Positions 1-64,000 of a DNA stretch of 64,000 nt are shown here, in pieces. The notes below the pieces were generated by a model. The model had not been told where the DNA came from. It did not search any database and saw nothing but the letters and a program-made list of their open reading frames with translations. The DNA is taken from IMG/VR virus record IMGVR_UViG_3300046524_000235; one strand, 5' to 3'. This stretch comes from a virus. Lineage: Duplodnaviria > Heunggongvirae > Uroviricota > Caudoviricetes. A program made the position numbers and the translations under genes. The first letter of the stretch is position 1. Each line of letters begins with the position of its first letter.

Positions 1-144
1 CTTCTTCATCAGTAGGGTCACGATTCTCTTTCTTCGTAGCTACTTGCTTGGCTTCACCAAGGACAGTACCAAGCTTAGTAAACGAAAAAGAATCACCGAG
101 TTTCAGGGCTTCAACCCGCAGTTGTTGAAGGTGTGCGTAAAGAG

Positions 145-456
145 TCATACCGAGTACCCCTTGAATTCACCTTCCATACGATAGAACTCAACGAAGATAC
201 CAAGGTCGTCAGAGCTTACGGTACCAAGCTGCCACCAAGCGCCATTGATGTGATAGAAATCGGTTCCTTCAAACGTACTCTTGCGATAAGGTACCTTCAC
301 AGGAAGCGGATGTACGCCCATCGAAGCTTTTGATACATCGTTAACCAGGCGATAGATAAAACTCTTATATCGAGTAGGAGGAGGGATAACGCTATCGATA
401 AGCCTTGCTACTTCAATAGCGTCTTGCTCAGTTTTGTCTAAATCTTGTGTGCTCAT
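145..456 (-). CDS. hypothetical protein (103 aa)
   Basis: Intact minus-strand ORF with TGA stop. No recognisable motifs. Confidence 0.4.
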   Translation of the reverse strand: MSTQDLDKTEQDAIEVARLIDSVIPPPTRYKSFIYRLVNDVSKASMGVHPLPVKVPYRKSTFEGTDFYHINGAWWQLGTVSSDDLGIFVEFYRMEGEFKGYSV

Positions 457-607
457 TTTTTACTCTTGTTAAATTGATTGTTTTGAAAGGCTTTAATTCT
501 ATCTTTATGCATCTGCTTTTTCAAGCGCTTTGGCATACGACCAAGATCGCTGATTACCTGTGCGCCAAGCTGTCTGAATGCATCGCCTAGGAGTTGTTTC
601 TCTGTCT

Positions 608-877
608 TCATTTCTTCTTACGTATTTCACGCATCTTACGCTTCAAATACAAACCAAACCACAAAGGCCACTGTACAAGCCATCCCATGCAAAAATACAA
701 GCAAAGATATGGAACAGTAATTGGCCATGTAATACCTAGCATAACCCCAATTGCCTGCTCTCCGTTATAACGGATTAAGTACATGTTATCACCACGATAT
801 CCAATTACGATCAGGCTAATTGCGATAGCAAAGGGAATCGAGATTAGATATGCCAAAACGAAATGTACCGTAGTCAT
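608..877 (-). CDS. small integral membrane protein
   Basis: Hydrophobic helices. The ORF track extends to 964, but the internal Met at 877 gives an ATGA overlap with the upstream gene, so the start is placed there. Confidence 0.35.
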   Translation of the reverse strand: MTTVHFVLAYLISIPFAIAISLIVIGYRGDNMYLIRYNGEQAIGVMLGITWPITVPYLCLYFCMGWLVQWPLWFGLYLKRKMREIRKKK

Positions 878-1107
878 TCCGTCATCCTCCGTATACACTT
901 CCCAATCCAAATTGGAAAATACCCTATGAAGAAAAGTGACAAGGCCACTGCGACAACAGGCCAAAACACTGAGTAGATCAATGCCATAACACCACCGATG
1001 ATCTTATCAAGCTCTTCTCCTCTTTGAAAGCCTACAAGTACCATTCCTAAAAATAGAGATACAGCAAGACCAATCAAATAAATATGAAAGATAAGCATTT
1101 CCACCAC
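874..1107 (-). CDS. small membrane protein (77 aa)
   Basis: Two predicted TM helices. Sits in the minus-strand gene series. Confidence 0.3.
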   Translation of the reverse strand: MVEMLIFHIYLIGLAVSLFLGMVLVGFQRGEELDKIIGGVMALIYSVFWPVVAVALSLFFIGYFPIWIGKCIRRMTE

Positions 1108-1577
1108 CTAAAGAAAAAGGGCCTGTGGAAGCGCCCTTTATATCATTGATTCGAAACTCTCACACACTGAGTCCTCTTATCGTACGTATAAGGCACAGTC
1201 CATCTGCGCCCTTTGTAACCAGCACCGCTGTACAGAAACTCATCATCCTGGCAGTGTTGCATAGTGTCATACGTTCCGATTACCTCGTACTTAGGCTGAG
1301 GAATAACAGGATTGAGATATGGTGTCGTTGCAACGGTAACTACGATGAGTGCCCACATAGTTTCCCCTAAGGGGCTTGTGTGAACACCCCTGCAGTTAAC
1401 GAAGATTATCCGTAGGCTTACGCCTCGGAAACAAGTCCATGAAGACACAGATCGGCCAAAGAATGGAACCGATAATATCTTCCAGTACTTCGCTTATACC
1501 ATCCTGTTCGTAAAAGATTGACAACATCAGGAAGTAAGCCACTGCAAGACAGAGGTAGATGTGGACAAACGTATCCA

Positions 1578-2501
1578 TTACTTCAGATCATTCCACGTCC
1601 ACTTGCCTTGATCCGATTTGACAACGTTCTGCCATGCCGGACTCGTACCCGTCGTCTCCTGGAGATCATCCAGGTTGTTGTAGAAGCACTCACGATAGTT
1701 CTTGAGCGCATTCACGAACTTTGCCGACTTGTATTCACGCGTAACCAGAAGCGAAGTGATCGATACCGTCTGAACGCCAGCCGCACCCAGGTTACGGTAA
1801 CTCACACGAGCCGGTTGATACACCGCCTTGAGCTTGTCTTGAACCGGAGCCGGAATAGCCAGGATCTTGAAGATCGACGGCAGAGCTTCGATTTCTTTCA
1901 TGGGCTGACCACCTACTATAACCACAGCATCGACTTGTTTGTTCGTCAGTGCGGACAGGGCATCAGCGTTAGTGTTGAATTCCTGAACGTTGTACGTAAG
2001 CCCGCCTTGGAATTTGATCACTTTCGCAGTCAATACCGAACCGCCAGCAGCGCCGATGGTACGACCATTCAGGTCCGAGACGTTGTTGAACTTGATCTCT
2101 TTCCCACCGATACCCATGAAGCCACCTTCCTTCACGCCATCGCCACGAGCCAGGAAGTGAACTTGCTCCGGGTGGAGCGAGAACAGCGTCTTGATCTTCG
2201 AGAGATCTTCGGTCTTCGCACGAAGCACGAGAACGTCGGTCTGCACGATTGCGCCGTTGACTTGGTTGGCAACCAGCTTGTCGATGTTGTCGTTCGAGCC
2301 TAGGCTGTTGATTTCCTTCACCTCGCCAAGACCACAGCGCTGATTCAATTCCTTGAACATTGCCGAGTACGTACCCTTCGGCCCGCCAGTTGCCACGGTG
2401 AGTGACTGAGCGTGTGCATTGTGCATGACCATCCACGTGATCAGAGCGCCTACGATCATGCCGTAGATCCAACGACGGTTGTTGTACTTGTTGTTGAACA
2501 T
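1578..2501 (-). CDS. secreted periplasmic solute-binding protein, TAXI/PhnD-like
   Basis: N-terminal signal peptide (…MVMHNAHA|QS). The ATGGPKGTYSAMF motif resembles the TGGxGGxYY signature of TAXI-family TRAP solute receptors. Size is about 300 aa. Confidence 0.5.
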   Translation of the reverse strand: MFNNKYNNRRWIYGMIVGALITWMVMHNAHAQSLTVATGGPKGTYSAMFKELNQRCGLGEVKEINSLGSNDNIDKLVANQVNGAIVQTDVLVLRAKTEDLSKIKTLFSLHPEQVHFLARGDGVKEGGFMGIGGKEIKFNNVSDLNGRTIGAAGGSVLTAKVIKFQGGLTYNVQEFNTNADALSALTNKQVDAVVIVGGQPMKEIEALPSIFKILAIPAPVQDKLKAVYQPARVSYRNLGAAGVQTVSITSLLVTREYKSAKFVNALKNYRECFYNNLDDLQETTGTSPAWQNVVKSDQGKWTWNDLK

Positions 2502-2669
2502 GTCAATTCACCTTGAGGTCTTTGAAATTGTTATCGTCCGAAGACGTTGAGGCAGCCGGAGCCGCCGTTTGGGTTTGCACTGCGTCAGAAGCCTGCTGAG
2601 CGGATCCAGAGTCATGGTTGAAGGCGAAGTAGCCACCAACACAAACCAGGACCACCAAGAGGCTGCAAA

Positions 2670-3035
2670 TCAGTCGGTACACTTTTGTGACTCCTGCATC
2701 AGGGTGATCATCTTCACGTTGAATGCGGACAGGCGATCCCGTGCATCTGTGGAATACTCATCCGACAACTTTTGACGATGAATAGGTGTATCAAAAGCCC
2801 CTGCGAAGGCCAGATACGCATCTTTCCATTCGGCATACAGCTCTGCCGAAATGGTTACTTCTTTCTCAGGTCCGGGTTGGTGAAGCTGAGACCCGCCTTG
2901 GGGATCTACCCAGCAATACTGCGATAGCGGTGTCTGGTCTTCATAACGCTTCTTTCCTCGCCACATGTTTCCCGAAAGCCTCGTAGGAGCTAATACAATC
3001 GGGACCTTGCAGTGCTTACAAATGCCTTCGAACAT
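2670..3035 (-). CDS. hypothetical protein (about 121 aa); start placed at Met of MFEGICKHC
   Basis: ORF track extends to 3113. An ATG at 3033-3035 directly follows the stop of an upstream micro-ORF, at a junction sequence (GGGGTTAAACATG) that is repeated at 3162-3174. Confidence 0.4.
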   Translation of the reverse strand: MFEGICKHCKVPIVLAPTRLSGNMWRGKKRYEDQTPLSQYCWVDPQGGSQLHQPGPEKEVTISAELYAEWKDAYLAFAGAFDTPIHRQKLSDEYSTDARDRLSAFNVKMITLMQESQKCTD

Positions 3036-3037
3036 GT

Positions 3038-3166
3038 TTAACCCCGGTTGAGATGGGAAAGGAGAACGTTGGCCTGAATCGTGGAGGTCACGAACACAAT
3101 CGAGTCTCCACACGGATCATAAATATGCCAGCCGTCTGCTTCTTCATCGTACTCTTTTGTGTACAT
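3038..3166 (-). CDS. micro-protein, 42 aa (MYTKEYDEEADGWHIYDPCGDSIVFVTSTIQANVLLSHLNRG)
   Basis: Hand translation. ATG start. The TAA stop lies inside the first copy of a 40-bp direct repeat. Paralogous to the next feature. Confidence 0.3.
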   Translation of the reverse strand: MYTKEYDEEADGWHIYDPCGDSIVFVTSTIQANVLLSHLNRG

Positions 3167-3168
3167 GT

Positions 3169-3297
3169 TTAACCCCGGTTGAGATGGGAGAGAAGAGCGT
3201 CAGCTTGAGATCTCGAACTGACTTCTGCAATTACATTTTCCTGCGGATCGAGAATATTCCAAGCACATTCAAGCCAGTTCCAGTCTTTCTTGTACAC
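3169..3297 (-). CDS. micro-protein paralog, about 42 aa, GTG start (possible pseudogene)
   Basis: Hand translation: VYKKDWNWLECAWNILDPQENVIAEVSSRSQADALLSHLNRG. Same C-terminus (ALLSHLNRG) as the previous feature. No in-frame ATG. Confidence 0.2.
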   Translation of the reverse strand: MYKKDWNWLECAWNILDPQENVIAEVSSRSQADALLSHLNRG

Positions 3298-3298
3298 G

Positions 3299-3511
3299 TC
3301 AAAAGCTCCTCGTGGTTATTTCTTTGCGACACTGGCCACAGTTAAAGCCATCACGGCCTTCGCTACCACCACCAATATCCCTTCCCCGATACAACTCTCG
3401 CACATCTACGGGGAGATACTCGTTGATAGCACCGCAGTTCTTGCACGTAATGCGCTTTGATACGGCGCTATCCTGGCCGACTACCTTAACCATGTCACAC
3501 CTTTTGAGCAA
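3299..3511 (-). CDS. zinc-ribbon protein (70 aa)
   Basis: Two CxxC pairs (CKNCG…CGQC). Confidence 0.4.
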   Translation of the reverse strand: MLKRCDMVKVVGQDSAVSKRITCKNCGAINEYLPVDVRELYRGRDIGGGSEGRDGFNCGQCRKEITTRSF

Positions 3512-4250
3512 CCTTCACAGTGGAGAAATCCACCACTTGTGCAGGATCGTTGGTAAGAAGCGAAGCCGACTGCGGGGTTACAACCTGTCCCGGAACTTCA
3601 GTCAGCAGCGACGTTTCGAGCTGAGACATAGCACGGTTCATGTTCTCGCTCACTTGATCGATGGCAGTCTTCGACTTCAGCTCTTCCAGCAACTTGTCCG
3701 AATCCATCTGGGCCATACTGTTGAGCTTCTGCATCTCCAGCGCCATCTCGTTGACAGCCTTGCATTTCTCGATTTCAGCAAAGTACGTATCGAGCGCAGC
3801 GTCAGCCAGACGATAATTGTCCTGCCACTTCTTCAGAACCAGCTTCATGTTCGCATGATTCGTTTCGAACACTTCCGCTTGATCAGGAAACTTCTGCTTG
3901 AATCCAGCCAGCTTGTCACCGAAGTTTTTGATCTGTGTGCTCAGATTAGCAATTGCAGTCTGAGCTTCCTTCAGCTTGTCCTGCCGAGCATGAGCAACGT
4001 TGATCATTGTTTCAATCGGATTGCTCTTGGCTTCAGCTACGATGGCCTTGATCTTCCAGTTGGCGAACTTCATCGAGATCACCGGCGCGAAGTTGACAAT
4101 AGCCAACGCCACAATACCAGCGATACCGATACCAACCAAGCCCTTTACTAGCAGCATGATTGCAGGAGCCAGGATAGCAATCGCTATAGCGCCGATTGCG
4201 ATTTTGACGATCCCCGCAACCTTTTTACGTTTCAAATCGATGTCGTTCAC
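3495..4250 (-). CDS. membrane-anchored coiled-coil protein
   Basis: N-terminal Ala/Ile/Gly-rich TM segments followed by a long heptad-like coiled-coil. No enzymatic motif. Confidence 0.45.
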   Translation of the reverse strand: MNDIDLKRKKVAGIVKIAIGAIAIAILAPAIMLLVKGLVGIGIAGIVALAIVNFAPVISMKFANWKIKAIVAEAKSNPIETMINVAHARQDKLKEAQTAIANLSTQIKNFGDKLAGFKQKFPDQAEVFETNHANMKLVLKKWQDNYRLADAALDTYFAEIEKCKAVNEMALEMQKLNSMAQMDSDKLLEELKSKTAIDQVSENMNRAMSQLETSLLTEVPGQVVTPQSASLLTNDPAQVVDFSTVKVAQKV

Positions 4251-4456
4251 TTTGATTCTCCCTTTCCGGATTGGTAACCTTTGTTCCAGGACGCATGAAG
4301 CGGACTGAAAACACTGTAATTATTTTGAATCTTGCCGTCGCCAGTGATTGCTGCAGTACGGCCTTCTTCAAAAGCTTCTTTATGCCACTCACTATCAATC
4401 TGACGCCAGCCCATGATTTTCCTTAGTAAACTTCGGTTCGTGTGCCTTCGTAGCAC
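4247..4456 (-). CDS. hypothetical small protein
   Basis: ORF in the gene series. ATGA overlap with the upstream gene. Confidence 0.3.
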   Translation of the reverse strand: MLRRHTNRSLLRKIMGWRQIDSEWHKEAFEEGRTAAITGDGKIQNNYSVFSPLHASWNKGYQSGKGESK

Positions 4457-4683
4457 TCGTAGACGTAAACATGTTCAGGCTTAGTACAACCTTTGCCGCA
4501 GAAAACCCTACGTCCAGTAGGAGCTTCAATGACAAGATTACATCCGTGTATACGAAGATCTTCGCTGTGCTGATATCGTGCGTAAAGACTCGCTGCAACG
4601 AAGACCAGCACAATTAGGATTAATCCCCATACCAGATTTTCCTGCGATAGAAAATCGTACTCTTGCCTTCTGTGCAGACTCAT
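4423..4683 (-). CDS. hypothetical small membrane protein
   Basis: ORF track gives 4423..4713. The internal Met at 4683 gives an ATGA overlap with the upstream gene. One TM helix. Confidence 0.3.
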   Translation of the reverse strand: MSLHRRQEYDFLSQENLVWGLILIVLVFVAASLYARYQHSEDLRIHGCNLVIEAPTGRRVFCGKGCTKPEHVYVYECYEGTRTEVY

Positions 4684-4883
4684 TTGTTGTACCACGATAC
4701 ATGAGTTGCCCATTCCGGCTTTGCAGCGAAACTGTCAACCACCGACTCTTGCTTCTCGCCTTTACACCAGAAACCAGTTCCATCAGAAGGAATGAAAGCA
4801 CCACATTCGACACTTTCAGCCCAATCCTTCGCCGTCATAACGTCTGCGTATCCCGGCACTTCGGTGAACTCATACTCAGTCAT
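4680..4883 (-). CDS. hypothetical protein (67 aa)
   Basis: Intact ORF; coupled to the mini-ORF upstream. Confidence 0.4.
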   Translation of the reverse strand: MTEYEFTEVPGYADVMTAKDWAESVECGAFIPSDGTGFWCKGEKQESVVDSFAAKPEWATHVSWYNK

Positions 4884-4884
4884 G

Positions 4885-5019
4885 TCACCACCACCACTTG
4901 GAAAGAAAATGGAATCCTACGAAAGCAACCGTTCCGAGGACTCCGATACAGATGAGTGCCACCAACACGAACCACAGTTCGATAATGGTGAATCCTTTTT
5001 GTTTGTGTTTCGAGAGCAT
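4885..5019 (-). CDS. 44-aa mini-protein with a type IV pilin-like N-terminus
   Basis: Hand translation: MLSKHKQKGFTIIELWFVLVALICIGVLGTVAFVGFHFLSKWWW. AAGGAG Shine-Dalgarno 5 nt upstream of the ATG. QKG|FTxxE resembles the prepilin cleavage/N-methylation motif. Confidence 0.4.
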   Translation of the reverse strand: MLSKHKQKGFTIIELWFVLVALICIGVLGTVAFVGFHFLSKWWW

Positions 5020-5034
5020 GGCACTCCTTGTTAG

Positions 5035-6615
5035 TTAATTGCCAGGTCCATAGAGATTTATAGTAAAACTTACAGCATCCGTCAACGCATCTGAGAGCGT
5101 AATCGTAACTACATTACCACTTACAGTCATTTCTGCATTAGCCCCGCCTAGATCATTATCTGTACGGAACTGTGGGAACCAGTTTGAACGACTGCATGTT
5201 TCAAAGTCCAAAGCAGTGTAAGTCGCACTTAGCGAACCGGCAGGGATATTAATCACTGGCAGGTTATATGTTTGCGGAATAATACGTGCACGTGTTGTAC
5301 CTGACAGGAATGTCTTTCCTGCAGCAGGAAGGTTGTGTAGTCTCGTAGCTGAAATGCCACGTGAGCTACTATTATTAACCTTGATGACACCAGAAGTAAA
5401 TGCCGATAGTGTTCCAGCACCACCAGACTCTAGAGTATCATTAAGATCAAGACCTTCAATGTATCCAGCCTTGATTGCGAAGTCTTGAGCTTCACTAGGA
5501 ATCACTGCTGCACCACTTACGAACGAATCCCAACCACTATCTTCAAGCTTTAGCTGATAGAAGTTTGAATCAGTAGGCAACAGGTTAATAAATGCGTTAC
5601 CGAGTCGCTCACAGCCAATACGCCTCCATCTACTAGAGACCGTCATACCGGCTGTTACTGTAGATGCTAGACGGGGATCAAGAACATTGTCCTGATAGAC
5701 GAAGTAAGGCGCATAGCCATTAAAGTAATCGTCCATGTCTGCATGTACGCCGAAGCTACCATTTCTCGGCAGATAAAATGCTGCACGTTGTTCTGCGTTA
5801 CTGGAACATTCTTTCCATGTCCAGTCGCCACCAGTGCTTAGGATATTCCACGTTGCGAAATTACCTGTTGCACCGACGTTATCAAGTGAGCTGTGACCGT
5901 CATTAGTCCAAGCTGTATATGCGAAACGCACGCCTGTTACGAAGAGATCTTTAGCATCGAACTTGTGATTACCACCATTACCGAAAATAATGCCATCCAT
6001 CAAACAACCGGTCGTTCCAATTACTGCACCCTTCTGACCAGGACCCATAATCTTGAAGCCACGATACTTAGCTGTGTCAAGCTTCCTTGGACCGTTGTAC
6101 ATCTGTAGACATGCAGTGCCAGCACCCATGTCTTGTGACCAACGAAGAATTACACCGTCGTTCTGCCCACCCATTCTGTAAGATGAGCAAATGATGTGTT
6201 TATCAACTGATTTGAGTTGTACGCCAGAGCATAGGTACATGCCCCGAACCAGTTTAACGTTTGCGGTTAGAGGCGAATCAAGAGCCGCTTGGACTTTTGT
6301 ACCTGTTTGGCTTAGGCCAGTGAAGTCAGCGCCATACCATACTGCTGAGTGATAATCATTGTAGATAGCGCCAGCGATAGTGCCACCCTTAGACAGATCA
6401 AAGATCGTCTGATAATCGCTTGCGTCGATAAACGCATTTAGAAAGGTTACTACTACACCTGCTGCTGGTTGAAGGACCCCACCTTCATCGAAGATACAAC
6501 GTCCGCTAAACGTTGTGTTAGCTACTACTGGGGTTAGACCTGATATACGAGTTACGTTCATGTTTGTACACTTTAAGTTAGGGTGATGCTTATATGCAGA
6601 GAGCATGTAAGACAC
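5035..6615 (-). CDS. large Gly/Thr/Asn-rich protein, possibly beta-helix tail-fibre/tailspike-like
   Basis: 526-aa ORF with many G-x-G and N/T-rich repeats. No catalytic motif recognised. Confidence 0.3.
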   Translation of the reverse strand: MSYMLSAYKHHPNLKCTNMNVTRISGLTPVVANTTFSGRCIFDEGGVLQPAAGVVVTFLNAFIDASDYQTIFDLSKGGTIAGAIYNDYHSAVWYGADFTGLSQTGTKVQAALDSPLTANVKLVRGMYLCSGVQLKSVDKHIICSSYRMGGQNDGVILRWSQDMGAGTACLQMYNGPRKLDTAKYRGFKIMGPGQKGAVIGTTGCLMDGIIFGNGGNHKFDAKDLFVTGVRFAYTAWTNDGHSSLDNVGATGNFATWNILSTGGDWTWKECSSNAEQRAAFYLPRNGSFGVHADMDDYFNGYAPYFVYQDNVLDPRLASTVTAGMTVSSRWRRIGCERLGNAFINLLPTDSNFYQLKLEDSGWDSFVSGAAVIPSEAQDFAIKAGYIEGLDLNDTLESGGAGTLSAFTSGVIKVNNSSSRGISATRLHNLPAAGKTFLSGTTRARIIPQTYNLPVINIPAGSLSATYTALDFETCSRSNWFPQFRTDNDLGGANAEMTVSGNVVTITLSDALTDAVSFTINLYGPGN

Positions 6616-6653
6616 CTACCCTAAACATAAAAGTAAGTACTATTCCTACAACT

Positions 6654-6668
6654 CTCTTATACCAAAAT
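6654..6668 (-). promoter_or_regulatory. promoter-like motif
   Basis: Plus-strand ctcttataccaaaat, about 40 nt upstream of the ATG at 6615. Confidence 0.4.
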
Positions 6669-6680
6669 TAGGCTTTGTAA

Positions 6681-7322
6681 TTAAAGTCCGGACCGGTAAT
6701 ATCTGGATTCTTTTAGATACTTTTTAGATTCCTTTAGAAGATGTTTCTTCAAGATATCCCATTGGCTCCATTCAAAAGTACACTGAGCCGTGCTCGGGGT
6801 ATAAGGTTGTTTCAGATGAATATGTTTCCACTGAGGATCCACGGCACCAGTAATCACAGGTTTATCATCAATGAGATAATCCCCGCGAACTACAGTTTTA
6901 TCCTTTGTAAGGATCATTCGTTTAAGCCAGAAATCTCCGAGGATTTTCTTAACCCACTGAGCCTTCTCAGAATGACAGAGCAGGTCTTCAAAGTCAAGTT
7001 CAGGGGCGCTACAGATGTAAGGTTCGATAAAGTCCTTACAATTCTCTTCAATGTCCTTCATCGCCTCAATTGAACCAGGAATGGTTTCAAGTGAAGCATA
7101 GAAACCTTTCGTACGGGGAATCTTGAGAAGATCTTCCCGGTGTTCTTCCGGAAACAACCCTTCAATGAAAAACTCTGTTACATCTTCTTGCTTGGGAACG
7201 AACCGGTCAGGGTACTTTTCTGCATACGTGCTCAGTACACGCTTGGTCCAATCGGCTTGAACGCCGTCCATGTCAATCAACAGAATTACTTTATTAGTCA
7301 TCAATTTCCCCGAAGAATACAA
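6681..7322 (-). CDS. HAD-family 5'(3')-deoxyribonucleotidase-like
   Basis: N-terminal DMDGV motif (HAD DxDx[TV]). Size and layout fit NT5C-type deoxynucleotidases. Confidence 0.55.
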   Translation of the reverse strand: MYSSGKLMTNKVILLIDMDGVQADWTKRVLSTYAEKYPDRFVPKQEDVTEFFIEGLFPEEHREDLLKIPRTKGFYASLETIPGSIEAMKDIEENCKDFIEPYICSAPELDFEDLLCHSEKAQWVKKILGDFWLKRMILTKDKTVVRGDYLIDDKPVITGAVDPQWKHIHLKQPYTPSTAQCTFEWSQWDILKKHLLKESKKYLKESRYYRSGL

Positions 7323-7448
7323 AAAGAATACAACAGATTACTACTACGATTTCAATCGCTGCTGTTACGTAGTTACCCCAACCAATTGCTAGACCAGCAA
7401 TAAAAGCATTTAGTAAAGCAATGCTTAGTAAAGTCTTATGTGGCATGT

Positions 7449-7667
7449 TCACCTCGTTATTACCTCAGCTTCAGTTTCCAGCCACACTCGTGCTCCACAT
7501 GATAGAGGTTTGTCAGGCGAGTATACCAGTTTGGAGGGGCCGTTGATTTCTACTTCACGACATTTCGTGTTTGACTTATAAGTCTTTACGCTAATAACAG
7601 GCAAGTCAGTACCGTTCTTACGGTTTGCTCTGATAGCGTGTTGGTCAATATGAATTCTGCTTTTCAT
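7449..7667 (-). CDS. hypothetical protein (72 aa)
   Basis: Intact ORF. Confidence 0.35.
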   Translation of the reverse strand: MKSRIHIDQHAIRANRKNGTDLPVISVKTYKSNTKCREVEINGPSKLVYSPDKPLSCGARVWLETEAEVITR

Positions 7668-7713
7668 TGTTAAACAAAAAAGAAAGCCCGAGAATACCCG
7701 GGCTTGAAATTTA

Positions 7714-7992
7714 TTAACTACCCTTCTGTCCAGCCCTTGCTTCTGTCGAATTCACCAACTCTTCGAGCGTAGACTTCAATCCTGAAATCGACTCGGACAG
7801 TGCCTTGCTGGCTTCCCGTTGTTCGTCTTGACGACGAACGTAGCCTGCGACGAACATGTTCAGCAGTTCAGCACGAACAAGCATTGTTTGACCAGGAGTC
7901 AATTGGATTTCTCCAAGCTCAATGGTCTCCATTGCCGAGTCGATCATGCCGTTCATGTGTTCAACCGTTTTCGAAGCGTTTACCGTCATCAT
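7714..7992 (-). CDS. hypothetical protein (92 aa)
   Basis: Intact ORF. Confidence 0.4.
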   Translation of the reverse strand: MMTVNASKTVEHMNGMIDSAMETIELGEIQLTPGQTMLVRAELLNMFVAGYVRRQDEQREASKALSESISGLKSTLEELVNSTEARAGQKGS

Positions 7993-8012
7993 TTTCAGTT
8001 CCTGTTATTAAA

Positions 8013-8369
8013 TTAAACTTCGATGTTGATGCGGCCATAGTTCTGACGCGAGAACATATGGTACGGAAAGCCGAGTTCCGGCGAGTAGTGCGTGCGGTTC
8101 AAGAACTCTTGCACACCTTCGTCCCAGAAGATTTGGTGCGCTGCGATATCCGGATGCGGCTGATCCGCAAACACAGTATGGAAGGTGGGGAAATGCAAGT
8201 CGGTGAGCTGAACTGCAATTCGCTCTTGCAAGTGGAACGAGCTTTGCAGTTTGTACGCAACCCTGTCTTTCCAGGCTTCGGTATTCATTTTGCACTGCGT
8301 ATAAGCAACGCAGATAATCGCCAGCGTGAAGATTGCGAAAATCACAAGAATCAGTTGAACGATAAACAT
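8013..8369 (-). CDS. membrane protein (118 aa)
   Basis: N-terminal TM helix. Promoter-like motif 55 nt upstream. Confidence 0.45.
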   Translation of the reverse strand: MFIVQLILVIFAIFTLAIICVAYTQCKMNTEAWKDRVAYKLQSSFHLQERIAVQLTDLHFPTFHTVFADQPHPDIAAHQIFWDEGVQEFLNRTHYSPELGFPYHMFSRQNYGRINIEV

Positions 8370-8491
8370 TTTTGGTTAGGTCCTTAGGTCGATGAAAAAT
8401 AATATAATTTTCTACTACAAGATTCTTATACCAAGTTTGTATCGAAAAACTAAAAAAAGAACAAATGAAAACGGAGCCGAAGCTCCGTGTG

Positions 8492-8680
8492 TTAGTCGTT
8501 TTCTAACATGTCCTTAGCTTTCGCCAAGGCTTTGCTGATAGAGTAAAACCGATTACCCTGACACCAGTTGCAACTGCCGTGATTACGACATGTACGGTCC
8601 ACGCTTTTGGCATAGTTATACTTGTAAACACGACGGTTGTCTTTGCGGTTAGGATAGTTCTTATCAGTTTCAAAAGCCAT
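8492..8680 (-). CDS. small Cys-rich protein
   Basis: CRNHGSCNWCQGN cluster. Confidence 0.35.
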   Translation of the reverse strand: MAFETDKNYPNRKDNRRVYKYNYAKSVDRTCRNHGSCNWCQGNRFYSISKALAKAKDMLEND

Positions 8681-8720
8681 GAGTAACTCCGTATAGAATT
8701 ATTTCATAGCAATTCTCCTT

Positions 8721-10127
8721 TTATATTGCAGCGTTCCTGCGAACTTCATTGAACGTCAGTTCCTTCACGAGCTTACCACCAGTGTACACGACTTCGAGAT
8801 GATCGTCACGACCCATTGCATTTTCACGACGGATCGTAGTCAGTTCACCGCTTTCGTCACTGACAAGTGCCAGACGCCCCTTCTTGCTAGTCTTGCCACC
8901 AGCAACAGGATCCTTGTACACGTCATTCCACTTGCCATCGATTTGAATTGCCGAAGCCTTCATTGCAAAGCCAAACGTATCACGGTCAAGCTTCTGGTGA
9001 AGAGCACCACCCATACCGAATGCAACGTTCTCAGCACTGAAACCATCCATCTTCAGAGCTGTGAGAATAGCTGCGATTGAGATCGGGTTTACACCGTCGC
9101 CTTGGATGACACGAACCTTGTTCAGGACTTTGAACCCTTTACCGTTCGTCGCGTATCCGAACTTGTCTGCGAGAATCCCAACAACCGTCCTAACAACCGA
9201 CACCGGATCTCCGGAATCAGGTCTAACAACGAGAGTACCAGGCAAAGCAAGGACAAAATCACGAAGGGTATCGCCCCAGACGTTTTTGACAGCATTAAAG
9301 ATGTCGTAACTATCAGAGACAACTGCGAAAAGGCCACTGCCGAACTTCTCAGCCATATTACGATATGCGTCCGCTTCTCCTGAACGCCCCCAACTAGTAA
9401 TAGTACTATGCTCAGCAGCAGGGATGCTAAACCCAAGAGAATCACGTTCTGCTCCGTAGAATTGATGAGCGTACTCCATGCCGAGCATGGTGTCCGTACC
9501 CATGAAGTTCACCAAGTGTGCGGCACCAGCAATAGCAGAAGTTTCTGCAGAACTAGCACCACGAGCACCGAAGTCATGAAGCTTAAAAGGAAGCTCGTCA
9601 AGCGGCTTATCGCACGTATCGACCAGTCCTTTGAAGATGATTTCTTTACAGTGACGGCTGATCGTCGCAACTGTGGTACCAAACCAGGCCGCACGAAGGA
9701 TTTGCGTTTCATAGAATGAACCCATCCAAAGCATTTCGGGATCGTGACATTCGACGTCAATGATAGCATTGCCGATAGGCACTTGCGTACCTTCAGCTAC
9801 AGCACGGATCGTGATAGGCGCACGACCTCCGTACACTTCCACCACTTTACGGAATGCGCCTTCTGCAAACGGCTCTCCGTGAAGCTTACAGATACGTCCT
9901 GCTTCAATCACGTCGTCAAGCGCAATCGGAGTCAGAAGGTGATCCTTGATGTAGCCTTGAAGGCCAAACGGAGTTACGTGTGTGATACCGAAACCGCTAT
10001 TGTCCTTACGGGGTTCTACGTAAGAAGACAGAGCAGTTGCACCAGCCGGGTATTGCAGGAAATGGCTGTGCTTGTATGAATCGGTATTGAGAAGCGGATT
10101 GATTTTGAATTGTGACATTATTAACAC
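8721..10127 (-). CDS. nadV: nicotinamide phosphoribosyltransferase (NadV)
   Basis: N-terminal LNTDSYK motif and overall NAMPT-like sequence, about 470 aa. Confidence 0.85.
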   Translation of the reverse strand: MLIMSQFKINPLLNTDSYKHSHFLQYPAGATALSSYVEPRKDNSGFGITHVTPFGLQGYIKDHLLTPIALDDVIEAGRICKLHGEPFAEGAFRKVVEVYGGRAPITIRAVAEGTQVPIGNAIIDVECHDPEMLWMGSFYETQILRAAWFGTTVATISRHCKEIIFKGLVDTCDKPLDELPFKLHDFGARGASSAETSAIAGAAHLVNFMGTDTMLGMEYAHQFYGAERDSLGFSIPAAEHSTITSWGRSGEADAYRNMAEKFGSGLFAVVSDSYDIFNAVKNVWGDTLRDFVLALPGTLVVRPDSGDPVSVVRTVVGILADKFGYATNGKGFKVLNKVRVIQGDGVNPISIAAILTALKMDGFSAENVAFGMGGALHQKLDRDTFGFAMKASAIQIDGKWNDVYKDPVAGGKTSKKGRLALVSDESGELTTIRRENAMGRDDHLEVVYTGGKLVKELTFNEVRRNAAI

Positions 10128-10171
10128 CTCGTTAATTAGAATGCCCAGAATCTATTTCTGGGACTTTTGTT

Positions 10172-11329
10172 TTAGATACCAAGCATCTTGCGAATGATCG
10201 ATGAGTGATCTTCGAAGATCAGTTCAGCGTGACTTAGTACATAGTCGATCTCGTACCAGTCTGTAGCCTTTTGCAAAGCGGTGCTTGCGACTGCATCGTC
10301 GCCACCCTTTACCTTAGGAAGCCCCGGCTTTTTGTCCGACTTATCCAGGTCAAAAAGAAAAGCGTGCGAAATAGTGCGCCCACGCAAACTACGGCCAGGA
10401 TGATCAAAAACAACACCGGCAGACATACTACCGCTAAGAAGACCTCTTGGAAGGTCAATCGAAGTTTCCTCTTGTAATTCACGGATCGCCGCATCTTCAA
10501 GCCTTTCATTTTGTTCCAGGAATCCTCCGGGTAATGCAAGGAGTCCTTCCCCCGGTGCAGCTTTACGCTTCACCATCAAAATATGACCAGCCTTCTTGAC
10601 AATCGCATCGACAGTCACAAAGGTAGGTGCATACGGTGCTGCTTTCCAGGAGTCTTTGTACTTCTGCACCATCTTGTATTCACGTCCAAGACGCAGATAC
10701 TCCGGAGTTTTGATGAACTCCTTGATGAAGCTAAAAGTGTACTCCGGAACCAAACTTTTGAGAAGCTCAATGAAACCAGGCTTCTCAAAGATTACTTCAC
10801 GGATAGCTGTAGCATCAAAGCCAAGCTTGACTTCGTCTACTGCAACGTAATCGTACTGCGGAAAGAGATCAAGGTAGTACGAGCTTTCGTCTTTCTTGTT
10901 ACCGACGATTGCAACCTTGCTTTTTACATCTTTGTCTGTCCAACCCTTTCCTGCCAAGAGAACAGTTGCTACTTCGTTTTGCACGGAAGTAACCCACTCA
11001 TCATCTGAGTAGAGGTTATCCACAAGCGGAGCCGTGAAAATGTTCGAAGTACCAGCCGCTTGAATAACCATTTGCGAACGTTCATCGTACGTAAATGGAT
11101 TCTTGATAGTGCGTGGTGCGTGCGAAGAACCGATAAGAACCAATACCTTGTCAGCCACCATGAACGCCTTATTCAAAAGGATCTGGTGACCTACATGCAA
11201 GGGTTCGAAACGACCAATGACTACAGCCAGGTCGTATTGATTTTCTTCTGTGGATACTGCAAGTTGTTTACTGCCAAAAGTAGCTGCGTACATTTCAGCC
11301 ACTTCATGATAAAGTTTACTATGTGACAT
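10172..11329 (-). CDS. natV: bifunctional NMN adenylyltransferase / Nudix hydrolase (NatV-type)
   Basis: GRFEPLHVGH nucleotidyltransferase motif N-terminally. C-terminal Nudix box GGFLEQNERLEDAAIRELQEETSI. Confidence 0.8.
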   Translation of the reverse strand: MSHSKLYHEVAEMYAATFGSKQLAVSTEENQYDLAVVIGRFEPLHVGHQILLNKAFMVADKVLVLIGSSHAPRTIKNPFTYDERSQMVIQAAGTSNIFTAPLVDNLYSDDEWVTSVQNEVATVLLAGKGWTDKDVKSKVAIVGNKKDESSYYLDLFPQYDYVAVDEVKLGFDATAIREVIFEKPGFIELLKSLVPEYTFSFIKEFIKTPEYLRLGREYKMVQKYKDSWKAAPYAPTFVTVDAIVKKAGHILMVKRKAAPGEGLLALPGGFLEQNERLEDAAIRELQEETSIDLPRGLLSGSMSAGVVFDHPGRSLRGRTISHAFLFDLDKSDKKPGLPKVKGGDDAVASTALQKATDWYEIDYVLSHAELIFEDHSSIIRKMLGI

Positions 11330-11388
11330 TCGAGCCTCTCGAAAGTTAAAAGAAGCGGTAACTCTCTGCTACCGCTGATAAATCAATT

Positions 11389-11856
11389 TTACTCGGATTT
11401 GCCGAGATTATCAAGCATGCTTTTCACAGACTCCATGCTGATACCCTTAAGCGGAGATTCTTCACCACCTTCAACCGACTTGATGACCAGGTTGTGTTCA
11501 AGCATAAGGTCCGTCAGTTCGAAAAGCGCCTTCTCGAAGTTTGATGCAAAGCGCTCGCAGTCAGCCTTCATTTCGTCAAGCTTGAAGTTCTCCCACAGCC
11601 CTTCGGTAACTTTGAGTTCCGCTTCCGACATGAATTCCTTCGTCGCTTGGAAACGCCTCCAGCTACGCTCGGTCTGCTCCACCAACTTACGTTCTTGCAT
11701 TGCAAGGCCGTGAACGGTCTTACGCATGTCGTTGAAAATGTCGTCAATGCTCTTGCCAGGAGCTTCGCCTACGAGTTCCAACTTGTCTTCCTTTTCTTCG
11801 ATGACGAAGCAAGAAACGCCAATCGGGATGATGATGTAGTTACCGGACTTGATCAT
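11389..11856 (-). CDS. hypothetical protein (155 aa)
   Basis: Intact ORF; promoter-like motif upstream. Confidence 0.45.
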   Translation of the reverse strand: MIKSGNYIIIPIGVSCFVIEEKEDKLELVGEAPGKSIDDIFNDMRKTVHGLAMQERKLVEQTERSWRRFQATKEFMSEAELKVTEGLWENFKLDEMKADCERFASNFEKALFELTDLMLEHNLVIKSVEGGEESPLKGISMESVKSMLDNLGKSE

Positions 11857-11933
11857 TTTGAGTCTCCTTAACGCTAAAGAAAAAGTGCCGAAAACGTTAT
11901 TGTTCCCGACACTGTGCTTATACCAATATTTAG

Positions 11934-13337
11934 TTACTTCTTGACAATGTCTTGCTCACCACGGCGAACAGTCCAGTCATCAACGTCCTTATCATAGAAA
12001 ACTGGGACACCATAGTCTTCCAGATACTTACCAAGTGCCTGAGCAAATGGACGGACAGTAGCGTGAACAGTTTTACCAGAACGAAGTTCAGCTACGTACA
12101 TAGCTTGTTGAACGGTGTACTTGAAAGCCACCTGAACAACATTACCCATCGGGAGAATGTATTGACCGAAAGCTAAGAAAGCTTCGTCGCTTTCACGAAC
12201 ATCCAACCTGTCATACGTATCCTCAATTTTTTCAAGCAACTCATCAGCCTTCTTCTGAAGTTCAGGCGTAAGATTGTCGTAGTACCAAGGATGAATACCA
12301 TACTCTCCTGTTACAACTGGCATTGTGCAGTAGCCATTACGATGACGTTGGATATCCCGGAATGAACCGAAGTCCATTCTAGACTCGGTCCAAATAGTGG
12401 TTTGAGAAACAAGGGAATGTTTATGGAGTTTGGTACGCTTGGGGCGATTTTTAAACCCAGGACACAGAGCCCTGGAATCTTCGTCTTCAATAGCGACAGT
12501 AAATGTTCCCAATTCAATAGGGTCTGTTATCCTTTCGTAGCCCGTCACCTCTTGATACATAGCGTAGAAGTTCTGGAAGTCAGAGTTAAACTCATACACG
12601 TTATTGCCTTCGATGTTCCTAAGCTCACGCTCAAACTCTTCTTGTGTTGAGCAATTAGCTACGATTGCGTAATCCAGACGGAACGAATTAGGATACTTCA
12701 TCTGCATCTGTTGATACGCCTTAGCTCCAAGAACTCGAACTTCCTCAAGCGGATGGTGCATCATCCAAATGAGATGCTCACCAGCGTTGCTAAGTCGTCC
12801 AGTCCAAGCCACATTGGTAGTAGCACCGACAGGGAGAAAACCACGAAGAATATCAAAAGCACGTGCAGCAATAGCCTTGTCATAGGTAACTAGCTTGTCG
12901 CCTTCCTTGATTGGGTACACTGTCTTGAGATGAGCCTTCAGAGGCTCAAGACTCTCGACATAGAACTTACGATACTCAGCGTAAAGATTTGCAATCCGAC
13001 CGCTCATTTCTGAGTTCTTCGGAGCAGGATCATAGAAGGGTTGATAGCTGAAATCGATGTAACGTGAGCTACACTCCTGTCCTACGAAAAGAGGGTTATC
13101 TTCAATAGCCTTTGCAGCTAGCATTGAGATACCCTCGAAATACATTGTTTCAGAACCGCAGTCACCAATAGACGCATGTCCGTATCCCAGGTAGTATCGG
13201 GACATGAAATTACTTGAACCGACCTCATCAATCTTCTTGATGTGATCGGCTACGCTATCGATACTACGTGAGTACAACGCTTGAAGCATTGCGTTGTCTT
13301 CTGCATTCATGCAGGTATGAAGGATGATTCTGGACAT
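11934..13337 (-). CDS. hypothetical protein (467 aa); weak ThyX-like RHR motif
   Basis: Contains …IQRHRNGY… but not the full RHRx7-8S ThyX signature. Function uncertain. Confidence 0.45.
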   Translation of the reverse strand: MSRIILHTCMNAEDNAMLQALYSRSIDSVADHIKKIDEVGSSNFMSRYYLGYGHASIGDCGSETMYFEGISMLAAKAIEDNPLFVGQECSSRYIDFSYQPFYDPAPKNSEMSGRIANLYAEYRKFYVESLEPLKAHLKTVYPIKEGDKLVTYDKAIAARAFDILRGFLPVGATTNVAWTGRLSNAGEHLIWMMHHPLEEVRVLGAKAYQQMQMKYPNSFRLDYAIVANCSTQEEFERELRNIEGNNVYEFNSDFQNFYAMYQEVTGYERITDPIELGTFTVAIEDEDSRALCPGFKNRPKRTKLHKHSLVSQTTIWTESRMDFGSFRDIQRHRNGYCTMPVVTGEYGIHPWYYDNLTPELQKKADELLEKIEDTYDRLDVRESDEAFLAFGQYILPMGNVVQVAFKYTVQQAMYVAELRSGKTVHATVRPFAQALGKYLEDYGVPVFYDKDVDDWTVRRGEQDIVKK

Positions 13338-13549
13338 AATATGTTTTCTTGTTTACTACTTTGTTGTTTTGGGCCTTCTTTCCGAATGTGCCATGCGTCA
13401 CACTCTTTACAGAAGTAAGCTTTGTACTGACCTAACGCACTACCAGTCTTCGGCTTCTGAAACCTATCCTTGCGGGTAAGTCTCACAGCTTCATTCTTTG
13501 CAGTAAGTTGATCGTACTTCTTTTCGTGACACTTCTTTTCAGTTGACAT
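13307..13549 (-). CDS. small basic zinc-finger protein
   Basis: CKECDAWH and Cys/His motif. Promoter-like motif and terminator upstream. Confidence 0.4.
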   Translation of the reverse strand: MSTEKKCHEKKYDQLTAKNEAVRLTRKDRFQKPKTGSALGQYKAYFCKECDAWHIRKEGPKQQSSKQENILCPESSFIPA

Positions 13550-13640
13550 GGTGTGAGCCCCCTTTGAGCGCAGTGGTTTCTGGAATTAGAATTTTTACCA
13601 TTATCCTTATACCAAATACGCTCTTGGCTAATCAAAAAAA

Positions 13641-13675
13641 AAGGCGCTTAGAAACAAGCGCCAGAAAGGAGGACC
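13641..13675 (-). terminator. rho-independent terminator (minus strand)
   Basis: Minus-sense GGCGCTTGTTTCTAAGCGCC hairpin followed by T9. Confidence 0.6.
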
Positions 13676-13691
13676 ACGATCAAATCTTTGA

Positions 13692-13940
13692 TTAGTTCAG
13701 TGTCACACGACTTCCCGTAGGACAATCTTGAAGAGGACAGGAGCGGTATTCTACCCCGCCACGAAACTCGTGTCCACACTCACCGCATACAGCGATGACG
13801 GGATTGTGCAGCGGCGGGTTGATAGGCTTTTTCGGAATCAGAGGGACTCCGAGACGAGAAGCTTTCTGCTTAGGAGTTTCTTTCTCGAATTCTAAATCAG
13901 CAGCTACGAAAGGCTTTTTACCAGGAGGATCGATATACAT
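13692..13940 (-). CDS. zinc-ribbon protein (82 aa)
   Basis: CGECGHEF…CPLQDC. Confidence 0.4.
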   Translation of the reverse strand: MYIDPPGKKPFVAADLEFEKETPKQKASRLGVPLIPKKPINPPLHNPVIAVCGECGHEFRGGVEYRSCPLQDCPTGSRVTLN

Positions 13941-14117
13941 TTAAACTTAGTCCTGCTTGTAGATGATACGAACTTCCCAACCCGGACTGCGCTGAAGAAC
14001 TTCGTAGTTGGTGATGAGAATTACTTCCCACGGATTTCCCATGAACCGACCTTCGTAGCGAAGGACTTCTTGCCCAACTGCGAGGTCAACAGCATCACGA
14101 GCAGACATGTTCTACTC

Positions 14118-14390
14118 CTATTTGACTACCGGTTCGAGAAGACGAATGAGAGTTGCACGATCACCAGCATTTACTTCTTGCGTAGCATCATTCAACCGGA
14201 ACAGAAGTCTTTTGAAGGCTTCCTTGTTTTCCTCGATTTCATAGAGCATCTTTGACTCAGCGTGTTCGAGGCCACAATCCATGCAGAATATTTCACTTAG
14301 AGTCATGTTATTCTCCAGCCAGTTCGGAGGTAAGTTCCTTCTCAAACTGTTTCTTGGTAGTGCGTTTATCTTTGCGGTTTTTATGCTCAC
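14118..14390 (-). CDS. hypothetical protein (90 aa); TAG stop
   Basis: Intact ORF. Stop codon reads TAG (plus-strand cta at 14118-14120). Confidence 0.4.
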   Translation of the reverse strand: MSIKTAKINALPRNSLRRNLPPNWLENNMTLSEIFCMDCGLEHAESKMLYEIEENKEAFKRLLFRLNDATQEVNAGDRATLIRLLEPVVK

Positions 14391-14423
14391 CGCCTGTTTT
14401 AGCCTTTACTACCAGGCCTTCGT

Positions 14424-14630
14424 TTAACTGCTCGTGCCTCGGAGGTCTTGGTTTAGAGGCTCGTCGTTGAGAGGCCATAAGAAGCGGTATCCTTCACGAA
14501 GAATGCGGGTGCGGGCTGCGTAGCGCAACTCGCCATTGTCATCAGCATGACCATCAGTACAAATCTGTTCTTGAGTTTCATGATTGGTTTCCATTTTGAA
14601 TACTGCTCCGATTGGAAAAGCCTTAGGCAT
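14424..14630 (-). CDS. hypothetical small protein
   Basis: Track ORF 14424..14651 overlaps the 3' end of the tRNA. Start moved to the internal Met. Confidence 0.3.
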   Translation of the reverse strand: MPKAFPIGAVFKMETNHETQEQICTDGHADDNGELRYAARTRILREGYRFLWPLNDEPLNQDLRGTSS

Positions 14631-14701
14631 CACTGATTGGACTCGAACCAATTACCCCAAGCTTAGAAGGCTTGTGCTCTATCCGGATGAGCTACAGTGA
14701 T
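14628..14701 (-). tRNA. tRNA-Arg (anticodon TCT)
   Basis: Hand-folded cloverleaf: acceptor ATCACTG/CAGTGAT, D arm GCTC/GAGC, anticodon stem CAAGC/GCTTG with loop CTTCTAA, T arm ATTGG-TTCGAGT-CCAAT. Confidence 0.7.
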
Positions 14702-14814
14702 CCTAAGACCTTTCGATTGGTGGACGTGACGAGACTCTCACTCGCAAGGGGGACTCAATTCAGCCCCTACCGTATTACGCAGGTTCGGCCTGCTACGATT
14801 CGCACGCCCATAGA

Positions 14815-15213
14815 TTACTTAGAGATTTGATCGAGTGCAAACGTCTTGTACATCGAGCTTGCTATTTCGAAGTTATGGCTCCAGCCCCACTCGTTCTGAA
14901 CGTACTGTTTGAACAGTGTCTGATCCAGTTCGATGGTGTCGCTGACCGACCATTCGAGCATTTTGATTGCATCGACGTACTCCTTCTCATAGCTCTGAGG
15001 TGGAGCGAACTGGACTGCACGGACTTTGAGAGCGTCTGTTGCTGAGCTGGCCCCTACTTCATACAGCTTTACCTCCAGATCGTCCATCAGTTTCAAACGA
15101 TAGCCGACTACCGCTTCAGCGTAGTCAATCTTGTGCTGAGCCAGGTTTACTTTCAGTTGTTCGATAAGCTTGAGACGATCAACCGTAACAGAGCGTTGGT
15201 GTGAATTCATCAT
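14815..15213 (-). CDS. hypothetical protein (132 aa)
   Basis: Intact ORF. Confidence 0.45.
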   Translation of the reverse strand: MMNSHQRSVTVDRLKLIEQLKVNLAQHKIDYAEAVVGYRLKLMDDLEVKLYEVGASSATDALKVRAVQFAPPQSYEKEYVDAIKMLEWSVSDTIELDQTLFKQYVQNEWGWSHNFEIASSMYKTFALDQISK

Positions 15214-15677
15214 GGTCTATTCCATGTTAGTTAAATGGTCGGCGCATCCGGGTACGATCCGGAAAAGGAAGATTAAAAGTCTTCTATGATACCAGTTTCA
15301 TCATACGCCGCTTACCAGAAGAACGTGTAATTATACACGGACTAAAGAATTTTTCAAGAGAAATAAGAACTGGGCCACCGGTTAGGTTTGCCCAGTCCTC
15401 AGATACAACGCTTCTGCCATGCTATCGAGTAGTCTTAACAGAAGTTTCACATTTTGGAGCAAGTCCCGGCAGTAGATGCCGCAATATCCAAAGTATAAAT
15501 CTCTACAAATATAGTAGTAGAGATGGGTGCAACCTAGTAAATATGACAGCTAACGTACTCCCAGTCCCCCAGGAGATACAGCCTTTTCAACGGGAGGCCA
15601 CCCACGAGTCATTGAGCGTAGCGAGGGAACCGAAATTCCCCCGACCCTGAGTTTCACAGGGTACTACCTAGCTGACC

Positions 15678-16652
15678 TTACTCCGATTTCGGAGCAGCCT
15701 TCGGCGTCCAGTCGGTCGGAACCTTCAGCAGTTCCTTGTTTTCGACACGGTGCGACCCAACGTGGCCGACCAGAATGCCCAGCGGAACGAAGTTGTTCGT
15801 TTCCAGGCCATACGCCTTCGCACGGTTGATGTCGGCAATACGAGTCTTTGCAGCTTCGACGGTGTTGCGAGCCGAACGGATTTCTGATACGTTTTCTTCG
15901 ATTACGATTTCAGCAGCGTTCAGAACGCCCATCACTTCCTTAGCCGCCGCGATGGCCGCTTCCTTCTTCTGCGCTGCTTGCATGTCTTGCAGTGCTTCAC
16001 GCAGATCCACGTTCAGACCGCCGAAGTCAGCGACTTCCTTGGTGAATTGCGAATCTGCCAGACGGATTATTGCGTTGCTCATGGTCGTTTCTTCCTTTTT
16101 GGTTGTAGGTACTTCGAGTTTATTGCAGATGGTCTTGCCAGGGCGGAAATGCCGTTTCTTAAGATACTCCACCTTGACCTGATCGGTGATAGGGGTGCCG
16201 TCAGTATACTCAAACTGCACACCTTCCCTTGACACAATTACCGTGTAATCGTTGCATGGAATCAGATCTTCTACTGGCAAAAGGTGAAGGTGAAGCTGAT
16301 ACGGACGGGACTTGGAGTCTGTTGACTCTATCTTCTTGGCGAGGTATAACTTACAAGAGCCGCCCATTACTTCAGGCTGTTTGATTTCAAGGAGAAAAGA
16401 TCCGCTCGCACTAGGACAGTGCCCGCCAACGAGCCTGTCGCATTTGGAGCAGCTCTGTTTCTTGGCGTCGAGTTTTTCCTTAAGCAACTGGCCGAGATTG
16501 GGCACTGCAGTTACTGGCTCATTCTCCTTCTGCTCAAAGTCGTTCATGCAAGGTCCGACCTTTGCGCTGACCGGTGTGAACCGATGGTCGAGATACTTTC
16601 CACCGCACGCAACACCAGGCCCTTTGAATTTTTTGCAATCACCGCACGGCAT
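15678..16652 (-). CDS. hypothetical protein with Cys-rich N-terminus (324 aa)
   Basis: CGDC…C…C clusters and an Ala/Lys-rich coiled C-terminus. AAGGAG SD upstream of the ATG at 16652. Confidence 0.5.
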   Translation of the reverse strand: MPCGDCKKFKGPGVACGGKYLDHRFTPVSAKVGPCMNDFEQKENEPVTAVPNLGQLLKEKLDAKKQSCSKCDRLVGGHCPSASGSFLLEIKQPEVMGGSCKLYLAKKIESTDSKSRPYQLHLHLLPVEDLIPCNDYTVIVSREGVQFEYTDGTPITDQVKVEYLKKRHFRPGKTICNKLEVPTTKKEETTMSNAIIRLADSQFTKEVADFGGLNVDLREALQDMQAAQKKEAAIAAAKEVMGVLNAAEIVIEENVSEIRSARNTVEAAKTRIADINRAKAYGLETNNFVPLGILVGHVGSHRVENKELLKVPTDWTPKAAPKSE

Positions 16653-17075
16653 TATTTCTCCTTATCTACAACGATTAAGTTCTGCAGCCTAAGACAAAGC
16701 TTAAGCGTTGAAGGGAACCCCGTACTGGACTACGGGGGTACTGCGGTTTAGTTTCGGTGGTCCAAACACCTAGTTGGTTTCGCTGCCTTACCAACAGAAG
16801 TTCCAACAGAAAGAGTGCAACTACATCTCTCTCTTCAGCTTTCCAACAGCGCTCCGTCCTTTATAGAGCTTCGCCTCATCAGCGCCAGAATCGAACCGGC
16901 CCCTCTGTTGGAAGTTTCCCCTTAACTGATTCGTTTAACTCTCAGCTAATCCGGTAGCGACTCCACTCTACCTCTCGACAGTTAGTTAATCCTCGTCAGG
17001 ACTTTGGTGATTCGAACACCATCGCTTGGTTCAGGGGAAAAGAAAGGCATCGAATAAATACAATGCTTCCTAATA
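16653..17075 (-). ncRNA. long structured leader or candidate ncRNA with tRNA-like T-arm motifs
   Basis: About 420 nt between the promoter-like motif (17076..17089) and the ATG at 16652. Contains GGTG-TTCGAAT-CACC and GCCGG-TTCGATT-CTGGC T-arm-like hairpins and an 8-bp ACCCCGTA/TACGGGGT hairpin. Confidence 0.3.
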
Positions 17076-17113
17076 AACTTATACCAATTCGAAATGTCGA
17101 AATTGAATAAAAC

Positions 17114-17485
17114 TTACAGACAACGCTCAATCACGTTTGCGATTTGCTTGAAGCTCAGCCTATCCGTATCATTCAGGTTTACCAGGGTAGTTGCCTGACC
17201 ACGATACGTAACATTGATATCAGTAGGCTCTGCTGCATCTTTCTCGCTTGCAACCTCCATCAAACCTGCCCACTCTACAACTGCAGGAGGAAGATGCCCG
17301 AATGCGTCCATATAGCTAAATTTGCTAGTCTCTTTTGCAGCAAGTTCCGGATGCTCTTGAGCATGAATGTTGCATAGAACGCCGAGGCAACAGAATCCAA
17401 TATCGTCACGGAGTTGGCCAGTAGTACGGGGGTAGTCACCGCTGCGAAGAGCTTTGAGCCACTTAGTTTTTACACGCTTTTTCAT
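17114..17485 (-). CDS. CCLGVL-family paralog P8
   Basis: KWLKALRSGDY, CCLGVLC, WAGL, LNDTDRLSFKQIANVIERCL. Confidence 0.6.
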   Translation of the reverse strand: MKKRVKTKWLKALRSGDYPRTTGQLRDDIGFCCLGVLCNIHAQEHPELAAKETSKFSYMDAFGHLPPAVVEWAGLMEVASEKDAAEPTDINVTYRGQATTLVNLNDTDRLSFKQIANVIERCL

Positions 17486-17514
17486 TTCAATTCTCGTTTA
17501 AAGTTGTTTACGAC

Positions 17515-17874
17515 TTACAGTTGTGCTTCAATAAGATCAGCGATTCCGGAAAATCCGGGATTCAAGCTAGGGCTATCGTTGAGAGTCCAAAGATCTTTCT
17601 TTGAGCCTTCGAACATTACCTTGCCATCATCATCAAGGCCGGCCCACCTACGGACTTCATCTGCAAGCATTCCCGGCGAATTTCCGTAAACAACCACTCC
17701 CTCAAGACCGTCGGGGTAGTGAAATCCCTTGCTCTCAGGATGCTCTTTGAGATGAAGTTCACAAAGAACGCCGAGGCAACAGTGACCTTCAGTCTTTTTA
17801 AGCTGACCTGTAGTCTGCTTGTACTCACCGCTACGAAGAGCGGCTACCCATTTTGCTTTTACCACTTGGTTCAT
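17515..17874 (-). CDS. CCLGVL-family paralog P7
   Basis: KWVAALRSGEYKQ, CCLGVLCE, WAGL, LNDSP…IADLIEAQL. Confidence 0.6.
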   Translation of the reverse strand: MNQVVKAKWVAALRSGEYKQTTGQLKKTEGHCCLGVLCELHLKEHPESKGFHYPDGLEGVVVYGNSPGMLADEVRRWAGLDDDGKVMFEGSKKDLWTLNDSPSLNPGFSGIADLIEAQL

Positions 17875-17876
17875 AT

Positions 17877-18233
17877 TTAAAGATCGTACTTAATAAGATC
17901 AACGATTTGTGAAAACGGCATATCGTGGTCGTTAAGGTTTGAAAGCCAAACTTCTCCGCCTTGCCTATTCGTGATCGACAATCCCCCGTCGAAAGACGCA
18001 AGACCAGACCACTTTTTAACTTGTACAGGCAAGTTACCTTCCGCTTTAAGAATGAGCTTCTTACCATAATCGAAATTGGAATTAACCCACGGCTCGCCCG
18101 TTTCCTTGGAATAGATATCGCAAAGAACCCCAAGGCAGCAGAACTGTTCATCTTTGTTGAGATTGAACTTTCCCTGCTTATACTCTCCGCTCTCAAGAGC
18201 AGCAATCCATTTCTGTTTGACTTCTTCGTTCAC
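17877..18233 (-). CDS. CCLGVL-family paralog P6
   Basis: KWIAALESGEYKQ, CCLGVLCD, WSGL, LND…FSQIVDLIKYDL. Confidence 0.6.
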   Translation of the reverse strand: MNEEVKQKWIAALESGEYKQGKFNLNKDEQFCCLGVLCDIYSKETGEPWVNSNFDYGKKLILKAEGNLPVQVKKWSGLASFDGGLSITNRQGGEVWLSNLNDHDMPFSQIVDLIKYDL

Positions 18234-18574
18234 AGTTGAGCCTCGATAAGGTCTGCGATTTGGTGAAAGTTGTATCCACGGCCATCATTAAGAAAAGGGA
18301 TAGACGAATGCATCGAATATCCTTCAACCTTAAATCTTATAGCCTGAAAGTTAACATCAGCCCATTCAGAGATATGGGAAGGAGGAAATCCTTCCATCGA
18401 ATCAAACGATTGCTTCTTAGCACCAGTCTCTTTATCATGAACCTCGCACAAGACACCAAGGCAGCAGTGAGATGTACTACCATCTACCTCGTTTTGCTTA
18501 AGCCTATACCGGGTCTGTTTGTACTCCCCGCTGCGCAAGGCTTCAACCCACAGTTTCTTTACACGTTCGTTCAT
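18230..18574 (-). CDS. CCLGVL-family paralog P5
   Basis: LWVEALRSGEYKQ, CCLGVLCE, LND…FHQIADLIEAQL. ATGA overlap with the neighbour. Confidence 0.6.
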   Translation of the reverse strand: MNERVKKLWVEALRSGEYKQTRYRLKQNEVDGSTSHCCLGVLCEVHDKETGAKKQSFDSMEGFPPSHISEWADVNFQAIRFKVEGYSMHSSIPFLNDGRGYNFHQIADLIEAQL

Positions 18575-19011
18575 AGCGCGTATTTGATAACGTCAGCGAT
18601 TTGAGAGAAGGTGAGACCGGAGTCGTTCAGAGTTGCCAGAGTGAAGTAGTCGTATTGATTTATAGGATCATCTCCTTCTACCCAGCTCTTAGCCGGAACC
18701 ACTGCTGGGTTCTCACCTTCGATGCCTGCCCAATCTTGGACTTTCTTATCAAGAGTCTTACCATTACCCTCGAAACGGAAAAGCGGTTTGTTGAGCAATT
18801 CCGTTGGGTAATAGTCTTCGTCATCGACAATTTCATCAAGTGGCTTAACAGTGTGCGGTTCCCACTTGGCACCTTGATTCTCCTGGATATACAGATCCGT
18901 GAGAACTCCAAGGCAGCACATGCCTTCACCGGTATTAAGACACTTCGTGGCTTGTTTATACTTACCACTTTCCAGTGCCCACACCCACTTTTCTTTGACT
19001 TGTTCGTTCAC
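18571..19011 (-). CDS. CCLGVL-family paralog P4
   Basis: KWVWALESGKYKQ, CCLGVLTD, WAGI, LNDSGLTFSQIADVIKYAL. Confidence 0.6.
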   Translation of the reverse strand: MNEQVKEKWVWALESGKYKQATKCLNTGEGMCCLGVLTDLYIQENQGAKWEPHTVKPLDEIVDDEDYYPTELLNKPLFRFEGNGKTLDKKVQDWAGIEGENPAVVPAKSWVEGDDPINQYDYFTLATLNDSGLTFSQIADVIKYAL

Positions 19012-19391
19012 AGTTGAGCCTCGATGATGTCAGCGATTTGGTTGAAGTCGAACGACAAATCATCGTTCAAGTCCATCAAGTTGGAATTACGAGACCTAAT
19101 ATCGGCCTCTTCGTCGGAAAGAATAACCGGAGCATCCCCATGATTCGCAAGAATACCGGCCCATGCTCCAACTTCGCTAGGAAGAGACGTGTATTCTCTG
19201 TCAAACCTGTACCGTCCCAACTTAGCATCGAACTCCCATTTGAACTCTGGAAACTCTTTGGAGTAAACATCACACAGAACACCGAGGCAGCAGAAGCCTT
19301 GATTATCCTTGAGTGAGTATTGGGTCTGCTTATACTCCCCGCTTCGAAGCGCAGTAAGCCACTTGGCTTTAACTTCTTGATTCATCTTCAT
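19008..19391 (-). CDS. CCLGVL-family paralog P3
   Basis: KWLTALRSGEYKQ, CCLGVLCD, WAGI, LNDDLSFDFNQIADIIEAQL. Confidence 0.6.
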   Translation of the reverse strand: MKMNQEVKAKWLTALRSGEYKQTQYSLKDNQGFCCLGVLCDVYSKEFPEFKWEFDAKLGRYRFDREYTSLPSEVGAWAGILANHGDAPVILSDEEADIRSRNSNLMDLNDDLSFDFNQIADIIEAQL

Positions 19392-19786
19392 TACAGAAAC
19401 GCCTTGATAAGATCTGCGATTTCAGGAAAGGTAATGCCTTCGTCGTTCAGAGCTGCAATACTTGTGCTGATGTCGGCTTCCGGAATAGGTTCAGGATCTT
19501 TCCCTATAAAATTTGCACGTTCAGCGAACGGAAGATACGGAACATTTGTGTCAATACCGGACCATGCCTGAACATCTAGAGGGGTTAGGTAAACCTCTCC
19601 ATCGAAACCAGGCTTGCCTTCATCTTCAATGAATTCCCACTCCAGGCCATGTTCTTTTGCGTAAATATCTGTCAGAACTCCTAGGCAACAAAAGCCGCCC
19701 TGGCCATTGTTCAAACAGCTCTTACCTTGGCTATATTCGCCGCTAGTAAGAGCTTCAACCCATTTCTGTTTGATTAGTTCATTCAT
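19391..19786 (-). CDS. CCLGVL-family paralog P2
   Basis: KWVEALTSGEYSQ, CCLGVLTD, WSGI, LNDEGITFPEIADLIKAFL. Confidence 0.6.
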   Translation of the reverse strand: MNELIKQKWVEALTSGEYSQGKSCLNNGQGGFCCLGVLTDIYAKEHGLEWEFIEDEGKPGFDGEVYLTPLDVQAWSGIDTNVPYLPFAERANFIGKDPEPIPEADISTSIAALNDEGITFPEIADLIKAFL

Positions 19787-20229
19787 TACAGAAACGCCTT
19801 GATAAGATCTGCGATTTGAGGAAAAGAAATACCAGCGTCATTTGCGCCAGCTACGCTTTCGTGGTATTCGGACATTTTGTCTTCATCAATCTCAATGTCT
19901 TCGCTATTGTGATCTTCGTCACGAGGAATAAAAGGAAGAAGAGGAATCGGTTCTTTCAAACCAGCCCAGTCTCTTACTATGGAGGTAAGTACTCCAGCTT
20001 CATCCCATTCATTAGGATTCCCACCAGGAGCATCCAGTGCATACCGCGTAACACCTGCCTTAACTCCGTAATCGCTCAGTTTCCACTTGCCACCATTTTC
20101 CTTGATGTACAGATCCGTGAGAACACCGAGACAGCACATTCCTTGGCCATCGTTAAGACAACCTTTAGTCTGTAAATATTCCCCGCTGTTCAAAGCTTCA
20201 ATCCATTCCTGCTTAATTTGTTCGTTCAT
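19786..20229 (-). CDS. CCLGVL-family paralog P1 (start at internal Met MNEQIK)
   Basis: EWIEALNSGEYLQ, CCLGVLTD, WAGL, ANDAGISFPQIADLIKAFL. The track ORF runs to 20334, but all paralogs begin MNExxK. Confidence 0.55.
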   Translation of the reverse strand: MNEQIKQEWIEALNSGEYLQTKGCLNDGQGMCCLGVLTDLYIKENGGKWKLSDYGVKAGVTRYALDAPGGNPNEWDEAGVLTSIVRDWAGLKEPIPLLPFIPRDEDHNSEDIEIDEDKMSEYHESVAGANDAGISFPQIADLIKAFL

Positions 20230-20375
20230 GGTCTTGATCCGGTATAGGTTATTATTACAATACAGGCTAACGCAATTGCGACGCCCAGTGTCCAAACTGA
20301 TGCCTTTAGAGCGGCCTTCATTTTGAGAAGCCAAAAAAGAGAGTGTAGAATTAAAGAGCTACTTCTTATACAACT

Positions 20376-20390
20376 CTCTTATACCAAAAT
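20376..20390 (-). promoter_or_regulatory. promoter-like motif (TTGGTATAAGAG in minus sense) upstream of the paralog array
   Basis: Plus-strand caactctcttataccaaaatt. Nearly identical to the copy at 6648..6668. Confidence 0.45.
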
Positions 20391-20402
20391 TGAGGACTAT
20401 AA

Positions 20403-21020
20403 TTAGTCGTCGTGCTTGCCGTCGTAATGACCTTTCCAGTACCCTTTATTCAATTCTCCGTTTATTGCCTTAACAAGAGTTTGAGCGGGAGCTTCTCTCA
20501 GAGCAAGCATCATTGCGAAGTTAGCAATATCGGTAGGGTCACCCTTGTACAAGTGTTCAACCAACATATCTGCAAGTTTATCAACACTGCACCTTTCAGG
20601 ATTGTCCCAACCGCCACGACCTTTCTCCCGAGCTTTAGCGAGCTTCGCTTTCATCATTGCTGCAAACTTATCCACAGCAACGTCGTCGGGATGAGGTTCT
20701 TCAACGGGTTGTTTGAAGCCCTGAAACATCTTCCTCAACTCTTCCATTCCCGCTTCAACTTGTCGAGCAGCTTCTGCAAAGGCCTCATACTGAGCAAATT
20801 GAACCGGAGACTTTTCATGTCCCAGAGCTTCAAGCATCATCTTCAGATCTTGCAAAGCAATTTCTCTATTCTTGTGCTGAGACCTGTGCGTATCACATGT
20901 AGCAGAAGCTCCTGTCGGGATATGAGTTGCACGAACCCCTACCCCCATAGAGGAGCCTACCCACGTTCTAGGCTCCGTATAAAACACATCTAACTTAATG
21001 TCTTTTGGATCAAGTTCCAT
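20403..21020 (-). CDS. release-factor (RF-1/GGQ-domain) homologue lacking the GGQ motif
   Basis: VRATHIPTGASATCDTHRSQHKNREIAL aligns to RF1 [28 protein letters not shown]. The position of SGAGGQHVN is occupied by PRTWVGSSMGVG, so there is no GGQ. Confidence 0.6.
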   Translation of the reverse strand: MELDPKDIKLDVFYTEPRTWVGSSMGVGVRATHIPTGASATCDTHRSQHKNREIALQDLKMMLEALGHEKSPVQFAQYEAFAEAARQVEAGMEELRKMFQGFKQPVEEPHPDDVAVDKFAAMMKAKLAKAREKGRGGWDNPERCSVDKLADMLVEHLYKGDPTDIANFAMMLALREAPAQTLVKAINGELNKGYWKGHYDGKHDD

Positions 21021-21273
21021 TTTTAGTATCTCTCATTGCATAGGCGAAGTCACCAAGGCTTGAGGCTTCTTCTGCCATTTGTTTAAGTTCTTTGATTCTT
21101 TCGGCCAGCGTAATCACTGCCTGAGCCGATGTGCTGATTACACCTTCAGCTTTGTACTTCTCCGCCAGCGCCAGAGCTTCGTTGATTGTCATTGTTGACA
21201 TTCTCCGTTTCGTCTTTGTAAAGATGAGCCTCACAGAACATGAAAGCTCGTCCCAGTTTGTCCACATGCACAA
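21010..21273 (-). CDS. hypothetical protein (87 aa)
   Basis: Intact ORF. Confidence 0.35.
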   Translation of the reverse strand: MCMWTNWDELSCSVRLIFTKTKRRMSTMTINEALALAEKYKAEGVISTSAQAVITLAERIKELKQMAEEASSLGDFAYAMRDTKNGT

Positions 21274-21586
21274 GCGAGCCGCTAAATTGACTCAGCTTAG
21301 TCGGTGACTTGGACCTACACCCGTCGCATTGATTGATCATTTTAGGTAAAGCACGATAGAGACGAAAGAAAATACAAAGAATCCTCCTGCAAAGAAAAGT
21401 TCGAATACAGTTGAGACTTTTCTTCCAGTAGGAAGATTTGTTTCTCGAATAGTAAGCACACCGAGAAGTAAACTGAGAATACAAAGAGTAATGTCGAGAA
21501 TAATATGAAACATAGATATACAAAAAGAAAAGTTAGGGGATACAGCACCAGGACCAGCCTAAGCCAGTCCCGGTGCGGTTCAGTTG

Positions 21587-21799
21587 TTACGCCGAACGTC
21601 GCGGATGATCCGGACCAGGCTTGATTTTGAACGGCATCAGAGCCGTTGCTTTACCGATGTTGTTGCCATTTTCAGCGAGTGCTTTCTGAAGATCGAAACC
21701 AGCGTCTTTGTTAAGCTGGTCACGGACCTTCTTCAGTTCTTGCTTGTTGTCGTGCGAGTGCTCGCCGTTCGTGCCACGGATGATCCAAACTTTCTTCAT
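21587..21799 (-). CDS. hypothetical protein (70 aa)
   Basis: Intact ORF. Confidence 0.4.
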   Translation of the reverse strand: MKKVWIIRGTNGEHSHDNKQELKKVRDQLNKDAGFDLQKALAENGNNIGKATALMPFKIKPGPDHPRRSA

Positions 21800-21859
21800 T
21801 TACAACTCCAGTATGGTTATTTTGTGAGAAGCCTAGAACTAGTCTAGGCACATGAATAC

Positions 21860-22252
21860 TTACTTGTTCATCTTGTAAGCGATGACAACCCGCTCGTTGC
21901 CCTTGCCCGTCACAACCGTGCGATTCTTCTTGCCGTTGCACGAGTTGAACGGGAAGTTGCCCGTCGAAGCCTTGTTGTCATGCTGCCAGCTGACACGGCT
22001 GGACTTGTTTTCCAGGTTACGACGCATCGCACCGTTCGCACGGTCCTTGGCAGTCTTGCCGACACGGGCACGCGGGTGATTCTCCGGGCCGATTTCCATG
22101 CCCTTCCAGAGAATCGTGACCTTCTCGCCACGGGTGATGGTGGTCTTGTGACCGTCCTTCACGACGATTTCCTTCGGACCTGCGTTCTTGAACTCCGGCT
22201 TCTTGCCGTTGAACTTTTGTTGGCGATTGTCAGCCATTTTATTACTCTCCAT
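21860..22252 (-). CDS. basic hypothetical protein (130 aa)
   Basis: Lys/Arg/Asn-rich. Promoter-like motif upstream. Confidence 0.4.
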   Translation of the reverse strand: MESNKMADNRQQKFNGKKPEFKNAGPKEIVVKDGHKTTITRGEKVTILWKGMEIGPENHPRARVGKTAKDRANGAMRRNLENKSSRVSWQHDNKASTGNFPFNSCNGKKNRTVVTGKGNERVVIAYKMNK

Positions 22253-22408
22253 TTCTTGGTTTAAAACTTCATCGAGTTTTGATAAGGAAAAAACAAACTA
22301 CTACTACAGTTGACCCACTACTTGTGTGTACTCCGAGTAGTGAGCCGTAAAGAAATGATTATGTGTTCCGTAATATACTTATACCAAGCCATATCACGAA
22401 ACTTGAAA

Positions 22409-23248
22409 TCAGTTTGCTTTGAACTGAAACTGGGTGCTTGCACCGGAACCGAGTTGATAGACCGGAAGTTTACCGTCCCATTTCTCGATCCACATCTGTT
22501 GCAGGATTTCCGGATTCTTGGCTAGTGCTTGACCACGAATAACCGTAGCCTGAGCATCGTTTGCTGCGATCTTCAGATCAGCATCCGAGTTTGCAATACG
22601 CTTTGCAGCTTCAGCCTGCGTCTTCTGCAGTTGGTTTTGCGAAGTGATTGCATCCATCTTTGCTTGTTGCTGTGCATTGATAGAAGCCTGGATTGCTTCC
22701 GGCCAATGGAAGGCACCGACGTTCGAAAGAAGCTCTACCGTCAGGCCATTAGGTGCTGCACGCTTGATAAGTTCAGCGTTGACCTTCGACATGAACGCGG
22801 GAATGTCATTGCTGATTTCATCGAACGTCAGATTGCCAGCAACTTCATTCAGGCTGTCACGAATCAGGTTACGAAGCGGACCCATCGTAATGCCATCAAG
22901 GTCTTTGTGATACTTCTGGAAGACGAGCGGAGCATTGTCTGCCGATATGTGGTACGAAATGCCGAAGTCAGCGTTGATGGCTACGCCGCCCTTTGCTTGA
23001 AACGTTACCGATTCATCGCTCGGATGACCTTCTTCCGGAGCCTTGCTGTACACGTAGTTTTCCGTGAACGTCGGATACTCGTACACAGTCGTGTTCCAGC
23101 CAGTAAAGTAACGGCCAGGGCCAAGAACCTTGGTTTGTACGCCACGGTCGCTGCCGTACATGTCTACCTGAACACCTACGAAGCCCGTTTCGACTTTGCT
23201 ACAAGCAGCGAGAAGCAGGGCTGCGATGATGAGGAAAATACGCTTCAT
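22409..23248 (-). CDS. SPFH/band-7 (prohibitin/HflK-like) lipoprotein
   Basis: MKRIFLIIAALLLAAC|S lipobox, then an SPFH-like domain and a Gln/Ala-rich coiled-coil. Start moved from 23314 to the MKRIF Met. Confidence 0.55.
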   Translation of the reverse strand: MKRIFLIIAALLLAACSKVETGFVGVQVDMYGSDRGVQTKVLGPGRYFTGWNTTVYEYPTFTENYVYSKAPEEGHPSDESVTFQAKGGVAINADFGISYHISADNAPLVFQKYHKDLDGITMGPLRNLIRDSLNEVAGNLTFDEISNDIPAFMSKVNAELIKRAAPNGLTVELLSNVGAFHWPEAIQASINAQQQAKMDAITSQNQLQKTQAEAAKRIANSDADLKIAANDAQATVIRGQALAKNPEILQQMWIEKWDGKLPVYQLGSGASTQFQFKAN

Positions 23249-23442
23249 TTCTTGGTTTTGCCTTTGAGAAAAAAGTGCCACACACAGAATGCTGTGAGTG
23301 GAATTGTGAGCCACAGGAGCGGGACGAGTACAATCAGATCTCCGCCATCATTCACTAACGACTTCGTTAGCGGCAACAGCAGAACCAGAAAGTACAGCGT
23401 CGCCAGAATCCCGTAAGAGACGAGAATGAGTTTCTTGTACAC
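23245..23442 (-). CDS. small membrane protein (65 aa)
   Basis: Two TM helices. Confidence 0.35.
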   Translation of the reverse strand: MYKKLILVSYGILATLYFLVLLLPLTKSLVNDGGDLIVLVPLLWLTIPLTAFCVWHFFLKGKTKK

Positions 23443-23443
23443 T

Positions 23444-23836
23444 TTAGAATCGTGGAAGGAAGTCGTACTTGAAAATCAATCCATCAATGACGCCGATGAT
23501 ATACTTTTTGTGCTTCAGTTTATCTTTTGGATATCCAAAATTGTATAGGATTTCATCGCAGTCCTCTTCAGACATTCCGAAAATTTCCACAGCGGCTTGA
23601 GTAAGATTATCACCGTGACTCTTCAGATCAGCATCACCGTTGTGGTCTTCAATCCAAATCGCTTCTCCAGCAAGGAAAGGATCGGTAGCAATCCATCCTG
23701 CCGCACACATCACACATTCAGTGAAATCCGCGGAATTCCACTTCGAAACAAAATCACCCAAGTAGATGTTTTCTTTCGGGATGTTCTTCAGCATACGACG
23801 AAGATGCTTCAATTTCTTAACGGTATTATTAGCCAT
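23444..23836 (-). CDS. hypothetical protein (130 aa)
   Basis: Intact ORF. Confidence 0.45.
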   Translation of the reverse strand: MANNTVKKLKHLRRMLKNIPKENIYLGDFVSKWNSADFTECVMCAAGWIATDPFLAGEAIWIEDHNGDADLKSHGDNLTQAAVEIFGMSEEDCDEILYNFGYPKDKLKHKKYIIGVIDGLIFKYDFLPRF

Positions 23837-23885
23837 TATTTCTCCTTGAAGAAGACCGAGATTTCTCCCGGCCCTCAGTTACGCT

Positions 23886-26030
23886 TTATGCAAAGAACGC
23901 CTTGACTGCACGACCCAGACGAATCCAGAAACCATCATCGCTGGAATAGCGAGCAGGTTCGATGAACTCAAACTCTTCTTCGTGATGTGCAGCGATTGCG
24001 CTGAACGACATGTCCGTGTTGCTGGTGCCCAGTTGGAACACAGCTTCTTGGAATGCCTCACCCTTTTCCAGCACCAACGTGAAGTCACTGTACTGAGCCG
24101 TACGGCCATCGCGCAGAGCCAGAGCATGTGCATTGCGGCACACGTTCTTGATCTGACGACCGTTCACTTCGTAGCTCGACAGATCCCAAATTTCGTCTTC
24201 CGTGAGGACTACGTCATTCAGGTTCAGGTTGTTTTCCCAGATCTTGTAACGATCACTTGCTTCGAGGCCAGGGAAGTTGATGGCCATGCTGATCCGCGAA
24301 TAGAACGCCTTGTCGATGTTCTTCGCACGGTTCGAGGTGAGGAACAGAACACCTTGGTAGTATTCCAGCAGACGCAGGAACACACCGACCATAGCGTTAC
24401 GTTGGATATTGCTATCCGTACGTGCTTCCATGAAGATGTCACATTCGTCAAGCAGCAGCACTGCGTTCCAGGTCGAAGCCACGTCCAGGATTTCACGCAG
24501 ATTGCCTTCCAACTCTTCTGCGGACGTTCCCAGTTCACCGACACCAACCATGTACAGCGGACGCTTCAGGTACTCTGCCGTAACTTCTGCAGTCAACGTC
24601 TTGCCCGTACCCGGCTCACCAGCCAGCAAGAAAATACAGCCGCCGCCCTTACCATCGATGATGTCCGGACGAGTGCTCTTCTCAAGCTGTGTTGCTACCA
24701 GTGAGAGAATCATGTTCTTCTGTGCTTCTTCCATCACTAGCTTGTCGTATGCATCGCTGCGGTACGCAATCTCGCTGATGTTTTCCACCAGCATTTCACC
24801 CCAGACTTTCGACAGGAACGAAAAGCCATAGACATACGGCGAGAATTGGAGATAGACTGATTCGTCGATGCTGACCGATTCCGACTTAGGCTTGTAACCA
24901 TAGCCTTGCTGATCCTGCGTACCGCCGAAGTACTTGTTATAGTTCGGATCCATTACCCGCATCGCTGTGAAGTCAACCATCACACGACCAGTCGAACGGA
25001 AGGCGGTGTCGCTCCAGTAACCACGGCGAATAAGATCACCCTTGTAAGCCATGTACGACGACTTCGACGTAAATTCGACTGCCTTCTTGCCACGAGCGAT
25101 GAGCGACTGCTTCAGCTCTTCGTTGTTCTTGATAGGCGTGAGGCCGAGTTCATTGAGCGACTTCTTACCTTCGAAGCCACCGAAGTAATACGAGTGACGG
25201 AACTTCTGAATCTCAGCACCGTTACGAGCGTACATGTGACCTGTTGCTTCGAGATACGGGCCAGCCATGCTCATGCGTTGATTTGCCGTGAAGGTACTGA
25301 TACCGAGCGATGTGCTGCCGTCATTCAATGCAAACTGGATGCCAGCTTGCGAAAGAAGAACCGAAAGTTCGTCGTACGAGAACTGGTCTTCAGCCTTCAG
25401 ATTGTCGATGTTCCCGAGCGTGCTTGCGTAGAACTCGTCAACTTCTGCAACAACACGGCTGACTTCCGCATGAACCCGGTTAGCCATGTCTTGATCGTCA
25501 TCGTACATGTACGCAACGTCGCTAAGATAACTCTCAATGGATCCTTTGCAACGGAAGATCTGCAGGCCAGAGATAAGTACCTGGGCACGGGCCATGTTGA
25601 ACGGACCTTCATTACCAATGTAGTTGAATTCATTGATGTGAAGGTTATACGATACGTCACGAATGGCATCGCCGTATTCTTGCAGGCTCTGACGGATGTC
25701 ATGCGGAATGTACACACTGATCTTGCCTGCACGTCCCTTGAACACTTCTGCAGGAGGACGCTTGCTGATTTCGACTTCAGCATTTGCTTGTTCTTGCTTC
25801 GCAGCTTCGACAAACGGGTCCTTCTGCTTCGTGATACCAAGAGTTTCAAGAGCCGCCTTGATCGATTCCGAAATCAGGGCTGCTTGAGTTGCTTCGGACG
25901 TGGTGGGGGCCGCAACTGCAGCTGCATTCGATTCCACGGCTTGAGTTTGGATTTCGCTCACGTTAATTTCCTTCGTTTCCATATCGATTATGCCTTGCGG
26001 CTTGGGTTGGCTAAACAAATTGACAAGCAA
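23886..26030 (-). CDS. AAA+ ATPase with large N-terminal domain (714 aa)
   Basis: Walker A (LLAGEPGTGKT), Walker B (LLLDECDIF), sensor (TSNRAKNIDKAFYSRI). Confidence 0.6.
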   Translation of the reverse strand: MLVNLFSQPKPQGIIDMETKEINVSEIQTQAVESNAAAVAAPTTSEATQAALISESIKAALETLGITKQKDPFVEAAKQEQANAEVEISKRPPAEVFKGRAGKISVYIPHDIRQSLQEYGDAIRDVSYNLHINEFNYIGNEGPFNMARAQVLISGLQIFRCKGSIESYLSDVAYMYDDDQDMANRVHAEVSRVVAEVDEFYASTLGNIDNLKAEDQFSYDELSVLLSQAGIQFALNDGSTSLGISTFTANQRMSMAGPYLEATGHMYARNGAEIQKFRHSYYFGGFEGKKSLNELGLTPIKNNEELKQSLIARGKKAVEFTSKSSYMAYKGDLIRRGYWSDTAFRSTGRVMVDFTAMRVMDPNYNKYFGGTQDQQGYGYKPKSESVSIDESVYLQFSPYVYGFSFLSKVWGEMLVENISEIAYRSDAYDKLVMEEAQKNMILSLVATQLEKSTRPDIIDGKGGGCIFLLAGEPGTGKTLTAEVTAEYLKRPLYMVGVGELGTSAEELEGNLREILDVASTWNAVLLLDECDIFMEARTDSNIQRNAMVGVFLRLLEYYQGVLFLTSNRAKNIDKAFYSRISMAINFPGLEASDRYKIWENNLNLNDVVLTEDEIWDLSSYEVNGRQIKNVCRNAHALALRDGRTAQYSDFTLVLEKGEAFQEAVFQLGTSNTDMSFSAIAAHHEEEFEFIEPARYSSDDGFWIRLGRAVKAFFA

Positions 26031-26081
26031 TAAAAAAGGACCTCGATATTAGCTGAGGTCCTGCGAAAAGCATGTGCTGCG

Positions 26082-26155
26082 TGGGCCATTCTGGACTTGA
26101 ACCAGAGACCGGACGATTATGAGTCGTCTGCTCTAACCAACTGAGCTAATGGCCC
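26082..26155 (-). tRNA. tRNA-Met or Ile2 (anticodon CAT)
   Basis: Cloverleaf: GGGCCAT/ATGGCCC acceptor, GCTC-AGTTGGTTA-GAGC, anticodon loop CTCATAA, T arm TCTGG-TTCAAGT-CCAGA. Confidence 0.75.
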
Positions 26156-26172
26156 ACATAGCACACGCCAAC

Positions 26173-26243
26173 TAAAACAAGGGGGACTCGAACCCCCAGC
26201 GTCACAAGAGTTTGTGCTGCTCTACCGATTGAGCTATTGTTTT
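26173..26243 (-). tRNA. tRNA-like element / probable pseudo-tRNA (anticodon not assignable)
   Basis: All-A·U acceptor AAAACAA/TTGTTTT, good D arm and GGGGG-TTCGAGT-CCCCC T arm. The only clean anticodon stem (CACAA/TTGTG) encloses a 4-nt loop. Confidence 0.35.
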
Positions 26244-26264
26244 AAAAAGATATTCTCTTTTACA

Positions 26265-26280
26265 ATTCTCTTATACCACG
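26265..26280 (-). promoter_or_regulatory. promoter-like motif upstream of the tRNA pair
   Basis: Plus-strand attctcttataccacg. Confidence 0.4.
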
Positions 26281-26290
26281 GTCAGGTACA

Positions 26291-26533
26291 TTAATTGATT
26301 AACGCTTCGCCGTCAACAATCGTCAACGTACCTTTAACAACGCATGCCGCTTTGGTATGTACGTTATCGGGAGTCTCTTTTGTTGTAAAGCCAATACCCG
26401 GCGAGATATGTATGTGAGTGACGTACTCCGTCTTACCGTTAACTTTGATGACCCAAGGAGGAATCGATTGATCCAGATTGTGCGCTTTGTTAAAGTGAAA
26501 GACAATTTTATCCTTTTTCATGCTGCCCTCCAC
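26291..26533 (-). CDS. hypothetical protein (80 aa)
   Basis: Intact ORF. Confidence 0.35.
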   Translation of the reverse strand: MEGSMKKDKIVFHFNKAHNLDQSIPPWVIKVNGKTEYVTHIHISPGIGFTTKETPDNVHTKAACVVKGTLTIVDGEALIN

Positions 26534-26832
26534 AGACGCATATTGCTAAACAACTTTCGTTGTTCGTCAGTGACGGGTGCAGTGGTGATAGACGTGTAAC
26601 CCATGTCATCGTCTGGTTCGAAGAAGTCATAGAATTGAATGTTATTTGCCCAGATTTTATCTCTGAGTTTCATAAGCTCTTCTTTGTTCTTAACTTCGAG
26701 CAGAATGAGTGACGGAATTTTTCCGTTAAGGGGGTTTGACTCGTTTCCAGCATGAAAAGCTGAATGAGCAGTCTGAACGATTTGATCAGCGAGGGGAATA
26801 TCTTTGCGAATGATTGAATAGATGTAAGACAT
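26518..26832 (-). CDS. hypothetical protein (104 aa)
   Basis: Intact ORF. Confidence 0.4.
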   Translation of the reverse strand: MSYIYSIIRKDIPLADQIVQTAHSAFHAGNESNPLNGKIPSLILLEVKNKEELMKLRDKIWANNIQFYDFFEPDDDMGYTSITTAPVTDEQRKLFSNMRLWRAA

Positions 26833-26948
26833 GATTTTCTCTTTAAATGAATTAGGTACTGCAATTTACTGCGCCAAATTTCAATTCAAAGAGTGTCTTA
26901 CGGAGGTTTTGTAACCTAGAGCTTATTAAGCTTCATGATGTTTCCTTT

Positions 26949-27266
26949 TTAAGATGCTACACGATTAATGGGTGGCAGTGCATTTAACAAAGCCTTAGAC
27001 AAAGCATCAGCTTCTTCTTTAAAGCCTTGTTTAAGGATACTAGTATGTAGTTCCCACATTGCTTTCCGTTCTTCGTTAGAAATATTGGAATCTAATTTCC
27101 AACCTTCTGGCCAAAGAGGCCAAGCCGCGCAAGGCCCTTTATGACCTCTATCCGCACGACAACTCCAACCTGCAGGAGGAAGATCACATTTGCTCATATT
27201 AATTCTTTGTGGAAAGGACATATCGAACCTTAGCCAGTTTAAAAGCGTCGATGTATCTAGATTCAC
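26949..27266 (-). CDS. hypothetical protein (105 aa)
   Basis: Intact ORF. Confidence 0.35.
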   Translation of the reverse strand: MNLDTSTLLNWLRFDMSFPQRINMSKCDLPPAGWSCRADRGHKGPCAAWPLWPEGWKLDSNISNEERKAMWELHTSILKQGFKEEADALSKALLNALPPINRVAS

Positions 27267-27393
27267 CCCTGAGAGTATCCCAGACTAAGACTTCTTCTTC
27301 ACGCTGGTATTCTTCACACTCTATTACAACGAGTTTACCGAGACTGCCATCTGCAGGCTCATAAACCTGACCAAGTTCAATGCCATACTTCAT
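27199..27393 (-). CDS. hypothetical small protein (start at MKYGIEL)
   Basis: The track ORF's N-terminal 24 aa are the reverse complement of the tRNA, so the start is trimmed. Confidence 0.3.
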   Translation of the reverse strand: MKYGIELGQVYEPADGSLGKLVVIECEEYQREEEVLVWDTLRGESRYIDAFKLAKVRYVLSTKN

Positions 27394-27416
27394 GATGAAC
27401 CTTGTGGTGAAAACGA

Positions 27417-35630: not shown

Positions 35631-35685
35631 AAAGCTAAAAGTTATAAGAGCAAAAAGAGCAAGGAGAAAACTTTTTCTCCGTAAT

Positions 35686-35700
35686 ACTCTTATACCAAAT
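35686..35700 (-). promoter_or_regulatory. promoter-like motif upstream of tRNA-Leu
   Basis: Plus-strand actcttataccaaat. Confidence 0.4.
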
Positions 35701-35710
35701 AACGTCCGTT

Positions 35711-36115
35711 TTAGGAACGGACAAATCCTATTCCATGACATGCATCTACGAAAATGAACGGTTGTTTAATTCTCGTATATAGCTGGTCAAGCCAAGCGTC
35801 AACTTCTTCGTTCTCGAATGACAATCTCAGCAATGCGTCGTACCGATCCCGGCTAATTGCTGCAACATCACTCGATGCTGTAAATCTAGCCTTCAGATAA
35901 TCGTAGTCAAGTTCAGCAAGAGTTTTTGGTTTCTCAGGTTTAGCAGGCGCTGGATTGGCTTCAGTATTCCAACTATCGAAAACTACCTTACCATCTTTGT
36001 CAGTGATAATAACCTGACCTGGTCTTCCATCTTCCCCTAGAAAAACCTCTGTAGATCGCTTCTTAAAAATTGAGGATAAACGGGAGCCCAGCCAAGCAAA
36101 TAGCGTCAGCTTCAT
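35711..36115 (-). CDS. hypothetical protein (134 aa)
   Basis: Intact ORF. Confidence 0.4.
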   Translation of the reverse strand: MKLTLFAWLGSRLSSIFKKRSTEVFLGEDGRPGQVIITDKDGKVVFDSWNTEANPAPAKPEKPKTLAELDYDYLKARFTASSDVAAISRDRYDALLRLSFENEEVDAWLDQLYTRIKQPFIFVDACHGIGFVRS

Positions 36116-36617
36116 GATCTGTCTTAATTTCCTTTACGTTGGCAACGGCTTTCGCTGCTGCGATGCTAAATTTCTTATCCAGCTTATCGCTGGGGTTTTG
36201 AAAGCCTTGTTGCTTGAACAAAGCCTTGACGATATTCATCTTCCAATCAATAGCCCTGAATAAACGTACTTCATGGCTAGTGTAATAATCGGTGCCTACC
36301 ATCAAAGCACCGACCATCATTGTAATCGTTTCACTTTCCGTAGTCACAACATTGTTGTACGGAACGTATCTCTCGATACAGACTTTGACATTGTCTCTCG
36401 GCCCTGTCAGAGCCATAGGAACGTTTTCGTCAATGATCTTAGAGATGTGATTGACTGTTCCAACAATACCCATTGTGGACGGGTTAATAGCAGAAGAGTA
36501 TACAAGCTCAATAGGCTCGCCTTCAGATACTTTCTTGACGATGGCAAAGCCCAGATTCTTCCAACCTGGATCAATGCCAATCCCAAACTTATGACTGGCA
36601 ACGACTTCGCTAATCAT
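36063..36617 (-). CDS. RuvC-like Holliday junction resolvase
   Basis: FGIGIDPGWKNLGFAIV N-terminal RuvC/YqgF-type motif, and acidic residues downstream. Confidence 0.55.
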   Translation of the reverse strand: MISEVVASHKFGIGIDPGWKNLGFAIVKKVSEGEPIELVYSSAINPSTMGIVGTVNHISKIIDENVPMALTGPRDNVKVCIERYVPYNNVVTTESETITMMVGALMVGTDYYTSHEVRLFRAIDWKMNIVKALFKQQGFQNPSDKLDKKFSIAAAKAVANVKEIKTDHEADAICLAGLPFILNF

Positions 36618-36864
36618 GCAAGTACGATCCGCTTTTCTTCATTCGGTGGTTCCTTCTTCATTGCATATTCCAGGAAATTAGCAACTGCGTTAGGACCGTA
36701 GAGTGTGCTCATCACTTCGATTGCCATATACTGATACTCGTCATTGGCAGTCTTAAGATCTCCGCTCATCGTAGCTGCGGCTGCTCTAATGGCGTATCTT
36801 TTTACTTCGTCCCAGTCAGGATCTGAAATCTGATCGGGAACAACGTAGGGTTCTCTATTAATGT

Positions 36865-37974
36865 TCATAGTTCAATATCATCAAATGTTGATTCATCAAG
36901 TGTATTAACGATACCCTTAACGTAGGAAGTCTTTTCAGTCTCTTGTGGAGCAGGCTGCATATCACCTTCATTCAGCCACTTACCCATCCAAGGAAGCGGA
37001 CGAGTCTTAGGTGAAGCATCAGGATATTCCATATGAATAGCCCGCATACGTTTTGCAGCTGTAAAGTCAAGTTCTGAATTAAGCATCGATTCATTAAGAC
37101 CGATCAACGAACCTTCTTTGAAAAGAAACTTGTTAAAGGTCTTTTCTTCACTCACGACTTCCATGAAAATATGCATGGATTCTTCAAGACAATCTTGTCT
37201 GATAACAAAGAATTCTTCATCGTCATCAGGTAGTGTACGAAGCAGCGCAGTCGTGAAGGCAACGTGCATCAATTCATCATTTGCAATCAACTTAATCAGA
37301 CTCGAATTACCGATCATACGGCCAGTCTGACCAAACGAAAAACTACAAGCGAAGGAAACAAAGAATCGAATACCTTCAAGAGCATTGATCGACTGCAGAG
37401 CCAGCCAAAGCTTCTTTTTCAGCTGATGCAAAGTAGTCATGTTAAGACGATACTTCGCAGTTTCCATCAACAGTTCATCGTAATAGCGGCTAATACTTTC
37501 ACCGGCCCTGACGATAATGTCAATGTCCTTAATGCTTTCCGTTACTTCTGTCGGATTATTATATACGTTTTTCAGAATGTGTTCATAAGTCATGTTATGA
37601 ACTTCTTCGAAATACGTGATGATATTGATACAACGTTTAATCATCGGATCCGAAGCCAGAGGTAGCAAAGCTTCTGCCAAGCCTAGACTCTGAATCGTAT
37701 CCAGCATCATTTGACGCTTAAGATTCGACGTAAAGATAAACTGTTCGTTAGTAGTTAGTACGTCATAGAAATCAATCTTGTCTTTCGTCAAGTTGATCTC
37801 AGTACGTTCCCACTTTGCTTCATCCATCGCCTGCGCTTGCTTCTCGAAGATCTTGTACTTGACAATATCCGAACGAGAAATATCAACAGTACCGGACTCG
37901 TCTAGAAACAACTTGATATCAAGCGGAGACTTGTCGCGGATTTTAAATACGTGTAGGGGTGATTCTTGTGTCAT
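36865..37974 (-). CDS. nrdB: ribonucleotide reductase class I small subunit
   Basis: Ferritin-like di-iron motifs (…EGIRFFVSFACSFSFGQ…). Confidence 0.75.
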   Translation of the reverse strand: MTQESPLHVFKIRDKSPLDIKLFLDESGTVDISRSDIVKYKIFEKQAQAMDEAKWERTEINLTKDKIDFYDVLTTNEQFIFTSNLKRQMMLDTIQSLGLAEALLPLASDPMIKRCINIITYFEEVHNMTYEHILKNVYNNPTEVTESIKDIDIIVRAGESISRYYDELLMETAKYRLNMTTLHQLKKKLWLALQSINALEGIRFFVSFACSFSFGQTGRMIGNSSLIKLIANDELMHVAFTTALLRTLPDDDEEFFVIRQDCLEESMHIFMEVVSEEKTFNKFLFKEGSLIGLNESMLNSELDFTAAKRMRAIHMEYPDASPKTRPLPWMGKWLNEGDMQPAPQETEKTSYVKGIVNTLDESTFDDIEL

Positions 37975-38494
37975 TCGCCAATCTTATACTCGTTAATAAG
38001 TCTAAGCATAAATTCGTTCTCTGCTTCCAGTCGTGCGCTCTGTGTAAGCATAGTTATAAATTCATGAGATAGACTGTCGTGCTTATCGCAAATCTTTAGG
38101 TACTCTCGCGCCAACTCTTGAGCGTCTACCGCAGTGTAGTTTTGACTAGGATAAATAAACTTATTAGCCAACGCATAATTTCGTCTACTTCTAGTGTATT
38201 CTAAAGCCCTATTTGCTATTGCCCAAATTATACCCATGATGAAAAAGCCGGGTTTCCCCGGCTCCTCTTATTCCCCTTCTATTCTATCCGCATCACTGAC
38301 TCTTACTTCATCAGTGCCGAACAGATCGAAGAACGCTAGTGTGTATGCAGATGCTTTCTCATACCCTTTGTCATGGTAGTAGTCTCCGAACTCCTGGAGA
38401 ATCTCACCGTCCATTTCGACAGTCACTTTCGTGTACATGTCGCTTTCTTCATTATCGAAATGTCTAACAATAACTAGATTGTACATCTTCTACC

Positions 38495-40792
38495 TCAAAT
38501 ATGGCAAGCGCCACCTTCACAACCTGCATCTGAATTATCCTCTACGAAACCGAGAATTTCTGCTTCGCCCGGCTTCTTTGTATTTTGGTAATAATGGTTT
38601 TTATTACCCAAGGAATAACTGTACATAATGTCCTGACCAAGAGTTGCTGAATCAAGCTTTTCATCTTTAAAGAACTTCGGGTTATACGACATGTTTACAG
38701 AAATAGCTTGGTCTACATACTTCTGTAGAACAGCGATTACTTCCAAATACCCACGTGGACTTCTTTGATCCCACAGCCAATCATAACTGTGTCTAAGTTC
38801 ATCGATCTCCGGAACTGCAATCGGAGGTGCTGCGTCTTTAGATGACTTAACAATGATCGGACCCATTGCTGGCTCAACGCCATTGGTTTCGTTTGACAGC
38901 TGGCTTGAAGTCTCTGAGGGCATCAGAGCCATTACCGTGCTGTTACGAATACCATGCTTCTGGATCATTGCACGGAGCCAAGCCCAATCCATGCGTTCGA
39001 CGTGCGGCAGGATCTTATCCAGCGCAGCAGTACGAGTCATGTTCGGAGTCCAGCCATCTGCATACTTTGTCTCTTTCCAAAGCGGGCAAGGGCCTTTCTC
39101 GATAGCCAGTTCCATCGACGCCTTAAGCAGATAGAACGACCAGGCTTCAGCAAACTCGTCAACCAGTTGCAGTGACATGCGGCTGTACGGCATACCCTTC
39201 TTTGCCAAGAAGTGAGCGAAGCCGATGATACCGATGCCAATAGGTCTACGAGCCATTGTAGACTGTCTTGCTGCCTCTACTGGGTAGTCTTGGTAGTCCA
39301 GTACTGAATCAGCCAGACGAACCGCTATACGGCACGGAACTTCAAAGTCTGATGGCTTGTTAATCTTGCCCCAGTTCACAGCACCGAGTGTACAGATGCT
39401 AATCTCTGAAGGAAAGCCAGCTTTGATATCGTCAAACGGAGTCGTCGGAAGAGTAATTTCAACGCACAGGTTCGTCATGTAAATGGGAACCTTGAACGAA
39501 GACTTATCATTGACGTGGTCAACGTTACTGATATAGATCCGGCCAGTGTTACTACGTTGTGTAATCAGATCATTAAAAAGCTTTTGTGCTGATACAGTAC
39601 GACGACGAATGCTTTTATCTGCTTCATACTTTTCATACAGATATTCAAAGGCAACTTGGTCTGCAAAGAATGCATCATACAGCCCTGGTACTTCATGTGG
39701 GCTGAACAGAGCCAGCTCTTTGTTCTCTTTAATACGCTTGTAAATGAACCTATTGAACTGAACACAGTAATCTGCTTGACGATTAGTCTGTTCTGCAGGA
39801 AGCGTTGAATCTTTAAGCAGAATTAGTTCTGGAGATTCGTAATGCCAAATCGGGAAGTTAAATGTTACCGCACCATCTCGCATACCACCTTGTGAACAAC
39901 TTTTGGTTGTTGCCGTCGCTTGCTTAATAAACGGAATCAAACCAGTATGTACTGCTTCACCACCTTTAATAGGACAACCGAGGCCACGATTACGACCTAC
40001 GTTTACACCTAGTCCAGCTTTGTTTGATACGTATCGTTGAATCGCATGGTTAGATGCGCTGATACTATCAATGGTATCCCCCATGTCTACTAGAACACAG
40101 GATGAGAATTGTTTTAGAATTGTACGAACACCAGACATAATCGGGCTGGGTTCACTGATGTCAAATAGACTCAATGCGTCATACGCTTCTTTGATAAGTT
40201 CCATGCGGTTAGTTTCGTTGCGCAGTAATACTGCAGGAACGAGAATAAACGGAATCTGGAAACTTTCGTAAATCTGTTTTGTTACTCGATTCTTACTAAG
40301 GTACTTGACACGCATTTGTTCTGCGCCAGCTAGACGAAACAGTTCATCACGATCATGATCAACCATTTTATTAAGCTGTTTCCATTCTTCCTCGTTATAC
40401 ATACCGAGAATATCTGGATCATACCGGCCAATCTCTATATTTCGTTTTACAGTGTCATACAGAGCTGGAACTTTATATGAACCATATGCATCCTTACGTA
40501 CGATAAAGGAGATGATCTTACCACCGACTTTATCATAATGTGACTTACCTTCGATCATCAGGCTTTTACAAGCTGAGACAATGAACTCGTTAATCTCACG
40601 AGTAGTCATATCATCATGAAAGTTCTTAGCGATTTCCATTTCCAATTCTGATGGAGAAACGCCTTCAATACCTTCACAACCATAAGCACATACTTTGTGA
40701 ATCTTATTACGTTCTAGTTGAACCTTTTTACCACTCTTCTTTGTTACATACTTCATTTGCGTTACTTCACTGTCTTGGTTTTCGATAATCAT
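38495..40792 (-). CDS. nrdA: ribonucleotide reductase class Ia large subunit
   Basis: 765 aa. N-terminal ATP-cone-like region, and conserved RNR alpha blocks (…NLCVEITLP…, C-terminal CEGGAC). Confidence 0.85.
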   Translation of the reverse strand: MIIENQDSEVTQMKYVTKKSGKKVQLERNKIHKVCAYGCEGIEGVSPSELEMEIAKNFHDDMTTREINEFIVSACKSLMIEGKSHYDKVGGKIISFIVRKDAYGSYKVPALYDTVKRNIEIGRYDPDILGMYNEEEWKQLNKMVDHDRDELFRLAGAEQMRVKYLSKNRVTKQIYESFQIPFILVPAVLLRNETNRMELIKEAYDALSLFDISEPSPIMSGVRTILKQFSSCVLVDMGDTIDSISASNHAIQRYVSNKAGLGVNVGRNRGLGCPIKGGEAVHTGLIPFIKQATATTKSCSQGGMRDGAVTFNFPIWHYESPELILLKDSTLPAEQTNRQADYCVQFNRFIYKRIKENKELALFSPHEVPGLYDAFFADQVAFEYLYEKYEADKSIRRRTVSAQKLFNDLITQRSNTGRIYISNVDHVNDKSSFKVPIYMTNLCVEITLPTTPFDDIKAGFPSEISICTLGAVNWGKINKPSDFEVPCRIAVRLADSVLDYQDYPVEAARQSTMARRPIGIGIIGFAHFLAKKGMPYSRMSLQLVDEFAEAWSFYLLKASMELAIEKGPCPLWKETKYADGWTPNMTRTAALDKILPHVERMDWAWLRAMIQKHGIRNSTVMALMPSETSSQLSNETNGVEPAMGPIIVKSSKDAAPPIAVPEIDELRHSYDWLWDQRSPRGYLEVIAVLQKYVDQAISVNMSYNPKFFKDEKLDSATLGQDIMYSYSLGNKNHYYQNTKKPGEAEILGFVEDNSDAGCEGGACHI

Positions 40793-41008
40793 TATTTGCC
40801 ATTACTGTCTGAGTAGGGTCATGGACTTATTCCATGACACGAATTCTTGGAGGGAATTCTTAGTATAACCGTTTCTCAGAATACTGCAGCAATGGCTTCG
40901 TCAGTATTTTTAGCACCGACATAATACCCATACTACGTAATACTTTTCTTTTTCCGACTAAAAAAAGAAGGTGCGAAATACCGCTACGCACCCCCTCTCT
41001 TCCGTACT

Positions 41009-41362
41009 TTACTGAACTGCCTTAATGAGTTCATTCGACAGACGTTCTGCCAAAGCATTGTCTTGCGCTTCGGTAGGGTCGTCTTGATTCACAGGCTCAC
41101 CAGTCGTAATGTAAAGCCAACGACCTTTCTTCAGAGCACCGATTTGGTTGGAGTCCGTAATTTCAGGACAGATTTCCCAACCAGGTTCGGTGCGAGGATG
41201 AAAACGACAATCCGTGGGAGCATTGTCAGGGCATGCGCAATAACGTGTCCGGATAGCTGTTGGATAAACAATAGCTGGACCTTCCGCGTTTGCGGCATTG
41301 AGACGGTCACGAAGACTGAACTCGAATGCCTGAATTTCTTCTACGTTTCTTTCAGACGACAC
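41009..41362 (-). CDS. hypothetical protein (117 aa)
   Basis: Intact ORF. Confidence 0.4.
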   Translation of the reverse strand: MSSERNVEEIQAFEFSLRDRLNAANAEGPAIVYPTAIRTRYCACPDNAPTDCRFHPRTEPGWEICPEITDSNQIGALKKGRWLYITTGEPVNQDDPTEAQDNALAERLSNELIKAVQ

Positions 41363-41710
41363 TTATTTCTCCTTATTGCACAAGTGTACTTGCAACTCGT
41401 TCCCGTTAGGGAGGCTCGGGTCGAGGACGGCGTAGCCGTTCTAAGTAGGGACCCGAAGTTTATTACCAGAAAGTTACTCGCTGGCCTTCGTTTTAAAACA
41501 CTAAAACAAACACATACTTGCAAGCTACCGTAAAACATCTACGGTATTAAAGGTACTACTGGGGTAAACTCGTGGTTGTGTACCTGGTCTGGGTAAAGAC
41601 ATCCTTCGATGTCTTCCCAGAGAGTAAAAGAGGAAGTAGCTTCCTCTACCATCTGCTATTACGATGACTATACTTTACCCAGATACTTATACCACGATTA
41701 CGTCATTTAT

Positions 41711-44131
41711 TTAAAGACGCGGATCCATTTCTTTCTCTTGGTTGAGTTGCGAGATCATCTTCACAATCAACTCAGTCATTGCAGGACCGTTGTCAGCCGA
41801 AAGCATCTTCGTTGCCAGTTCGAACTCCTTGATAGAGACCTTCAGTTTACCACCAACTCGCTTCTGCTTGCACAGTGCTTCGTAGCGACGTTTGTAGTCG
41901 AAGCCATAGACGAGAGTCAGGTAATTTTCATTCCGGACTTTCATATACGGTGCTACGTCTTCAGGTCCGGCGAGAGGTTTAATGACAACACCCTCCATGC
42001 CGTGTTCGATAGTCAGTTCCTTGAAGAAGTTTTCAGCCATTTGCAGCTGGCTCTCATCATCGAGATCGATGACCAGCCAGTCATCCCCATTCACTTCATC
42101 GAATGAGTCAGCTTGTTCAACGCGAGTAAATACATTGCCATCGATTTTCAGAATTGCAAACGGCTTGTAATATGGCTCGCCAGTTGCGGAGTACAGATTC
42201 AGCGTATCCGAAAACGTCTTCAGATCGTTCTCAAGCAAATCCTGAGCATCGATCTTCTGCTTAAAGTCAAGCTTAGCAAATTCTTCGTCCTGAGCAAGTG
42301 TCGAAAGCTCATAGTGTACAAGACCTTCATACGCTTTGAACTGCTCTTCAACAAGACCAGTACCAAGAGTCGTCCACGGCAGAAGCTCACCGTCCAGAAT
42401 AAGTTCATCGAACGAATTCGGAAGGAACTTTTCTTCATACTCAGCAAGAAGCTTCTGAAGCATAACAGTAAGCTCTTCTGTCATGCGAATCTTGAATCCA
42501 TTTCTGGAAACAAGGAAACACTTCTCCGGTTGACCGTGATACAGATACGCCTGACAACGTGAGCCCATGTACTTCGGTTGAATAGCAACCTGATCTACAC
42601 CCTTGTCTTTGAAGTACTTAAGACCAGCTTCAAGGCTTTCGATCTTACCTTCGGTTGACGGAGCCGGAGCCATCGTACCAGAAATGTACTTAATGCCGTT
42701 CTTCAGCGTACGATTCAAAAACTTCATGTCGTCTGGAGACAACTTATAATCATAAATGCTGAAGGGACGCTCCTTCAAACCGATAGGTACGGTCAAGTCA
42801 GACTTCAACTCTTTTTGATGCTCGACCAGCGACTCGGTCTTGACATCGACGTAAACATATCGATTGTTTTTGTACGAAAACGCAGTAAGCTTGTTACCGT
42901 ACACTGCTCCGGTATCCAGGAAGATCTTGTTACGGAACTCAATCTTACCGGCATTGTGAGCAACGTGACCGAATACATGAATAGGATGGTTACGAACAGC
43001 CTGATCGAAGATGAACTTGTACGCTTCACGATAGTCTTTATCACGACGACCGAAAAGATTACGCTGCGCCTTAAGTGCATCATTGCTCAGCTTACCCAGA
43101 TACTTGTTTTCACAAGGAGCATGGGTTACATACACGGTTCGTATATCCCGTCCAAATACTTTCAGGAACGGAGTAGAGTGATTGTCAAACAAGTCAACAA
43201 GCACGGCGGCAAGGTCAGGACGTTCCAGGAGAACCTTAAGTGAAGACATATACTTAGCCTCCAGTTCAAGATCAGGATTTTTGATTTCGCCCTTGATACG
43301 CTTCACAGCGTAGCTCTCATGGTTTCCGTGAATGATACGGCCACCTTCGTCAACAAACTTTGAAACCAGCCGAAGCATGTTCTCCGTGTCATTGCCTTTG
43401 TCTAGATAATCACCTACAAGAACGTTGATACTGTCCTTAGGCAACTTCTCCAGCATTTCAGTAAGACCCTTAACGTGCTCATGGGTATCACCGATGATGT
43501 TCAGCTCTTTGTTCGAAGTCAAGTACAAGCTGCTCTTGGCATAAACATCGAGGTCTTTGATTTCAACTTCGATATCAGCCCAGTACTTCGGATCACGTTC
43601 ACGGATACGGATGTTTCCGTCGTGTTCTTTTCGGCCAAGGTTAGGAAGAACGTGCTGCTTAAAACGAGCTGCACTGCTGTCTACTACTAGCTTTTCTTCC
43701 GGCGTAGATTCAGACGAATATGACTTATTGGTGTACTCGAAAGTAACCAGTTCAGTACGATACTCGTTGGTTTCCGCAAGAGTCCTGACTTTCTTTCGGA
43801 ACTCGTCGTTCATGCCAGTCGTATCAACGATCACGAACTCGCTGTTGACAGGGAACATGATCGCAGCTTCAAGTTTCGCCATCAAGACCTTAAACGCGGC
43901 CTCTGAAGCCTCCGCCATGAGCGGGGAATACCGATGGAGGTTCTTATGGCCGTAAAGGCTCTCACGCTCGGAATCGGAGCTGATAATAGGAATTGCACAG
44001 CTCGCTCCAAGCCCTGCTTTGGCCATTTCTTCGCCAAGCGCAAGTTGAAGTTGGTGTGAGAACGTGCTCTTACCGCACATCGAAGGTCCGACGAGAATAA
44101 AAACGGTATGGAGCTTAGTTTCGATTTTCAT
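41711..44131 (-). CDS. Pnkp-like RNA repair enzyme: polynucleotide kinase - metallophosphatase - ligase
   Basis: P-loop (VGPSMCGKST), calcineurin-like phosphoesterase motifs (GDTHEH, GDYLDKGN, GNHE), C-terminal KxDG nucleotidyltransferase motif (LKIDGN). Confidence 0.6.
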   Translation of the reverse strand: MKIETKLHTVFILVGPSMCGKSTFSHQLQLALGEEMAKAGLGASCAIPIISSDSERESLYGHKNLHRYSPLMAEASEAAFKVLMAKLEAAIMFPVNSEFVIVDTTGMNDEFRKKVRTLAETNEYRTELVTFEYTNKSYSSESTPEEKLVVDSSAARFKQHVLPNLGRKEHDGNIRIRERDPKYWADIEVEIKDLDVYAKSSLYLTSNKELNIIGDTHEHVKGLTEMLEKLPKDSINVLVGDYLDKGNDTENMLRLVSKFVDEGGRIIHGNHESYAVKRIKGEIKNPDLELEAKYMSSLKVLLERPDLAAVLVDLFDNHSTPFLKVFGRDIRTVYVTHAPCENKYLGKLSNDALKAQRNLFGRRDKDYREAYKFIFDQAVRNHPIHVFGHVAHNAGKIEFRNKIFLDTGAVYGNKLTAFSYKNNRYVYVDVKTESLVEHQKELKSDLTVPIGLKERPFSIYDYKLSPDDMKFLNRTLKNGIKYISGTMAPAPSTEGKIESLEAGLKYFKDKGVDQVAIQPKYMGSRCQAYLYHGQPEKCFLVSRNGFKIRMTEELTVMLQKLLAEYEEKFLPNSFDELILDGELLPWTTLGTGLVEEQFKAYEGLVHYELSTLAQDEEFAKLDFKQKIDAQDLLENDLKTFSDTLNLYSATGEPYYKPFAILKIDGNVFTRVEQADSFDEVNGDDWLVIDLDDESQLQMAENFFKELTIEHGMEGVVIKPLAGPEDVAPYMKVRNENYLTLVYGFDYKRRYEALCKQKRVGGKLKVSIKEFELATKMLSADNGPAMTELIVKMISQLNQEKEMDPRL

Positions 44132-45438
44132 GCTTGATCCTTGTTCTTAGTTACTACCACCATCGTCGAAGTAGCAATGTTATTTACACTATCACCGATT
44201 CCTTGAACAGAAATAGAGATTGCATGACCTTCCGAAACATTCCAGAACCAGTCACCGAATTCTTTAAGGCCCGGCTCCCACTTGTGATCATCATGACGGA
44301 ACTGTGTTTCGTCCATCAGATAGTTCACATTGAATTCCTTGTTAGGAACCGTGAGAATCAGCTTGTTGAAGTTAGTCTTCAGCACGGCTTGAATCAGCTC
44401 TGCTGCGACATCCTTTTCCATGTGTTCAAGCACTTCAGTGATGAGTACATCAGCTCCATCGAATAGAGCGCTGCAATCGTCAATTGATTCAGGAGTTGCT
44501 GCTTCTTTGAAGGTGATATTCTCAACTCCTCGACCACTGGCTTTCCCCACGGCGTTCTCACGTACTTCGTCATCCGCTTCATACGCAAGGATTTGTTCAT
44601 ACTTTGCACTGAGCGGGATCGAATAATTGAGTTCGCCGCACCCAATGTCAATGAGGACCGACCCTCCTCCCAAATGCGGGAAGATAGCCTCTTTACGTTG
44701 ACTGAGAGTGTCCCCGTGCCAGAGGTTAATACTGGGCGTATCGAGCAACGGCTTGTTTTTAGCAAAGGTTTCACGATTCGTAAACACATTCCGTTTAAAG
44801 AGGTATCGGATGAAGTAAGGTGCATCGATGCGATTAATTGCATTGATGTACTTTTCAATGATATCTCCCTTAAGGTTGACGTAAATGCTCTTTGTCGTAA
44901 CGCAGAACATCAAGAAAATAACCATTGCTGCATTCAGAAGATGATGAACACTAGGTCCGACAATGCGAACTTTGTATGCATGACCAGAAATCAGTTCTGC
45001 ATGAAAGCTGTAGCCTTGATCGAAACCAAACGGCCCATTGAAATGTTGCTCCATGTGCCTAAGCGTGCTTGCACTGCGAATCTCAACCGTAGTTTCGAGC
45101 CATGCGCTAAAAGGAACACTAGCATCTTCTTCCTGATGTTCTTTGAACGCAGTTGCCAGGCAGTTCGTCATCAGGCTAATCGGAAGGTACGGCGAAGCAT
45201 AGCGAGTACGATCAAGATACTCAAACTCCTGGTCCCGCCCTTCGGCAAATGAGCAGTGCAGAGCATGATCCTTGAACCACAACCTAAAAGCTTGGTCTCC
45301 TTCTAGAAACCATCCGTACACTGAACCTTGTCGGATGGACTTCTTAAACGGATCTTTCGATTCACGAATCGTTGCGGGGTTTTTCTGAATGACCCAAGAA
45401 AACTTCGGGTTACTAGACCCAAGAGTAAGCACTGACAT
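44128..45438 (-). CDS. Hen1-like RNA 3'-terminal 2'-O-methyltransferase
   Basis: C-terminal SAM-MTase motifs (VLIDIGCGELNY, DVLITEVLEHM). About 250-aa N-terminal domain. Translationally coupled to the Pnkp-like gene. Confidence 0.5.
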   Translation of the reverse strand: MSVLTLGSSNPKFSWVIQKNPATIRESKDPFKKSIRQGSVYGWFLEGDQAFRLWFKDHALHCSFAEGRDQEFEYLDRTRYASPYLPISLMTNCLATAFKEHQEEDASVPFSAWLETTVEIRSASTLRHMEQHFNGPFGFDQGYSFHAELISGHAYKVRIVGPSVHHLLNAAMVIFLMFCVTTKSIYVNLKGDIIEKYINAINRIDAPYFIRYLFKRNVFTNRETFAKNKPLLDTPSINLWHGDTLSQRKEAIFPHLGGGSVLIDIGCGELNYSIPLSAKYEQILAYEADDEVRENAVGKASGRGVENITFKEAATPESIDDCSALFDGADVLITEVLEHMEKDVAAELIQAVLKTNFNKLILTVPNKEFNVNYLMDETQFRHDDHKWEPGLKEFGDWFWNVSEGHAISISVQGIGDSVNNIATSTMVVVTKNKDQA

Positions 45439-45507
45439 TATTTAACCTTTTTGGAAGAGAGGTTTATGGACGACATAAATGATAGGACGAATCCTATCGT
45501 AATACTT

Positions 45508-45522
45508 CACTTATACCAAAAT
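45508..45522 (-). promoter_or_regulatory. promoter-like motif upstream of the Hen1-Pnkp operon
   Basis: Plus-strand cacttataccaaaat, next to a GATAGGA-CGAA-TCCTATC hairpin. Confidence 0.4.
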
Positions 45523-45710
45523 CATAGGTATTGTGTGAAAGGTCCAGTTGGATCTGGTTGGCGAGTGAAGGTTGCTGGGCCTTTAAAGGCGTCTTCATAA
45601 TAACCGCAAGACTTACATTCTACCCAAAGAGGTGCATTGACTAGACGGTGTTTATTCAATTCGCCGCATTCAGGGCATTCTTCTAGGATATTGGTCATTG
45701 CAGTTTCCAC
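45522..45710 (-). CDS. zinc-ribbon protein (62 aa)
   Basis: CPECG…CKSCG. Confidence 0.4.
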   Translation of the reverse strand: METAMTNILEECPECGELNKHRLVNAPLWVECKSCGYYEDAFKGPATFTRQPDPTGPFTQYL

Positions 45711-46699
45711 ATTTCGTAAGACCGTTTTACATCTTCGGTCAGTTGTTCCAATTTCAGACTATCTACCATTCTCTGAAAGGCTTCTCTGTCTTCACCTCTG
45801 TAATCAGACATGAAGTTTCCAAGCTCTTTACCGGTAAGGCCAGTCCACTCAGATACGTTATTACCGTTGAACTTATCCTTAACACGCTCTGCTCGGAAAT
45901 AGTCAAGCGTGGCCTTGATAAAGTTCAGACCTATCTCTTGTGGCTCAGCTTCAGAAGCCAGCAGGATGCCGAGATCTTTTGAACCTCGCTTATCATTAAG
46001 ATGTTTATTATCCATCCACTCCAAGAAAAGCATATACGTATTGCGTTTCTTATCACGGACTCGGCCTACAGCATTACGATTTTCCAACAGGTAATTCCAC
46101 TTAGTGAAGTACTTGCTTGAGATTACGTATTCAAAGATAGCTTCCAGGTTATCAAATCCCAATGCATACCTGGAAGGGTCGTATCCGAGAAGATCGAGGG
46201 CCTTTTCAAAGTTCTGAGTGATACAGATTTCTTTGACAAGAGTGGTTCCGACGATGTACTTATACCAGAGACCGTCGTGGCCAAACTTGAGACCGAGCCC
46301 ATGAGCAGTCTGACCGATAAGATTACCAAGATCATTGAAAGCAAAATACTTAAAGGCAAAGTCATGGATTTCTCTAGGGACGGTAATGAAATCAATTTGA
46401 AAAATGGTTCGCTTAAACATCAAACCAGAAATGTCTAAAGCGAAAGAGATAACGTTTCCGTTAGTGTGAACCTCAGGAGAGTTAAGAGCTTTTTCGCAAA
46501 ACTCTCTAAGAGTCTTTATCTCAATACCTGAAATCAGAATGTCAAGATCACCAAAACTCTCTTTCTCTCTATATGCCGGAATAACTGAAATGATTGCGTC
46601 TGGAAAAGCTTCTTTAAGAACAGTACTCGTACCTTCTGCTACATAGTCGTAGTACTGTTTCTCCAGACGGACTGCATTGCTGATTGCATTACCGCCCAT
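45695..46699 (-). CDS. nucleotidyltransferase-fold protein (function unknown)
   Basis: SFGDLDILISG resembles the Pol-beta-superfamily G…DxD motif. Confidence 0.35.
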   Translation of the reverse strand: MGGNAISNAVRLEKQYYDYVAEGTSTVLKEAFPDAIISVIPAYREKESFGDLDILISGIEIKTLREFCEKALNSPEVHTNGNVISFALDISGLMFKRTIFQIDFITVPREIHDFAFKYFAFNDLGNLIGQTAHGLGLKFGHDGLWYKYIVGTTLVKEICITQNFEKALDLLGYDPSRYALGFDNLEAIFEYVISSKYFTKWNYLLENRNAVGRVRDKKRNTYMLFLEWMDNKHLNDKRGSKDLGILLASEAEPQEIGLNFIKATLDYFRAERVKDKFNGNNVSEWTGLTGKELGNFMSDYRGEDREAFQRMVDSLKLEQLTEDVKRSYEMWKLQ

Positions 46700-46925
46700 G
46701 ACTTCCTCACTTTTTTGCAGCTACAAGATCTGAACCAAACTTTACAACGATAATTACGAGTGCAACCGGAAGGGTGATCGGCCAGAACAGACAAGCAAAG
46801 CCAAGCAGAAGTCCATACACAAACATATGAATCGTGTGGTAAGGCAACTGACGTTTCTTGTTAAGACCAAGAGCTACCGTAAAGGCAGCTACCCACAACA
46901 GAATTGCGAATAACAGATAGTCCAC

Positions 46926-47651
46926 TTAATTCTCCTTGACGGCCTTATCGACCTTATCCAAAATAGTAAGCACCTTGTCAATATCAAACTTGTCTTCAGT
47001 GCGAGCACCGGATTCAAGATCGATCCAAACGAAGCCTTCTTCCACATCTTTGTGTTGCTGTAGCAATTCGAACACTGTTTGTTCTACGTTGTCTACGTTG
47101 ATTCCACCTGCATAACCTACGTCATACCGGCTAGCCCAAGGTTCTGGAATATCCGGCCATCCTGCTTCCTGCCAGGAAATACCTCTGCCGCCAGAAGCGT
47201 CAAGGAGAATTTTCAGATCAGGAGGTACATCTTCATCGAACATTCCATTGAGAAGAATGTCGGTGTTCTGACTATACTGGACGATTACAGTATTCTTCTC
47301 AGCCTTTGCGAATTCAAAGATCAAGTCTTTGTTTTCCGCAGTCAAGAAATTGAACTGAACTGCGTTGTACCCTAGCGTTACTTCGTTTTCGAAATGTTTC
47401 CAAGAAGACAGAAACGCCTCTACCGATTTGCCACAAAGATGCGCAGCAAGAGTGTAGTATTCACCTCTATCGTTCGTTGCCCAGTACAGCTTCTCCCTCC
47501 ACTGTGCTGTTGGGTAACGAGGTTGGCCCTCACGGGATTTAGAAAATAGAATGCCCCATTCTACGAACGGGTATTCACGACCGATATCATCAAGAAGATT
47601 TGGATCAACCGCATCATCTGCACCGGTAATAGTAACGCCTAGTTCAATCAT
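46926..47651 (-). CDS. TIM-barrel protein, phosphoribosylanthranilate isomerase (TrpF)-like
   Basis: ILLDASGGRGISW…GYAGGINVDNV…IDLESGAR resembles TrpF blocks. Confidence 0.4.
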   Translation of the reverse strand: MIELGVTITGADDAVDPNLLDDIGREYPFVEWGILFSKSREGQPRYPTAQWREKLYWATNDRGEYYTLAAHLCGKSVEAFLSSWKHFENEVTLGYNAVQFNFLTAENKDLIFEFAKAEKNTVIVQYSQNTDILLNGMFDEDVPPDLKILLDASGGRGISWQEAGWPDIPEPWASRYDVGYAGGINVDNVEQTVFELLQQHKDVEEGFVWIDLESGARTEDKFDIDKVLTILDKVDKAVKEN

Positions 47652-47653
47652 TG

Positions 47654-48103
47654 TTATTCCTTTGGAATTGCTGATACTGCTAATTGATCTACTGCTTCAT
47701 TCCAGACATTACCGGAATGACCTTTGACCCATTTCCATGTCAAATTCTTATGCTGTTCACAAACTCTGTCTAACCGTTCCCATAGGTCTCGATTTTTAAC
47801 TGGTTGTTTATTTGAACCGATCCAGTTCTTTGTCTTCCAACCTTTAATCCATTCTGTAATTCCTTGCAGAACGTATTTGGAATCCGTTATTACAACAATT
47901 GATTCAGGCTTGCCATCTAGGAAAGATTCTAGGCCTGAAATTGCACCCATTAGTTCCATGCGATTATTGGTCGTATCTTTCTCTCCGCCACTTCCACGTT
48001 CCAACATTCCATTTGTTTCGCTTACTGCAATGTACCCATACCCGCCTGGCCCTGGATTACCAGAGCAGGCTCCATCGGTGTAAATGGTAACCTGCTTCGT
48101 CAT
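47654..48103 (-). CDS. rnhA: ribonuclease HI
   Basis: TDGACSGNPGPGGYG…MELMG…ITDSKYV…HSGNVWNEAVD. Confidence 0.8.
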   Translation of the reverse strand: MTKQVTIYTDGACSGNPGPGGYGYIAVSETNGMLERGSGGEKDTTNNRMELMGAISGLESFLDGKPESIVVITDSKYVLQGITEWIKGWKTKNWIGSNKQPVKNRDLWERLDRVCEQHKNLTWKWVKGHSGNVWNEAVDQLAVSAIPKE

Positions 48104-49812
48104 TATGCCTTCTTCTTAAATAACATATCGTTAATTGCTTCTTGCGTTACGCCGCGATGTACTTGTTCTACTTGACCCCAGTTAAAGCCGATTTCACCTT
48201 CAACTCCAATCGGAAGATCAAGCCAATCAAAGTTTTCGACAGGCCATTCGTTCATATAGTAGAACGCTGTTTCAATTACTTGTGCTGCATTCTCAATCGG
48301 AATCTCAAACTCAATCGAATCGTACACAGTACAGATTGACTTGTTACGGGGATCAAGTTTCTTGATTGCTTCATTCAGATTAGCGAATGTAACTAGACCA
48401 AGAGTTGAAGTCGCACTTTGAATCCGTACGTTCTGAGCATTTCGAAGAGATGCGTTATACGCTGCAGTCTTCTTGAATACTTCTTGTGCTACATACTCAT
48501 GCTTGTACTGACCAAATGGAGTCCACACCTTCTGATTCCAACGAGCCATGTTATGTGACTCCTCAATGTAGTCCTTAACTCCAGGATATGCATTGAAGTA
48601 CATGTTGACCAGACGCTCAGCCTCGTCCTTCTCAATCGCTAGCTGCATTGCAATACCGCCGACTGACGAACCATACAAAATCGAGAACGTCAAAGTCTTA
48701 GCAACTTGTCGCATACGCTTGTATTCTTTGTTAAGCGCATTAGTCTTATCTTCAAGAACGTGAATGTAATCGTCGTACGGAATTCTCATCATAGCACTTG
48801 CGGAATAGGAGTGAAAATCAAGTCCCTCAGCAATTGCCTTCAGCATATTCTTGTCTTTACAGATTGCTCCGAGAATCTTTACTTCCGCTGACGAAAAATC
48901 GAAAGCAATAAACACATTACCGGAGTCAACAGTATAACATTCCCTAACGTTGTAGCCATGTTTTGGCCGAGGTAACTGTGTAAGATTTGGGGAATCACCA
49001 GTGATGCGAAAACTACTAGTACCGAACATGTTATAGCTAGGATGAATACGACCATCACGCTTAACAAAGTCTTCGACATACGTTTTGATGAACGTGTTAT
49101 GTACACTGTTGATATCCTTTCTTTTAGCCATGTCTGCCAAGAACTGAAACTTGGGGTCTTCGGCAGTATATTGGTTGGCTAGTGGATTTAAACCAGCCAA
49201 GGTTAAGAGTGCAGCACCGTCAGTTGCATCGTCACCAGACTTCGTTTTAAACGGGGCAACAAACCCTAACTCTTCATAGAGCAACTTGCCGACTTCCGTG
49301 CCGGAATCAAGGTTAATACGTTTGCCTAATGCTGTGAAAATCTTCTCGTCAAATTCTTCAACTTCACGAACCATCTGCTCAGAGATCTTACGGTTACGAT
49401 CTACGTCATAGACCATTCCGTTAATTTCCAAGTCAATGATGAATTCGTGACACATCATCTCTGTATTGACAATCGATTCGATAATCGCTGGAGCCTTGGC
49501 CTTAATTGGCGCTCCTGTCGGTCCTGCAATCTGAACTTCCTGCGGCTTGACCATTGCTGGCCATAAACCTGTCAGAACCTCTGACGTTACGATATTGTCG
49601 ATACCTGCATATACATACAAGTCTTCGCTATCAAAGTCCTCGTATGTACGGTAGATCTTCTTTTCTAATACCGGTTCTTCTACCTTTGGCTTAGGCTCTG
49701 CTTTCTTGCGAGTTTTTTTCTCTACTGGCTGTTCAACTACCGCTGCAACAATCTTCTCTTCTAGAATCTGCTCAGTTGACTTCTTTGCTTTTGGATCTAC
49801 GCGCTTAATCAC
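48103..49812 (-). CDS. DNA polymerase I family (family A), polymerase domain part
   Basis: Pol A motif A (FIAFDFSSAEVKIL) and motif B (RQVAKTLTFSILYG). Begins with GTG or an alternative start 8 nt inside the upstream ORF. Confidence 0.8.
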   Translation of the reverse strand: MIKRVDPKAKKSTEQILEEKIVAAVVEQPVEKKTRKKAEPKPKVEEPVLEKKIYRTYEDFDSEDLYVYAGIDNIVTSEVLTGLWPAMVKPQEVQIAGPTGAPIKAKAPAIIESIVNTEMMCHEFIIDLEINGMVYDVDRNRKISEQMVREVEEFDEKIFTALGKRINLDSGTEVGKLLYEELGFVAPFKTKSGDDATDGAALLTLAGLNPLANQYTAEDPKFQFLADMAKRKDINSVHNTFIKTYVEDFVKRDGRIHPSYNMFGTSSFRITGDSPNLTQLPRPKHGYNVRECYTVDSGNVFIAFDFSSAEVKILGAICKDKNMLKAIAEGLDFHSYSASAMMRIPYDDYIHVLEDKTNALNKEYKRMRQVAKTLTFSILYGSSVGGIAMQLAIEKDEAERLVNMYFNAYPGVKDYIEESHNMARWNQKVWTPFGQYKHEYVAQEVFKKTAAYNASLRNAQNVRIQSATSTLGLVTFANLNEAIKKLDPRNKSICTVYDSIEFEIPIENAAQVIETAFYYMNEWPVENFDWLDLPIGVEGEIGFNWGQVEQVHRGVTQEAINDMLFKKKA

Positions 49813-51064
49813 TTTCTACTTCCTCTTCGTCTTCTTCAGTCTCTTCACCTTCTTCAGGTGCATTCTTAGTTAGCTTTGGTAATAGGTCTTCGTAACCACC
49901 CAGTCCAGTCCAAGGAACAATATCCCAGACTGCTGTTTTCAGCGAGTACGTACCCTGAGCCCCACTATCTAGACTGTGTAAAACTAAAAGAGTATCAAAT
50001 GCCATATTCTTTACACGAACTTTTGTCGTGTGCCAAATATATAAGATATCGAACTTTATGTTGTGGCCTACTTTTGGCCTATCGCTCTCTAGGAACAGTT
50101 TTACAAATTCCCAAGCTTCATCTGCGTTGTACATCTTATTCTCACGATGCCACAACGGAATTACCAAAGCCTTTACTTGCTTGTCAACCTGATCTCTATA
50201 TCCAAACTGAACACACAGAAGCTTTGCATTCTCAGCCAGTCCATCCAGACTAGTCGTTTCAGTATCTAGACTTACAATTGCATTTGCAGGAAGTTTAATC
50301 AACGTATTCATAAAATCCTTTACGTCGTCAAGGCTTCTCGCTACTCGAATTCGGTTCTCTTTATAGAACTTGATTGCTTCTTCAAGAGTAGGCGGTTTTA
50401 AATGCCCTGTAGCCATCGCTACGGCCTTCTTGAAGTCCCGGAGGATCACGCCATACAACTCTTGACCCCAGAAGGCCCCAGAGGCGTTCTGACGAATCAT
50501 CGTCAATGCTCTTGGATGAATTGTGATGATTACATTATCAATGTACTCGCCACGATTACCCGTGTTACTGTGCTTCTTATATCCAAGTGCTTTAGTGACT
50601 GCTGTTGCCAGACTGATAATCACTTTAGGTTTGCAACGCTCTATCTCTTCTAAAAGATAAGGCTTGCATTTCATAAGCTTTGTTGCAGTCGGTGCTTTAC
50701 CCTTTGGGAAGTCTTCTTCGTTAGGAGCACACTTAAGCAAGTTTACAAGACGGTATTTCAAATCTCCGAATCCTGCTTGCTTGCAGAGATGGTGAATAAT
50801 GTCTTGTTGAATCTTCTCTTGCTGTCCTTCTACTCTGTCCCACTTCCCAGCAGGTGCCGCATGGTCCTGAATGATCAGGATGTCTACTTCGTTTTGAGCA
50901 AGACGTACGTTGTTGTACGATTTGCATTTCAGCTTACAGACTTTGTCGCAATATGTTTGACTAATCTTGCTGAAATCTTCCTTGCTATGGATTGCCACTT
51001 CTACAGACGTTGTAATCTTTCTTTCATACAACTCGTTCAGTGGAAGATCTGAGATCTTTGCCAT
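49805..51064 (-). CDS. DNA polymerase N-terminal part: UDG-like domain + 3'-5' exonuclease
   Basis: Exo I motif (VSLDTETTSLD). N-terminal region is family-4 UDG-like (as fused to SPO1-type Pol A). Acidic C-terminus. Confidence 0.7.
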   Translation of the reverse strand: MAKISDLPLNELYERKITTSVEVAIHSKEDFSKISQTYCDKVCKLKCKSYNNVRLAQNEVDILIIQDHAAPAGKWDRVEGQQEKIQQDIIHHLCKQAGFGDLKYRLVNLLKCAPNEEDFPKGKAPTATKLMKCKPYLLEEIERCKPKVIISLATAVTKALGYKKHSNTGNRGEYIDNVIITIHPRALTMIRQNASGAFWGQELYGVILRDFKKAVAMATGHLKPPTLEEAIKFYKENRIRVARSLDDVKDFMNTLIKLPANAIVSLDTETTSLDGLAENAKLLCVQFGYRDQVDKQVKALVIPLWHRENKMYNADEAWEFVKLFLESDRPKVGHNIKFDILYIWHTTKVRVKNMAFDTLLVLHSLDSGAQGTYSLKTAVWDIVPWTGLGGYEDLLPKLTKNAPEEGEETEEDEEEVESD

Positions 51065-51128
51065 TGTTTCTTTCTTCCGTTAAAACGTTATTATCTCATT
51101 GAACAGAAGGCTCAACAAGACTTGACTT

Positions 51129-51608
51129 TTAGTTGCTATAGTATCCTGAAACCAGCCATGCTGGTTCCGTGTAGCTTATACCATACTTCTCGCAGAAATT
51201 GCGCAGTCTATCGATCTCTTCTTGAGACACTTCCAGGTCCTCTGGATCGAGCTTTGTGCAATCCCAGATTTCTCCTACTGATACCTTCTTTGAATACAGA
51301 ATGTATGCAGGATATTCACTTGTGCCGTAGTGTTCTATTCCGACGCCTACATTTTCCAAGGCGTTATGCTTAGCATCCCAGTAAGCACAATACAACTCCT
51401 TGGTTTCTTCTGAATAATCTTCTGTTGGGTGCACTACTCCTAATTCTTTCAGAATCAAACTTTCAACAGCGTCTCCAACGCCATCGTAGTTTTCTTCTCC
51501 CACCGCTTCCCGAAGAGTATTTTCAAACTTCTCAAACTCTTCGTAGTCATCTTCGATACCCCCTAGATCAATACCGAAAACTAACTTTATATCTATACTC
51601 ATCCCCAT
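51129..51608 (-). CDS. hypothetical acidic protein (159 aa)
   Basis: Intact ORF. Confidence 0.4.
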   Translation of the reverse strand: MGMSIDIKLVFGIDLGGIEDDYEEFEKFENTLREAVGEENYDGVGDAVESLILKELGVVHPTEDYSEETKELYCAYWDAKHNALENVGVGIEHYGTSEYPAYILYSKKVSVGEIWDCTKLDPEDLEVSQEEIDRLRNFCEKYGISYTEPAWLVSGYYSN

Positions 51609-52438
51609 TACTGCCCCGCATGAAAAAGTCTAAACGAACCTTGACTCACAGTAAGCGACGTGAGCTTAGGAACATCATTAATAACTTCAATTGCACTTCT
51701 GATTACTTCTCTTGATGCTGGCTTGTTAGCGTCAGGAATCAACGACCAAGTATGGTCATCAATCGCTACGAGCTTCTTAAACTTCTTGGTGAACGTACCT
51801 TGCCTAAAAGATTCAGGATAGTCGTGGAAGTTAATCCCTACTTGTCGAAGCATTTCAATTTTCTCAGCAGTGTTTTTATGAAGCAACTCTGAGTTGTTGA
51901 AGACCGTGTGCGCAGCCATGCTGACACTGTTCTTACGAGCATCCCACTGACGCCATACAAAGTAATCATATGCTTGCTCCCATTTTGGGAATTGGAATAC
52001 ACGAGCATCAAAGACTGGACGTGCTGCGAATTTGCTCGGCAGGAAGCCTTGCAAGTAACTGTTAAAAATCACTGAGCACTTTGCAGCATAGACGCTTAGC
52101 CATTTCTGAACCTTGCCATCAAAGTTCAGCTGTGCAGTAGGATCCCTATTAAACCAAAGAAGACTGATCTCATCGCTCTGGTGGTATGCCAGATCAGGAT
52201 TCAATTCCTTGATCAGATCATCCACTGTACATTGAAACGTTTGAGCCAGTTCTTTATCGTAGGGCTTGGTGAGACCCTTTGTGAATGTATGGAATGCGTT
52301 CCCATCAAAGCGAATGACAGTCGGCAGACCTGGCATCAAGTGTTCGCTGTTGTACTTCTTTTCATACCGCTTCATTTCGTCGCCAAGAGCGTTGAAATCA
52401 AGATGGCGAATTTCTTCTGTTATCTGTGTCTGTGTCAT
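51608..52438 (-). CDS. Thg1-like protein (tRNA-His guanylyltransferase family, 3'-5' polymerase)
   Basis: VIRFDGNAFHTFTKGLTKPYD matches the Thg1/TLP active-site signature. Start moved to ATG at 52438, because the track's TTG-initiated extension is the reverse complement of a hairpin. Confidence 0.55.
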   Translation of the reverse strand: MTQTQITEEIRHLDFNALGDEMKRYEKKYNSEHLMPGLPTVIRFDGNAFHTFTKGLTKPYDKELAQTFQCTVDDLIKELNPDLAYHQSDEISLLWFNRDPTAQLNFDGKVQKWLSVYAAKCSVIFNSYLQGFLPSKFAARPVFDARVFQFPKWEQAYDYFVWRQWDARKNSVSMAAHTVFNNSELLHKNTAEKIEMLRQVGINFHDYPESFRQGTFTKKFKKLVAIDDHTWSLIPDANKPASREVIRSAIEVINDVPKLTSLTVSQGSFRLFHAGQ

Positions 52439-52451
52439 TTGAGTAAACCAA

Positions 52452-52490
52452 AAAAAACCGGGGAGGTCGAGTCCCCGGTCAAAGACCAAT
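52452..52490 (-). terminator. hairpin + T8 (intrinsic terminator or attenuator) 13 nt upstream of the Thg1-like start
   Basis: Minus sense: CCGGGGA-CTCGACC-TCCCCGG then TTTTTTTT. Confidence 0.4.
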
Positions 52491-52566
52491 TGACGGGTTA
52501 GGTCAATGCACTACCAAGAAAGGGAATTAACCAATGATGACGATCAATGAGTTTCTTCCATACTTT

Positions 52567-52579
52567 ACTTATACCAAAA
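52567..52579 (-). promoter_or_regulatory. promoter-like motif at the edge of the iteron region
   Basis: Plus-strand acttataccaaaa. Confidence 0.4.
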
Positions 52580-52589
52580 CCACTATAGA

Positions 52590-53200
52590 TTAGTGACTTT
52601 TTGGACGTGTCCAGTTTCCTTAAAAAATGTCCAGTTTTAAAATTTCAGAATTCTTCTTTATAATCAAAGACTTAAAGAGGGTTTGTCCAGTGTGTCCAAT
52701 TCTTGTTTAGAAAACTGGACAGGTGTTTTCTCTTTAGAATCAAGAGCTTAGATACGATTGTCCAGAAATTTCGGCTTTTTCGCAAAAACCATACCTCACT
52801 TTCTAATAGCCAAAAGATTTACCAAAAAAGAAAACAGACCCCTTATATATAAATATATTTTTTAAAAGTTCAAATATAAATATATATATAGTACCCCCTG
52901 TTTTCTGGACTGGTTAGGGCTAACCCTAAGTTTTTCTTTTTTTGTTTTTTATTTAGTCAAAAAGAAAGTGAGGTATGGTTTTTGGAAAAAAGCCGATATT
53001 TCTGGACAAAGTGACTTAAGTGTTTGATTCTAAAGAGTAAAATGTGTCCAGTTTTTTTTAGAGAAATTGGACAAACTGGACAGATGCTAGTTAAGTCTTT
53101 GATTCTAAACATTATTTTTCAAAAGTAAGAACTGGACATTTTTGGACAAAACTGGACACATTGAATTTGAAGTCCAGTTTTAGTACAGAAGTATGGCTCT
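52590..53200. repeat. iteron-like array of TGTCCAG/CTGGACA half-sites, AT-rich core, and about 90-bp imperfect inverted repeat (candidate origin/regulatory hub)
   Basis: At least 14 copies of GTCCAG/CTGGAC in both orientations. Inverted arms about 52725..52805 and 52955..53045 (e.g. agaaatttcggctttttcgcaaaaaccatacctcactttct versus its near reverse complement). AT-rich tatataaatatat core 52810..52950. Confidence 0.6.
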
Positions 53201-53328
53201 GACTTCACCACAGCCTCCAGGACGGGCTGGAAACCCTAAGACATCACTTAGGTAGTCCAGGCTCGTCAGAGGCTCTAAGAGGCTTTAAATGACTAAAAAA
53301 GAGAGCCGGAAAATCGGCCCTCTCAAAG

Positions 53329-54438
53329 TTACAGCGTAGGCATCAACTCGGAAAGCTTGAACGAGCCAAAGTCATGGCCGATCTTCACTTTCACAAGTGC
53401 CCAAGTGAACACAAAAGACTCATCTTCGAAAAGACCTTCTTCTCGCATGAGTTCATTGACTTCACCCATGTCCATATCATGAAGTTCCCGGTCAACAATG
53501 AATCGTTGCTGATCATTTGGTGTAGGCATGCCACTGTCACGATATGCTGCCGTCCATTCAATACCCCGCGCTTGCTGAGCTTGATTGAGAGTAGCCACTA
53601 TCAAGGTACGTTGTGCACGACGTTCGCTAAAGTCGTATGTCGCTGTTTCAATAAGATTACTGACATGATTTTGAATACGATGCAAAAGAGCCTGATTAAA
53701 CTCTTCCGGCTTCTTGCTGCGAACGAACCGTTCAGAGAATGACTGAAGCAGAACTACTTCTTCATCTTCAACCGAGCGCCCAATCAACAGATGCACAACT
53801 TCCATCTTGTTGTAAGCAGTCAGCGCCGGAATCTCCGTAATACCAGCAGGCAATGCTCCGCCATCGCGGGTCATCACCAGAATGGGGATTTCTTCACGAG
53901 TTCGTACGACGGGCTCCAGAGCAGGGATCCGTTCTGACGTTCCCAACGACGCTGGCTCATTACGACCTTCGCATCGTCCGTCGTTTTGATCGTCTGACAG
54001 AACCTCTGCAAAGTCTGCTTCGGCATCGCCACTCGTTGATGTGACGTCTCCCCCCAACTGTACAACTTGTCGTTTGGCAACACGAGTGAGCTGTGGATGA
54101 CTATTAGCTTGCTCATTTTGAAGCTCCTGTTGAATTTCTTCCTGTTCAGATTCGTCAAGATCCGTGCCTGCATCTACAGGGTCTGCCGTAGCACTAACTT
54201 CCGCTACGGGTTGTACGGGAGCAAGTTCAACGCGTCGCATTTGACGCTGAACAGGCTGAAGAGGCGGAATAGAACCTTCGCTAAGTACTTCACCACGAGT
54301 CTGTACCAGCGGAGGAAATGACTCCTGCTCCGCTGAAGCTGATTCCTCTACTCGTTGAGTAGCGTTGAATACAACTCTTTCTTCTTGGGGTTCCGGAGCA
54401 AGTTCTACGACAGTACGAGTGGGTTTGTTCAGCTTCAT
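53329..54438 (-). CDS. hypothetical acidic protein (369 aa)
   Basis: Intact ORF. Confidence 0.45.
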   Translation of the reverse strand: MKLNKPTRTVVELAPEPQEERVVFNATQRVEESASAEQESFPPLVQTRGEVLSEGSIPPLQPVQRQMRRVELAPVQPVAEVSATADPVDAGTDLDESEQEEIQQELQNEQANSHPQLTRVAKRQVVQLGGDVTSTSGDAEADFAEVLSDDQNDGRCEGRNEPASLGTSERIPALEPVVRTREEIPILVMTRDGGALPAGITEIPALTAYNKMEVVHLLIGRSVEDEEVVLLQSFSERFVRSKKPEEFNQALLHRIQNHVSNLIETATYDFSERRAQRTLIVATLNQAQQARGIEWTAAYRDSGMPTPNDQQRFIVDRELHDMDMGEVNELMREEGLFEDESFVFTWALVKVKIGHDFGSFKLSELMPTL

Positions 54439-54460
54439 TTCAACTCCTAGTTAAAAAGGT

Positions 54461-54817
54461 TTACAGCTCGAAGTGTTCAAGCAAAGTGTCGGTTTCGATT
54501 TTTACTGCGTACCATGAAATAGTGTTAACCCAGTGAGTGTCTCCGTCTTGTCCGGAAATAGTCACGGAATATCCATCAACCATGTTATCGTTCGTATCAA
54601 CTACAAAGACAGGCTTAAGCGGATGCTTCAAAACGTTGAGGCCTTCTTCTTGCACCGTGTTAAGGTGATCTACCACGATCATTTGATGTGCTACTTCAGG
54701 ATTTGAGGCAATGCCGAGAATCGTAGTGGTAGTACCTACATTACCTGTGTCTTTTGTTGAATGCGAATAGTCTAGCTTCGCAAATACTACGCTTACTGAT
54801 GTGTTCTTTTCTGTCAT
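54461..54817 (-). CDS. hypothetical protein (118 aa)
   Basis: Intact ORF. Confidence 0.4.
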   Translation of the reverse strand: MTEKNTSVSVVFAKLDYSHSTKDTGNVGTTTTILGIASNPEVAHQMIVVDHLNTVQEEGLNVLKHPLKPVFVVDTNDNMVDGYSVTISGQDGDTHWVNTISWYAVKIETDTLLEHFEL

Positions 54818-54824
54818 GCTTTCT

Positions 54825-55298
54825 TCAACCGAAAAATAATCCGTAACCTGGTGTATTCAGGTGACGTTTTTTACTATCAAAACCATAAAAGTGCATGGTA
54901 GGGATAGTGTCTTTAATTACTTGGAAATCTACATCCTTGTCGATGAGATTTAAACAGTCCAACCAAAGGTTTACAATACCCTTCGGATCTTCTACAGCAT
55001 ACTGTCCTTCATATGTACCTTCTTCGTGACGATACAAGCTGTAGTCTATGAATCCAACATCGATCCCAGCTTTAACCAAGGCTTCAATTTGATCGTCAGG
55101 AATGAAATTGTTTTCATATTCTTTCGCCCACTTACCAGGATCAATACCGAGTTCTTCAATGCACTTAAAGTGCAGTTCTCGAAGGTACTCTACCGGCTTT
55201 GTAGACTTGACTACTGTTTCGTCATATCTGCCATGTCCATCGTTGGACCAATCTCCTAGCACGAACTTAACTAGGTATGTTTCTTGTGCTTCACTCAT
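54825..55298 (-). CDS. hypothetical protein (157 aa)
   Basis: Intact ORF; promoter-like motif upstream. Confidence 0.45.
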   Translation of the reverse strand: MSEAQETYLVKFVLGDWSNDGHGRYDETVVKSTKPVEYLRELHFKCIEELGIDPGKWAKEYENNFIPDDQIEALVKAGIDVGFIDYSLYRHEEGTYEGQYAVEDPKGIVNLWLDCLNLIDKDVDFQVIKDTIPTMHFYGFDSKKRHLNTPGYGLFFG

Positions 55299-55368
55299 TT
55301 TCTGGACAATAAAAAAGCCAGGTAAAAACCTGGCTTCATAACTCTTATACCAATAAACGCTTTATTGT

Positions 55369-55647
55369 TTAAGCATTTACAAGTGACTTCAGTGCCTTAG
55401 ACGATGCTAGGCGAACAGTCTTGCGAGCGGAGATCTGGAGAGATTCACCGGTACGGGGATTACGACCCGAACGTGCTGAACGCTCACGAACCTTAAGCTT
55501 GCCAATGCCCGGAATAAGGGCTTCACCTGAACCAGCAACAGTTACTTGAACTGCCTTGGCAAAGGAGTTGATGAATGCGTGAGCAGCCTTCTTGGTAATA
55601 CCGAGGTCAGTGCTGATGGAGTTGATGAGTTGTGCTTTTGTTGTCAT
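55369..55647 (-). CDS. HU/IHF-family DNA-binding protein
   Basis: MTTKAQLINSIS…GFGKF-like arm (…IPGIGKLKVRERSARSGRNPRTGE…), 92 aa. Confidence 0.75.
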   Translation of the reverse strand: MTTKAQLINSISTDLGITKKAAHAFINSFAKAVQVTVAGSGEALIPGIGKLKVRERSARSGRNPRTGESLQISARKTVRLASSKALKSLVNA

Positions 55648-55652
55648 TTCAA

Positions 55653-55907
55653 TTAATTGTGAATAGGTTTTGCTGCGTAAAGCTTTACTGGCTTTGGACC
55701 GAATGTGTAGTTCATTGTCAGTAGATTCTTCGAATAGGCTTCTCGAATTGCGTAGAATTCATCATCTGCCCAAACATGTCCCAGGAGAGGCTTTGGACCC
55801 CAACTGTCTTTCCAAAAGTCCGGGTAGATTGCATACTTGAATTTACCAGGACCATAAAAACTGCGAGTTGGCTTGTGTGCCGTTGTCTTGTTCATTTCTT
55901 GAATCAA
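55653..55907 (-). CDS. hypothetical protein (84 aa)
   Basis: Intact ORF. Confidence 0.4.
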   Translation of the reverse strand: MIQEMNKTTAHKPTRSFYGPGKFKYAIYPDFWKDSWGPKPLLGHVWADDEFYAIREAYSKNLLTMNYTFGPKPVKLYAAKPIHN

Positions 55908-55969
55908 GGAAGTTGTTTAGAAGGTTTAATGATAAAGATCGAAAAACCTTCTGTCAACACCTATTTTCG

Positions 55970-58912
55970 TTATTCGTTGAATTCACCGATATTTTTAATC
56001 GTATCTGGAGCTAGACTCATATCCAGTGTCAGCACAACTCTTCGAATACCGTTTAAACCCATCTTTACCTTGCGTTCATCACTTACAAAATACGGTTCTT
56101 CTCGTATAGCTGACAGCACTGCATTTTTCGAGAATGCAAATCTACCCCTAGTATCATCTAACACCTGCTTAAACACTGCAGGGTACCAGATGTGAATCAA
56201 GTTACCTTCAGTCAAAACGTGTGAGATGTTAATCTTCTGATGCTCCTGAGCCATCATGCCTTCTACGAGTTCAAAGAACTGCATAACCGTAGTGTCAGCC
56301 TTTTGACTAGTAGCTTCTTCAGCAGAAGCCTTAAACAGAAACTCTTTGAAGTTGAACTCAGGAATGTACTTGTCAGCAATACGCTTTGCAAATACTCCGA
56401 TTGCCGCCCAGTTCTTAGAAGTTCGCTGAGAGCAATTAGCCTCTCTAACAAGTTCCTTATCCAGGTCTCGAATCTCATCTTTGAGCTTGTCCATATCTTC
56501 GTCAACGCTATCAAGAATCCAGTGATAAACAACACCACTGAATAGATGACGACGATCCTCAAGCCAACGATACGATTCTGTTAACTCTCGGTTGTTTACC
56601 GGAATACGAACAGGTATGCAGCGCTCCCTGGTTGCAGGGTCCTCAAATAAGTCTTCACCGACGAACATGAAGCAGGAACGAACTTCTTGAGTCTTGACAC
56701 CAAAACCATCTTTAACTCCCATCGTTCTTGGAGTACGGTCATAGTACGTACGGAACAAGTTCACATACTCTTTCGTCTCTTGGTCTGATCGAATTTCATC
56801 GATGAAGACTGGAAGTGAAGAATAGTACTCAACCTTACGACCCCAACCTACTGCTGACTTCAACTGCGGAACTGAAGTGTAGCCACAGTCACGCATATCA
56901 TAAAAGTCTTGAATCCACTTCGCAATCGAAGTCTTACCTTTACCCTTCGTGCCCCATAGGAACAGATACGGAAAACTCTTGTTTAAAGAGAAAATCGTAT
57001 TTGAATAAATACAAGCATACATCCAGCCTAGAAGAATCAAAGCATGACCTGGATTGTTCAGATTCTTACTCAGATTCTCCACGATACCCTTCATGAGATC
57101 ATCTGCTTCAGCTCTTGAGATGTCAGGCTCGATATAAGGAATATCGACTTTCCCGGAGTTGTCCCCAGTTGTGTGAACCTGGTTCGAGGCAACGTTGAGC
57201 GATTCAGGTCTAATACCAACTGTCTTACCTGCAAGCCAAAATACTCCATCCTTATCTGGTTCGATAACAGCCCCTGTGTCAGAAATGAATCGATTGCGGA
57301 AGATCCAACCGCGCATTCCTTCATGACGTCCAACAGTTCGTGTAACACGGACTTGTGTTTCTGATGACTGGGAGTAGACGAGTTCCCAAAGTCCAGACAT
57401 ATCTCGTTCATTGCCTTTGAAATCGGCGTCAACCGCTCTTGCAAGCAATGTTCTGAAAGGCTTGAGAGAGACTTTGGTTTCCGAGTCGATTAGAATTGGA
57501 ATACTCTTTTGACCGTCTTCTCTGACGATAACGACTTCACGATGTCTATCCCCATCTTCAGTAATGTAAATGTTCTTCAGTACGATTACAAAGTCACTTA
57601 CTTTAGTGTACTGAGGCTCACCTTCTTTAAACGTTACTCGCCAGTAGGAACCCTTCTTCTGAACAATTGAGTTCTGAGCTAGTTCTTTTCCGGGAGGGAG
57701 GATTTCAATATCTCCTGAATCTTCTTCAGAAATATCTCGTTCTCTTTCTCCGTTATGTCCTTCACCGCCTGCCGACTCCATTCTCTGAAGATACGAGCCC
57801 CCATCGAACTGTACTTTTCCAGACCCGGACTCCACAGCCACGACCTGCGTTCCTGGCCCTTTGCTCGCTTCAATAAGCGCATCTACATCTGCTCCATTGC
57901 AAATCAGTTTATCAATGTCATCTTCACGTTCTCCAGGAATTACCTGAATTACAGTAGATAACGCTTTACGAAGTTTATCAACTTTAGTTCGATACTTATC
58001 ACCAGCTTCATCATTATCGAAGAACGTTACAATTGTCTTCTTGCTGAGATTCTCACGAATCCAGTCAAGTTGACTACCGGAGATCTGACCGATAGTTGCC
58101 AGTACGCCAGTTTTACCTGCACGCAATAGACTCAAACGATCATTCTCACCTTCAACGATGTAGACAGTGTCTTTACCTACAACAGTATCTTGTCCCCAAA
58201 ATTGATGCCCGTTAAGACAGAACCGATTTGGAAGCTGATACGCCAATTTCTTAAGCGGATCTTTGAAGGTAAAGTGGGAGACTCTACCTTTCACATAATG
58301 AGGATAGATGAATACCTTCGAAGGGAGGAAATCACGACCAGTCTTTTCACTCTTAAGTCCTGAAGCTAGAAGAATCTCTGTGTCATACCCCAATGCTTCA
58401 AGATACGCTACAACTCCGCCATCAGACCAACCTACATGTTCCTGCTTGAGAATCTCTTCAGAGTGTCCTCGTACCTTCATTTGATACTCGGACGGAGTCA
58501 TCTTCGCAAGCTCCATATAGGGCTTGTTGCACTCTTCCCAAAGACAATTCTCGTAATACGCTGCTGCTAACTGGAAAATCTCTGCAATCGGATTGTAGTC
58601 CGAAGGCAGTTTAATATCATGTTCCTTCGAAAGCTTAAGACACGCTTCTCGAAGAGTTACATCATTACGTTTTGCAGTCCACTCAATGACGTCTCCATGA
58701 GCCTCGCAGCTAAAGCAGTGGTAACCTGCCTTCTCTGGTTCGTCCTCATTAAAGAACATCTTGAAGCAGCCTTTATGACCACAGAATGGACAACCTACGT
58801 CTTCATCGTCTTCAAATCTAAATGTGTTTGTACCATTTTCTACAATTGACTGCTGAGTATCGTTTGCGATTTGCTCAAGCAGGTTTACAGCCTTTTTAAT
58901 TGTTTCAAACAT
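55970..58912 (-). CDS. DNA primase-helicase (zinc-binding + TOPRIM + P-loop NTPase)
   Basis: CPFCGHKGCF…CFSC zinc motif, TOPRIM (TFFDNDEAGDKY), Walker A (WGTKGKGKTS). Confidence 0.65.
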   Translation of the reverse strand: MFETIKKAVNLLEQIANDTQQSIVENGTNTFRFEDDEDVGCPFCGHKGCFKMFFNEDEPEKAGYHCFSCEAHGDVIEWTAKRNDVTLREACLKLSKEHDIKLPSDYNPIAEIFQLAAAYYENCLWEECNKPYMELAKMTPSEYQMKVRGHSEEILKQEHVGWSDGGVVAYLEALGYDTEILLASGLKSEKTGRDFLPSKVFIYPHYVKGRVSHFTFKDPLKKLAYQLPNRFCLNGHQFWGQDTVVGKDTVYIVEGENDRLSLLRAGKTGVLATIGQISGSQLDWIRENLSKKTIVTFFDNDEAGDKYRTKVDKLRKALSTVIQVIPGEREDDIDKLICNGADVDALIEASKGPGTQVVAVESGSGKVQFDGGSYLQRMESAGGEGHNGERERDISEEDSGDIEILPPGKELAQNSIVQKKGSYWRVTFKEGEPQYTKVSDFVIVLKNIYITEDGDRHREVVIVREDGQKSIPILIDSETKVSLKPFRTLLARAVDADFKGNERDMSGLWELVYSQSSETQVRVTRTVGRHEGMRGWIFRNRFISDTGAVIEPDKDGVFWLAGKTVGIRPESLNVASNQVHTTGDNSGKVDIPYIEPDISRAEADDLMKGIVENLSKNLNNPGHALILLGWMYACIYSNTIFSLNKSFPYLFLWGTKGKGKTSIAKWIQDFYDMRDCGYTSVPQLKSAVGWGRKVEYYSSLPVFIDEIRSDQETKEYVNLFRTYYDRTPRTMGVKDGFGVKTQEVRSCFMFVGEDLFEDPATRERCIPVRIPVNNRELTESYRWLEDRRHLFSGVVYHWILDSVDEDMDKLKDEIRDLDKELVREANCSQRTSKNWAAIGVFAKRIADKYIPEFNFKEFLFKASAEEATSQKADTTVMQFFELVEGMMAQEHQKINISHVLTEGNLIHIWYPAVFKQVLDDTRGRFAFSKNAVLSAIREEPYFVSDERKVKMGLNGIRRVVLTLDMSLAPDTIKNIGEFNE

Positions 58913-59028
58913 CTCTTACCTACGCCTTAATCAAGTCCCATAGGATAACTCAAAAGAACTACGATTTACAAACTAAAAAAGCAGACCTCTAGTCCGCTTT
59001 TCTAGTCACAGCTTATAAGCTGTTGATT

Positions 59029-60009
59029 TTATTCTGCTTTTTTGATCTCGAAAAACTTGGAAGTAGCTTTCTCCAAATCTTTGAGGTTACCGTCAGCTTT
59101 CTTGGCCTTGCACCAAGGAGCAAACTCACAGTACTTACAGTGATTTCCTACACGATGAGCGAAGTGTTTATCTTCGGATACAGAGTCAATAGCACCTTGT
59201 ACATTGAACTCCATCATGTTTTTCATCTTACCTTCGATGTCTTCCTTGTTAGAGAACTCATCTAGGATAATCTCACCCTCACGGATGAAGCCAACTCCAG
59301 ACGTAGCACCCTTGATAGGCGTCAGCCCGAAGTTAATCATTGGCTTATACGAATCCAACTGTTGCTTGTAGTTACGGATACCAGCCGCTGCAGGAGGACC
59401 GTACTTCCAGTCCAGGATCATGGCATCGCCATTTTCCAGAATAATTACGAAGTCAACTACGCCTCGGAACCATACATCTGCTGCAAAGAACTTCGTGGCT
59501 TTCCAGTCACGGGTAACACCTAGTCGAAGCTCGGTATAGACCTTCTTAACCTTGTTACGCTTCTTAAAATTATCGATACGATCCTTGAACTGAGTGATGT
59601 TATACTCAACTCCCTCGATTCGTTCAACCCAGAGTTCTTCAGTAAGCTTGCTCGGTACAAACTCAGTCTTAGCCATTGCATAAGCATTTGCGACTGTGTG
59701 ACCGAAGAATACCAACTCCAGGATTTTGTGTGCTGCCGAACCAACGTCGGCTAGCGAAGTGTCTTGCGCTGCTGCTAACTGAGGCGGTAACTTAACCTTC
59801 AGAATGTACTTCAGATAGAATTGCAGAGGGCATTTCTCCAGAACCTTGAGTTTAGAATGAGACCAAGGTCCCAACGAAATATCATCAAGTGCTACCTCTT
59901 CAAGAGAACTACTTTGCTTGTAGAGGGTTTCAAGGAACTCTTTAGAAATCTCTTTCAAGCCATCATTTACTTCTCCGGTACTTTCTACTTGTTCAACTAC
60001 GTCTGTCAT
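59029..60009 (-). CDS. PD-(D/E)xK nuclease, Cas4/RecB-like with C-terminal Cys cluster
   Basis: DFVIILENGDAMILDWKYG (D…E-x-K) and C-terminal CKYCEFAPWC. Confidence 0.55.
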   Translation of the reverse strand: MTDVVEQVESTGEVNDGLKEISKEFLETLYKQSSSLEEVALDDISLGPWSHSKLKVLEKCPLQFYLKYILKVKLPPQLAAAQDTSLADVGSAAHKILELVFFGHTVANAYAMAKTEFVPSKLTEELWVERIEGVEYNITQFKDRIDNFKKRNKVKKVYTELRLGVTRDWKATKFFAADVWFRGVVDFVIILENGDAMILDWKYGPPAAAGIRNYKQQLDSYKPMINFGLTPIKGATSGVGFIREGEIILDEFSNKEDIEGKMKNMMEFNVQGAIDSVSEDKHFAHRVGNHCKYCEFAPWCKAKKADGNLKDLEKATSKFFEIKKAE

Positions 60010-60011
60010 AA

Positions 60012-60596
60012 TTAATGGAATTCCATACTAGTGTAGGGAGACCAGAAACTGTCTTCACTACCCTGCGTACTGTTCTCTTGTAGTTCGGGTTCTTCAGATA
60101 TCTGATCATCGTTTTGCTCAACTTTATGTGTATTGCGGTTTTCATAAGCATACACGAAGTTTTCAACGATGTCACGTCTATCCTGACTAAAAAAAGAAGG
60201 TAAATTCGTAAACTGCTTCTTTAGCCATTTATAGAAATAATAGCGATGTTCTGATTCAGGAATAGTGATGAATGTAACGCTGGTTCGCATCAGTCGGATA
60301 ATCTTGGATCGACTGAATGGCTTACCGTCTACTTTTCCGTTTTCACTTACTAGCTGGCAAGAAGCAGCTACTAAGAACGAATCATCTAATTCTCCAATAC
60401 ACACCCCAAACACCGCTGTACCACCTAGCAGATGGAACACACGATCTTTAATCTCGTTATCACCGAGAGAAATGCTTAGGGATAATTCTGCACACAGCTT
60501 AATATGCTCAGGAAGCGTATCCTCTGCGTCGTTCTCTTTGACTGGAACGTTGTTCTTGGTTTCTTGCACGATCTTTACCTTCAAAAAAGGCTCCAC
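60012..60596 (-). CDS. hypothetical protein (194 aa)
   Basis: Intact ORF. Confidence 0.4.
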   Translation of the reverse strand: MEPFLKVKIVQETKNNVPVKENDAEDTLPEHIKLCAELSLSISLGDNEIKDRVFHLLGGTAVFGVCIGELDDSFLVAASCQLVSENGKVDGKPFSRSKIIRLMRTSVTFITIPESEHRYYFYKWLKKQFTNLPSFFSQDRRDIVENFVYAYENRNTHKVEQNDDQISEEPELQENSTQGSEDSFWSPYTSMEFH

Positions 60597-60621
60597 GAAG
60601 GAGCCTTTGTATTACGCTTAC

Positions 60622-61473
60622 TTAAACTGAGTACTTGCTAGCGAGTTCTACGTCGCCACCTTCTTCTGCAGCTGGGCCTTCGATTGCGAGAGTTGCGTCT
60701 GCGCTATCGTTGGTCAACTGAGGTGCCGAGTCTGATGCACGGCGAATCTGAATAAATTCATAGAACTTATCGAGAGATTCCTTACGATCTTGACGGACTA
60801 CTTCAAAGAGTTCCTTAAGGAAGTCTACAAGTTCAGGTGCTACGTTCTTCTCTGCTGCCGGTGCCGGTTCAACTACATATGACTCAACGTTCTTGTACTT
60901 TGCGTTAGTCTTTGAGCTAAGCTGATAAACACGACGATACGGAGCAACGCCTGCCTTCTTCAGAAGCGATTCAAATTCAGTACCAATCGCATAGTTTGTC
61001 TTTGCGAAGTTGATAGAGAAGATGTCGCTGAAGTCTGCTGCAATGACCAGCATTTGCTTGATCTTGCTGCAATCTGACTTACGGGTTTCTTCATTGAATT
61101 GACCATGCGGGCACTTTGCGCAATCCATGCCGATATAGCCAACCTTAGCGTCAGGGCTGGAACAAAGCATCTTAGCTTCATCCTTGTCCGGACTCCAATA
61201 CTGACGACCGTTACCGATATACAGCGGAATAACCTTAAGCGGTTGATCGACCTTTTCTTCACCAAGCATAAAGTCACCAGCGCCAACACCCTTCGGGAGC
61301 TTGCTACGATCTGACGTTGCTTGAATGAGTTTCAACAGGGCGGCACGCCACTTGATAGGTTCGTCGCCAATTCCTTCTACTACAGCTTCCATGCGGTCCA
61401 GCAGATCCAGCGCGTTTTGCTTATGTGAATCGGGTAGTGCAGCTGCCAATACTTTAAGTGAATCGAGATTCAT
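60622..61473 (-). CDS. hypothetical protein (283 aa)
   Basis: Intact ORF; promoter-like motif upstream. Confidence 0.45.
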   Translation of the reverse strand: MNLDSLKVLAAALPDSHKQNALDLLDRMEAVVEGIGDEPIKWRAALLKLIQATSDRSKLPKGVGAGDFMLGEEKVDQPLKVIPLYIGNGRQYWSPDKDEAKMLCSSPDAKVGYIGMDCAKCPHGQFNEETRKSDCSKIKQMLVIAADFSDIFSINFAKTNYAIGTEFESLLKKAGVAPYRRVYQLSSKTNAKYKNVESYVVEPAPAAEKNVAPELVDFLKELFEVVRQDRKESLDKFYEFIQIRRASDSAPQLTNDSADATLAIEGPAAEEGGDVELASKYSV

Positions 61474-61869
61474 TAACTTATACTTCCTTGGTTTTAATAA
61501 TTGTGTAACTATGTGAGGCCACTACTTCTTCGAGGTCGCTAAAAGAGAGACCCCACGTTTCTTTAATCCGTTCGGATACTTGACCCCTATTATACAGGTC
61601 TAAGTCCTCATCGGTCAATACAACACGCCCTTGTTTTTCAAGCATAATGTTGTACCAATACTGTTATACCAAAAATTCTCAATTTGTTTACTCGGTCTTT
61701 ACCTGGACTACGAGCTGGTTAGAACTAACGTAGCCTCCGCGCTTTTCGAAGTCTCCAAACATAGCTACTCGAATAGCATCCAGAATTTCATGGTCGTCTT
61801 CAGAATTGCATTGAAAAGAGAGTGCGACCATCTTCTTCTCTTCGTTTACTTCCATCTCTACTTTAACGC

Positions 61870-62478
61870 TCATTTCGGGCTCTCAATATAGTATTCCACC
61901 ATTTTAGCCATTTCTGTTATGTATTGCAAGTTATCACCTGAATTCATAAACGTACAATTGAAGCGTACAACATGCTGCCAGTCAGTGTACTCAGTGTGAA
62001 TTGCGGCAATACGTTTGGCGTGATACTTAACTCTTGCTGGATCTGCGAAATCGGTTGAAACAAGCCGAGAGAGGTAGCGATGTACAAGAACGTCAAACTC
62101 TGCTTGGACAAAGATTGTGAGTAGCTGATACCCATTCTCTGCAGCGAATTTCTGAAACTGAGGTATCCCAGTTGGCTCGATAATAACAACTGGCACAGTT
62201 CCTGAGTTGATCGCTTCAGCTGCATCGCTTTTAAGTGTTCCGTAATACTGCAGGCCTTGAAAGTGAACGGTTTGGACAAACTCGTCTTCTCCCATGAGTC
62301 TAAGGAAAATAGGTTCACTGGTAAATCTGTAATCAACTCCATCTACTTCTCCTGCTCTCGGCGGTCTGGTAGTTACGCTTAACAGTTTGGCAAATTTGCC
62401 AGTTTCAATGAGCTTGTTAAGTAGCTCTGATTTTCCGGAACCAGAAGGACCGGTGATTGTTATCAAAAACTTCGACAT
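61870..62478 (-). CDS. guanylate kinase-like nucleoside monophosphate kinase
   Basis: P-loop (GPSGSGKS) and TTRPPRAGEVDGVDYRF guanylate-kinase signature. Confidence 0.55.
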   Translation of the reverse strand: MSKFLITITGPSGSGKSELLNKLIETGKFAKLLSVTTRPPRAGEVDGVDYRFTSEPIFLRLMGEDEFVQTVHFQGLQYYGTLKSDAAEAINSGTVPVVIIEPTGIPQFQKFAAENGYQLLTIFVQAEFDVLVHRYLSRLVSTDFADPARVKYHAKRIAAIHTEYTDWQHVVRFNCTFMNSGDNLQYITEMAKMVEYYIESPK

Positions 62479-62560
62479 TTACATTACTCTTGCATAATTA
62501 AGATTCTTTATGATACTCTACGTTAAAGGAGACTTCAAGGTCTCATGACCGGAAACTATA

Positions 62561-63343
62561 ATGGATTTATCAAAATACTACGAACAGATTTGTGCGCACC
62601 CCCTATTGGATAGGAATGAGGAGTACGATCTGTTTCTGGAATACCAAGACCCCGCTGCCTCAGTTGCTAAAAAAGAAGCTATCAAAAAGAGAATCATTAA
62701 CTCCAATCTGCGCTTTGCTTTTAAACAAGCCAAGTACTTTAGCGGAGGTGATCTCTATCTATTCGAAGAACTGATCGGTTCAGCGAACGAAGGACTCCTA
62801 GTCGGATTCGAGAAATACAATCCAACTCCAGAAGTTAGATTCCTATCCTACGCAGGATGGTGGGTCTCACAGCGAATTCTGTACACGATGTCTAAGATGA
62901 GAATAGTCTCCCTTCCGATCTGGAAGCAGCAAGTTGGTCAACAGATTTCTAAGTTTATTGAAGCCAATCCAGATAATTGCTCTTTTGAAATGCTGAAAGA
63001 GAAATTCCCCAAGGTCTCAGAAAAAGACCTCAGGGAACTCTCAGAAACAAAATTTTTAACCTACTACATAGAAGATATGAGTACGGATAGTCCTGAGTTT
63101 GAAATCGATCCCATTGGAACCGAAGTTGAAAGCAGAATTGATAAAGAACGAATCCACCAAATGGTAGACGATCTACCAAGCCCACACAAAGAAATTGTCA
63201 TCATGTCTTACGGCTTAAAAGACGGTGACGACAAAACCCATGCAGAGATGGCAAAAACTTTGAACATTTCCAAAGACCAGCTTAGGTCTTATAAGCGCGA
63301 AGCAATGGATATGCTCAAAGAGAAATTGGTGCCCGTGAGATAA
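62561..63343 (+). CDS. sigma-70 family RNA polymerase sigma factor
   Basis: Region 2-like (YFSGGDLYLFEELIGSANEGLL) and region 4 HTH (…HAEMAKTLNISKDQLRSYKREAM…). Only credible plus-strand gene. Confidence 0.6.
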   Translation: MDLSKYYEQICAHPLLDRNEEYDLFLEYQDPAASVAKKEAIKKRIINSNLRFAFKQAKYFSGGDLYLFEELIGSANEGLLVGFEKYNPTPEVRFLSYAGWWVSQRILYTMSKMRIVSLPIWKQQVGQQISKFIEANPDNCSFEMLKEKFPKVSEKDLRELSETKFLTYYIEDMSTDSPEFEIDPIGTEVESRIDKERIHQMVDDLPSPHKEIVIMSYGLKDGDDKTHAEMAKTLNISKDQLRSYKREAMDMLKEKLVPVR

Positions 63344-63423
63344 TTACTTAGTCGGCGGCACGGGCCAGTGGTCCCAATTCCAAGGCATTTTCTTTACCCA
63401 CAAATTAATCAAAAAAATCTCTT

Positions 63424-63984
63424 TCAGTTATCCAGAGGCTTTACTTTAGGTGGCCTGCCTCGCCGTTTTTTGACAGGCTGATCTCCGATTGGGCTTTGAA
63501 TGGCTAAAGTTTCCGCAACGTTTTCGGTCAACGTCTGAACTTTATTAGCTTCAGACGTACTACCTGTTACCGACACGCTCCCCTGTTGAACCAATATTCC
63601 TGCGTTTTTTGGTGGTCGTCCTCGACGCCGTTTTGGCTCATTGCCAAGAACGGGAGATCCGACTCCACTTCCTCCAGACTTGTCGGCAGAAGCCAGCTTG
63701 TCAGGATTGGCTGCTCTGACCGTTCCGTGTGATCCAGAACCGCCGATACGTGCCGTGTCAAAAGATGTAGTTTTGCTGGTGATTTCCGGTGAGAATGCAA
63801 ATCGCGGAAACGGCCAGACATACGGGACTGGTTTTGCGATTCCTTCTGGCTCAAGCTTTTGCTGAGCGGGTTCAGGGGAAACGACTTTCCTTGGTCTACC
63901 ACGCTTTCTTGGTTGTTCATTTGTTTTTGACTCTTGGTCTGGATAAAGAATAGACGAAATGTTTTGGGTGTTATTTACTTCCAC
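63424..63984 (-). CDS. AT-hook DNA-binding protein (GTG start)
   Basis: Three RGRP AT-hook cores (PRKRGRPRK, RRRGRPPK, KKRRGRPPK). Confidence 0.5.
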   Translation of the reverse strand: MEVNNTQNISSILYPDQESKTNEQPRKRGRPRKVVSPEPAQQKLEPEGIAKPVPYVWPFPRFAFSPEITSKTTSFDTARIGGSGSHGTVRAANPDKLASADKSGGSGVGSPVLGNEPKRRRGRPPKNAGILVQQGSVSVTGSTSEANKVQTLTENVAETLAIQSPIGDQPVKKRRGRPPKVKPLDN

Positions 63985-64000
63985 AATATACTTATACCAA

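What the first reader, a model, noticed from the sequence alone, without database searches (positions are those of the whole stretch)
20403..52438. Concentration of translation and tRNA maintenance functions across this window
One 32-kb stretch encodes:
- about 21 tRNAs;
- an amber suppressor;
- a GGQ-less RF-domain protein;
- a PTH2-type peptidyl-tRNA hydrolase;
- a Thg1-like enzyme;
- Hen1 and Pnkp;
- a nucleotidyltransferase-fold protein;
- a homing-endonuclease-like gene in the tRNA island.

Taken together this looks like a coordinated counter-defence and translation-takeover module directed at host tRNA-cleaving or ribosome-stalling immunity. The GGQ-less RF domain, the suppressor and the PTH2 enzyme have not, as far as I know, been described as a phage set.
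Basis: inference. Interest (0 to 1): 0.7.

Follow-up and report, generated by a model that had tools for sequence, protein, structure and literature searches.

The report
Phage tRNA island plus RNA-repair toolkit
The early-gene region of an undescribed ~182-kb phage carries 22 tRNA genes and tRNA-repair and ribosome-rescue enzymes, a toolkit already described for large phages; what is unusual is a conserved stop-codon-reading tRNA, a release-factor-like protein lacking its catalytic motif, and a second PTH2-like gene.

Summary
The range holds 20 tRNA genes (22 in the window), a tRNA(CUA), an RF2-domain-3-like protein without GGQ, PTH2, a bacterial-type Thg1-like protein, overlapping Hen1-Pnkp genes, a Pol-beta-fold nucleotidyltransferase and a T5orf172 homing-endonuclease-like insertion. 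I also found a second, divergent PTH2-fold gene next to the suppressor.

- These genes are not one module. They lie in at least six transcription units behind the phage's general promoter (TGGTATAAG, 18 copies), interleaved with polymerase, ribonucleotide reductase and RNase H genes.
- The core combination and its counter-defence reading are already published (XacN1 2018; Iyer et al. 2021).
- The phage is not recoded. Late genes are intact in the standard code.
- GGQ loss is lineage-specific. Three of seven related genomes keep GGQ.

Three features look new.
- All seven genomes keep a stop-codon-reading tRNA at one position, with anticodon CUA in four and UCA in three.
- The PTH2-like paralogue always follows that tRNA.
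- The GGQ-less RF domain is under strong purifying selection (dN/dS 0.07).

Verdict: a new variant of a known kind, of moderate interest.

The parts
20403..21020 (-). Two-domain protein of 205 aa. The N-terminal part is a bacterial release-factor peptidyl-hydrolase (RF-1) domain without GGQ (loop EPRTWVGSSMGVGV). A helical linker follows, then a conserved all-helical C-terminal domain (phrog_8298) of unknown function.
   Evidence: Pfam RF-1. PHROGs 20323 and 8298. PDB RF2 residues 228-298 at E 4e-8. Fold match. Family alignment. dN/dS 0.07 against relative A.
22379..22386 (-). TGGTATAA(G) promoter-like motif at the head of the unit that ends with the RF-domain gene.
   Evidence: Motif scan: 18 copies, all on the coding strand, 16 intergenic.
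26081..26155 (-). tRNA-Met(CAT).
26172..26244 (-). Odd tRNA-like gene with a 6-nt anticodon loop. It is conserved in relatives B, C and D.
26271..26278 (-). TGGTATAAG promoter-like motif upstream of the odd tRNA, tRNA-Met, and the AAA+ and SPFH genes.
   Evidence: Conserved in B, C, D and F.
26518..26832 (-). PTH2b, a divergent PTH2-superfamily paralogue of 104 aa. It lies just downstream of the suppressor tRNA in all seven genomes.
   Evidence: phrog_1866 at 6e-4. Pfam PTH2 at 0.11. hhalign 95.3%, E 2e-8, over 85 columns. Synteny.
27405..27480 (-). Amber suppressor tRNA(CUA) with A73 and an encoded CCA end.
   Evidence: Orthologues with compensatory stem changes carry CUA in A, B and C, and UCA in D, E and F.
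29093..29169 (-). tRNA-Pro(TGG).
30020..30439 (-). tRNA block: Ile(GAT), Val(TAC), Met(CAT), Phe(GAA, found by Rfam only), Thr(TGT).
30445..31005 (-). T5orf172/MUG113-domain (GIY-YIG-like) homing-endonuclease-like gene. It is an insertion specific to this phage.
   Evidence: Pfam 28.9 bits against a cutoff of 20. phrog_5032. No homologue in relatives' syntenic loci. The Asp-Thr tRNA spacing is about 1.0 kb here and 0.36-0.47 kb in A, C and D.
31376..31580 (-). tRNA-Asp(GTC) and tRNA-Cys(GCA).
31588..32001 (-). PTH2-type peptidyl-tRNA hydrolase, embedded between tRNA-Tyr and tRNA-Cys.
   Evidence: Pfam 6.7e-32. PDB archaeal Pth2 at 1e-22. Same position in all relatives.
32166..32250 (-). tRNA-Tyr(GTA).
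33204..33560 (-). tRNA block: Ser(GCT), Glu(TTC), Ser(TGA), Gln(TTG).
33779..34039 (-). tRNA block: Leu(TAG), Ala(TGC), Asn(GTT).
35544..35630 (-). tRNA-Leu(TAA), the first gene of the tRNA island.
35690..35697 (-). TGGTATAAG promoter-like motif at the head of the tRNA island.
41711..44131 (-). Pnkp, with a 5'-kinase (P-loop GPSMCGKS), a 2',3'-phosphoesterase (GDTHE, GDYLDKG, GNHE) and an RNA ligase domain.
   Evidence: Pfam AAA_33, Metallophos and PNKP_ligase. PDB Rnl 4xru at 5e-38 and Cth Pnkp. Motifs read from the translation.
44128..45438 (-). Hen1, with the N-terminal Hen1 domain and a 2'-O-methyltransferase domain. Its stop overlaps the Pnkp start by 4 nt.
   Evidence: Pfam Hen1_N at 3e-49. 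PDB 4xrp_C full length at 2e-29.
45511..45518 (-). TGGTATAAG promoter-like motif directly upstream of Hen1-Pnkp.
45695..46699 (-). Pol-beta-superfamily nucleotidyltransferase-fold protein. Its substrate is unknown. It is not a recognisable CCA-adding or RlaP enzyme.
   Evidence: phrog_24943. Invariant G50, D51, D53 and D103. pLDDT 95. Pol beta/lambda fold hits. Adjacent to Thg1 in LR756508 and near it in V45v66.
51608..52438 (-). Thg1-like protein of the bacterial TLP type, a 3'-5' nucleotidyltransferase.
   Evidence: Pfam Thg1 at 1.3e-27. phrog_4717 at 2e-71. PDB 4kgk at 2e-35, with RxDG and SDE motifs conserved.
52569..52576 (-). TGGTATAAG promoter-like motif upstream of the unit running from Thg1 through the polymerase and RNase H to the NTase.
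14626..15310 (-). tRNA-Arg(TCT) and tRNA-Lys(TTT), outside the finding's range.

Best explanation
The stretch is the early/middle accessory arm of a standard-code lytic phage of about 182 kb. Its closest GenBank relatives, at about 45% polymerase identity, are Vibrio phage D69 and Salmonella phage Arash. The stretch carries a dispersed translation-maintenance toolkit of the kind already described for large phages. It is not one operon.

The working parts are separate units behind the same generic extended -10 promoter, TGGTATAAG.
(a) A 20-gene tRNA island supplies phage-made tRNAs. These can replace host tRNAs that are scarce or have been cut.
(b) PTH2 is co-transcribed inside the island and frees tRNAs trapped as peptidyl-tRNA.
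(c) The Hen1-Pnkp pair heals and seals tRNAs broken in the anticodon loop. It 2'-O-methylates the junction so that it cannot be re-cut.
(d) A bacterial-type Thg1-like enzyme rebuilds damaged tRNA 5' ends.
(e) A Pol-beta-fold nucleotidyltransferase probably restores lost 3' nucleotides.

Added to this known repertoire are three conserved extras whose roles are inferred only.
- A stop-codon-reading tRNA.
- An adjacent divergent PTH2-fold protein.
- A standalone release-factor domain protein. In this lineage it has replaced GGQ, so it most likely binds the ribosomal A site and peptidyl-transferase centre without hydrolysing.

Shown here: sequence and fold membership, synteny, promoter sharing and selection. 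Inferred: all activities, and the link to host defence.
For: - Domain and fold calls.
- Catalytic motifs intact in Pnkp, Thg1-like and the NTase.
- Hen1 and Pnkp overlap by 4 nt and have their own promoter copy.
- PTH2 lies 8 nt from tRNA-Cys, inside the array, in all five close genomes.
- PTH2 is linked to tRNA arrays across 58 unrelated viral loci. 20 of 58 have five or more tRNAs, against 0 of 80 terminase-centred controls.
- The full gene order is conserved in A-D, and its RF-domain-proximal part in E and F.
- 18 copies of TGGTATAA lie on the coding strand only, heading both the translation-gene units and the replication, RNR and NAD units.
- Hen1, Thg1 and PTH2 recur together in XacN1, CM1 and RAS14.
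- The NTase-like gene is adjacent to Thg1 in LR756508 and near it in V45v66.
- No recoding: coding density is 0.85 in the early regions and 0.95 in the late regions under code 11, with intact ORFs of 500-1,070 aa around the terminase.
- Literature: PMC5852040, PMC7824862 section 3.4.9, PMC4411300, PMC10264068.
Against: - The host is unknown and no tRNA-targeting defence has been identified.
- No expression or biochemical data exist.
- The tRNA island could serve codon supply alone.
- The NTase-like protein sits in the polymerase/RNase H unit and resembles family X DNA polymerases, so it may act on DNA.
- The RF-domain protein, PTH2b and the suppressor have no demonstrated function.
- The RF-domain gene is 24 kb from Hen1-Pnkp.
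- Genomes with the opal suppressor still end 24-27% of genes in TGA, so strong suppression would extend many of the phage's own proteins.
- About 76 kb of the genome was not examined.
Confidence: 0.65

Rival explanations
1. The genes form a code-change module. The suppressor tRNA and the RF-like protein switch the infected cell to a TAG-sense (or TGA-sense) code, so that recoded late genes can be translated, as in recoded gut phages.
For: - A suppressor tRNA and an RF-domain protein are both conserved in seven genomes.
- TAG is a rare stop in the amber-suppressor genomes: 1-2 of 54 shared genes, against 7 of 54 in the opal genome D.
- Borges et al. describe suppressor, aaRS and RF modules.
Against: - No gain in ORF length or coding density when TAG or TGA is read as sense, in 64 kb of window and about 50 kb in each of four relatives.
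- The same holds in 21-kb late-gene regions around the terminase of this phage and its relatives, where density is 0.95 and ORFs up to 1,071 aa are intact.
- The RF-like protein has no codon-recognition domains and no GGQ.
- No gene's stop codon co-varies with the anticodon.
- Opal-suppressor genomes use TGA normally as a stop.
Confidence: 0.04
2. This is ordinary accessory content with no defence link. The tRNAs match phage codon usage to a host with a different tRNA pool. PTH2, Thg1-like and Hen1-Pnkp merely process and maintain the phage's own tRNAs during massive late translation. The RF-like gene and the suppressor are tolerated passengers.
For: - tRNA islands with homing endonucleases occur in relatives that lack the repair genes. 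D69 has 22 tRNAs and HNH genes, with no Thg1, PTH2 or Hen1 in the 42 kb examined.
- The generic promoter is shared with housekeeping genes.
- Codon compensation is the classical view (abstract of PMC10264068).
Against: - In bacteria Hen1-Pnkp is a damage-repair system, not a maturation system (PMC4411300, PMC3675462).
- No tRNA-His is encoded, so a Thg1-type enzyme has no phage tRNA-His to mature.
- The GGQ-less RF domain (dN/dS 0.07) and the suppressor (compensatory stem changes) are under selection, so they are not passengers.
Confidence: 0.2
3. The genes form a single co-regulated counter-defence regulon. All listed genes would be a coordinated module that is gained and lost together.
For: - Synteny of the whole set is conserved in the clade.
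- The promoter class is shared.
- Hen1, Thg1 and PTH2 co-occur in three unrelated jumbo phages.
Against: - The promoter is not specific to these genes.
- The set is interleaved with replication genes.
- Conserved synteny within one clade also covers NrdAB, PolA and the other genes, so it says nothing specific about this set.
- Outside the clade, PTH2 has Thg1 within 10 kb in 3 of 58 loci and never Hen1, Pnkp or the RF domain.
Confidence: 0.1

Closest known systems
Translation-related gene set of Xanthomonas jumbo phage XacN1 (PMC5852040)
   Same: One phage combines many tRNAs with tRNA-His guanylyltransferase (Thg1-like), an adjacent PNKP and Hen1-like methyltransferase, a nucleotidyltransferase and a PTH2-type peptidyl-tRNA hydrolase. 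tblastn confirms Hen1 and PTH2 homologues in XacN1.
   Different: XacN1 is a 385-kb jumbo phage whose 56 tRNAs lie in terminal repeats. Its NTase is a CCA-adding enzyme. No suppressor tRNA, RF-domain protein or PTH2b is reported. The proteins are only 28-48% identical.
RNA-repair and ribosome-rescue repertoire of jumbo phages (Iyer, Anantharaman, Krishnan, Burroughs, Aravind 2021, PMC7824862, section 3.4.9)
   Same: The logic is the same. Phage tRNAs replace cleaved host tRNAs. Kinase, phosphoesterase and ligase enzymes heal and seal. NTases and Thg1 restore the ends. PTH2 releases peptides from cleaved tRNAs. TROVE/Ro60 has a tRNA-like partner, and one is present just outside this window.
   Different: This genome is about 182 kb, below the usual jumbo threshold. 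The review mentions neither Hen1, nor release-factor-domain proteins, nor suppressor tRNAs.
Bacterial Pnkp/Hen1 and Pnkp1-Rnl-Hen1 RNA repair systems (PMC3675462, PMC4411300)
   Same: Hen1 aligns full-length to 4xrp_C. Pnkp has the kinase, phosphoesterase and ligase modules. The two genes are adjacent and overlapping.
   Different: The system is phage-encoded, which is true of only 5 of 50,697 GenBank phage records. The ligase domain is closer to the separate Rnl of the three-component system, but here it is fused as in classical Pnkp.
Phage 'code change module' of suppressor tRNA, aaRS and RF1/RF2 in stop-codon-recoded phages (Borges et al., bioRxiv 10.1101/2021.08.26.457843)
   Same: A phage-encoded suppressor tRNA occurs together with a release-factor-related gene. 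That paper also notes standard-code phages that carry suppressor tRNAs.
   Different: There are no recoded genes here. The RF-related protein is a single domain without codon recognition and without GGQ. No aaRS was seen. The anticodon switches between CUA and UCA among close relatives with no change of code.
Standalone bacterial-type release-factor peptidyl-hydrolase domains: ArfB, PrfH and the inactive MRPS35 (Burroughs and Aravind 2019, PMC6514570; PrfH-RtcB, PMC9304027)
   Same: The architecture is an isolated RF catalytic domain, a linker and a helical C-terminal region, as in ArfB. MRPS35 is a precedent for a Gln-less, non-catalytic version. PrfH is a precedent for an RF paralogue linked to RNA repair.
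   Different: The C-terminal domain here is a different, phage-wide globular helical domain (phrog_8298). GGQ is present in some orthologues and replaced in others, with Gln changed to Trp in several. The protein is not adjacent to a ligase. The family is not described in those papers, which contain no mention of 'phage'.
T4 and T5-type tRNA regions with homing endonucleases (for example SegB in the T4/T6 tRNA region, PMC13096335)
   Same: A GIY-YIG-like mobile endonuclease gene is inserted between tRNA genes and shows presence/absence polymorphism among relatives.
   Different: The domain here is T5orf172/MUG113, not Seg-type. Activity, and any role in amplifying the tRNA locus, are untested.

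Membership tests
Pnkp/Hen1 RNA repair system | Pnkp has 5'-kinase, 2',3'-phosphoesterase and adenylyltransferase/ligase modules. | tested here: met
   Pfam AAA_33, Metallophos and PNKP_ligase. The P-loop and metallophosphoesterase motifs were read in the translation. PDB hits to Rnl and Cth Pnkp.
Pnkp/Hen1 RNA repair system | Hen1 has its N-terminal domain and a C-terminal 2'-O-methyltransferase domain. | tested here: met
   Hen1_N at 3e-49 plus methyltransferase hits. Full-length alignment to 4xrp_C.
Pnkp/Hen1 RNA repair system | The two genes are adjacent and co-transcribed. | tested here: met
   Hen1 spans 44128-45438 and Pnkp 41711-44131, overlapping by 4 nt. One promoter motif lies at 45518. 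The same order is seen in A-D. Co-transcription itself is inferred.
Pnkp/Hen1 RNA repair system | Repair of cleaved tRNA with 2'-O-methylation of the junction. | not testable with these tools
   This needs biochemistry.
PTH2 peptidyl-tRNA hydrolase | Full-length match to the PTH2 family above the curated threshold. | tested here: met
   110.5 bits against a cutoff of 23, covering profile positions 2-115 of 115. Archaeal Pth2 structures at 1e-22.
PTH2 peptidyl-tRNA hydrolase (for PTH2b, 26518-26832) | Match to the PTH2 family above the curated threshold. | tested here: not met
   Pfam gives 13.1 bits against a cutoff of 23. Superfamily-level homology only: hhalign 95.3%, E 2e-8. The 'DAGxT' region is replaced by 'EPDDD'. 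PTH2b is filed as PTH2-fold-like, not as a PTH2 enzyme.
Thg1 / Thg1-like protein (TLP) | Thg1 catalytic domain with conserved metal-binding carboxylates. | tested here: met
   Pfam Thg1 at 96.7 bits against a cutoff of 29.2. 'RFDG' and 'HQSDEISLL' align with BtTLP 4kgk.
Thg1 / Thg1-like protein (TLP) | Bacterial TLP subtype rather than eukaryotic Thg1. | tested here: met
   4kgk (Thg1-like) at 2e-35, against eukaryotic Thg1 at 1e-8 to 1e-12. The C-terminal Thg1C domain is below threshold.
Class I release factor / ArfB-type rescue factor | RF peptidyl-hydrolase domain fold. | tested here: met
Class I release factor / ArfB-type rescue factor | Catalytic GGQ motif. | tested here: not met
   GGQ aligns to R-T-W in this phage and in A. 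GGQ is present in B, C, D and P0006.
Class I release factor / ArfB-type rescue factor | Codon-recognition domains 2 and 4 (RF1/RF2), or the basic C-terminal tail of ArfB. | tested here: not met
   Only residues 2-71 align to RF2. The C-terminal part is an unrelated conserved helical domain, phrog_8298, with no Pfam hit.
Nonsense suppressor tRNA | Canonical cloverleaf with a 7-nt anticodon loop reading a stop codon. | tested here: met
   Rfam 74.8 bits. Loop CUCUAAA with anticodon CUA. Orthologues show compensatory stem changes.
Nonsense suppressor tRNA | Aminoacylation and read-through in vivo. | not testable with these tools
   There is only an indirect hint: TAG stops are rarer in the CUA genomes (1-2 of 54) than in D (7 of 54), Fisher p 0.0096, not corrected for phylogeny.
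Phage stop-codon recoding ('code change') module | In-frame reassigned stop codons in late or lysis genes. | tested here: not met
   About 105 kb of about 182 kb was examined.
Pol-beta superfamily nucleotidyltransferase | NTase fold with the GS/GD...DxD motif and a third carboxylate. | tested here: met
   G50, D51, D53 and D103 are invariant in 42 sequences. Pol beta/lambda hits with probability 1.0.
CCA-adding enzyme or RlaP RNA-repair NTase | Match to the family profiles (PolyA_pol PF01743, RlaP PF10127). | tested here: not met
   No Pfam family matched even at E 10. Only gene-neighbourhood evidence links the protein to tRNA repair.
Homing endonuclease (GIY-YIG-like T5orf172) | Endonuclease-type domain together with presence/absence polymorphism at a conserved site. 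| tested here: met
   T5orf172 and MUG113 are above their cutoffs. The gene is absent from relatives, which have a shorter Asp-Thr spacer. Nuclease activity was not tested.

The most novel reading that the evidence does not exclude
Three genes form a phage system that manipulates translation termination or stop-codon-stalled ribosomes in a standard-code phage. They are a stop-codon-reading tRNA whose anticodon toggles between CUA and UCA, the divergent PTH2-fold protein always encoded next to it, and the standalone release-factor domain protein whose GGQ can be replaced (Gln to Trp) while staying under strong purifying selection. One possible mode of action: the system keeps ribosomes moving when a host defence inactivates release factors or stop-codon decoding. 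Another: it imposes read-through on host mRNAs. This would be a new class of phage takeover or counter-defence mechanism, distinct from both tRNA repair and genetic-code switching.
Probability: 0.12. Interest if true: 0.75.

Novelty: new variant of a known kind. Interest (0 to 1): 0.45.

Why it matters
Large phages are increasingly seen as carrying kits that keep translation running when the host attacks its own tRNAs and ribosomes. This clade is not represented in GenBank. It packs an unusually complete kit into about 182 kb: tRNA island, PTH2, Hen1-Pnkp, Thg1-like, an NTase, and Ro60 with a Y-RNA-like element nearby.

It also adds parts that the published repertoire lacks. A suppressor tRNA has been kept for a long time in phages that do not recode any gene examined. 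It raises a concrete, testable question about why a standard-code virus would want stop codons read. The release-factor domain is selected for even after losing its catalytic motif. It offers a natural probe for non-hydrolytic A-site binding.

If the three extras work together, they would define a new way for viruses to interfere with termination. If they do not, the locus is still a well-delimited example for testing phage RNA-repair counter-defence.

Tried and rejected
- **Close relatives in GenBank.** Megablast of 20 kb against GenBank phages found nothing. Relatives had to be found by protein.
- **Trp origin of the suppressor.** I first guessed by eye that the suppressor derives from tRNA-Trp. 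It is not close to the phages' own tRNA-Trp(CCA). Only E and F carry the Trp-like G73. The amino-acid identity is left open.
- **Code-change and recoding hypothesis.** Rejected.
- **Programmed read-through of one phage gene.** No orthologous gene has TAG in the CUA genomes and TGA in D.
- **Link between GGQ status and suppressor type.** The seven-genome table shows no co-variation.
- **Terminase bait.** Searching with the D69 terminase to find this phage's own terminase gave no recognisable hit among the top 120. An alignment-based IMG/VR scan solved this.
- **C-terminal domain of the RF protein.** No Pfam hit even at E 10. It shows no similarity to D69's dATP/dGTP pyrophosphohydrolase. The 'MazG-like' idea therefore rests only on other people's annotations and was dropped.
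- **PTH2b.** The first shallow profile comparison was inconclusive (62%). Deeper alignments resolved it.
- **PDB sequence searches** for the NTase, the 241-aa TIM-barrel-like protein and PTH2b gave nothing.
- **DUF8296.** It could not be confirmed for the tandem ORFs with the local Pfam copy.
- **Not run.** I did not use the large representative-protein search or the metagenome and genome contig scans. They would not have changed the verdict.

Full report
**What is in the sequence**

Almost all genes lie on the minus strand. ARAGORN finds 21 tRNAs. Rfam adds one more at 30282-30354, which reads as tRNA-Phe(GAA). That gives 22 in the window and 20 inside 20403-52438.

- **RF-domain protein, 20403-21020.** It passes Pfam RF-1 at 37.6 bits against a cutoff of 35. 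It aligns to RF2 residues 228-298 at E 4e-8, with GGQ opposite 'TWVG-SS'. Its N-terminal domain superposes on RF2/RF1 domain 3.
- **PTH2, 31588-32001.** A full-length PTH2 at 6.7e-32. Archaeal Pth2 structures match at 1e-22.
- **Thg1-like, 51608-52438.** It has an intact catalytic domain. It is closest to the bacterial Thg1-like protein 4kgk (2e-35), well ahead of eukaryotic Thg1.
- **Hen1, 44128-45438.** It aligns full-length to the Hen1 of the Pnkp1-Rnl-Hen1 complex.
- **Pnkp, 41711-44131.** It has kinase, phosphoesterase and ligase modules.
- **NTase-like, 45695-46699.** It has no Pfam match. Residues G50, D51, D53 and D103 are invariant. The pLDDT-95 model hits DNA polymerase beta/lambda with probability 1.0.
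- **Homing-endonuclease-like, 30445-31005.** It carries a T5orf172/MUG113 domain. It is an insertion absent from relatives.

I also found a second PTH2-superfamily gene, PTH2b (26518-26832). It is below Pfam threshold. A profile-profile comparison with deeper alignments gives 95% probability, E 2e-8, over 85 of 104 residues.

**Where it comes from**

No GenBank phage is close at the DNA level. By polymerase, the nearest are Salmonella phage Arash and Vibrio phages D69, D148 and D181, at about 45% identity.

The window matches metagenomic contigs of up to 181,869 bp exactly. Six related genomes were recovered. A-D come from IMG/VR. E and F came through the RF-domain family.

A-D keep the whole order: Thg1-like, UDG/exo, PolA, RNase H, a 241-aa TIM-like protein, NTase, Hen1, Pnkp, NrdA, NrdB, the tRNA island with PTH2, the suppressor, PTH2b, an AAA+ protein, an SPFH protein, and the RF-domain gene. 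E and F keep the part that could be seen.

**Is it one module?**

No. A strong motif, TGGTATAA(G), occurs 18 times. All copies are on the coding strand and 16 are intergenic. The 17-mer version occurs 8 times against 0.19 expected by chance.

Copies lie upstream of these units:
- the unit beginning with Thg1-like (52576)
- Hen1-Pnkp (45518)
- the RNR block (41694)
- the tRNA island (35697)
- the odd tRNA, tRNA-Met, AAA+ and SPFH genes (26278)
- the unit ending in the RF-domain gene (22386)

Copies also lie upstream of NAD-salvage and other units. So the translation genes share a general early/middle promoter class with replication and nucleotide-metabolism genes. They are also physically interleaved with those genes: 17.5% of the range against 23%.

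Outside the clade, PTH2 has Thg1 within 10 kb in only 3 of 58 loci, and never Hen1, Pnkp or the RF domain.

Some linkage is real, however.
- PTH2 is embedded in the tRNA array in all close genomes.
- Unrelated PTH2 loci are about 23-fold richer in tRNAs than terminase-centred controls.
- Hen1 is rare, found in 5 of 50,697 records. It occurs together with Thg1 and PTH2 in XacN1, CM1 and RAS14.
- The NTase-like gene is adjacent to Thg1 in LR756508 and near it in V45v66.

**The suppressor tRNA**

It is a well-formed tRNA, conserved at one position in all seven genomes, with compensatory stem changes. Its anticodon is CUA in the window phage and in A, B and C. It is UCA in D, E and F. E and F have discriminator G73 and the others have A73.

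The phage is not recoded.
- Reading TAG or TGA as sense lengthens nothing in the early regions.
- The 21-kb late regions around the terminase of this phage (L117) and its relatives are 95% coding in the standard code, with ORFs up to 1,071 aa.
- No gene's stop codon co-varies with the anticodon.

A weak hint of in-vivo activity exists. Of 54 shared genes, TAG ends 1-2 in the CUA genomes but 7 in D (p 0.0096, not corrected for phylogeny). TGA is not avoided in the UCA genomes.

**The RF-domain protein**

It belongs to a small family with an RF domain joined to a conserved helical C-terminal domain. That C-terminal domain is widespread in phages on its own and has no Pfam model.

GGQ is intact in B, C, D and P0006. 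It is replaced in the window phage and in A, E, F and others. A Trp often sits at the Gln position. GGQ status does not track the suppressor anticodon.

The GGQ-less domain is not decaying. Between this phage and A, dN/dS is 0.07 for the domain and 0.09 for the former GGQ loop, at dS of about 0.7-0.9.

**Comparison with the literature**

- XacN1 (PMC5852040) already lists tRNAs, Thg1, a CCA-NTase, PNKP/Hen1 and Pth in one phage.
- Iyer et al. 2021 (PMC7824862) already interpret phage tRNAs, kinase, phosphoesterase and ligase enzymes, NTases, Thg1, PTH2 and TROVE as answers to tRNA-cleaving effectors.
- Borges et al. describe suppressor, aaRS and RF modules, and also standard-code phages with suppressors.
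- I found no description of a phage RF domain lacking GGQ, or of this family.

**Verdict**

The 'coordinated module' reading and the novelty claim are only partly supported. The core is a known kind of phage toolkit. Three features are the new and interesting parts: the conserved stop-codon-reading tRNA in a standard-code phage, its PTH2-like neighbour, and the selected GGQ-less RF domain. Their function is unknown.

Noticed in passing
window 26172-26244 (-): A tRNA-like gene has normal acceptor, D and T arms but only a 6-nt anticodon loop (AACUCU). It is conserved at 88% in relatives B and C (UACUCU) and in D, where the loop contains CCA. It is absent from A. It sits directly upstream of tRNA-Met and behind a conserved promoter motif. 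It could be a pseudo-tRNA, a frameshifting tRNA or a nuclease decoy.
   Followed up: partly
L085 12354-18179 (beyond window position 1, same strand as the window's genes): Just outside the window the genome encodes a YqeY-domain protein, then a Ro60 (TROVE+vWA) orthologue of 543 aa. A YrlA-like Y RNA match lies about 700 nt upstream of Ro60 (39.8 bits, below the gathering score of 69, E 4e-6). This RNA-quality-control pair extends the theme beyond the window.
   Followed up: partly
window, 18 sites on the minus strand (for example 52576, 45518, 41694, 35697, 26278, 22386, 20386, 6664): A phage-wide promoter-like motif, TGGTATAAG(A/T)G, resembles an extended -10 element without an obvious -35. 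It lies only on the coding strand and almost only between genes.
   Followed up: yes
window 17114-20334 (-): Eight tandem paralogous small ORFs of 114-148 aa, 28-46% identical to each other, lie immediately downstream of the RF-domain gene. The syntenic genes in relatives E and F carry precomputed hits to PF26948 (DUF8296). Their function is unknown.
   Followed up: partly
window 14626-15310 (-): Relatives A, C, E and F have tRNA-Trp(CCA) immediately after tRNA-Lys, upstream of tRNA-Arg. B has tRNA-Trp in this region without a called tRNA-Lys. This phage and D lack a detectable tRNA-Trp.
   Followed up: no
window 8721-11329 (-): The NAD-salvage genes nicotinamide phosphoribosyltransferase and a NadR-like NMN adenylyltransferase/NUDIX protein are also present in Salmonella phage Arash. 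They are a possible counter to NAD-depleting defences.
   Followed up: no
window 62561-63343 (+): This is the only sizeable plus-strand gene. It encodes a sigma-70-like protein (weak region 2 and region 4 hits). It is probably a phage sigma factor for later transcription, since D69 has an annotated sigma factor in the equivalent region.
   Followed up: no
window 22409-26030 (-): A 714-aa AAA+ ATPase and an SPFH/Band-7 lipoprotein-like protein are conserved as a pair between tRNA-Met and the RF-domain gene in all seven genomes.
   Followed up: no
window 28191-29127 (-): An acyl-carrier-protein-like gene (PP-binding domain) and a 216-aa phrog_1843 protein sit inside the tRNA island. Homologues were detected in relative A only.
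   Followed up: no
window 48103-51064 (-): The family A DNA polymerase is split into a UDG-like/3'-5' exonuclease ORF and a separate polymerase-domain ORF. In Arash and D69 the polymerase domain is split further.
   Followed up: no
L069 9696-10357: An unrelated 52-kb viral contig (PTH2 48% identical) has a tRNA(CTA) about 230 nt upstream of its PTH2 gene. This is a second, independent pairing of a suppressor with PTH2.
   Followed up: no
L169 10865-14154 (Vibrio phage RYC): In RYC, Hen1 is the N-terminal part of a 717-aa protein annotated as polynucleotide kinase. A homologue of the Pnkp ligase domain lies immediately upstream. This is a different arrangement of the same repair parts.
   Followed up: partly

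Follow-up and report, generated by a model that had tools for sequence, protein, structure and literature searches.

The classical Pnkp-Hen1 systems of Clostridium thermocellum and Anabaena variabilis (NCBIfam families TIGR04075/TIGR04074), whose mechanism has been characterised (PMC3675462, PMC4411300), are encoded by two adjacent co-oriented genes, one for a single-polypeptide Pnkp with kinase, binuclear metallophosphoesterase and Pnkp-type ligase in this order, the other for Hen1, composed of an N-terminal ligase-binding domain and a C-terminal methyltransferase. The N-terminal module of Hen1 binds and activates the ligase in the characterised systems (PMC4411300, PMC3675462). In Capnocytophaga gingivalis the activities are assembled into a Pnkp1-Rnl-Hen1 heterohexamer (PDB 4XRP/4XRU), which repairs ribotoxin-cleaved tRNA with 2'-O-methylation in vitro (PMC4411300). 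[quoted passage not shown] Among cultured jumbo phages, a Hen1 gene adjoins a Pnkp-type ligase in Xanthomonas phage XacN1 (ORF197-199), Vibrio phage RYC, Stenotrophomonas phages CM1/RAS14 and Vibrio phage sm033; in XacN1, whose genome also encodes 56 tRNAs, Thg1, a CCA-adding enzyme and Pth, the pair was annotated as PNKP/Hen1 already in 2018 (PMC5852040).

Here we analyse a 64-kb window, i.e. the whole stretch of 64,000 nucleotides, from a tailed phage contig of 181,869 bp. The phage origin assumed in the first-pass annotation is supported by the presence of PolA, primase, RNR, NAD salvage and a tRNA array and by relatives in IMG/VR, at least 20 contigs of which carry related cassettes. Both reading frames are present exactly as reported, and the hen1 stop overlaps the pnkp start within ATGA, so that the two genes are, as read from this junction, translationally coupled.

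41711..44131, minus strand: pnkp, whole gene with stop, for a predicted 806-aa trifunctional kinase-phosphatase-ligase (ORF, junction, Pfam, co-linear profile matches to three CthPnkp domain structures, dN/dS)
44128..45438, minus strand: hen1, whole gene, for a predicted 436-aa RNA 3'-terminal ribose 2'-O-methyltransferase (ORF, Pfam Hen1_N, PDB phmmer, AF2 model, Foldseek, dN/dS)
41629..41647, minus strand: weak candidate for a terminator-like hairpin, 8-bp stem followed by a T-rich tail (consensus scan only)
45481..45498, minus strand: weak candidate hairpin, 7-bp stem and TTCG loop, in the 83-nt spacer upstream of hen1 (consensus scan and sequence read)

The terminator-like hairpin, 64 nt beyond the pnkp stop, is probably the end of the hen1-pnkp transcription unit, and the second hairpin may serve to terminate transcription of the upstream gene or, alternatively, to stabilise RNA. 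The span originally given, 41711-45527, encloses the genes but runs 89 nt too far into the upstream intergenic region containing this hairpin. The order hen1 then pnkp was also given correctly, yet it is not unusual: hen1 is placed directly upstream of pnkp and co-oriented in most viral and cellular loci of the clade, exceptions being L019 and L038, with hen1 divergently oriented, and L020 and L021, with hen1 2-6 kb upstream, and the Anabaena operon is likewise written hen1-pnkP (PMC8421152). No regulator adjoins the phage pair, in contrast to classical Pnkp-Hen1; within the clade, a Paenibacillus member does have a WYL/WCX regulator, transcribed divergently.

For Pnkp, the proposed order of kinase, phosphatase and ligase is borne out by a family profile co-linear with the solved CthPnkp domains (E 2.8e-9, 2.6e-14 and 2e-37, respectively), and the Pfam profiles AAA_33 (aa 10-135, E 5.9e-8), Metallophos (aa 212-393, E 1.9e-9) and PNKP_ligase (PF16542; aa 480-777, E 2.3e-27) match far beyond chance. 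All motifs quoted earlier are found, i.e. GDTHEH (aa 214), GDYLDKGN (aa 240), GNHE (aa 269) and LKIDGN (aa 661).

43622..44131, minus strand: 5'-OH polynucleotide kinase domain of Pnkp, aa 1-170, with P-loop G15-x4-G20-K21-S/T, D53-x-x-R56 and R112 (AAA_33, family profile, invariant residues)
42839..43540, minus strand: binuclear metallophosphoesterase (2',3'-phosphatase) domain of Pnkp, aa ~198-431, with D215, H217, D241, K245, N270, H271, H337, H389 and D406 (Metallophos, alignment to 4J6O)
41714..42733, minus strand: ligase (adenylyltransferase) domain of Pnkp, aa 467-806, with motif I K520-Y-M-G-S-R, D580-G-E582, E713-G-V-V-x-K718 and K731-x-R733 (PNKP_ligase, PDB matches, invariant residues)

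Within the kinase domain, the family profile matches the CthPnk structures 4GP6/4GP7/4JST at positions 1-169 (E about 3e-9). The catalytic residues of Pnkp are invariant in an alignment of 120 homologs, and of nine residues essential to the CthPnkp phosphatase, the phage enzyme keeps eight unchanged (alignment to 4J6O). The position of CthPnkp Arg237, in contrast, is occupied by an invariant Lys throughout the clade. As the CthPnkp mutants R237A, R237K and R237Q lose the Mn-dependent phosphomonoesterase step and gain in cyclic-phosphodiesterase kcat (PMC3675462), the 3'-end chemistry of the phage Pnkp could differ from that of classical enzymes.

The ligase active site had been placed at LKIDGN, which we reject as motif I. 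K520, within QPKYMGSR, is the lysine that falls on motif I (KxMGS) in alignments with Capnocytophaga Rnl and the CthPnkp ligase and is invariant in the family, and the ligase thus retains a catalytic Lys, the predicted nucleotidyl-lysine being K520. K662 of LKIDGN varies among homologs and was ruled out as this site. Against the PDB, the closest solved relative of the ligase domain is Capnocytophaga Rnl (4XRU_B; 133.9 bits with the single sequence, 230.8 bits with the family profile), ahead of the Cth ligase (43.9 and 132 bits).

44740..45429, minus strand: Hen1 N-terminal domain, aa 4-233 (Pfam PF22032, 168 bits)
44146..44700, minus strand: Hen1 methyltransferase domain, aa ~247-431, with SAM motif D264-x-G266-C-G268-E269, E335-x-x-E338-H339 and R381-H382-x-D384-H385-x-x-E388

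The Hen1 motifs noticed before, LIDIGCGE (aa 262) and EVLEHM (aa 335), are present, and the assignment as a SAM methyltransferase of the bacterial Hen1 type is supported by the Hen1-specific N-terminal domain (Hen1_N PF22032, E 3e-49) and by the fold. Phmmer against the PDB aligns the protein over its full length with Capnocytophaga Hen1 (4XRP_C; E 2.2e-29, 105.6 bits), and an AlphaFold (AF2) model with a pLDDT of 92.5 superposes along the whole protein on Hen1 from the Pnkp1/Rnl/Hen1 complex (4XRP/4XRU; TM 0.78-0.81, Foldseek). Hen1 methyltransferase domains rank next, above any small-molecule methyltransferase; PDB matches of the methyltransferase domain include those of Cth and Ava Hen1 and Arabidopsis HEN1. 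In two homolog sets, of 116 and of 44 sequences, the motif residues of this phage domain are either invariant or conserved to at least 95%.

All four active sites of classical Pnkp-Hen1 thus keep their catalytic residues in the phage pair, but the phage sequences are very divergent, single-sequence phmmer finding only parts of the Cth domains. Scores against the equivalog models TIGR04075 (Pnkp; 142.8 versus a cut-off of 750 bits) and TIGR04074 (Hen1; 63.7 versus 340 bits) fall far under the cut-offs, which places the pair in a divergent clade and makes functional equivalence an extrapolation across about 20-25% identity. The bacterial Pnkp architecture read earlier stands as regards the domain order, that of classical Clostridium Pnkp; the pair itself is not classical Pnkp/Hen1. 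The Capnocytophaga system differs in that its ligase is a separate protein, its hen1 lies apart from the pnkp1-rnl operon and its healing enzyme is a T4-like Pnkp1 with a HAD phosphatase, whereas the phage ligase is fused to the kinase and a calcineurin-like phosphatase and the phage genes overlap. Pnkp1 (4XRP chain A) is not among all 19 matches (up to E 1) of the N-terminal half of the phage Pnkp and is absent from the best 60 of 129 family-profile matches (up to E 0.1). The T4 phosphatase (HAD) and ligase (Rnl1) families are unrelated to those of the phage pair. The cultured jumbo-phage proteins share 27-32% identity with the window proteins and are organised differently, XacN1 having a separate kinase, Hen1 and a stand-alone ligase, RYC a stand-alone ligase and a Hen1-kinase-HAD phosphatase fusion. 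Among 50,697 deposited phage records, the three-domain Pnkp has no match covering at least 80%, and the cassette is missing from the cultured phages nearest by PolA (Salmonella phage Arash; Vibrio phages D69, D181 and D148), so that it is dispensable for phages of this type. The locus is a known kind of system, correctly recognised by the first-pass annotation, in a divergent and mostly unannotated branch.

We consider it probable that the cassette is a functional Hen1-Pnkp RNA repair pair of a ~182-kb tailed phage lineage, countering tRNA/rRNA-cleaving nucleases. Rather unlikely, though deserving most weight among the alternatives, is a housekeeping role in maintaining the phage's own tRNAs or other RNAs after incidental damage or processing errors, rather than dedicated anti-defence. 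The window encodes 21 tRNA genes (ARAGORN; including Lys-UUU, Glu-UUC, Gln-UUG, Arg-UCU, Tyr, Asn and Asp), Thg1 and Pth2, the Anabaena hen1-pnkP operon is switched on late when translation is under general stress (PMC8421152), and even for bacteria it is not known on which substrates Pnkp-Hen1 acts in vivo (PMC4411300). Yet none of the window tRNAs is intron-containing or split so as to need ligation (ARAGORN), the tRNA array lies 6-27 kb off in a separate operon, the loci L016, L018 and L020-L027 have the pair with flanks devoid of tRNA genes, and methylation of the junction makes sense only under a threat of re-cleavage. In keeping with the favoured reading, two viral loci unrelated to each other, L019 and L021, also encode Thg1 no more than about 5 kb from the Pnkp gene.

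Polynucleotide kinase-phosphatases are also able to act on DNA ends. The pair adjoins RNase H and a Pol X-like enzyme (NT334) inside the DNA replication module, and five related viral contigs share the order PolA-…-Hen1-Pnkp-orf117-RNR, a position that does not itself point to RNA repair and would fit an enzyme healing 5'-OH/3'-phosphate DNA or RNA-DNA ends and sealing nicks together with these neighbours. We regard such a role in DNA replication or repair as improbable: the obligately linked Hen1, an RNA ribose 2'-O-methyltransferase, finds no substrate on DNA, both Cgi Rnl and the CthPnkp ligase, the closest characterised ligases, work in RNA repair, and L013 retains Hen1-Pnkp in a locus without NT334 and RNase H. 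That the genes are a non-functional or neutral passenger recently acquired from a bacterial host, for which homologs in Paenibacillus, Saccharibacillus, Caldisericales and Cloacimonadota and the absence from the nearest cultured phages might speak, is very hard to uphold and largely refuted by the invariant catalytic residues, synteny kept across phage contigs diverged to 49-75% identity, dN/dS values (hen1 0.12-0.15, pnkp about 0.13) indicating purifying selection, and a neighbour-joining tree (no bootstrap) that puts the window's ligase domain into a branch of 11 loci, all of them viral.

Repair of RNA breaks by the phage pair in a heal-methylate-seal pathway is well supported by homology, and action against host anticodon nucleases would be a reasonable reading of the context. 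Based on the Clostridium/Anabaena Pnkp-Hen1 and the Capnocytophaga Pnkp1-Rnl-Hen1 systems, we propose a model according to which the Pnkp phosphatase would take off the cyclic phosphate, Hen1 would use SAM to methylate the 2'-OH of the new 3'-terminal nucleotide, the Pnkp kinase would phosphorylate the 5' end, and the ligase, adenylylated on K520 and licensed by the Hen1 N-terminal domain, would seal the break, resulting in a 2'-O-methyl junction resistant to transesterifying nucleases. Cut tRNAs would probably be resealed in this way with the joint methylated against a second cut, and the repair pair, working alongside the phage's 21 tRNA genes, Thg1 and Pth2, would keep translation running once tRNA- or rRNA-cleaving defence nucleases of the host or of a competitor are triggered.

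The two reading frames that the first-pass annotation had described as a Hen1-Pnkp RNA repair cassette, an 806-aa protein (Pnkp) and a 436-aa protein (Hen1), are both found on the minus strand, and each of the motifs quoted for them lies where expected in the two proteins. The immediate locus comprises the following features:

41711..44131, minus strand, pnkp, 806 aa (ORF call)
44128..45438, minus strand, hen1, 436 aa (ORF call)
64 nt beyond pnkp, terminator-like hairpin (consensus match only)
within the 83-nt spacer before hen1, small TTCG-loop hairpin (consensus match only)
45522..45710, minus strand, 62-aa CxxC…CxxC zinc-ribbon ORF between hen1 and NT334, a 334-aa Pol X-like neighbour (weak sub-threshold Lar-like match)

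The stop codon of hen1 overlaps the start codon of pnkp within an ATGA, an arrangement typical of translationally coupled genes. Hen1 adjoins pnkp on the same strand here and in most of the fetched viral and cellular loci carrying relatives of the pair. The previously noted order hen1 then pnkp is therefore present and has to be dismissed as a distinguishing trait, since it is common to most of these loci and apparently also is the classical order ('hen1-pnkP operon', PMC8421152; Figure 1A legend, PMC3675462). Apart from this non-distinctive gene order and a wrongly chosen ligase lysine motif, the earlier finding is real and its interpretation essentially right.

The domains and conserved positions of both proteins are listed below, the profile positions referring to a Pnkp family profile built from 30 homologs and searched against PDB structures:

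Hen1 aa 4-233, Hen1 N-terminal domain PF22032 (Pfam, E 3e-49)
Pnkp aa 10-135, AAA_33 (Pfam, E 5.9e-8)
Pnkp aa 212-393, Metallophos (Pfam)
Pnkp aa 480-777, Pnkp-specific ligase domain PF16542 (Pfam, E 2.3e-27)
profile positions 1-169, kinase, matching CthPnk (Clostridium thermocellum) 4GP6/4GP7/4JST (E ~3e-9)
profile positions 198-427, phosphatase, matching 4J6O (E 2.6e-14)
profile positions 479-778, ligase, matching 3TY5/3TY8/3TY9/4DRF (E ~2e-37)
kinase, conserved residues G20-K21, D53, R56, R112 (D53-x-x-R56) (120 homologs / 30-sequence set)
phosphatase, conserved residues D215, H217, D241, N270, H271, H337, H389, D406 (120 homologs / 30-sequence set)
ligase, conserved residues K520, G523, S524, R525, D580, E582, E713, G714, K718, K731, R733 (120 homologs / 30-sequence set)

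The methyltransferase half of Hen1 gives weak generic matches in Pfam. Using phmmer, the C-terminal half matches the methyltransferase domains of C. thermocellum (Cth) and Anabaena (Ava) Hen1 as well as plant and human HEN1, and Hen1 from the Pnkp1-Rnl-Hen1 structure 4XRP aligns over the whole length (E 2.2e-29). The AlphaFold2 model, for which 44 homologs were used, has high confidence (pLDDT 92.5). Its best PDB matches are to Hen1 in full length, three chains from 4XRP/4XRU (TM 0.78-0.81), followed by Hen1 methyltransferase domains and only after these by small-molecule methyltransferases. The PF22032 match, the full-length 4XRP match and this fold ranking show that the Hen1-specific N-terminal domain is present and the methyltransferase is nearest to Hen1 enzymes, arguing against an unrelated small-molecule methyltransferase, the possibility raised in the first-pass annotation. 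Homologs conserve the SAM motif D264-x-G-C-G-E269 and the motifs E335-x-x-E338-H339 (ExxEH) and R381-H382-x-D384-H385-x-x-E388 (RHxDHxxE), the residues of the latter two being, as we assume, metal ligands. By its domains the protein may be likened to bacterial Hen1 (TIGR04074), which performs Mn-dependent 2'-O-methylation of the 3'-terminal ribonucleotide.

The solved domains of CthPnkp are matched by the profile in the same order as in Pnkp, and the strongest match is to Rnl, the stand-alone ligase of the Capnocytophaga complex (4XRU_B; 230.8 bits using the profile and 133.9 using the sequence by itself). By its sequence, Pnkp has the N-terminal P-loop 5'-OH polynucleotide kinase of classical Pnkp and a C-terminal Pnkp-type ligase with its motif I lysine; across 120 homologs the expected catalytic residues reach 95% conservation or more, and in the 30-sequence set they are invariant. 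The catalytic lysine had been placed in LKIDGN (K662) as a KxDG motif, which is ruled out because K662 is not conserved, while K520 (QPKYMGSR) is invariant and aligns with motif I, which reads KHMGS in CthPnkp and KYMGS in the Rnl of Capnocytophaga gingivalis (Cgi). K520 is presumably the counterpart of Cth Lys531.

Nine residues are essential in the CthPnkp phosphatase according to mutagenesis (D187, H189, D233, R237, N263, H264, H323, H376 and D392; PMC3675462), and eight of these are identical in the aligned window Pnkp (D215, H217, D241, N270, H271, H337, H389 and D406). The ninth, Arg237 in GDxxDRG, is replaced by K245 in GDYLDKG (motif II; window ~43397..43399). All 114 homologs with a readable motif have lysine at this site, as does every fetched locus with a readable motif, viral or cellular, which makes Lys-for-Arg237 a signature of the clade. 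In CthPnkp, where R237A, R237K and R237Q were the mutants examined, changing Arg237 eliminated the Mn-dependent monoesterase step, making the completion of 3' healing uncertain in the clade, and R237K raised the kcat of the cyclic-phosphodiesterase (PMC3675462). By analogy, the lysine variant might alter the 3'-end chemistry.

Both proteins score far below the curated NCBI equivalog cut-offs, Pnkp with 142.8 bits against 750 (TIGR04075) and Hen1 with 63.7 bits against 340 (TIGR04074), the latter alignment being restricted to the methyltransferase part. Relatives within the clade from Paenibacillus, Caldisericales, a Saprospiraceae MAG and other viral contigs are below these thresholds as well (66-189 bits). 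Judged from sequence, the pair belongs to a kind of system that is already known, of which it is a divergent member. With classical CthPnkp the clade shares the fused domain order and the calcineurin-type phosphatase; in the classical system the ligase becomes active only when the Hen1 N-terminal domain binds to it, Pnkp and Hen1 forming a complex. The window encodes both partner domains, and the same may apply here. The clade's ligase and Hen1 are closest to the proteins of the Capnocytophaga Pnkp1-Rnl-Hen1 system. However, Rnl is a stand-alone polypeptide in Capnocytophaga whereas the ligase of the window is the C-terminal domain of the 806-aa ORF, and healing is done there by a T4-like Pnkp1 composed of kinase and HAD phosphatase whereas the window phosphatase is calcineurin-like. 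In addition, Capnocytophaga hen1 is unlinked from the pnkp1-rnl operon (PMC4411300), in contrast to the overlapping genes of the window. Pfam found no HAD_PNKP domain in the window Pnkp, while Vibrio phage RYC has one. Neither Cgi Pnkp1 (4XRP chain A) nor T4 Pnk appears in the complete match list of the N-terminal half (E up to 1) or among the best 60 of 129 profile matches (E up to 0.1), and these lists give no sign of a relation between the healing half and either protein.

Judging from its genes, the window represents phage DNA: it encodes a split PolA, RNase H, primase, exonuclease, RNR, a ThyX-like protein, NAMPT and NMNAT/Nudix, nearly all genes being on one strand. Identical proteins are encoded on a 181,869-bp contig recovered twice at equal length with different start points, pointing to a complete, circularly permuted assembly. 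When the region was compared by megablast with 50,697 phage records, no nucleotide relatives were returned; among deposited phages, Salmonella phage Arash and Vibrio phages D69, D181 and D148 come nearest by PolA (44-46% identity), all of them without the cassette. Further features of the window are:

8721..11329, minus strand, NAD+ salvage pair of NAMPT and an NMNAT-Nudix fusion
14626..35630, minus strand, array of 21 tRNA genes, including Lys-UUU, Glu-UUC, Gln-UUG, Arg-UCU, Tyr, Asn and Asp
20403..21020, minus strand, RF-1-domain protein, 205 aa, catalytic GGQ replaced: …GSSMGVGVRATHIPTG…
26172..26244, minus strand, tRNA with an aberrant two-base anticodon call
27405..27480, minus strand, tRNA with anticodon CTA, amber-suppressor-like (ARAGORN label 'Pyl')
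30445..31005, minus strand, T5orf172/GIY-YIG-like endonuclease inside the tRNA array
31588..32001, minus strand, Pth2 peptidyl-tRNA hydrolase inside the tRNA array (E 7e-32)
46926..47651, minus strand, 241-aa conserved ORF (orf241; faint PRAI/TIM-barrel match only)
51608..52489, minus strand, Thg1-family 3'-5' polymerase, 7 kb upstream of hen1 (PF04446, E 1.5e-27)

The Thg1 family acts in tRNA 5'-end repair or maturation, and NAD+ salvage genes are often taken as a counter to NAD-depleting host defences. Known anticodon nucleases cut isoacceptors of the same kinds as the named tRNAs; the tRNA cluster begins a few kb downstream of RNR in related viral contigs too, and the endonuclease and Pth2 within the array recall SegB in the T4 tRNA region. 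TAG terminates just 4 of the 94 minus-strand ORFs, all small or doubtful, which could reflect avoidance of TAG or its recoding in another part of the genome. The RF-1-domain protein is excluded as a ribosome-rescue hydrolase by the missing GGQ motif.

The mechanism can be formulated by homology with two reconstituted systems, the observation itself being the presence and conservation of the parts. The phosphatase would open and then remove the 2',3'-cyclic phosphate, Hen1 would methylate the terminal 2'-OH, the kinase would phosphorylate the 5'-OH and the ligase would seal the break via K520-AMP with access gated by the Hen1 N-terminal domain, so that the methylated junction would no longer be attacked by transesterifying RNases. 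Our tentative model, which we hold at slightly under an even chance, is that the window carries a largely virus-borne, unnamed third lineage of Hen1-linked RNA repair (fused Pnkp, Capnocytophaga-type Rnl/Hen1 and Lys-for-Arg237) used by large phages for 'repair-and-immunise' counter-defence, in which tRNAs cut by host anticodon nucleases would be resealed with a 2'-O-methyl junction and remain resistant for the rest of the infection. The counter-defence reading is favoured because the element is a phage, because this phage carries genes for tRNA replacement, 5'-end repair and peptidyl-tRNA recycling, and because T4 Pnk/Rnl1 acting against PrrC is a precedent.

Housekeeping care of the phage's tRNA pool, with its 21 tRNA genes, Thg1 and Pth2, is judged less likely than counter-defence. 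Likewise less likely is DNA-end processing within the replication module, the pair being embedded in the order Thg1-PolA-RNaseH-orf241-NT334-Hen1-Pnkp-orf117-RNR, which is conserved in four related IMG/VR contigs. A fifth contig (L013) has PolA-Hen1-Pnkp-orf117-RNR with the three intervening genes absent; since NT334 is missing at this position there and has no Pfam match, we left it out of the system as the cassette's RlaP or CCA-adding RNA nucleotidyltransferase. That the pair is a neutral passenger is less likely too: hen1 and pnkp show dN/dS of 0.12-0.15 versus 0.03-0.11 for PolA/RNR, with dS saturated in several pairs, and are under purifying selection, looser than that on PolA and RNR.

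Scans by exact peptide patterns, giving lower bounds, found at least 20 viral and at least 11 cellular loci. A neighbour-joining tree built on the ligase domain (no bootstrap) places the window in a branch of 11 loci, all viral, and other viral sequences pair with cellular ones. Thg1 lies within ~5 kb of the Pnkp homolog in two unrelated viral loci (L019, L021). In the chromosomal setting of Paenibacillus sp. HGH0039 (L029, 2221..3552) a WYL/WCX-domain regulator is transcribed divergently from hen1-pnkp, which suggests ligand-sensing control of the bacterial cassette, whereas the phage version is without such a regulator. Two loci labelled as giant-virus MAGs (L026/L027; IMG/VR GVMAG-M-3300014493-9, 3300021083) encode Hen1 and a Pnkp-like protein that keeps KYMGSR and has no recognisable metallophosphoesterase motifs.

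At least three Hen1-linked architectures occur among phages. XacN1 has separate kinase, Hen1 and ligase. In RYC (L005, AP014858.1, 4937..8154) a CDS labelled 'polynucleotide kinase' combines four modules, Hen1_N, methyltransferase, kinase and HAD phosphatase, and follows a Pnkp-type ligase that is unannotated. The arrangement is in effect a Pnkp1-Rnl-Hen1-type system in which Hen1 and Pnkp1 are joined; this four-module fusion is also present in IMG/VR locus L023. Among deposited phage records, none matches the three-domain protein over 80% or more of its length, and the uncultivated-phage relatives are essentially unannotated, being labelled 'predicted kinase' or 'hypothetical protein' at source. 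The XacN1 genome paper (2018) lists ORF197/198 as PNKP and Hen1 homolog among tRNA-processing genes (PMC5852040), an annotation-level remark that is the only phage report of Hen1-Pnkp in the literature we found, and Borg elements are reported to encode a putative Pnkp1-Rnl-Hen1 complex. A 2021 jumbo-phage survey names RNA ligases, kinases, HAD and a few calcineurin-like phosphatases, RlaP, the CCA-adding enzyme, Thg1 and Pth as answers to anticodon-loop cleavage, never mentioning Hen1 (PMC7824862). Our literature search found no experimental work on a phage Hen1-linked system or on Hen1 counter-defence; the phage context of Hen1-Pnkp has been noted before.

For bacteria, PMC4411300 leaves open what Pnkp-Hen1 repair acts on in vivo and what role it plays. 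The phage setting offers a concrete, testable role, i.e. counter-defence against tRNA-cleaving immune nucleases, which would go one step further than T4 Pnk/Rnl1 because the repaired site would become uncuttable. Large uncultivated phages commonly carry this branch, relatives being present in at least 20 IMG/VR contigs, and if the joint counter-defence reading is true, it would assign a natural biological role to a Hen1-Pnkp system for the first time.

Follow-up and report, generated by a model that had tools for sequence, protein, structure and literature searches.

The Thg1-like gene and its surroundings

A gene for a bacterial-type Thg1-like protein (TLP) occupies positions 51608–52438 on the minus strand of the window, by which we mean the whole 64,000-nucleotide stretch of DNA analysed here. 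It starts with the ATG at 52438, its stop codon ends at 51608, and it encodes 276 amino acids, in agreement with the open reading frame proposed earlier from the DNA alone (hereafter the sequence-only reading). A longer frame opened by a TTG at 52489 was discarded, since it would merely add a terminator hairpin and the homologues begin near the ATG. This terminator-like element, a GC hairpin followed by a run of T (52456–52480, minus strand, terminator scan), ends 17 nt ahead of the TLP start codon. The source is an uncultured jumbo phage with a genome of at least ~218 kb; a nucleotide search of the 45–58 kb section of the window against GenBank phages returned no match.

The gene that follows (orf159; 51129–51608, minus strand) encodes an acidic protein of 159 amino acids; its start overlaps the TLP stop codon, and the two genes are translationally coupled. 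It is an ORFan, for which Pfam and PHROG searches gave no match. The 88%-identical sister phage has it too, the 75–77% sisters do not, and it is therefore no obligatory partner of TLP; the idea of such a partner, or of a nuclease, was dropped on both grounds.

Two adjacent genes with the standard domain sets of the bacterial Pnkp/Hen1 pair lie 6 kb downstream on the same strand. Hen1 (44128–45438) is the RNA 3'-terminal 2'-O-methyltransferase of the pair (Pfam Hen1_N, 3e-49; its methyltransferase domain gives a weak Pfam match of 21 bits). Pnkp (41711–44131) combines kinase, phosphatase and ligase for the healing and sealing of RNA ends (Pfam AAA_33, Metallophos, and PNKP_ligase at 2.3e-27). 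Sister phages likewise carry Hen1 6 kb downstream of TLP, and the order TLP, Hen1, Pnkp is conserved in those whose TLPs are 75–88% identical. When 20 window proteins were compared by tblastn with 80 other viral TLP loci from IMG/VR, no homologue of Pnkp or Hen1 turned up within 10 kb of TLP, and none of orf159 beside it. The linkage is therefore specific to this lineage, and the notion of a conserved TLP-repair operon was rejected.

TLP itself is part of the replication module: an iteron-rich region resembling an origin directly precedes it, genes for a UDG-exonuclease, PolA and RNase H come after it, and this position is fixed across all sister phages. Further genes related to translation are found elsewhere on the minus strand. 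A PTH2 peptidyl-tRNA hydrolase (31588–32001; Pfam PF01981, 6.7e-32) lies within the tRNA array, and an RF-1-domain protein (20403–21020; Pfam RF-1, 2.4e-9; PHROG 20323) carries an ArfB-like ribosome-rescue or peptidyl-tRNA hydrolase domain. Ro60 and a YrlA-like (Y-RNA-like) RNA gene are located just past the left end of the window.

The tRNA array (14626–35630, minus strand) consists of 22 genes, 21 detected by ARAGORN and one, tRNA-Phe (30282–30354), added by Rfam. It serves 17 amino acids and includes an amber suppressor (CUA) and one odd tRNA; tRNAs for His, Gly and Trp are not among the 22. Non-Watson-Crick 1:72 pairs, which the sequence-only reading had pointed out, do occur in the ARAGORN folds: G1·U72 in Ile(GAU) (30020–30094), Val(UAC) (30105–30179) and Leu(UAG) (33779–33857), U1·U72 in Gln(UUG) (33485–33560), and A1·A72 in a CAU tRNA with a long variable arm (30187–30267). 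An alternative register of the latter (gcagag/ctctgc, with G1:C72) was set aside, as comparison with the sister phages, with the encoded CCA at 74–76, favours the mismatched one.

Active site, fold and distribution of the phage TLP

The Pfam profile PF04446 (Thg1) matches TLP over positions 2–130 of its 130 (E=1.3e-27; 96.7 bits against a cut-off of 29.2), which bears out the earlier family call. PHROG 4717, named 'tRNA-His guanylyltransferase', matches at 1.9e-71. The closest solved structure by sequence is 4KGK, the TLP of Bacillus thuringiensis (BtTLP; E 1.9e-35, 39% identity over 203 aligned residues), whereas matches to eukaryotic Thg1 range from 1e-8 to 1e-12. The Thg1 C-terminal domain PF14413 remains below its cut-off (17.7 against 26.3 bits); nonetheless, the AlphaFold2 (AF2) model aligns with BtTLP over ~257 columns. 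NCBIfam gave no match to TLP. Family membership is established by these results and, judged by sequence, the product is a phage-borne Thg1-family 3'-5' polymerase of the repair-type TLP branch.

The peptide VIRFDGNAFHTFTKGLTKPYD, quoted by the sequence-only reading as the Thg1/TLP catalytic signature, is indeed encoded at 52256–52318 (minus strand) and contains the catalytic residues R43, metal-binding D45, activation-site K58 and D61, corresponding to R28, D30, K43 and D46 of BtTLP; residue roles are taken from PMC3701042 and PMC6471195. The motif HQSDEIS (52163–52183, minus strand) supplies S88, D89 and E90 (BtTLP S74, D75, E76), where D89 maps to the second metal carboxylate and E90 to the third conserved carboxylate. 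In an alignment of 20 TLPs, R43, D45, D61, S88, D89 and E90 are invariant. The three conserved carboxylates D45, D89 and E90 (BtTLP D30, D75, E76; human THG1 D29, D76, E77) are thus all present, and the active site is intact. Functional residues of BtTLP retained in the phage protein also include E26, K112, R146 and R163; the exception is BtTLP R16, which is replaced by Asn (N30). Met174, within WRQWDARKNSVSMAA, corresponds to M158 of BtTLP, at the site where eukaryotic Thg1 has Asn161. In the alignment, the phage TLP lacks the eukaryotic HINNLYN motif (H154, N161), which serves GUG anticodon recognition and adenylylation (PMC6471195).

The AF2 model (pLDDT 88.2, pTM 0.84) displays the polymerase-like palm fold of solved Thg1/TLP structures. 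Searched against the PDB with Foldseek, it returned Thg1/TLP entries for all of the top 32 matches, the best being BtTLP (E 1.3e-17, TM 0.82).

TLP genes occur in 151 GenBank phages and on at least 589 IMG/VR contigs. The gene is not new in kind: hundreds of large phages are already recorded as carrying one. Reports of phage Thg1 genes date from 2010 (PMC2904730), 2013 (PMC3601020) and 2021 (PMC7824862), and the same papers put forward, as hypotheses, maturation of tRNA-His or RNA repair as a counter to host defences; the searchable literature yielded no biochemical assay of any phage TLP. The protein described here is conserved in an uncultured lineage of 16 metagenomic relatives (65–88% identity), and no GenBank phage or IMG/VR homologue exceeds 45% identity to it.

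Proposed function of the phage TLP

We hypothesize that TLP is a catalytically intact templated 3'-5' RNA polymerase that repairs 5'-shortened tRNAs and forms one item of a translation-maintenance kit, a reading to which we assign a probability of roughly 55%. By homology with BtTLP, the enzyme would bind a tRNA whose 5' strand is at least one nucleotide short, activate its 5'-monophosphate with ATP or GTP (K58, S88), and join the NTP that pairs with the unpaired nucleotide of the 3' strand (N72, N71, or C73 in tRNA-His). The joining step would employ two Mg2+ ions on D45 and D89, with NTP contacts by R43, K112 and R146, and the cycle would repeat until the acceptor stem is complete. The kit would sustain translation during infection and would comprise the 22 tRNAs, Pnkp/Hen1, PTH2, the RF-1-domain rescue factor, and Ro60 with its Y-RNA-like gene. 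Pnkp/Hen1 would heal, seal and methylate broken RNA, and the Pnkp kinase could provide the 5'-phosphate that TLP requires. We infer the activity of TLP, its use of tRNAs in vivo, the origin of the damage to their 5' ends, and any cooperation with Pnkp.

BtTLP favours 5'-truncated tRNAs 5–160-fold over addition at position -1, adds any templated nucleotide and accepts tRNAs other than tRNA-His (PMC3061083). That the phage enzyme restores tRNAs whose 5' ends were lost to host attack is plausible. For the antiphage tRNases reviewed in PMC12916289 and in a 2026 OLD preprint, the cleavage sites lie in the anticodon loop or stem, in the D-loop, on the 3' side of the acceptor stem or in the CCA tail, and no tRNase in either paper is reported to trim tRNA 5' ends; the damage that TLP would repair is therefore hypothetical. 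We also count against the repair reading that TLP is located in the replication module, that BtTLP R16 is N30, and that the linkage to Pnkp/Hen1 is lineage-specific.

A more specific form of repair, possible but rather doubtful, would have TLP counter an undescribed host attack that strips 5' nucleotides from tRNAs, acting in series with Pnkp, with the kinase making the 5'-phosphate and TLP refilling the stem. As a sub-variant, TLP may in this lineage also provide the G-1 of phage tRNA-His whose genes do not encode it. Such a gene exists in the sister phage L092. The tRNA-His(GUG) gene of this phage has C at position -1 and C73, followed by CCT, such that G-1 is not encoded. The L092 contig measures 47,831 bp, as does the contig bearing an 83%-identical TLP (P0003).

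That gene also bears on the proposal that TLP matures tRNA-His altogether, adding G-1 opposite C73 to phage or host tRNA-His lacking it and so enabling charging by histidyl-tRNA synthetase. BtTLP performs this addition as efficiently as yeast Thg1 (PMC3061083), and the database names of the family derive from the tRNA-His role. However, ~82 kb of the phage genome of at least ~218 kb (the window plus 8–9 kb past each end) yielded no tRNA-His; within the window, the search comprised ARAGORN, Rfam at gathering threshold, and Rfam at E≤1 over 13–37 kb. The lineage has kept TLP while six of seven sister-phage tRNA clusters examined, the window included, are devoid of tRNA-His, which argues for a role wider than His maturation. 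Among the 80 IMG/VR loci, only two tRNA-His genes lie next to TLP, and both encode G-1 already. Furthermore, T stands at -1 of the tRNA-His gene in T5, in the T4-like phages AR1 and CHI14, and in Bxz1, and a tRNA-His gene lacking G-1 does not imply TLP: T5, AR1, CHI14 and probably Bxz1 appear to belong to groups without it. For T5 and the T4-like phages this assignment follows from 'Escherichia' falling outside the ten commonest names among the 151 TLP hits, i.e. at most 4 records, compared with 155 Escherichia phage records that match a tRNA-His probe; for Bxz1 it follows from 11 Mycobacterium TLP records against 185. On balance, we regard the His-maturation proposal as unlikely.

Substrates other than tRNA, which we consider quite unlikely, would see TLP extend or repair the 5' ends of the Y-RNA-like RNA, of phage transcripts or of replication primers, or make nucleotide products. 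The palm domain of Thg1/TLP is akin to those of GGDEF and Cas10 cyclases; however, Foldseek matches of the model to cyclases are weak (E ~0.02). To our knowledge, all characterised family members use tRNA or tRNA-like acceptor stems, and the phage protein retains all residues for templated addition. The fixed place of the gene after the origin-like region in all sister phages would fit such a substrate, as would the nucleotide-metabolism genes that neighbour TLP in other viral contigs (NAMPT in 7 of 80 loci, RNR in 3 of 80). On the other hand, auxiliary genes of phages are often scattered in early or replication modules without a functional tie. Non-tRNA substrates have been raised for some TLPs by a 2019 review.

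The sequence-only reading had taken the 1:72 pairs as marks of natural substrates for 5' editing. Such editing, performed by a Dictyostelium TLP in mitochondria (PMC6471195), would strip the encoded G·U, U·U and A·A pairs at their 5' side and rewrite them on the template of the 3' strand. The pairs are real, but they do not support this interpretation. U1·U72 of tRNA-Gln is retained in six of seven sister phages while the remaining stem varies. Positions 1 and 72 of the CAU tRNA are mismatched throughout: hand inspection of five phages showed A·A, C·A, U·U, A·A and A·A, and an automated table gave a mismatch for each of two further phages. Mismatches conserved beside variable stem pairs mean that the encoded 5' base matters. 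The CAU tRNA also has GGG/CCC beside its anticodon loop, which together with the 1:72 mismatch we take to be the bacterial initiator signature; the tRNA looks initiator-like, and its mismatch would therefore be an identity element. Initiator function requires this mismatch, so that repair would abolish the function of the CAU tRNA.

The same pairs are found in phage T5, apparently of a group without TLP: U1·U72 in Gln and in the initiator, and G1·U72 in Val and Tyr. When tRNAs from all the phage loci covered are pooled, G1·U72 is a trait of those charged by class I synthetases (50 of 186 tRNAs, compared with 1 of 121 for class II), a bias that points to aminoacylation-linked selection and not to errors awaiting repair; G·U is, moreover, a stable pair. 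G1·U72 is frequent in tRNAs adjoining IMG/VR TLP genes (33 of 156), but most of this excess derives from loci of 27–33% GC, and the pair also occurs in T5 and Bxz1; we do not regard it as specific to TLP. Judging from these comparisons, the odd 1:72 pairs are normal features of phage tRNAs. With irregular acceptor-stem pairs restricted to position 1, unlike the positions 1–3 of mitochondrial editing, and with no 5' nuclease partner identified, 5' editing is highly improbable.

With this gene, a class already known gains a divergent member, and the argument that the 1:72 'mismatches' are substrates falls away. Annotations of phage TLP genes go back fifteen years, and the role of these genes in infection is directly testable; the present lineage offers a convenient test case, with TLP found together with a full tRNA array, Pnkp/Hen1, PTH2 and Ro60/Y-RNA. 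Should a host nuclease directed at tRNA 5' ends exist, TLP would be a handle for finding it. If the sub-variant concerning G-1 holds, a bacterial virus would carry out eukaryote-style maturation of tRNA-His.

Comparison with known systems

Bacterial Pnkp/Hen1, both proteins of which this phage encodes, is complementary in function to TLP, since it heals RNA ends and can phosphorylate their 5' termini. The two systems are distinct: Pnkp/Hen1 closes internal breaks and is tied to TLP by neighbourhood only, and in this lineage only.

Dictyostelium DdiTLP3 and the mitochondrial editing TLPs share family and chemistry with the phage protein; they act on many tRNAs with the 3' strand as template. 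The DdiTLP3 system rewrites mismatches in the first three acceptor-stem pairs, whereas the irregular pairs of the phage are confined to position 1 and are either conserved or G·U.

Eukaryotic Thg1 of yeast and human, the tRNA-His G-1 guanylyltransferase, has the same fold and two-metal active site, but is a much more distant match than BtTLP. The phage TLP lacks HINNLYN and Asn161, and non-templated addition of G-1 opposite A73 is therefore not expected.

BtTLP (PDB 4KGK, 4KGM) shares with the phage protein the catalytic carboxylates, the residues for activation and nucleotidyl transfer, the Met at the Asn161 site and the absence of HINNLYN, and its templated 5'-end repair of truncated tRNAs would, by analogy, be expected of the phage enzyme too. 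The latter differs in being phage-encoded, in having Asn in place of R16, and in size: it exceeds BtTLP by ~30 residues and has, in its C-terminal half, an insertion common to other phage-type TLPs.

Phage TLPs on record (PHROG 4717) include, among others, those of Pseudomonas 201phi2-1, Ralstonia RsoM2USA, Pectobacterium CBB, Cronobacter GAP32, Burkholderia BcepSauron, Caulobacter CcrColossus and Bacillus Bc431v3. All belong to the same family, and their carriers, like the source phage, are mostly large or jumbo phages that bear tRNAs. Compared with these, the present TLP stands apart by its low identity (45% at most), by its separate uncultured lineage, and by its location in the same segment as Pnkp/Hen1.

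The Thg1-like protein and its active site

The open reading frame at 51608-52438 on the minus strand (running from the ATG at 52438 through the stop codon to 51608) encodes a protein of 276 aa exactly as described in the sequence-only reading, and the peptide which that reading took for the catalytic signature is encoded at 52256-52318. An alternative TTG start at 52489 would extend the frame by a terminator-like hairpin only, and in an alignment of relatives the starts of homologues cluster near the ATG. The earlier identification as a Thg1-like protein (TLP) is borne out by Pfam Thg1 (PF04446), which matches over its entire profile (E = 1.3e-27, 96.7 bits, cut-off 29.2), and by PHROG 4717 ("tRNA-His guanylyltransferase", 1.9e-71). 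The Thg1 C-terminal domain model scores under its Pfam cut-off, and an NCBIfam search gave no match. The top match among solved structures is the Bacillus thuringiensis TLP (BtTLP, PDB 4KGK, 1.9e-35); eukaryotic Thg1 structures match at 1e-8 to 1e-12 only.

Residue roles described for BtTLP and Thg1 (PMC3701042, PMC6471195) were transferred via a HMMER alignment. The metal carboxylates and the third carboxylate (D30, D75 and E76 of BtTLP) correspond to D45, D89 and E90 of the phage protein, the activation residues K43 and S74 to K58 and S88, the nucleotidyl-transfer residues R28, K99 and R131 to R43, K112 and R146, and the supporting residues E12 and R147 to E26 and R163. The sole mapped residue that differs from BtTLP is R16, which is N30 in the phage protein. 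With the exception of K58, the mapped residues are invariant across 20 aligned relatives. An AlphaFold model computed from the alignment of 20 relatives (pLDDT 88.2, pTM 0.84) has Thg1/TLP structures as its best 32 PDB matches, with BtTLP ranked first (E 1.3e-17, target TM 0.82). Based on these profile and structure matches, the retained residues and the modelled fold, membership in the Thg1/TLP family is therefore secure, and enzymatic activity is predicted. In contrast to eukaryotic Thg1, the phage protein has a methionine (M174) in place of Asn161 and lacks the HINNLYN motif, which places it in the TLP branch.

Genomic setting of the gene

A nucleotide search of the 45-58 kb part of the window against GenBank phages returned no match. 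The exact TLP was found on 23 metagenome contigs. The longest of these (181,869 bp) overlaps no more of the window than its right 27.5 kb, which puts the genome at ~218 kb or more and makes the virus a jumbo phage. Every listed gene of the window lies on the minus strand. In transcription order, the primase (55970-58912) is followed by an HU-like gene and unknown genes, a non-coding gap of 0.9 kb, TLP, a 159-aa ORFan directly after it, a UDG-exonuclease, PolA, RNase H, Hen1 (44128-45438), Pnkp (41711-44131), ribonucleotide reductase, an array of 22 tRNA genes (14626-35630) including PTH2 (peptidyl-tRNA hydrolase, 31588-32001), an AAA ATPase, an RF-1-domain protein (20403-21020), ThyX, and the NAD+ salvage pair of an NMNAT-Nudix fusion and NAMPT (8721-11329). 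In the stretch past the left end (L100), a YrlA-like Y RNA (15745-15866; Rfam 39.8 bits, E 1.8e-5, below gathering score) precedes a Ro60/TROVE-vWA gene (16548-18179); together they occupy the region 3.2-5.7 kb from position 1, and a YqeY-domain gene is close by.

The bacterial-type RNA repair pair Pnkp/Hen1 (41711-45438) is complete and conserved in sister phages, i.e. metagenomic relatives of the same lineage. The gene order including Hen1 and Pnkp is the same in sisters with 75-88%-identical TLPs; the 159-aa reading frame is absent from relatives with 75-77%-identical TLPs. Among 80 other TLP-bearing viral loci (L007-L086), no homologue of the Pnkp or Hen1 described here was found within 10 kb of TLP, and NAMPT lies less than 10 kb away in 7. 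The link of TLP to Pnkp/Hen1 is lineage-specific.

The gap upstream of TLP (52439-53328, core 52605-53162) is a large imperfect palindrome with arms of 115 and 109 nt that are 77% complementary. It holds 10 of the 15 CTGGACA copies of the window, placed in either orientation about an AT-rich centre, and is flanked by terminator-like hairpins at 53299-53324 and 52456-52480, the latter ending 17 nt before the start codon. Neither a sigma-70-like promoter nor an obvious Shine-Dalgarno sequence was found between this hairpin and the TLP start (52439-52480). In sisters L087-L089, this motif or a related one (ACTGGACA, ATTGGACA) fills the corresponding gap. Located between the primase/HU and polymerase genes, the gap looks like a putative replication origin or iteron region.

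The tRNA array displays several further features. A tRNA of amber-suppressor type (CUA; 27405-27480, minus strand, Rfam 74.8 bits) is replaced by a UCA (opal) suppressor type in sisters L091, L092 and L102, and 68 long minus-strand reading frames end in TAG once, TAA 46 times and TGA 21 times; the suppressor tRNAs suggest stop-codon recoding somewhere in these genomes. The CAU tRNA (30187-30267, minus strand) has a variable region of unusual length, ends in ACCC instead of ACCA and scores only 30.8 bits in Rfam. Another odd tRNA (26172-26244, minus strand, 49.9 bits), 16 nt upstream of tRNA-Met (26081-26155), has an anticodon loop of 6 nt (AACTCT); its acceptor stem may span 8 bp (U-1:A73), and CCA is not encoded. 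The array total includes tRNA-Phe(GAA) (30282-30354, minus strand, Rfam 48.8 bits), which ARAGORN missed.

Possible roles of the enzyme

By analogy with BtTLP, we hypothesize that the phage TLP would repair 5'-shortened tRNAs by templated addition, as one function in a translation-protecting phage kit; we assign this role a probability of roughly 55%. [quoted passage not shown] The position of the gene in the replication module and the restriction of its Pnkp/Hen1 linkage to this lineage count against repair. Shortening of tRNA 5' ends is not reported for the antiphage nucleases in PMC12916289 and a 2026 OLD preprint.

Maturation of tRNA-His appears unlikely as an alternative. Sister L092, on a contig equal in length (47,831 bp) to that bearing an 83%-identical TLP, does encode a tRNA-His (11271-11345), immediately next to tRNA-Thr on its 5' side; position -1 is C, C73 is followed by CCT, and G-1 is not encoded. 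BtTLP adds G-1 well opposite C73 (PMC3061083), and the L092 tRNA would fit such templated addition. However, five other sisters lack tRNA-His in the clusters examined and retain TLP, and the window has none, nor do the 8-9 kb past either end. Moreover, the two TLP-adjacent tRNA-His genes found in IMG/VR (L053, L063) encode G-1, and T stands at -1 in tRNA-His of AR1 (L094), CHI14 (L095), T5 (L096, 15207-15283) and Bxz1 (L097, 7072-7145), the T5 and Bxz1 groups being TLP-negative as inferred from organism counts of matches. On these grounds, TLP may serve His maturation on the side, but this would not account for its retention. Phage tRNA-His with C73 is often without G at -1, also in groups lacking TLP. 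Where L092 has tRNA-His, the window holds a T5orf172/MUG113-domain reading frame (30445-31005, minus strand), probably a mobile-element gene; HNH endonuclease genes interrupt the tRNA arrays of other sisters.

A substrate other than tRNA is considered less probable again than His maturation. Editing of encoded 1:72 pairs, as proposed in the sequence-only reading, is highly improbable: ARAGORN folds reproduce all pairs named there, but conservation among sisters, occurrence in T5, from a presumably TLP-negative group, and class restriction are all contrary to it.

Clusters of six sisters were fetched through their PTH2 genes, giving seven phages with the window. Gln(UUG) has U1·U72 in six of them and U:A in the seventh, while the remaining stem varies. 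The CAU tRNA has GGG/CCC beside the anticodon loop and a 1:72 mismatch in all five hand-inspected phages (A·A, C·A, U·U, A·A and A·A, with the encoded CCA placed at positions 74-76) and, in an automated table, in two more. This combination is the bacterial initiator signature; such a tRNA requires the mismatch and would lose its initiator identity on repair. Ile, Val, both Leu and the suppressor have G·U or C:G among sisters, never G:C, an alternation which does not look like decay. In T5, Gln and the annotated initiator have U1·U72, and Val and Tyr have G1·U72; in Bxz1, four tRNAs have G1·U72 and Trp has U·U.

Across the window, L007-L086, L090-L093, L096, L097, L102 and L103, G1·U72 occurs in 50 of 186 class I-synthetase tRNAs and in 1 of 121 of class II, a doubtful call (Fisher p = 2e-11, identical sequences removed, relatedness uncorrected). 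Thus, the weak first pair looks like a selected trait of certain tRNA families. GlnRS opens the 1:72 pair, and other class I enzymes may by analogy do likewise. The G1·U72 tRNAs are those for Arg, Glu, Ile, Leu, Met, Tyr and Val only, and U·U is confined, at the tRNA loci examined, to Gln, Trp and initiator-like Met. The elevated share of G·U beside TLP genes in IMG/VR (33 of 156) stems mainly from loci of 27-33% GC.

Thg1-like genes in other phages

Thg1 was noted in phage 201phi2-1 in 2010, together with the question whether the enzyme matures His-tRNA or repairs RNA to counter host defences (PMC2904730), which Bacillus phage papers repeated (including PMC3601020); a 2021 jumbo-phage survey listed Thg1 with 5'-end restoration enzymes (PMC7824862). 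An assay of any phage TLP was not found in the searchable literature. Phage TLP genes are very common, with homologues in 151 GenBank phage records, mostly annotated as tRNA-His guanylyltransferase, and on at least 589 IMG/VR contigs. The protein described here shares no more than 45% identity with any GenBank or IMG/VR homologue among the matches listed, and is well supported as a real, divergent new member of this known class of phage genes.
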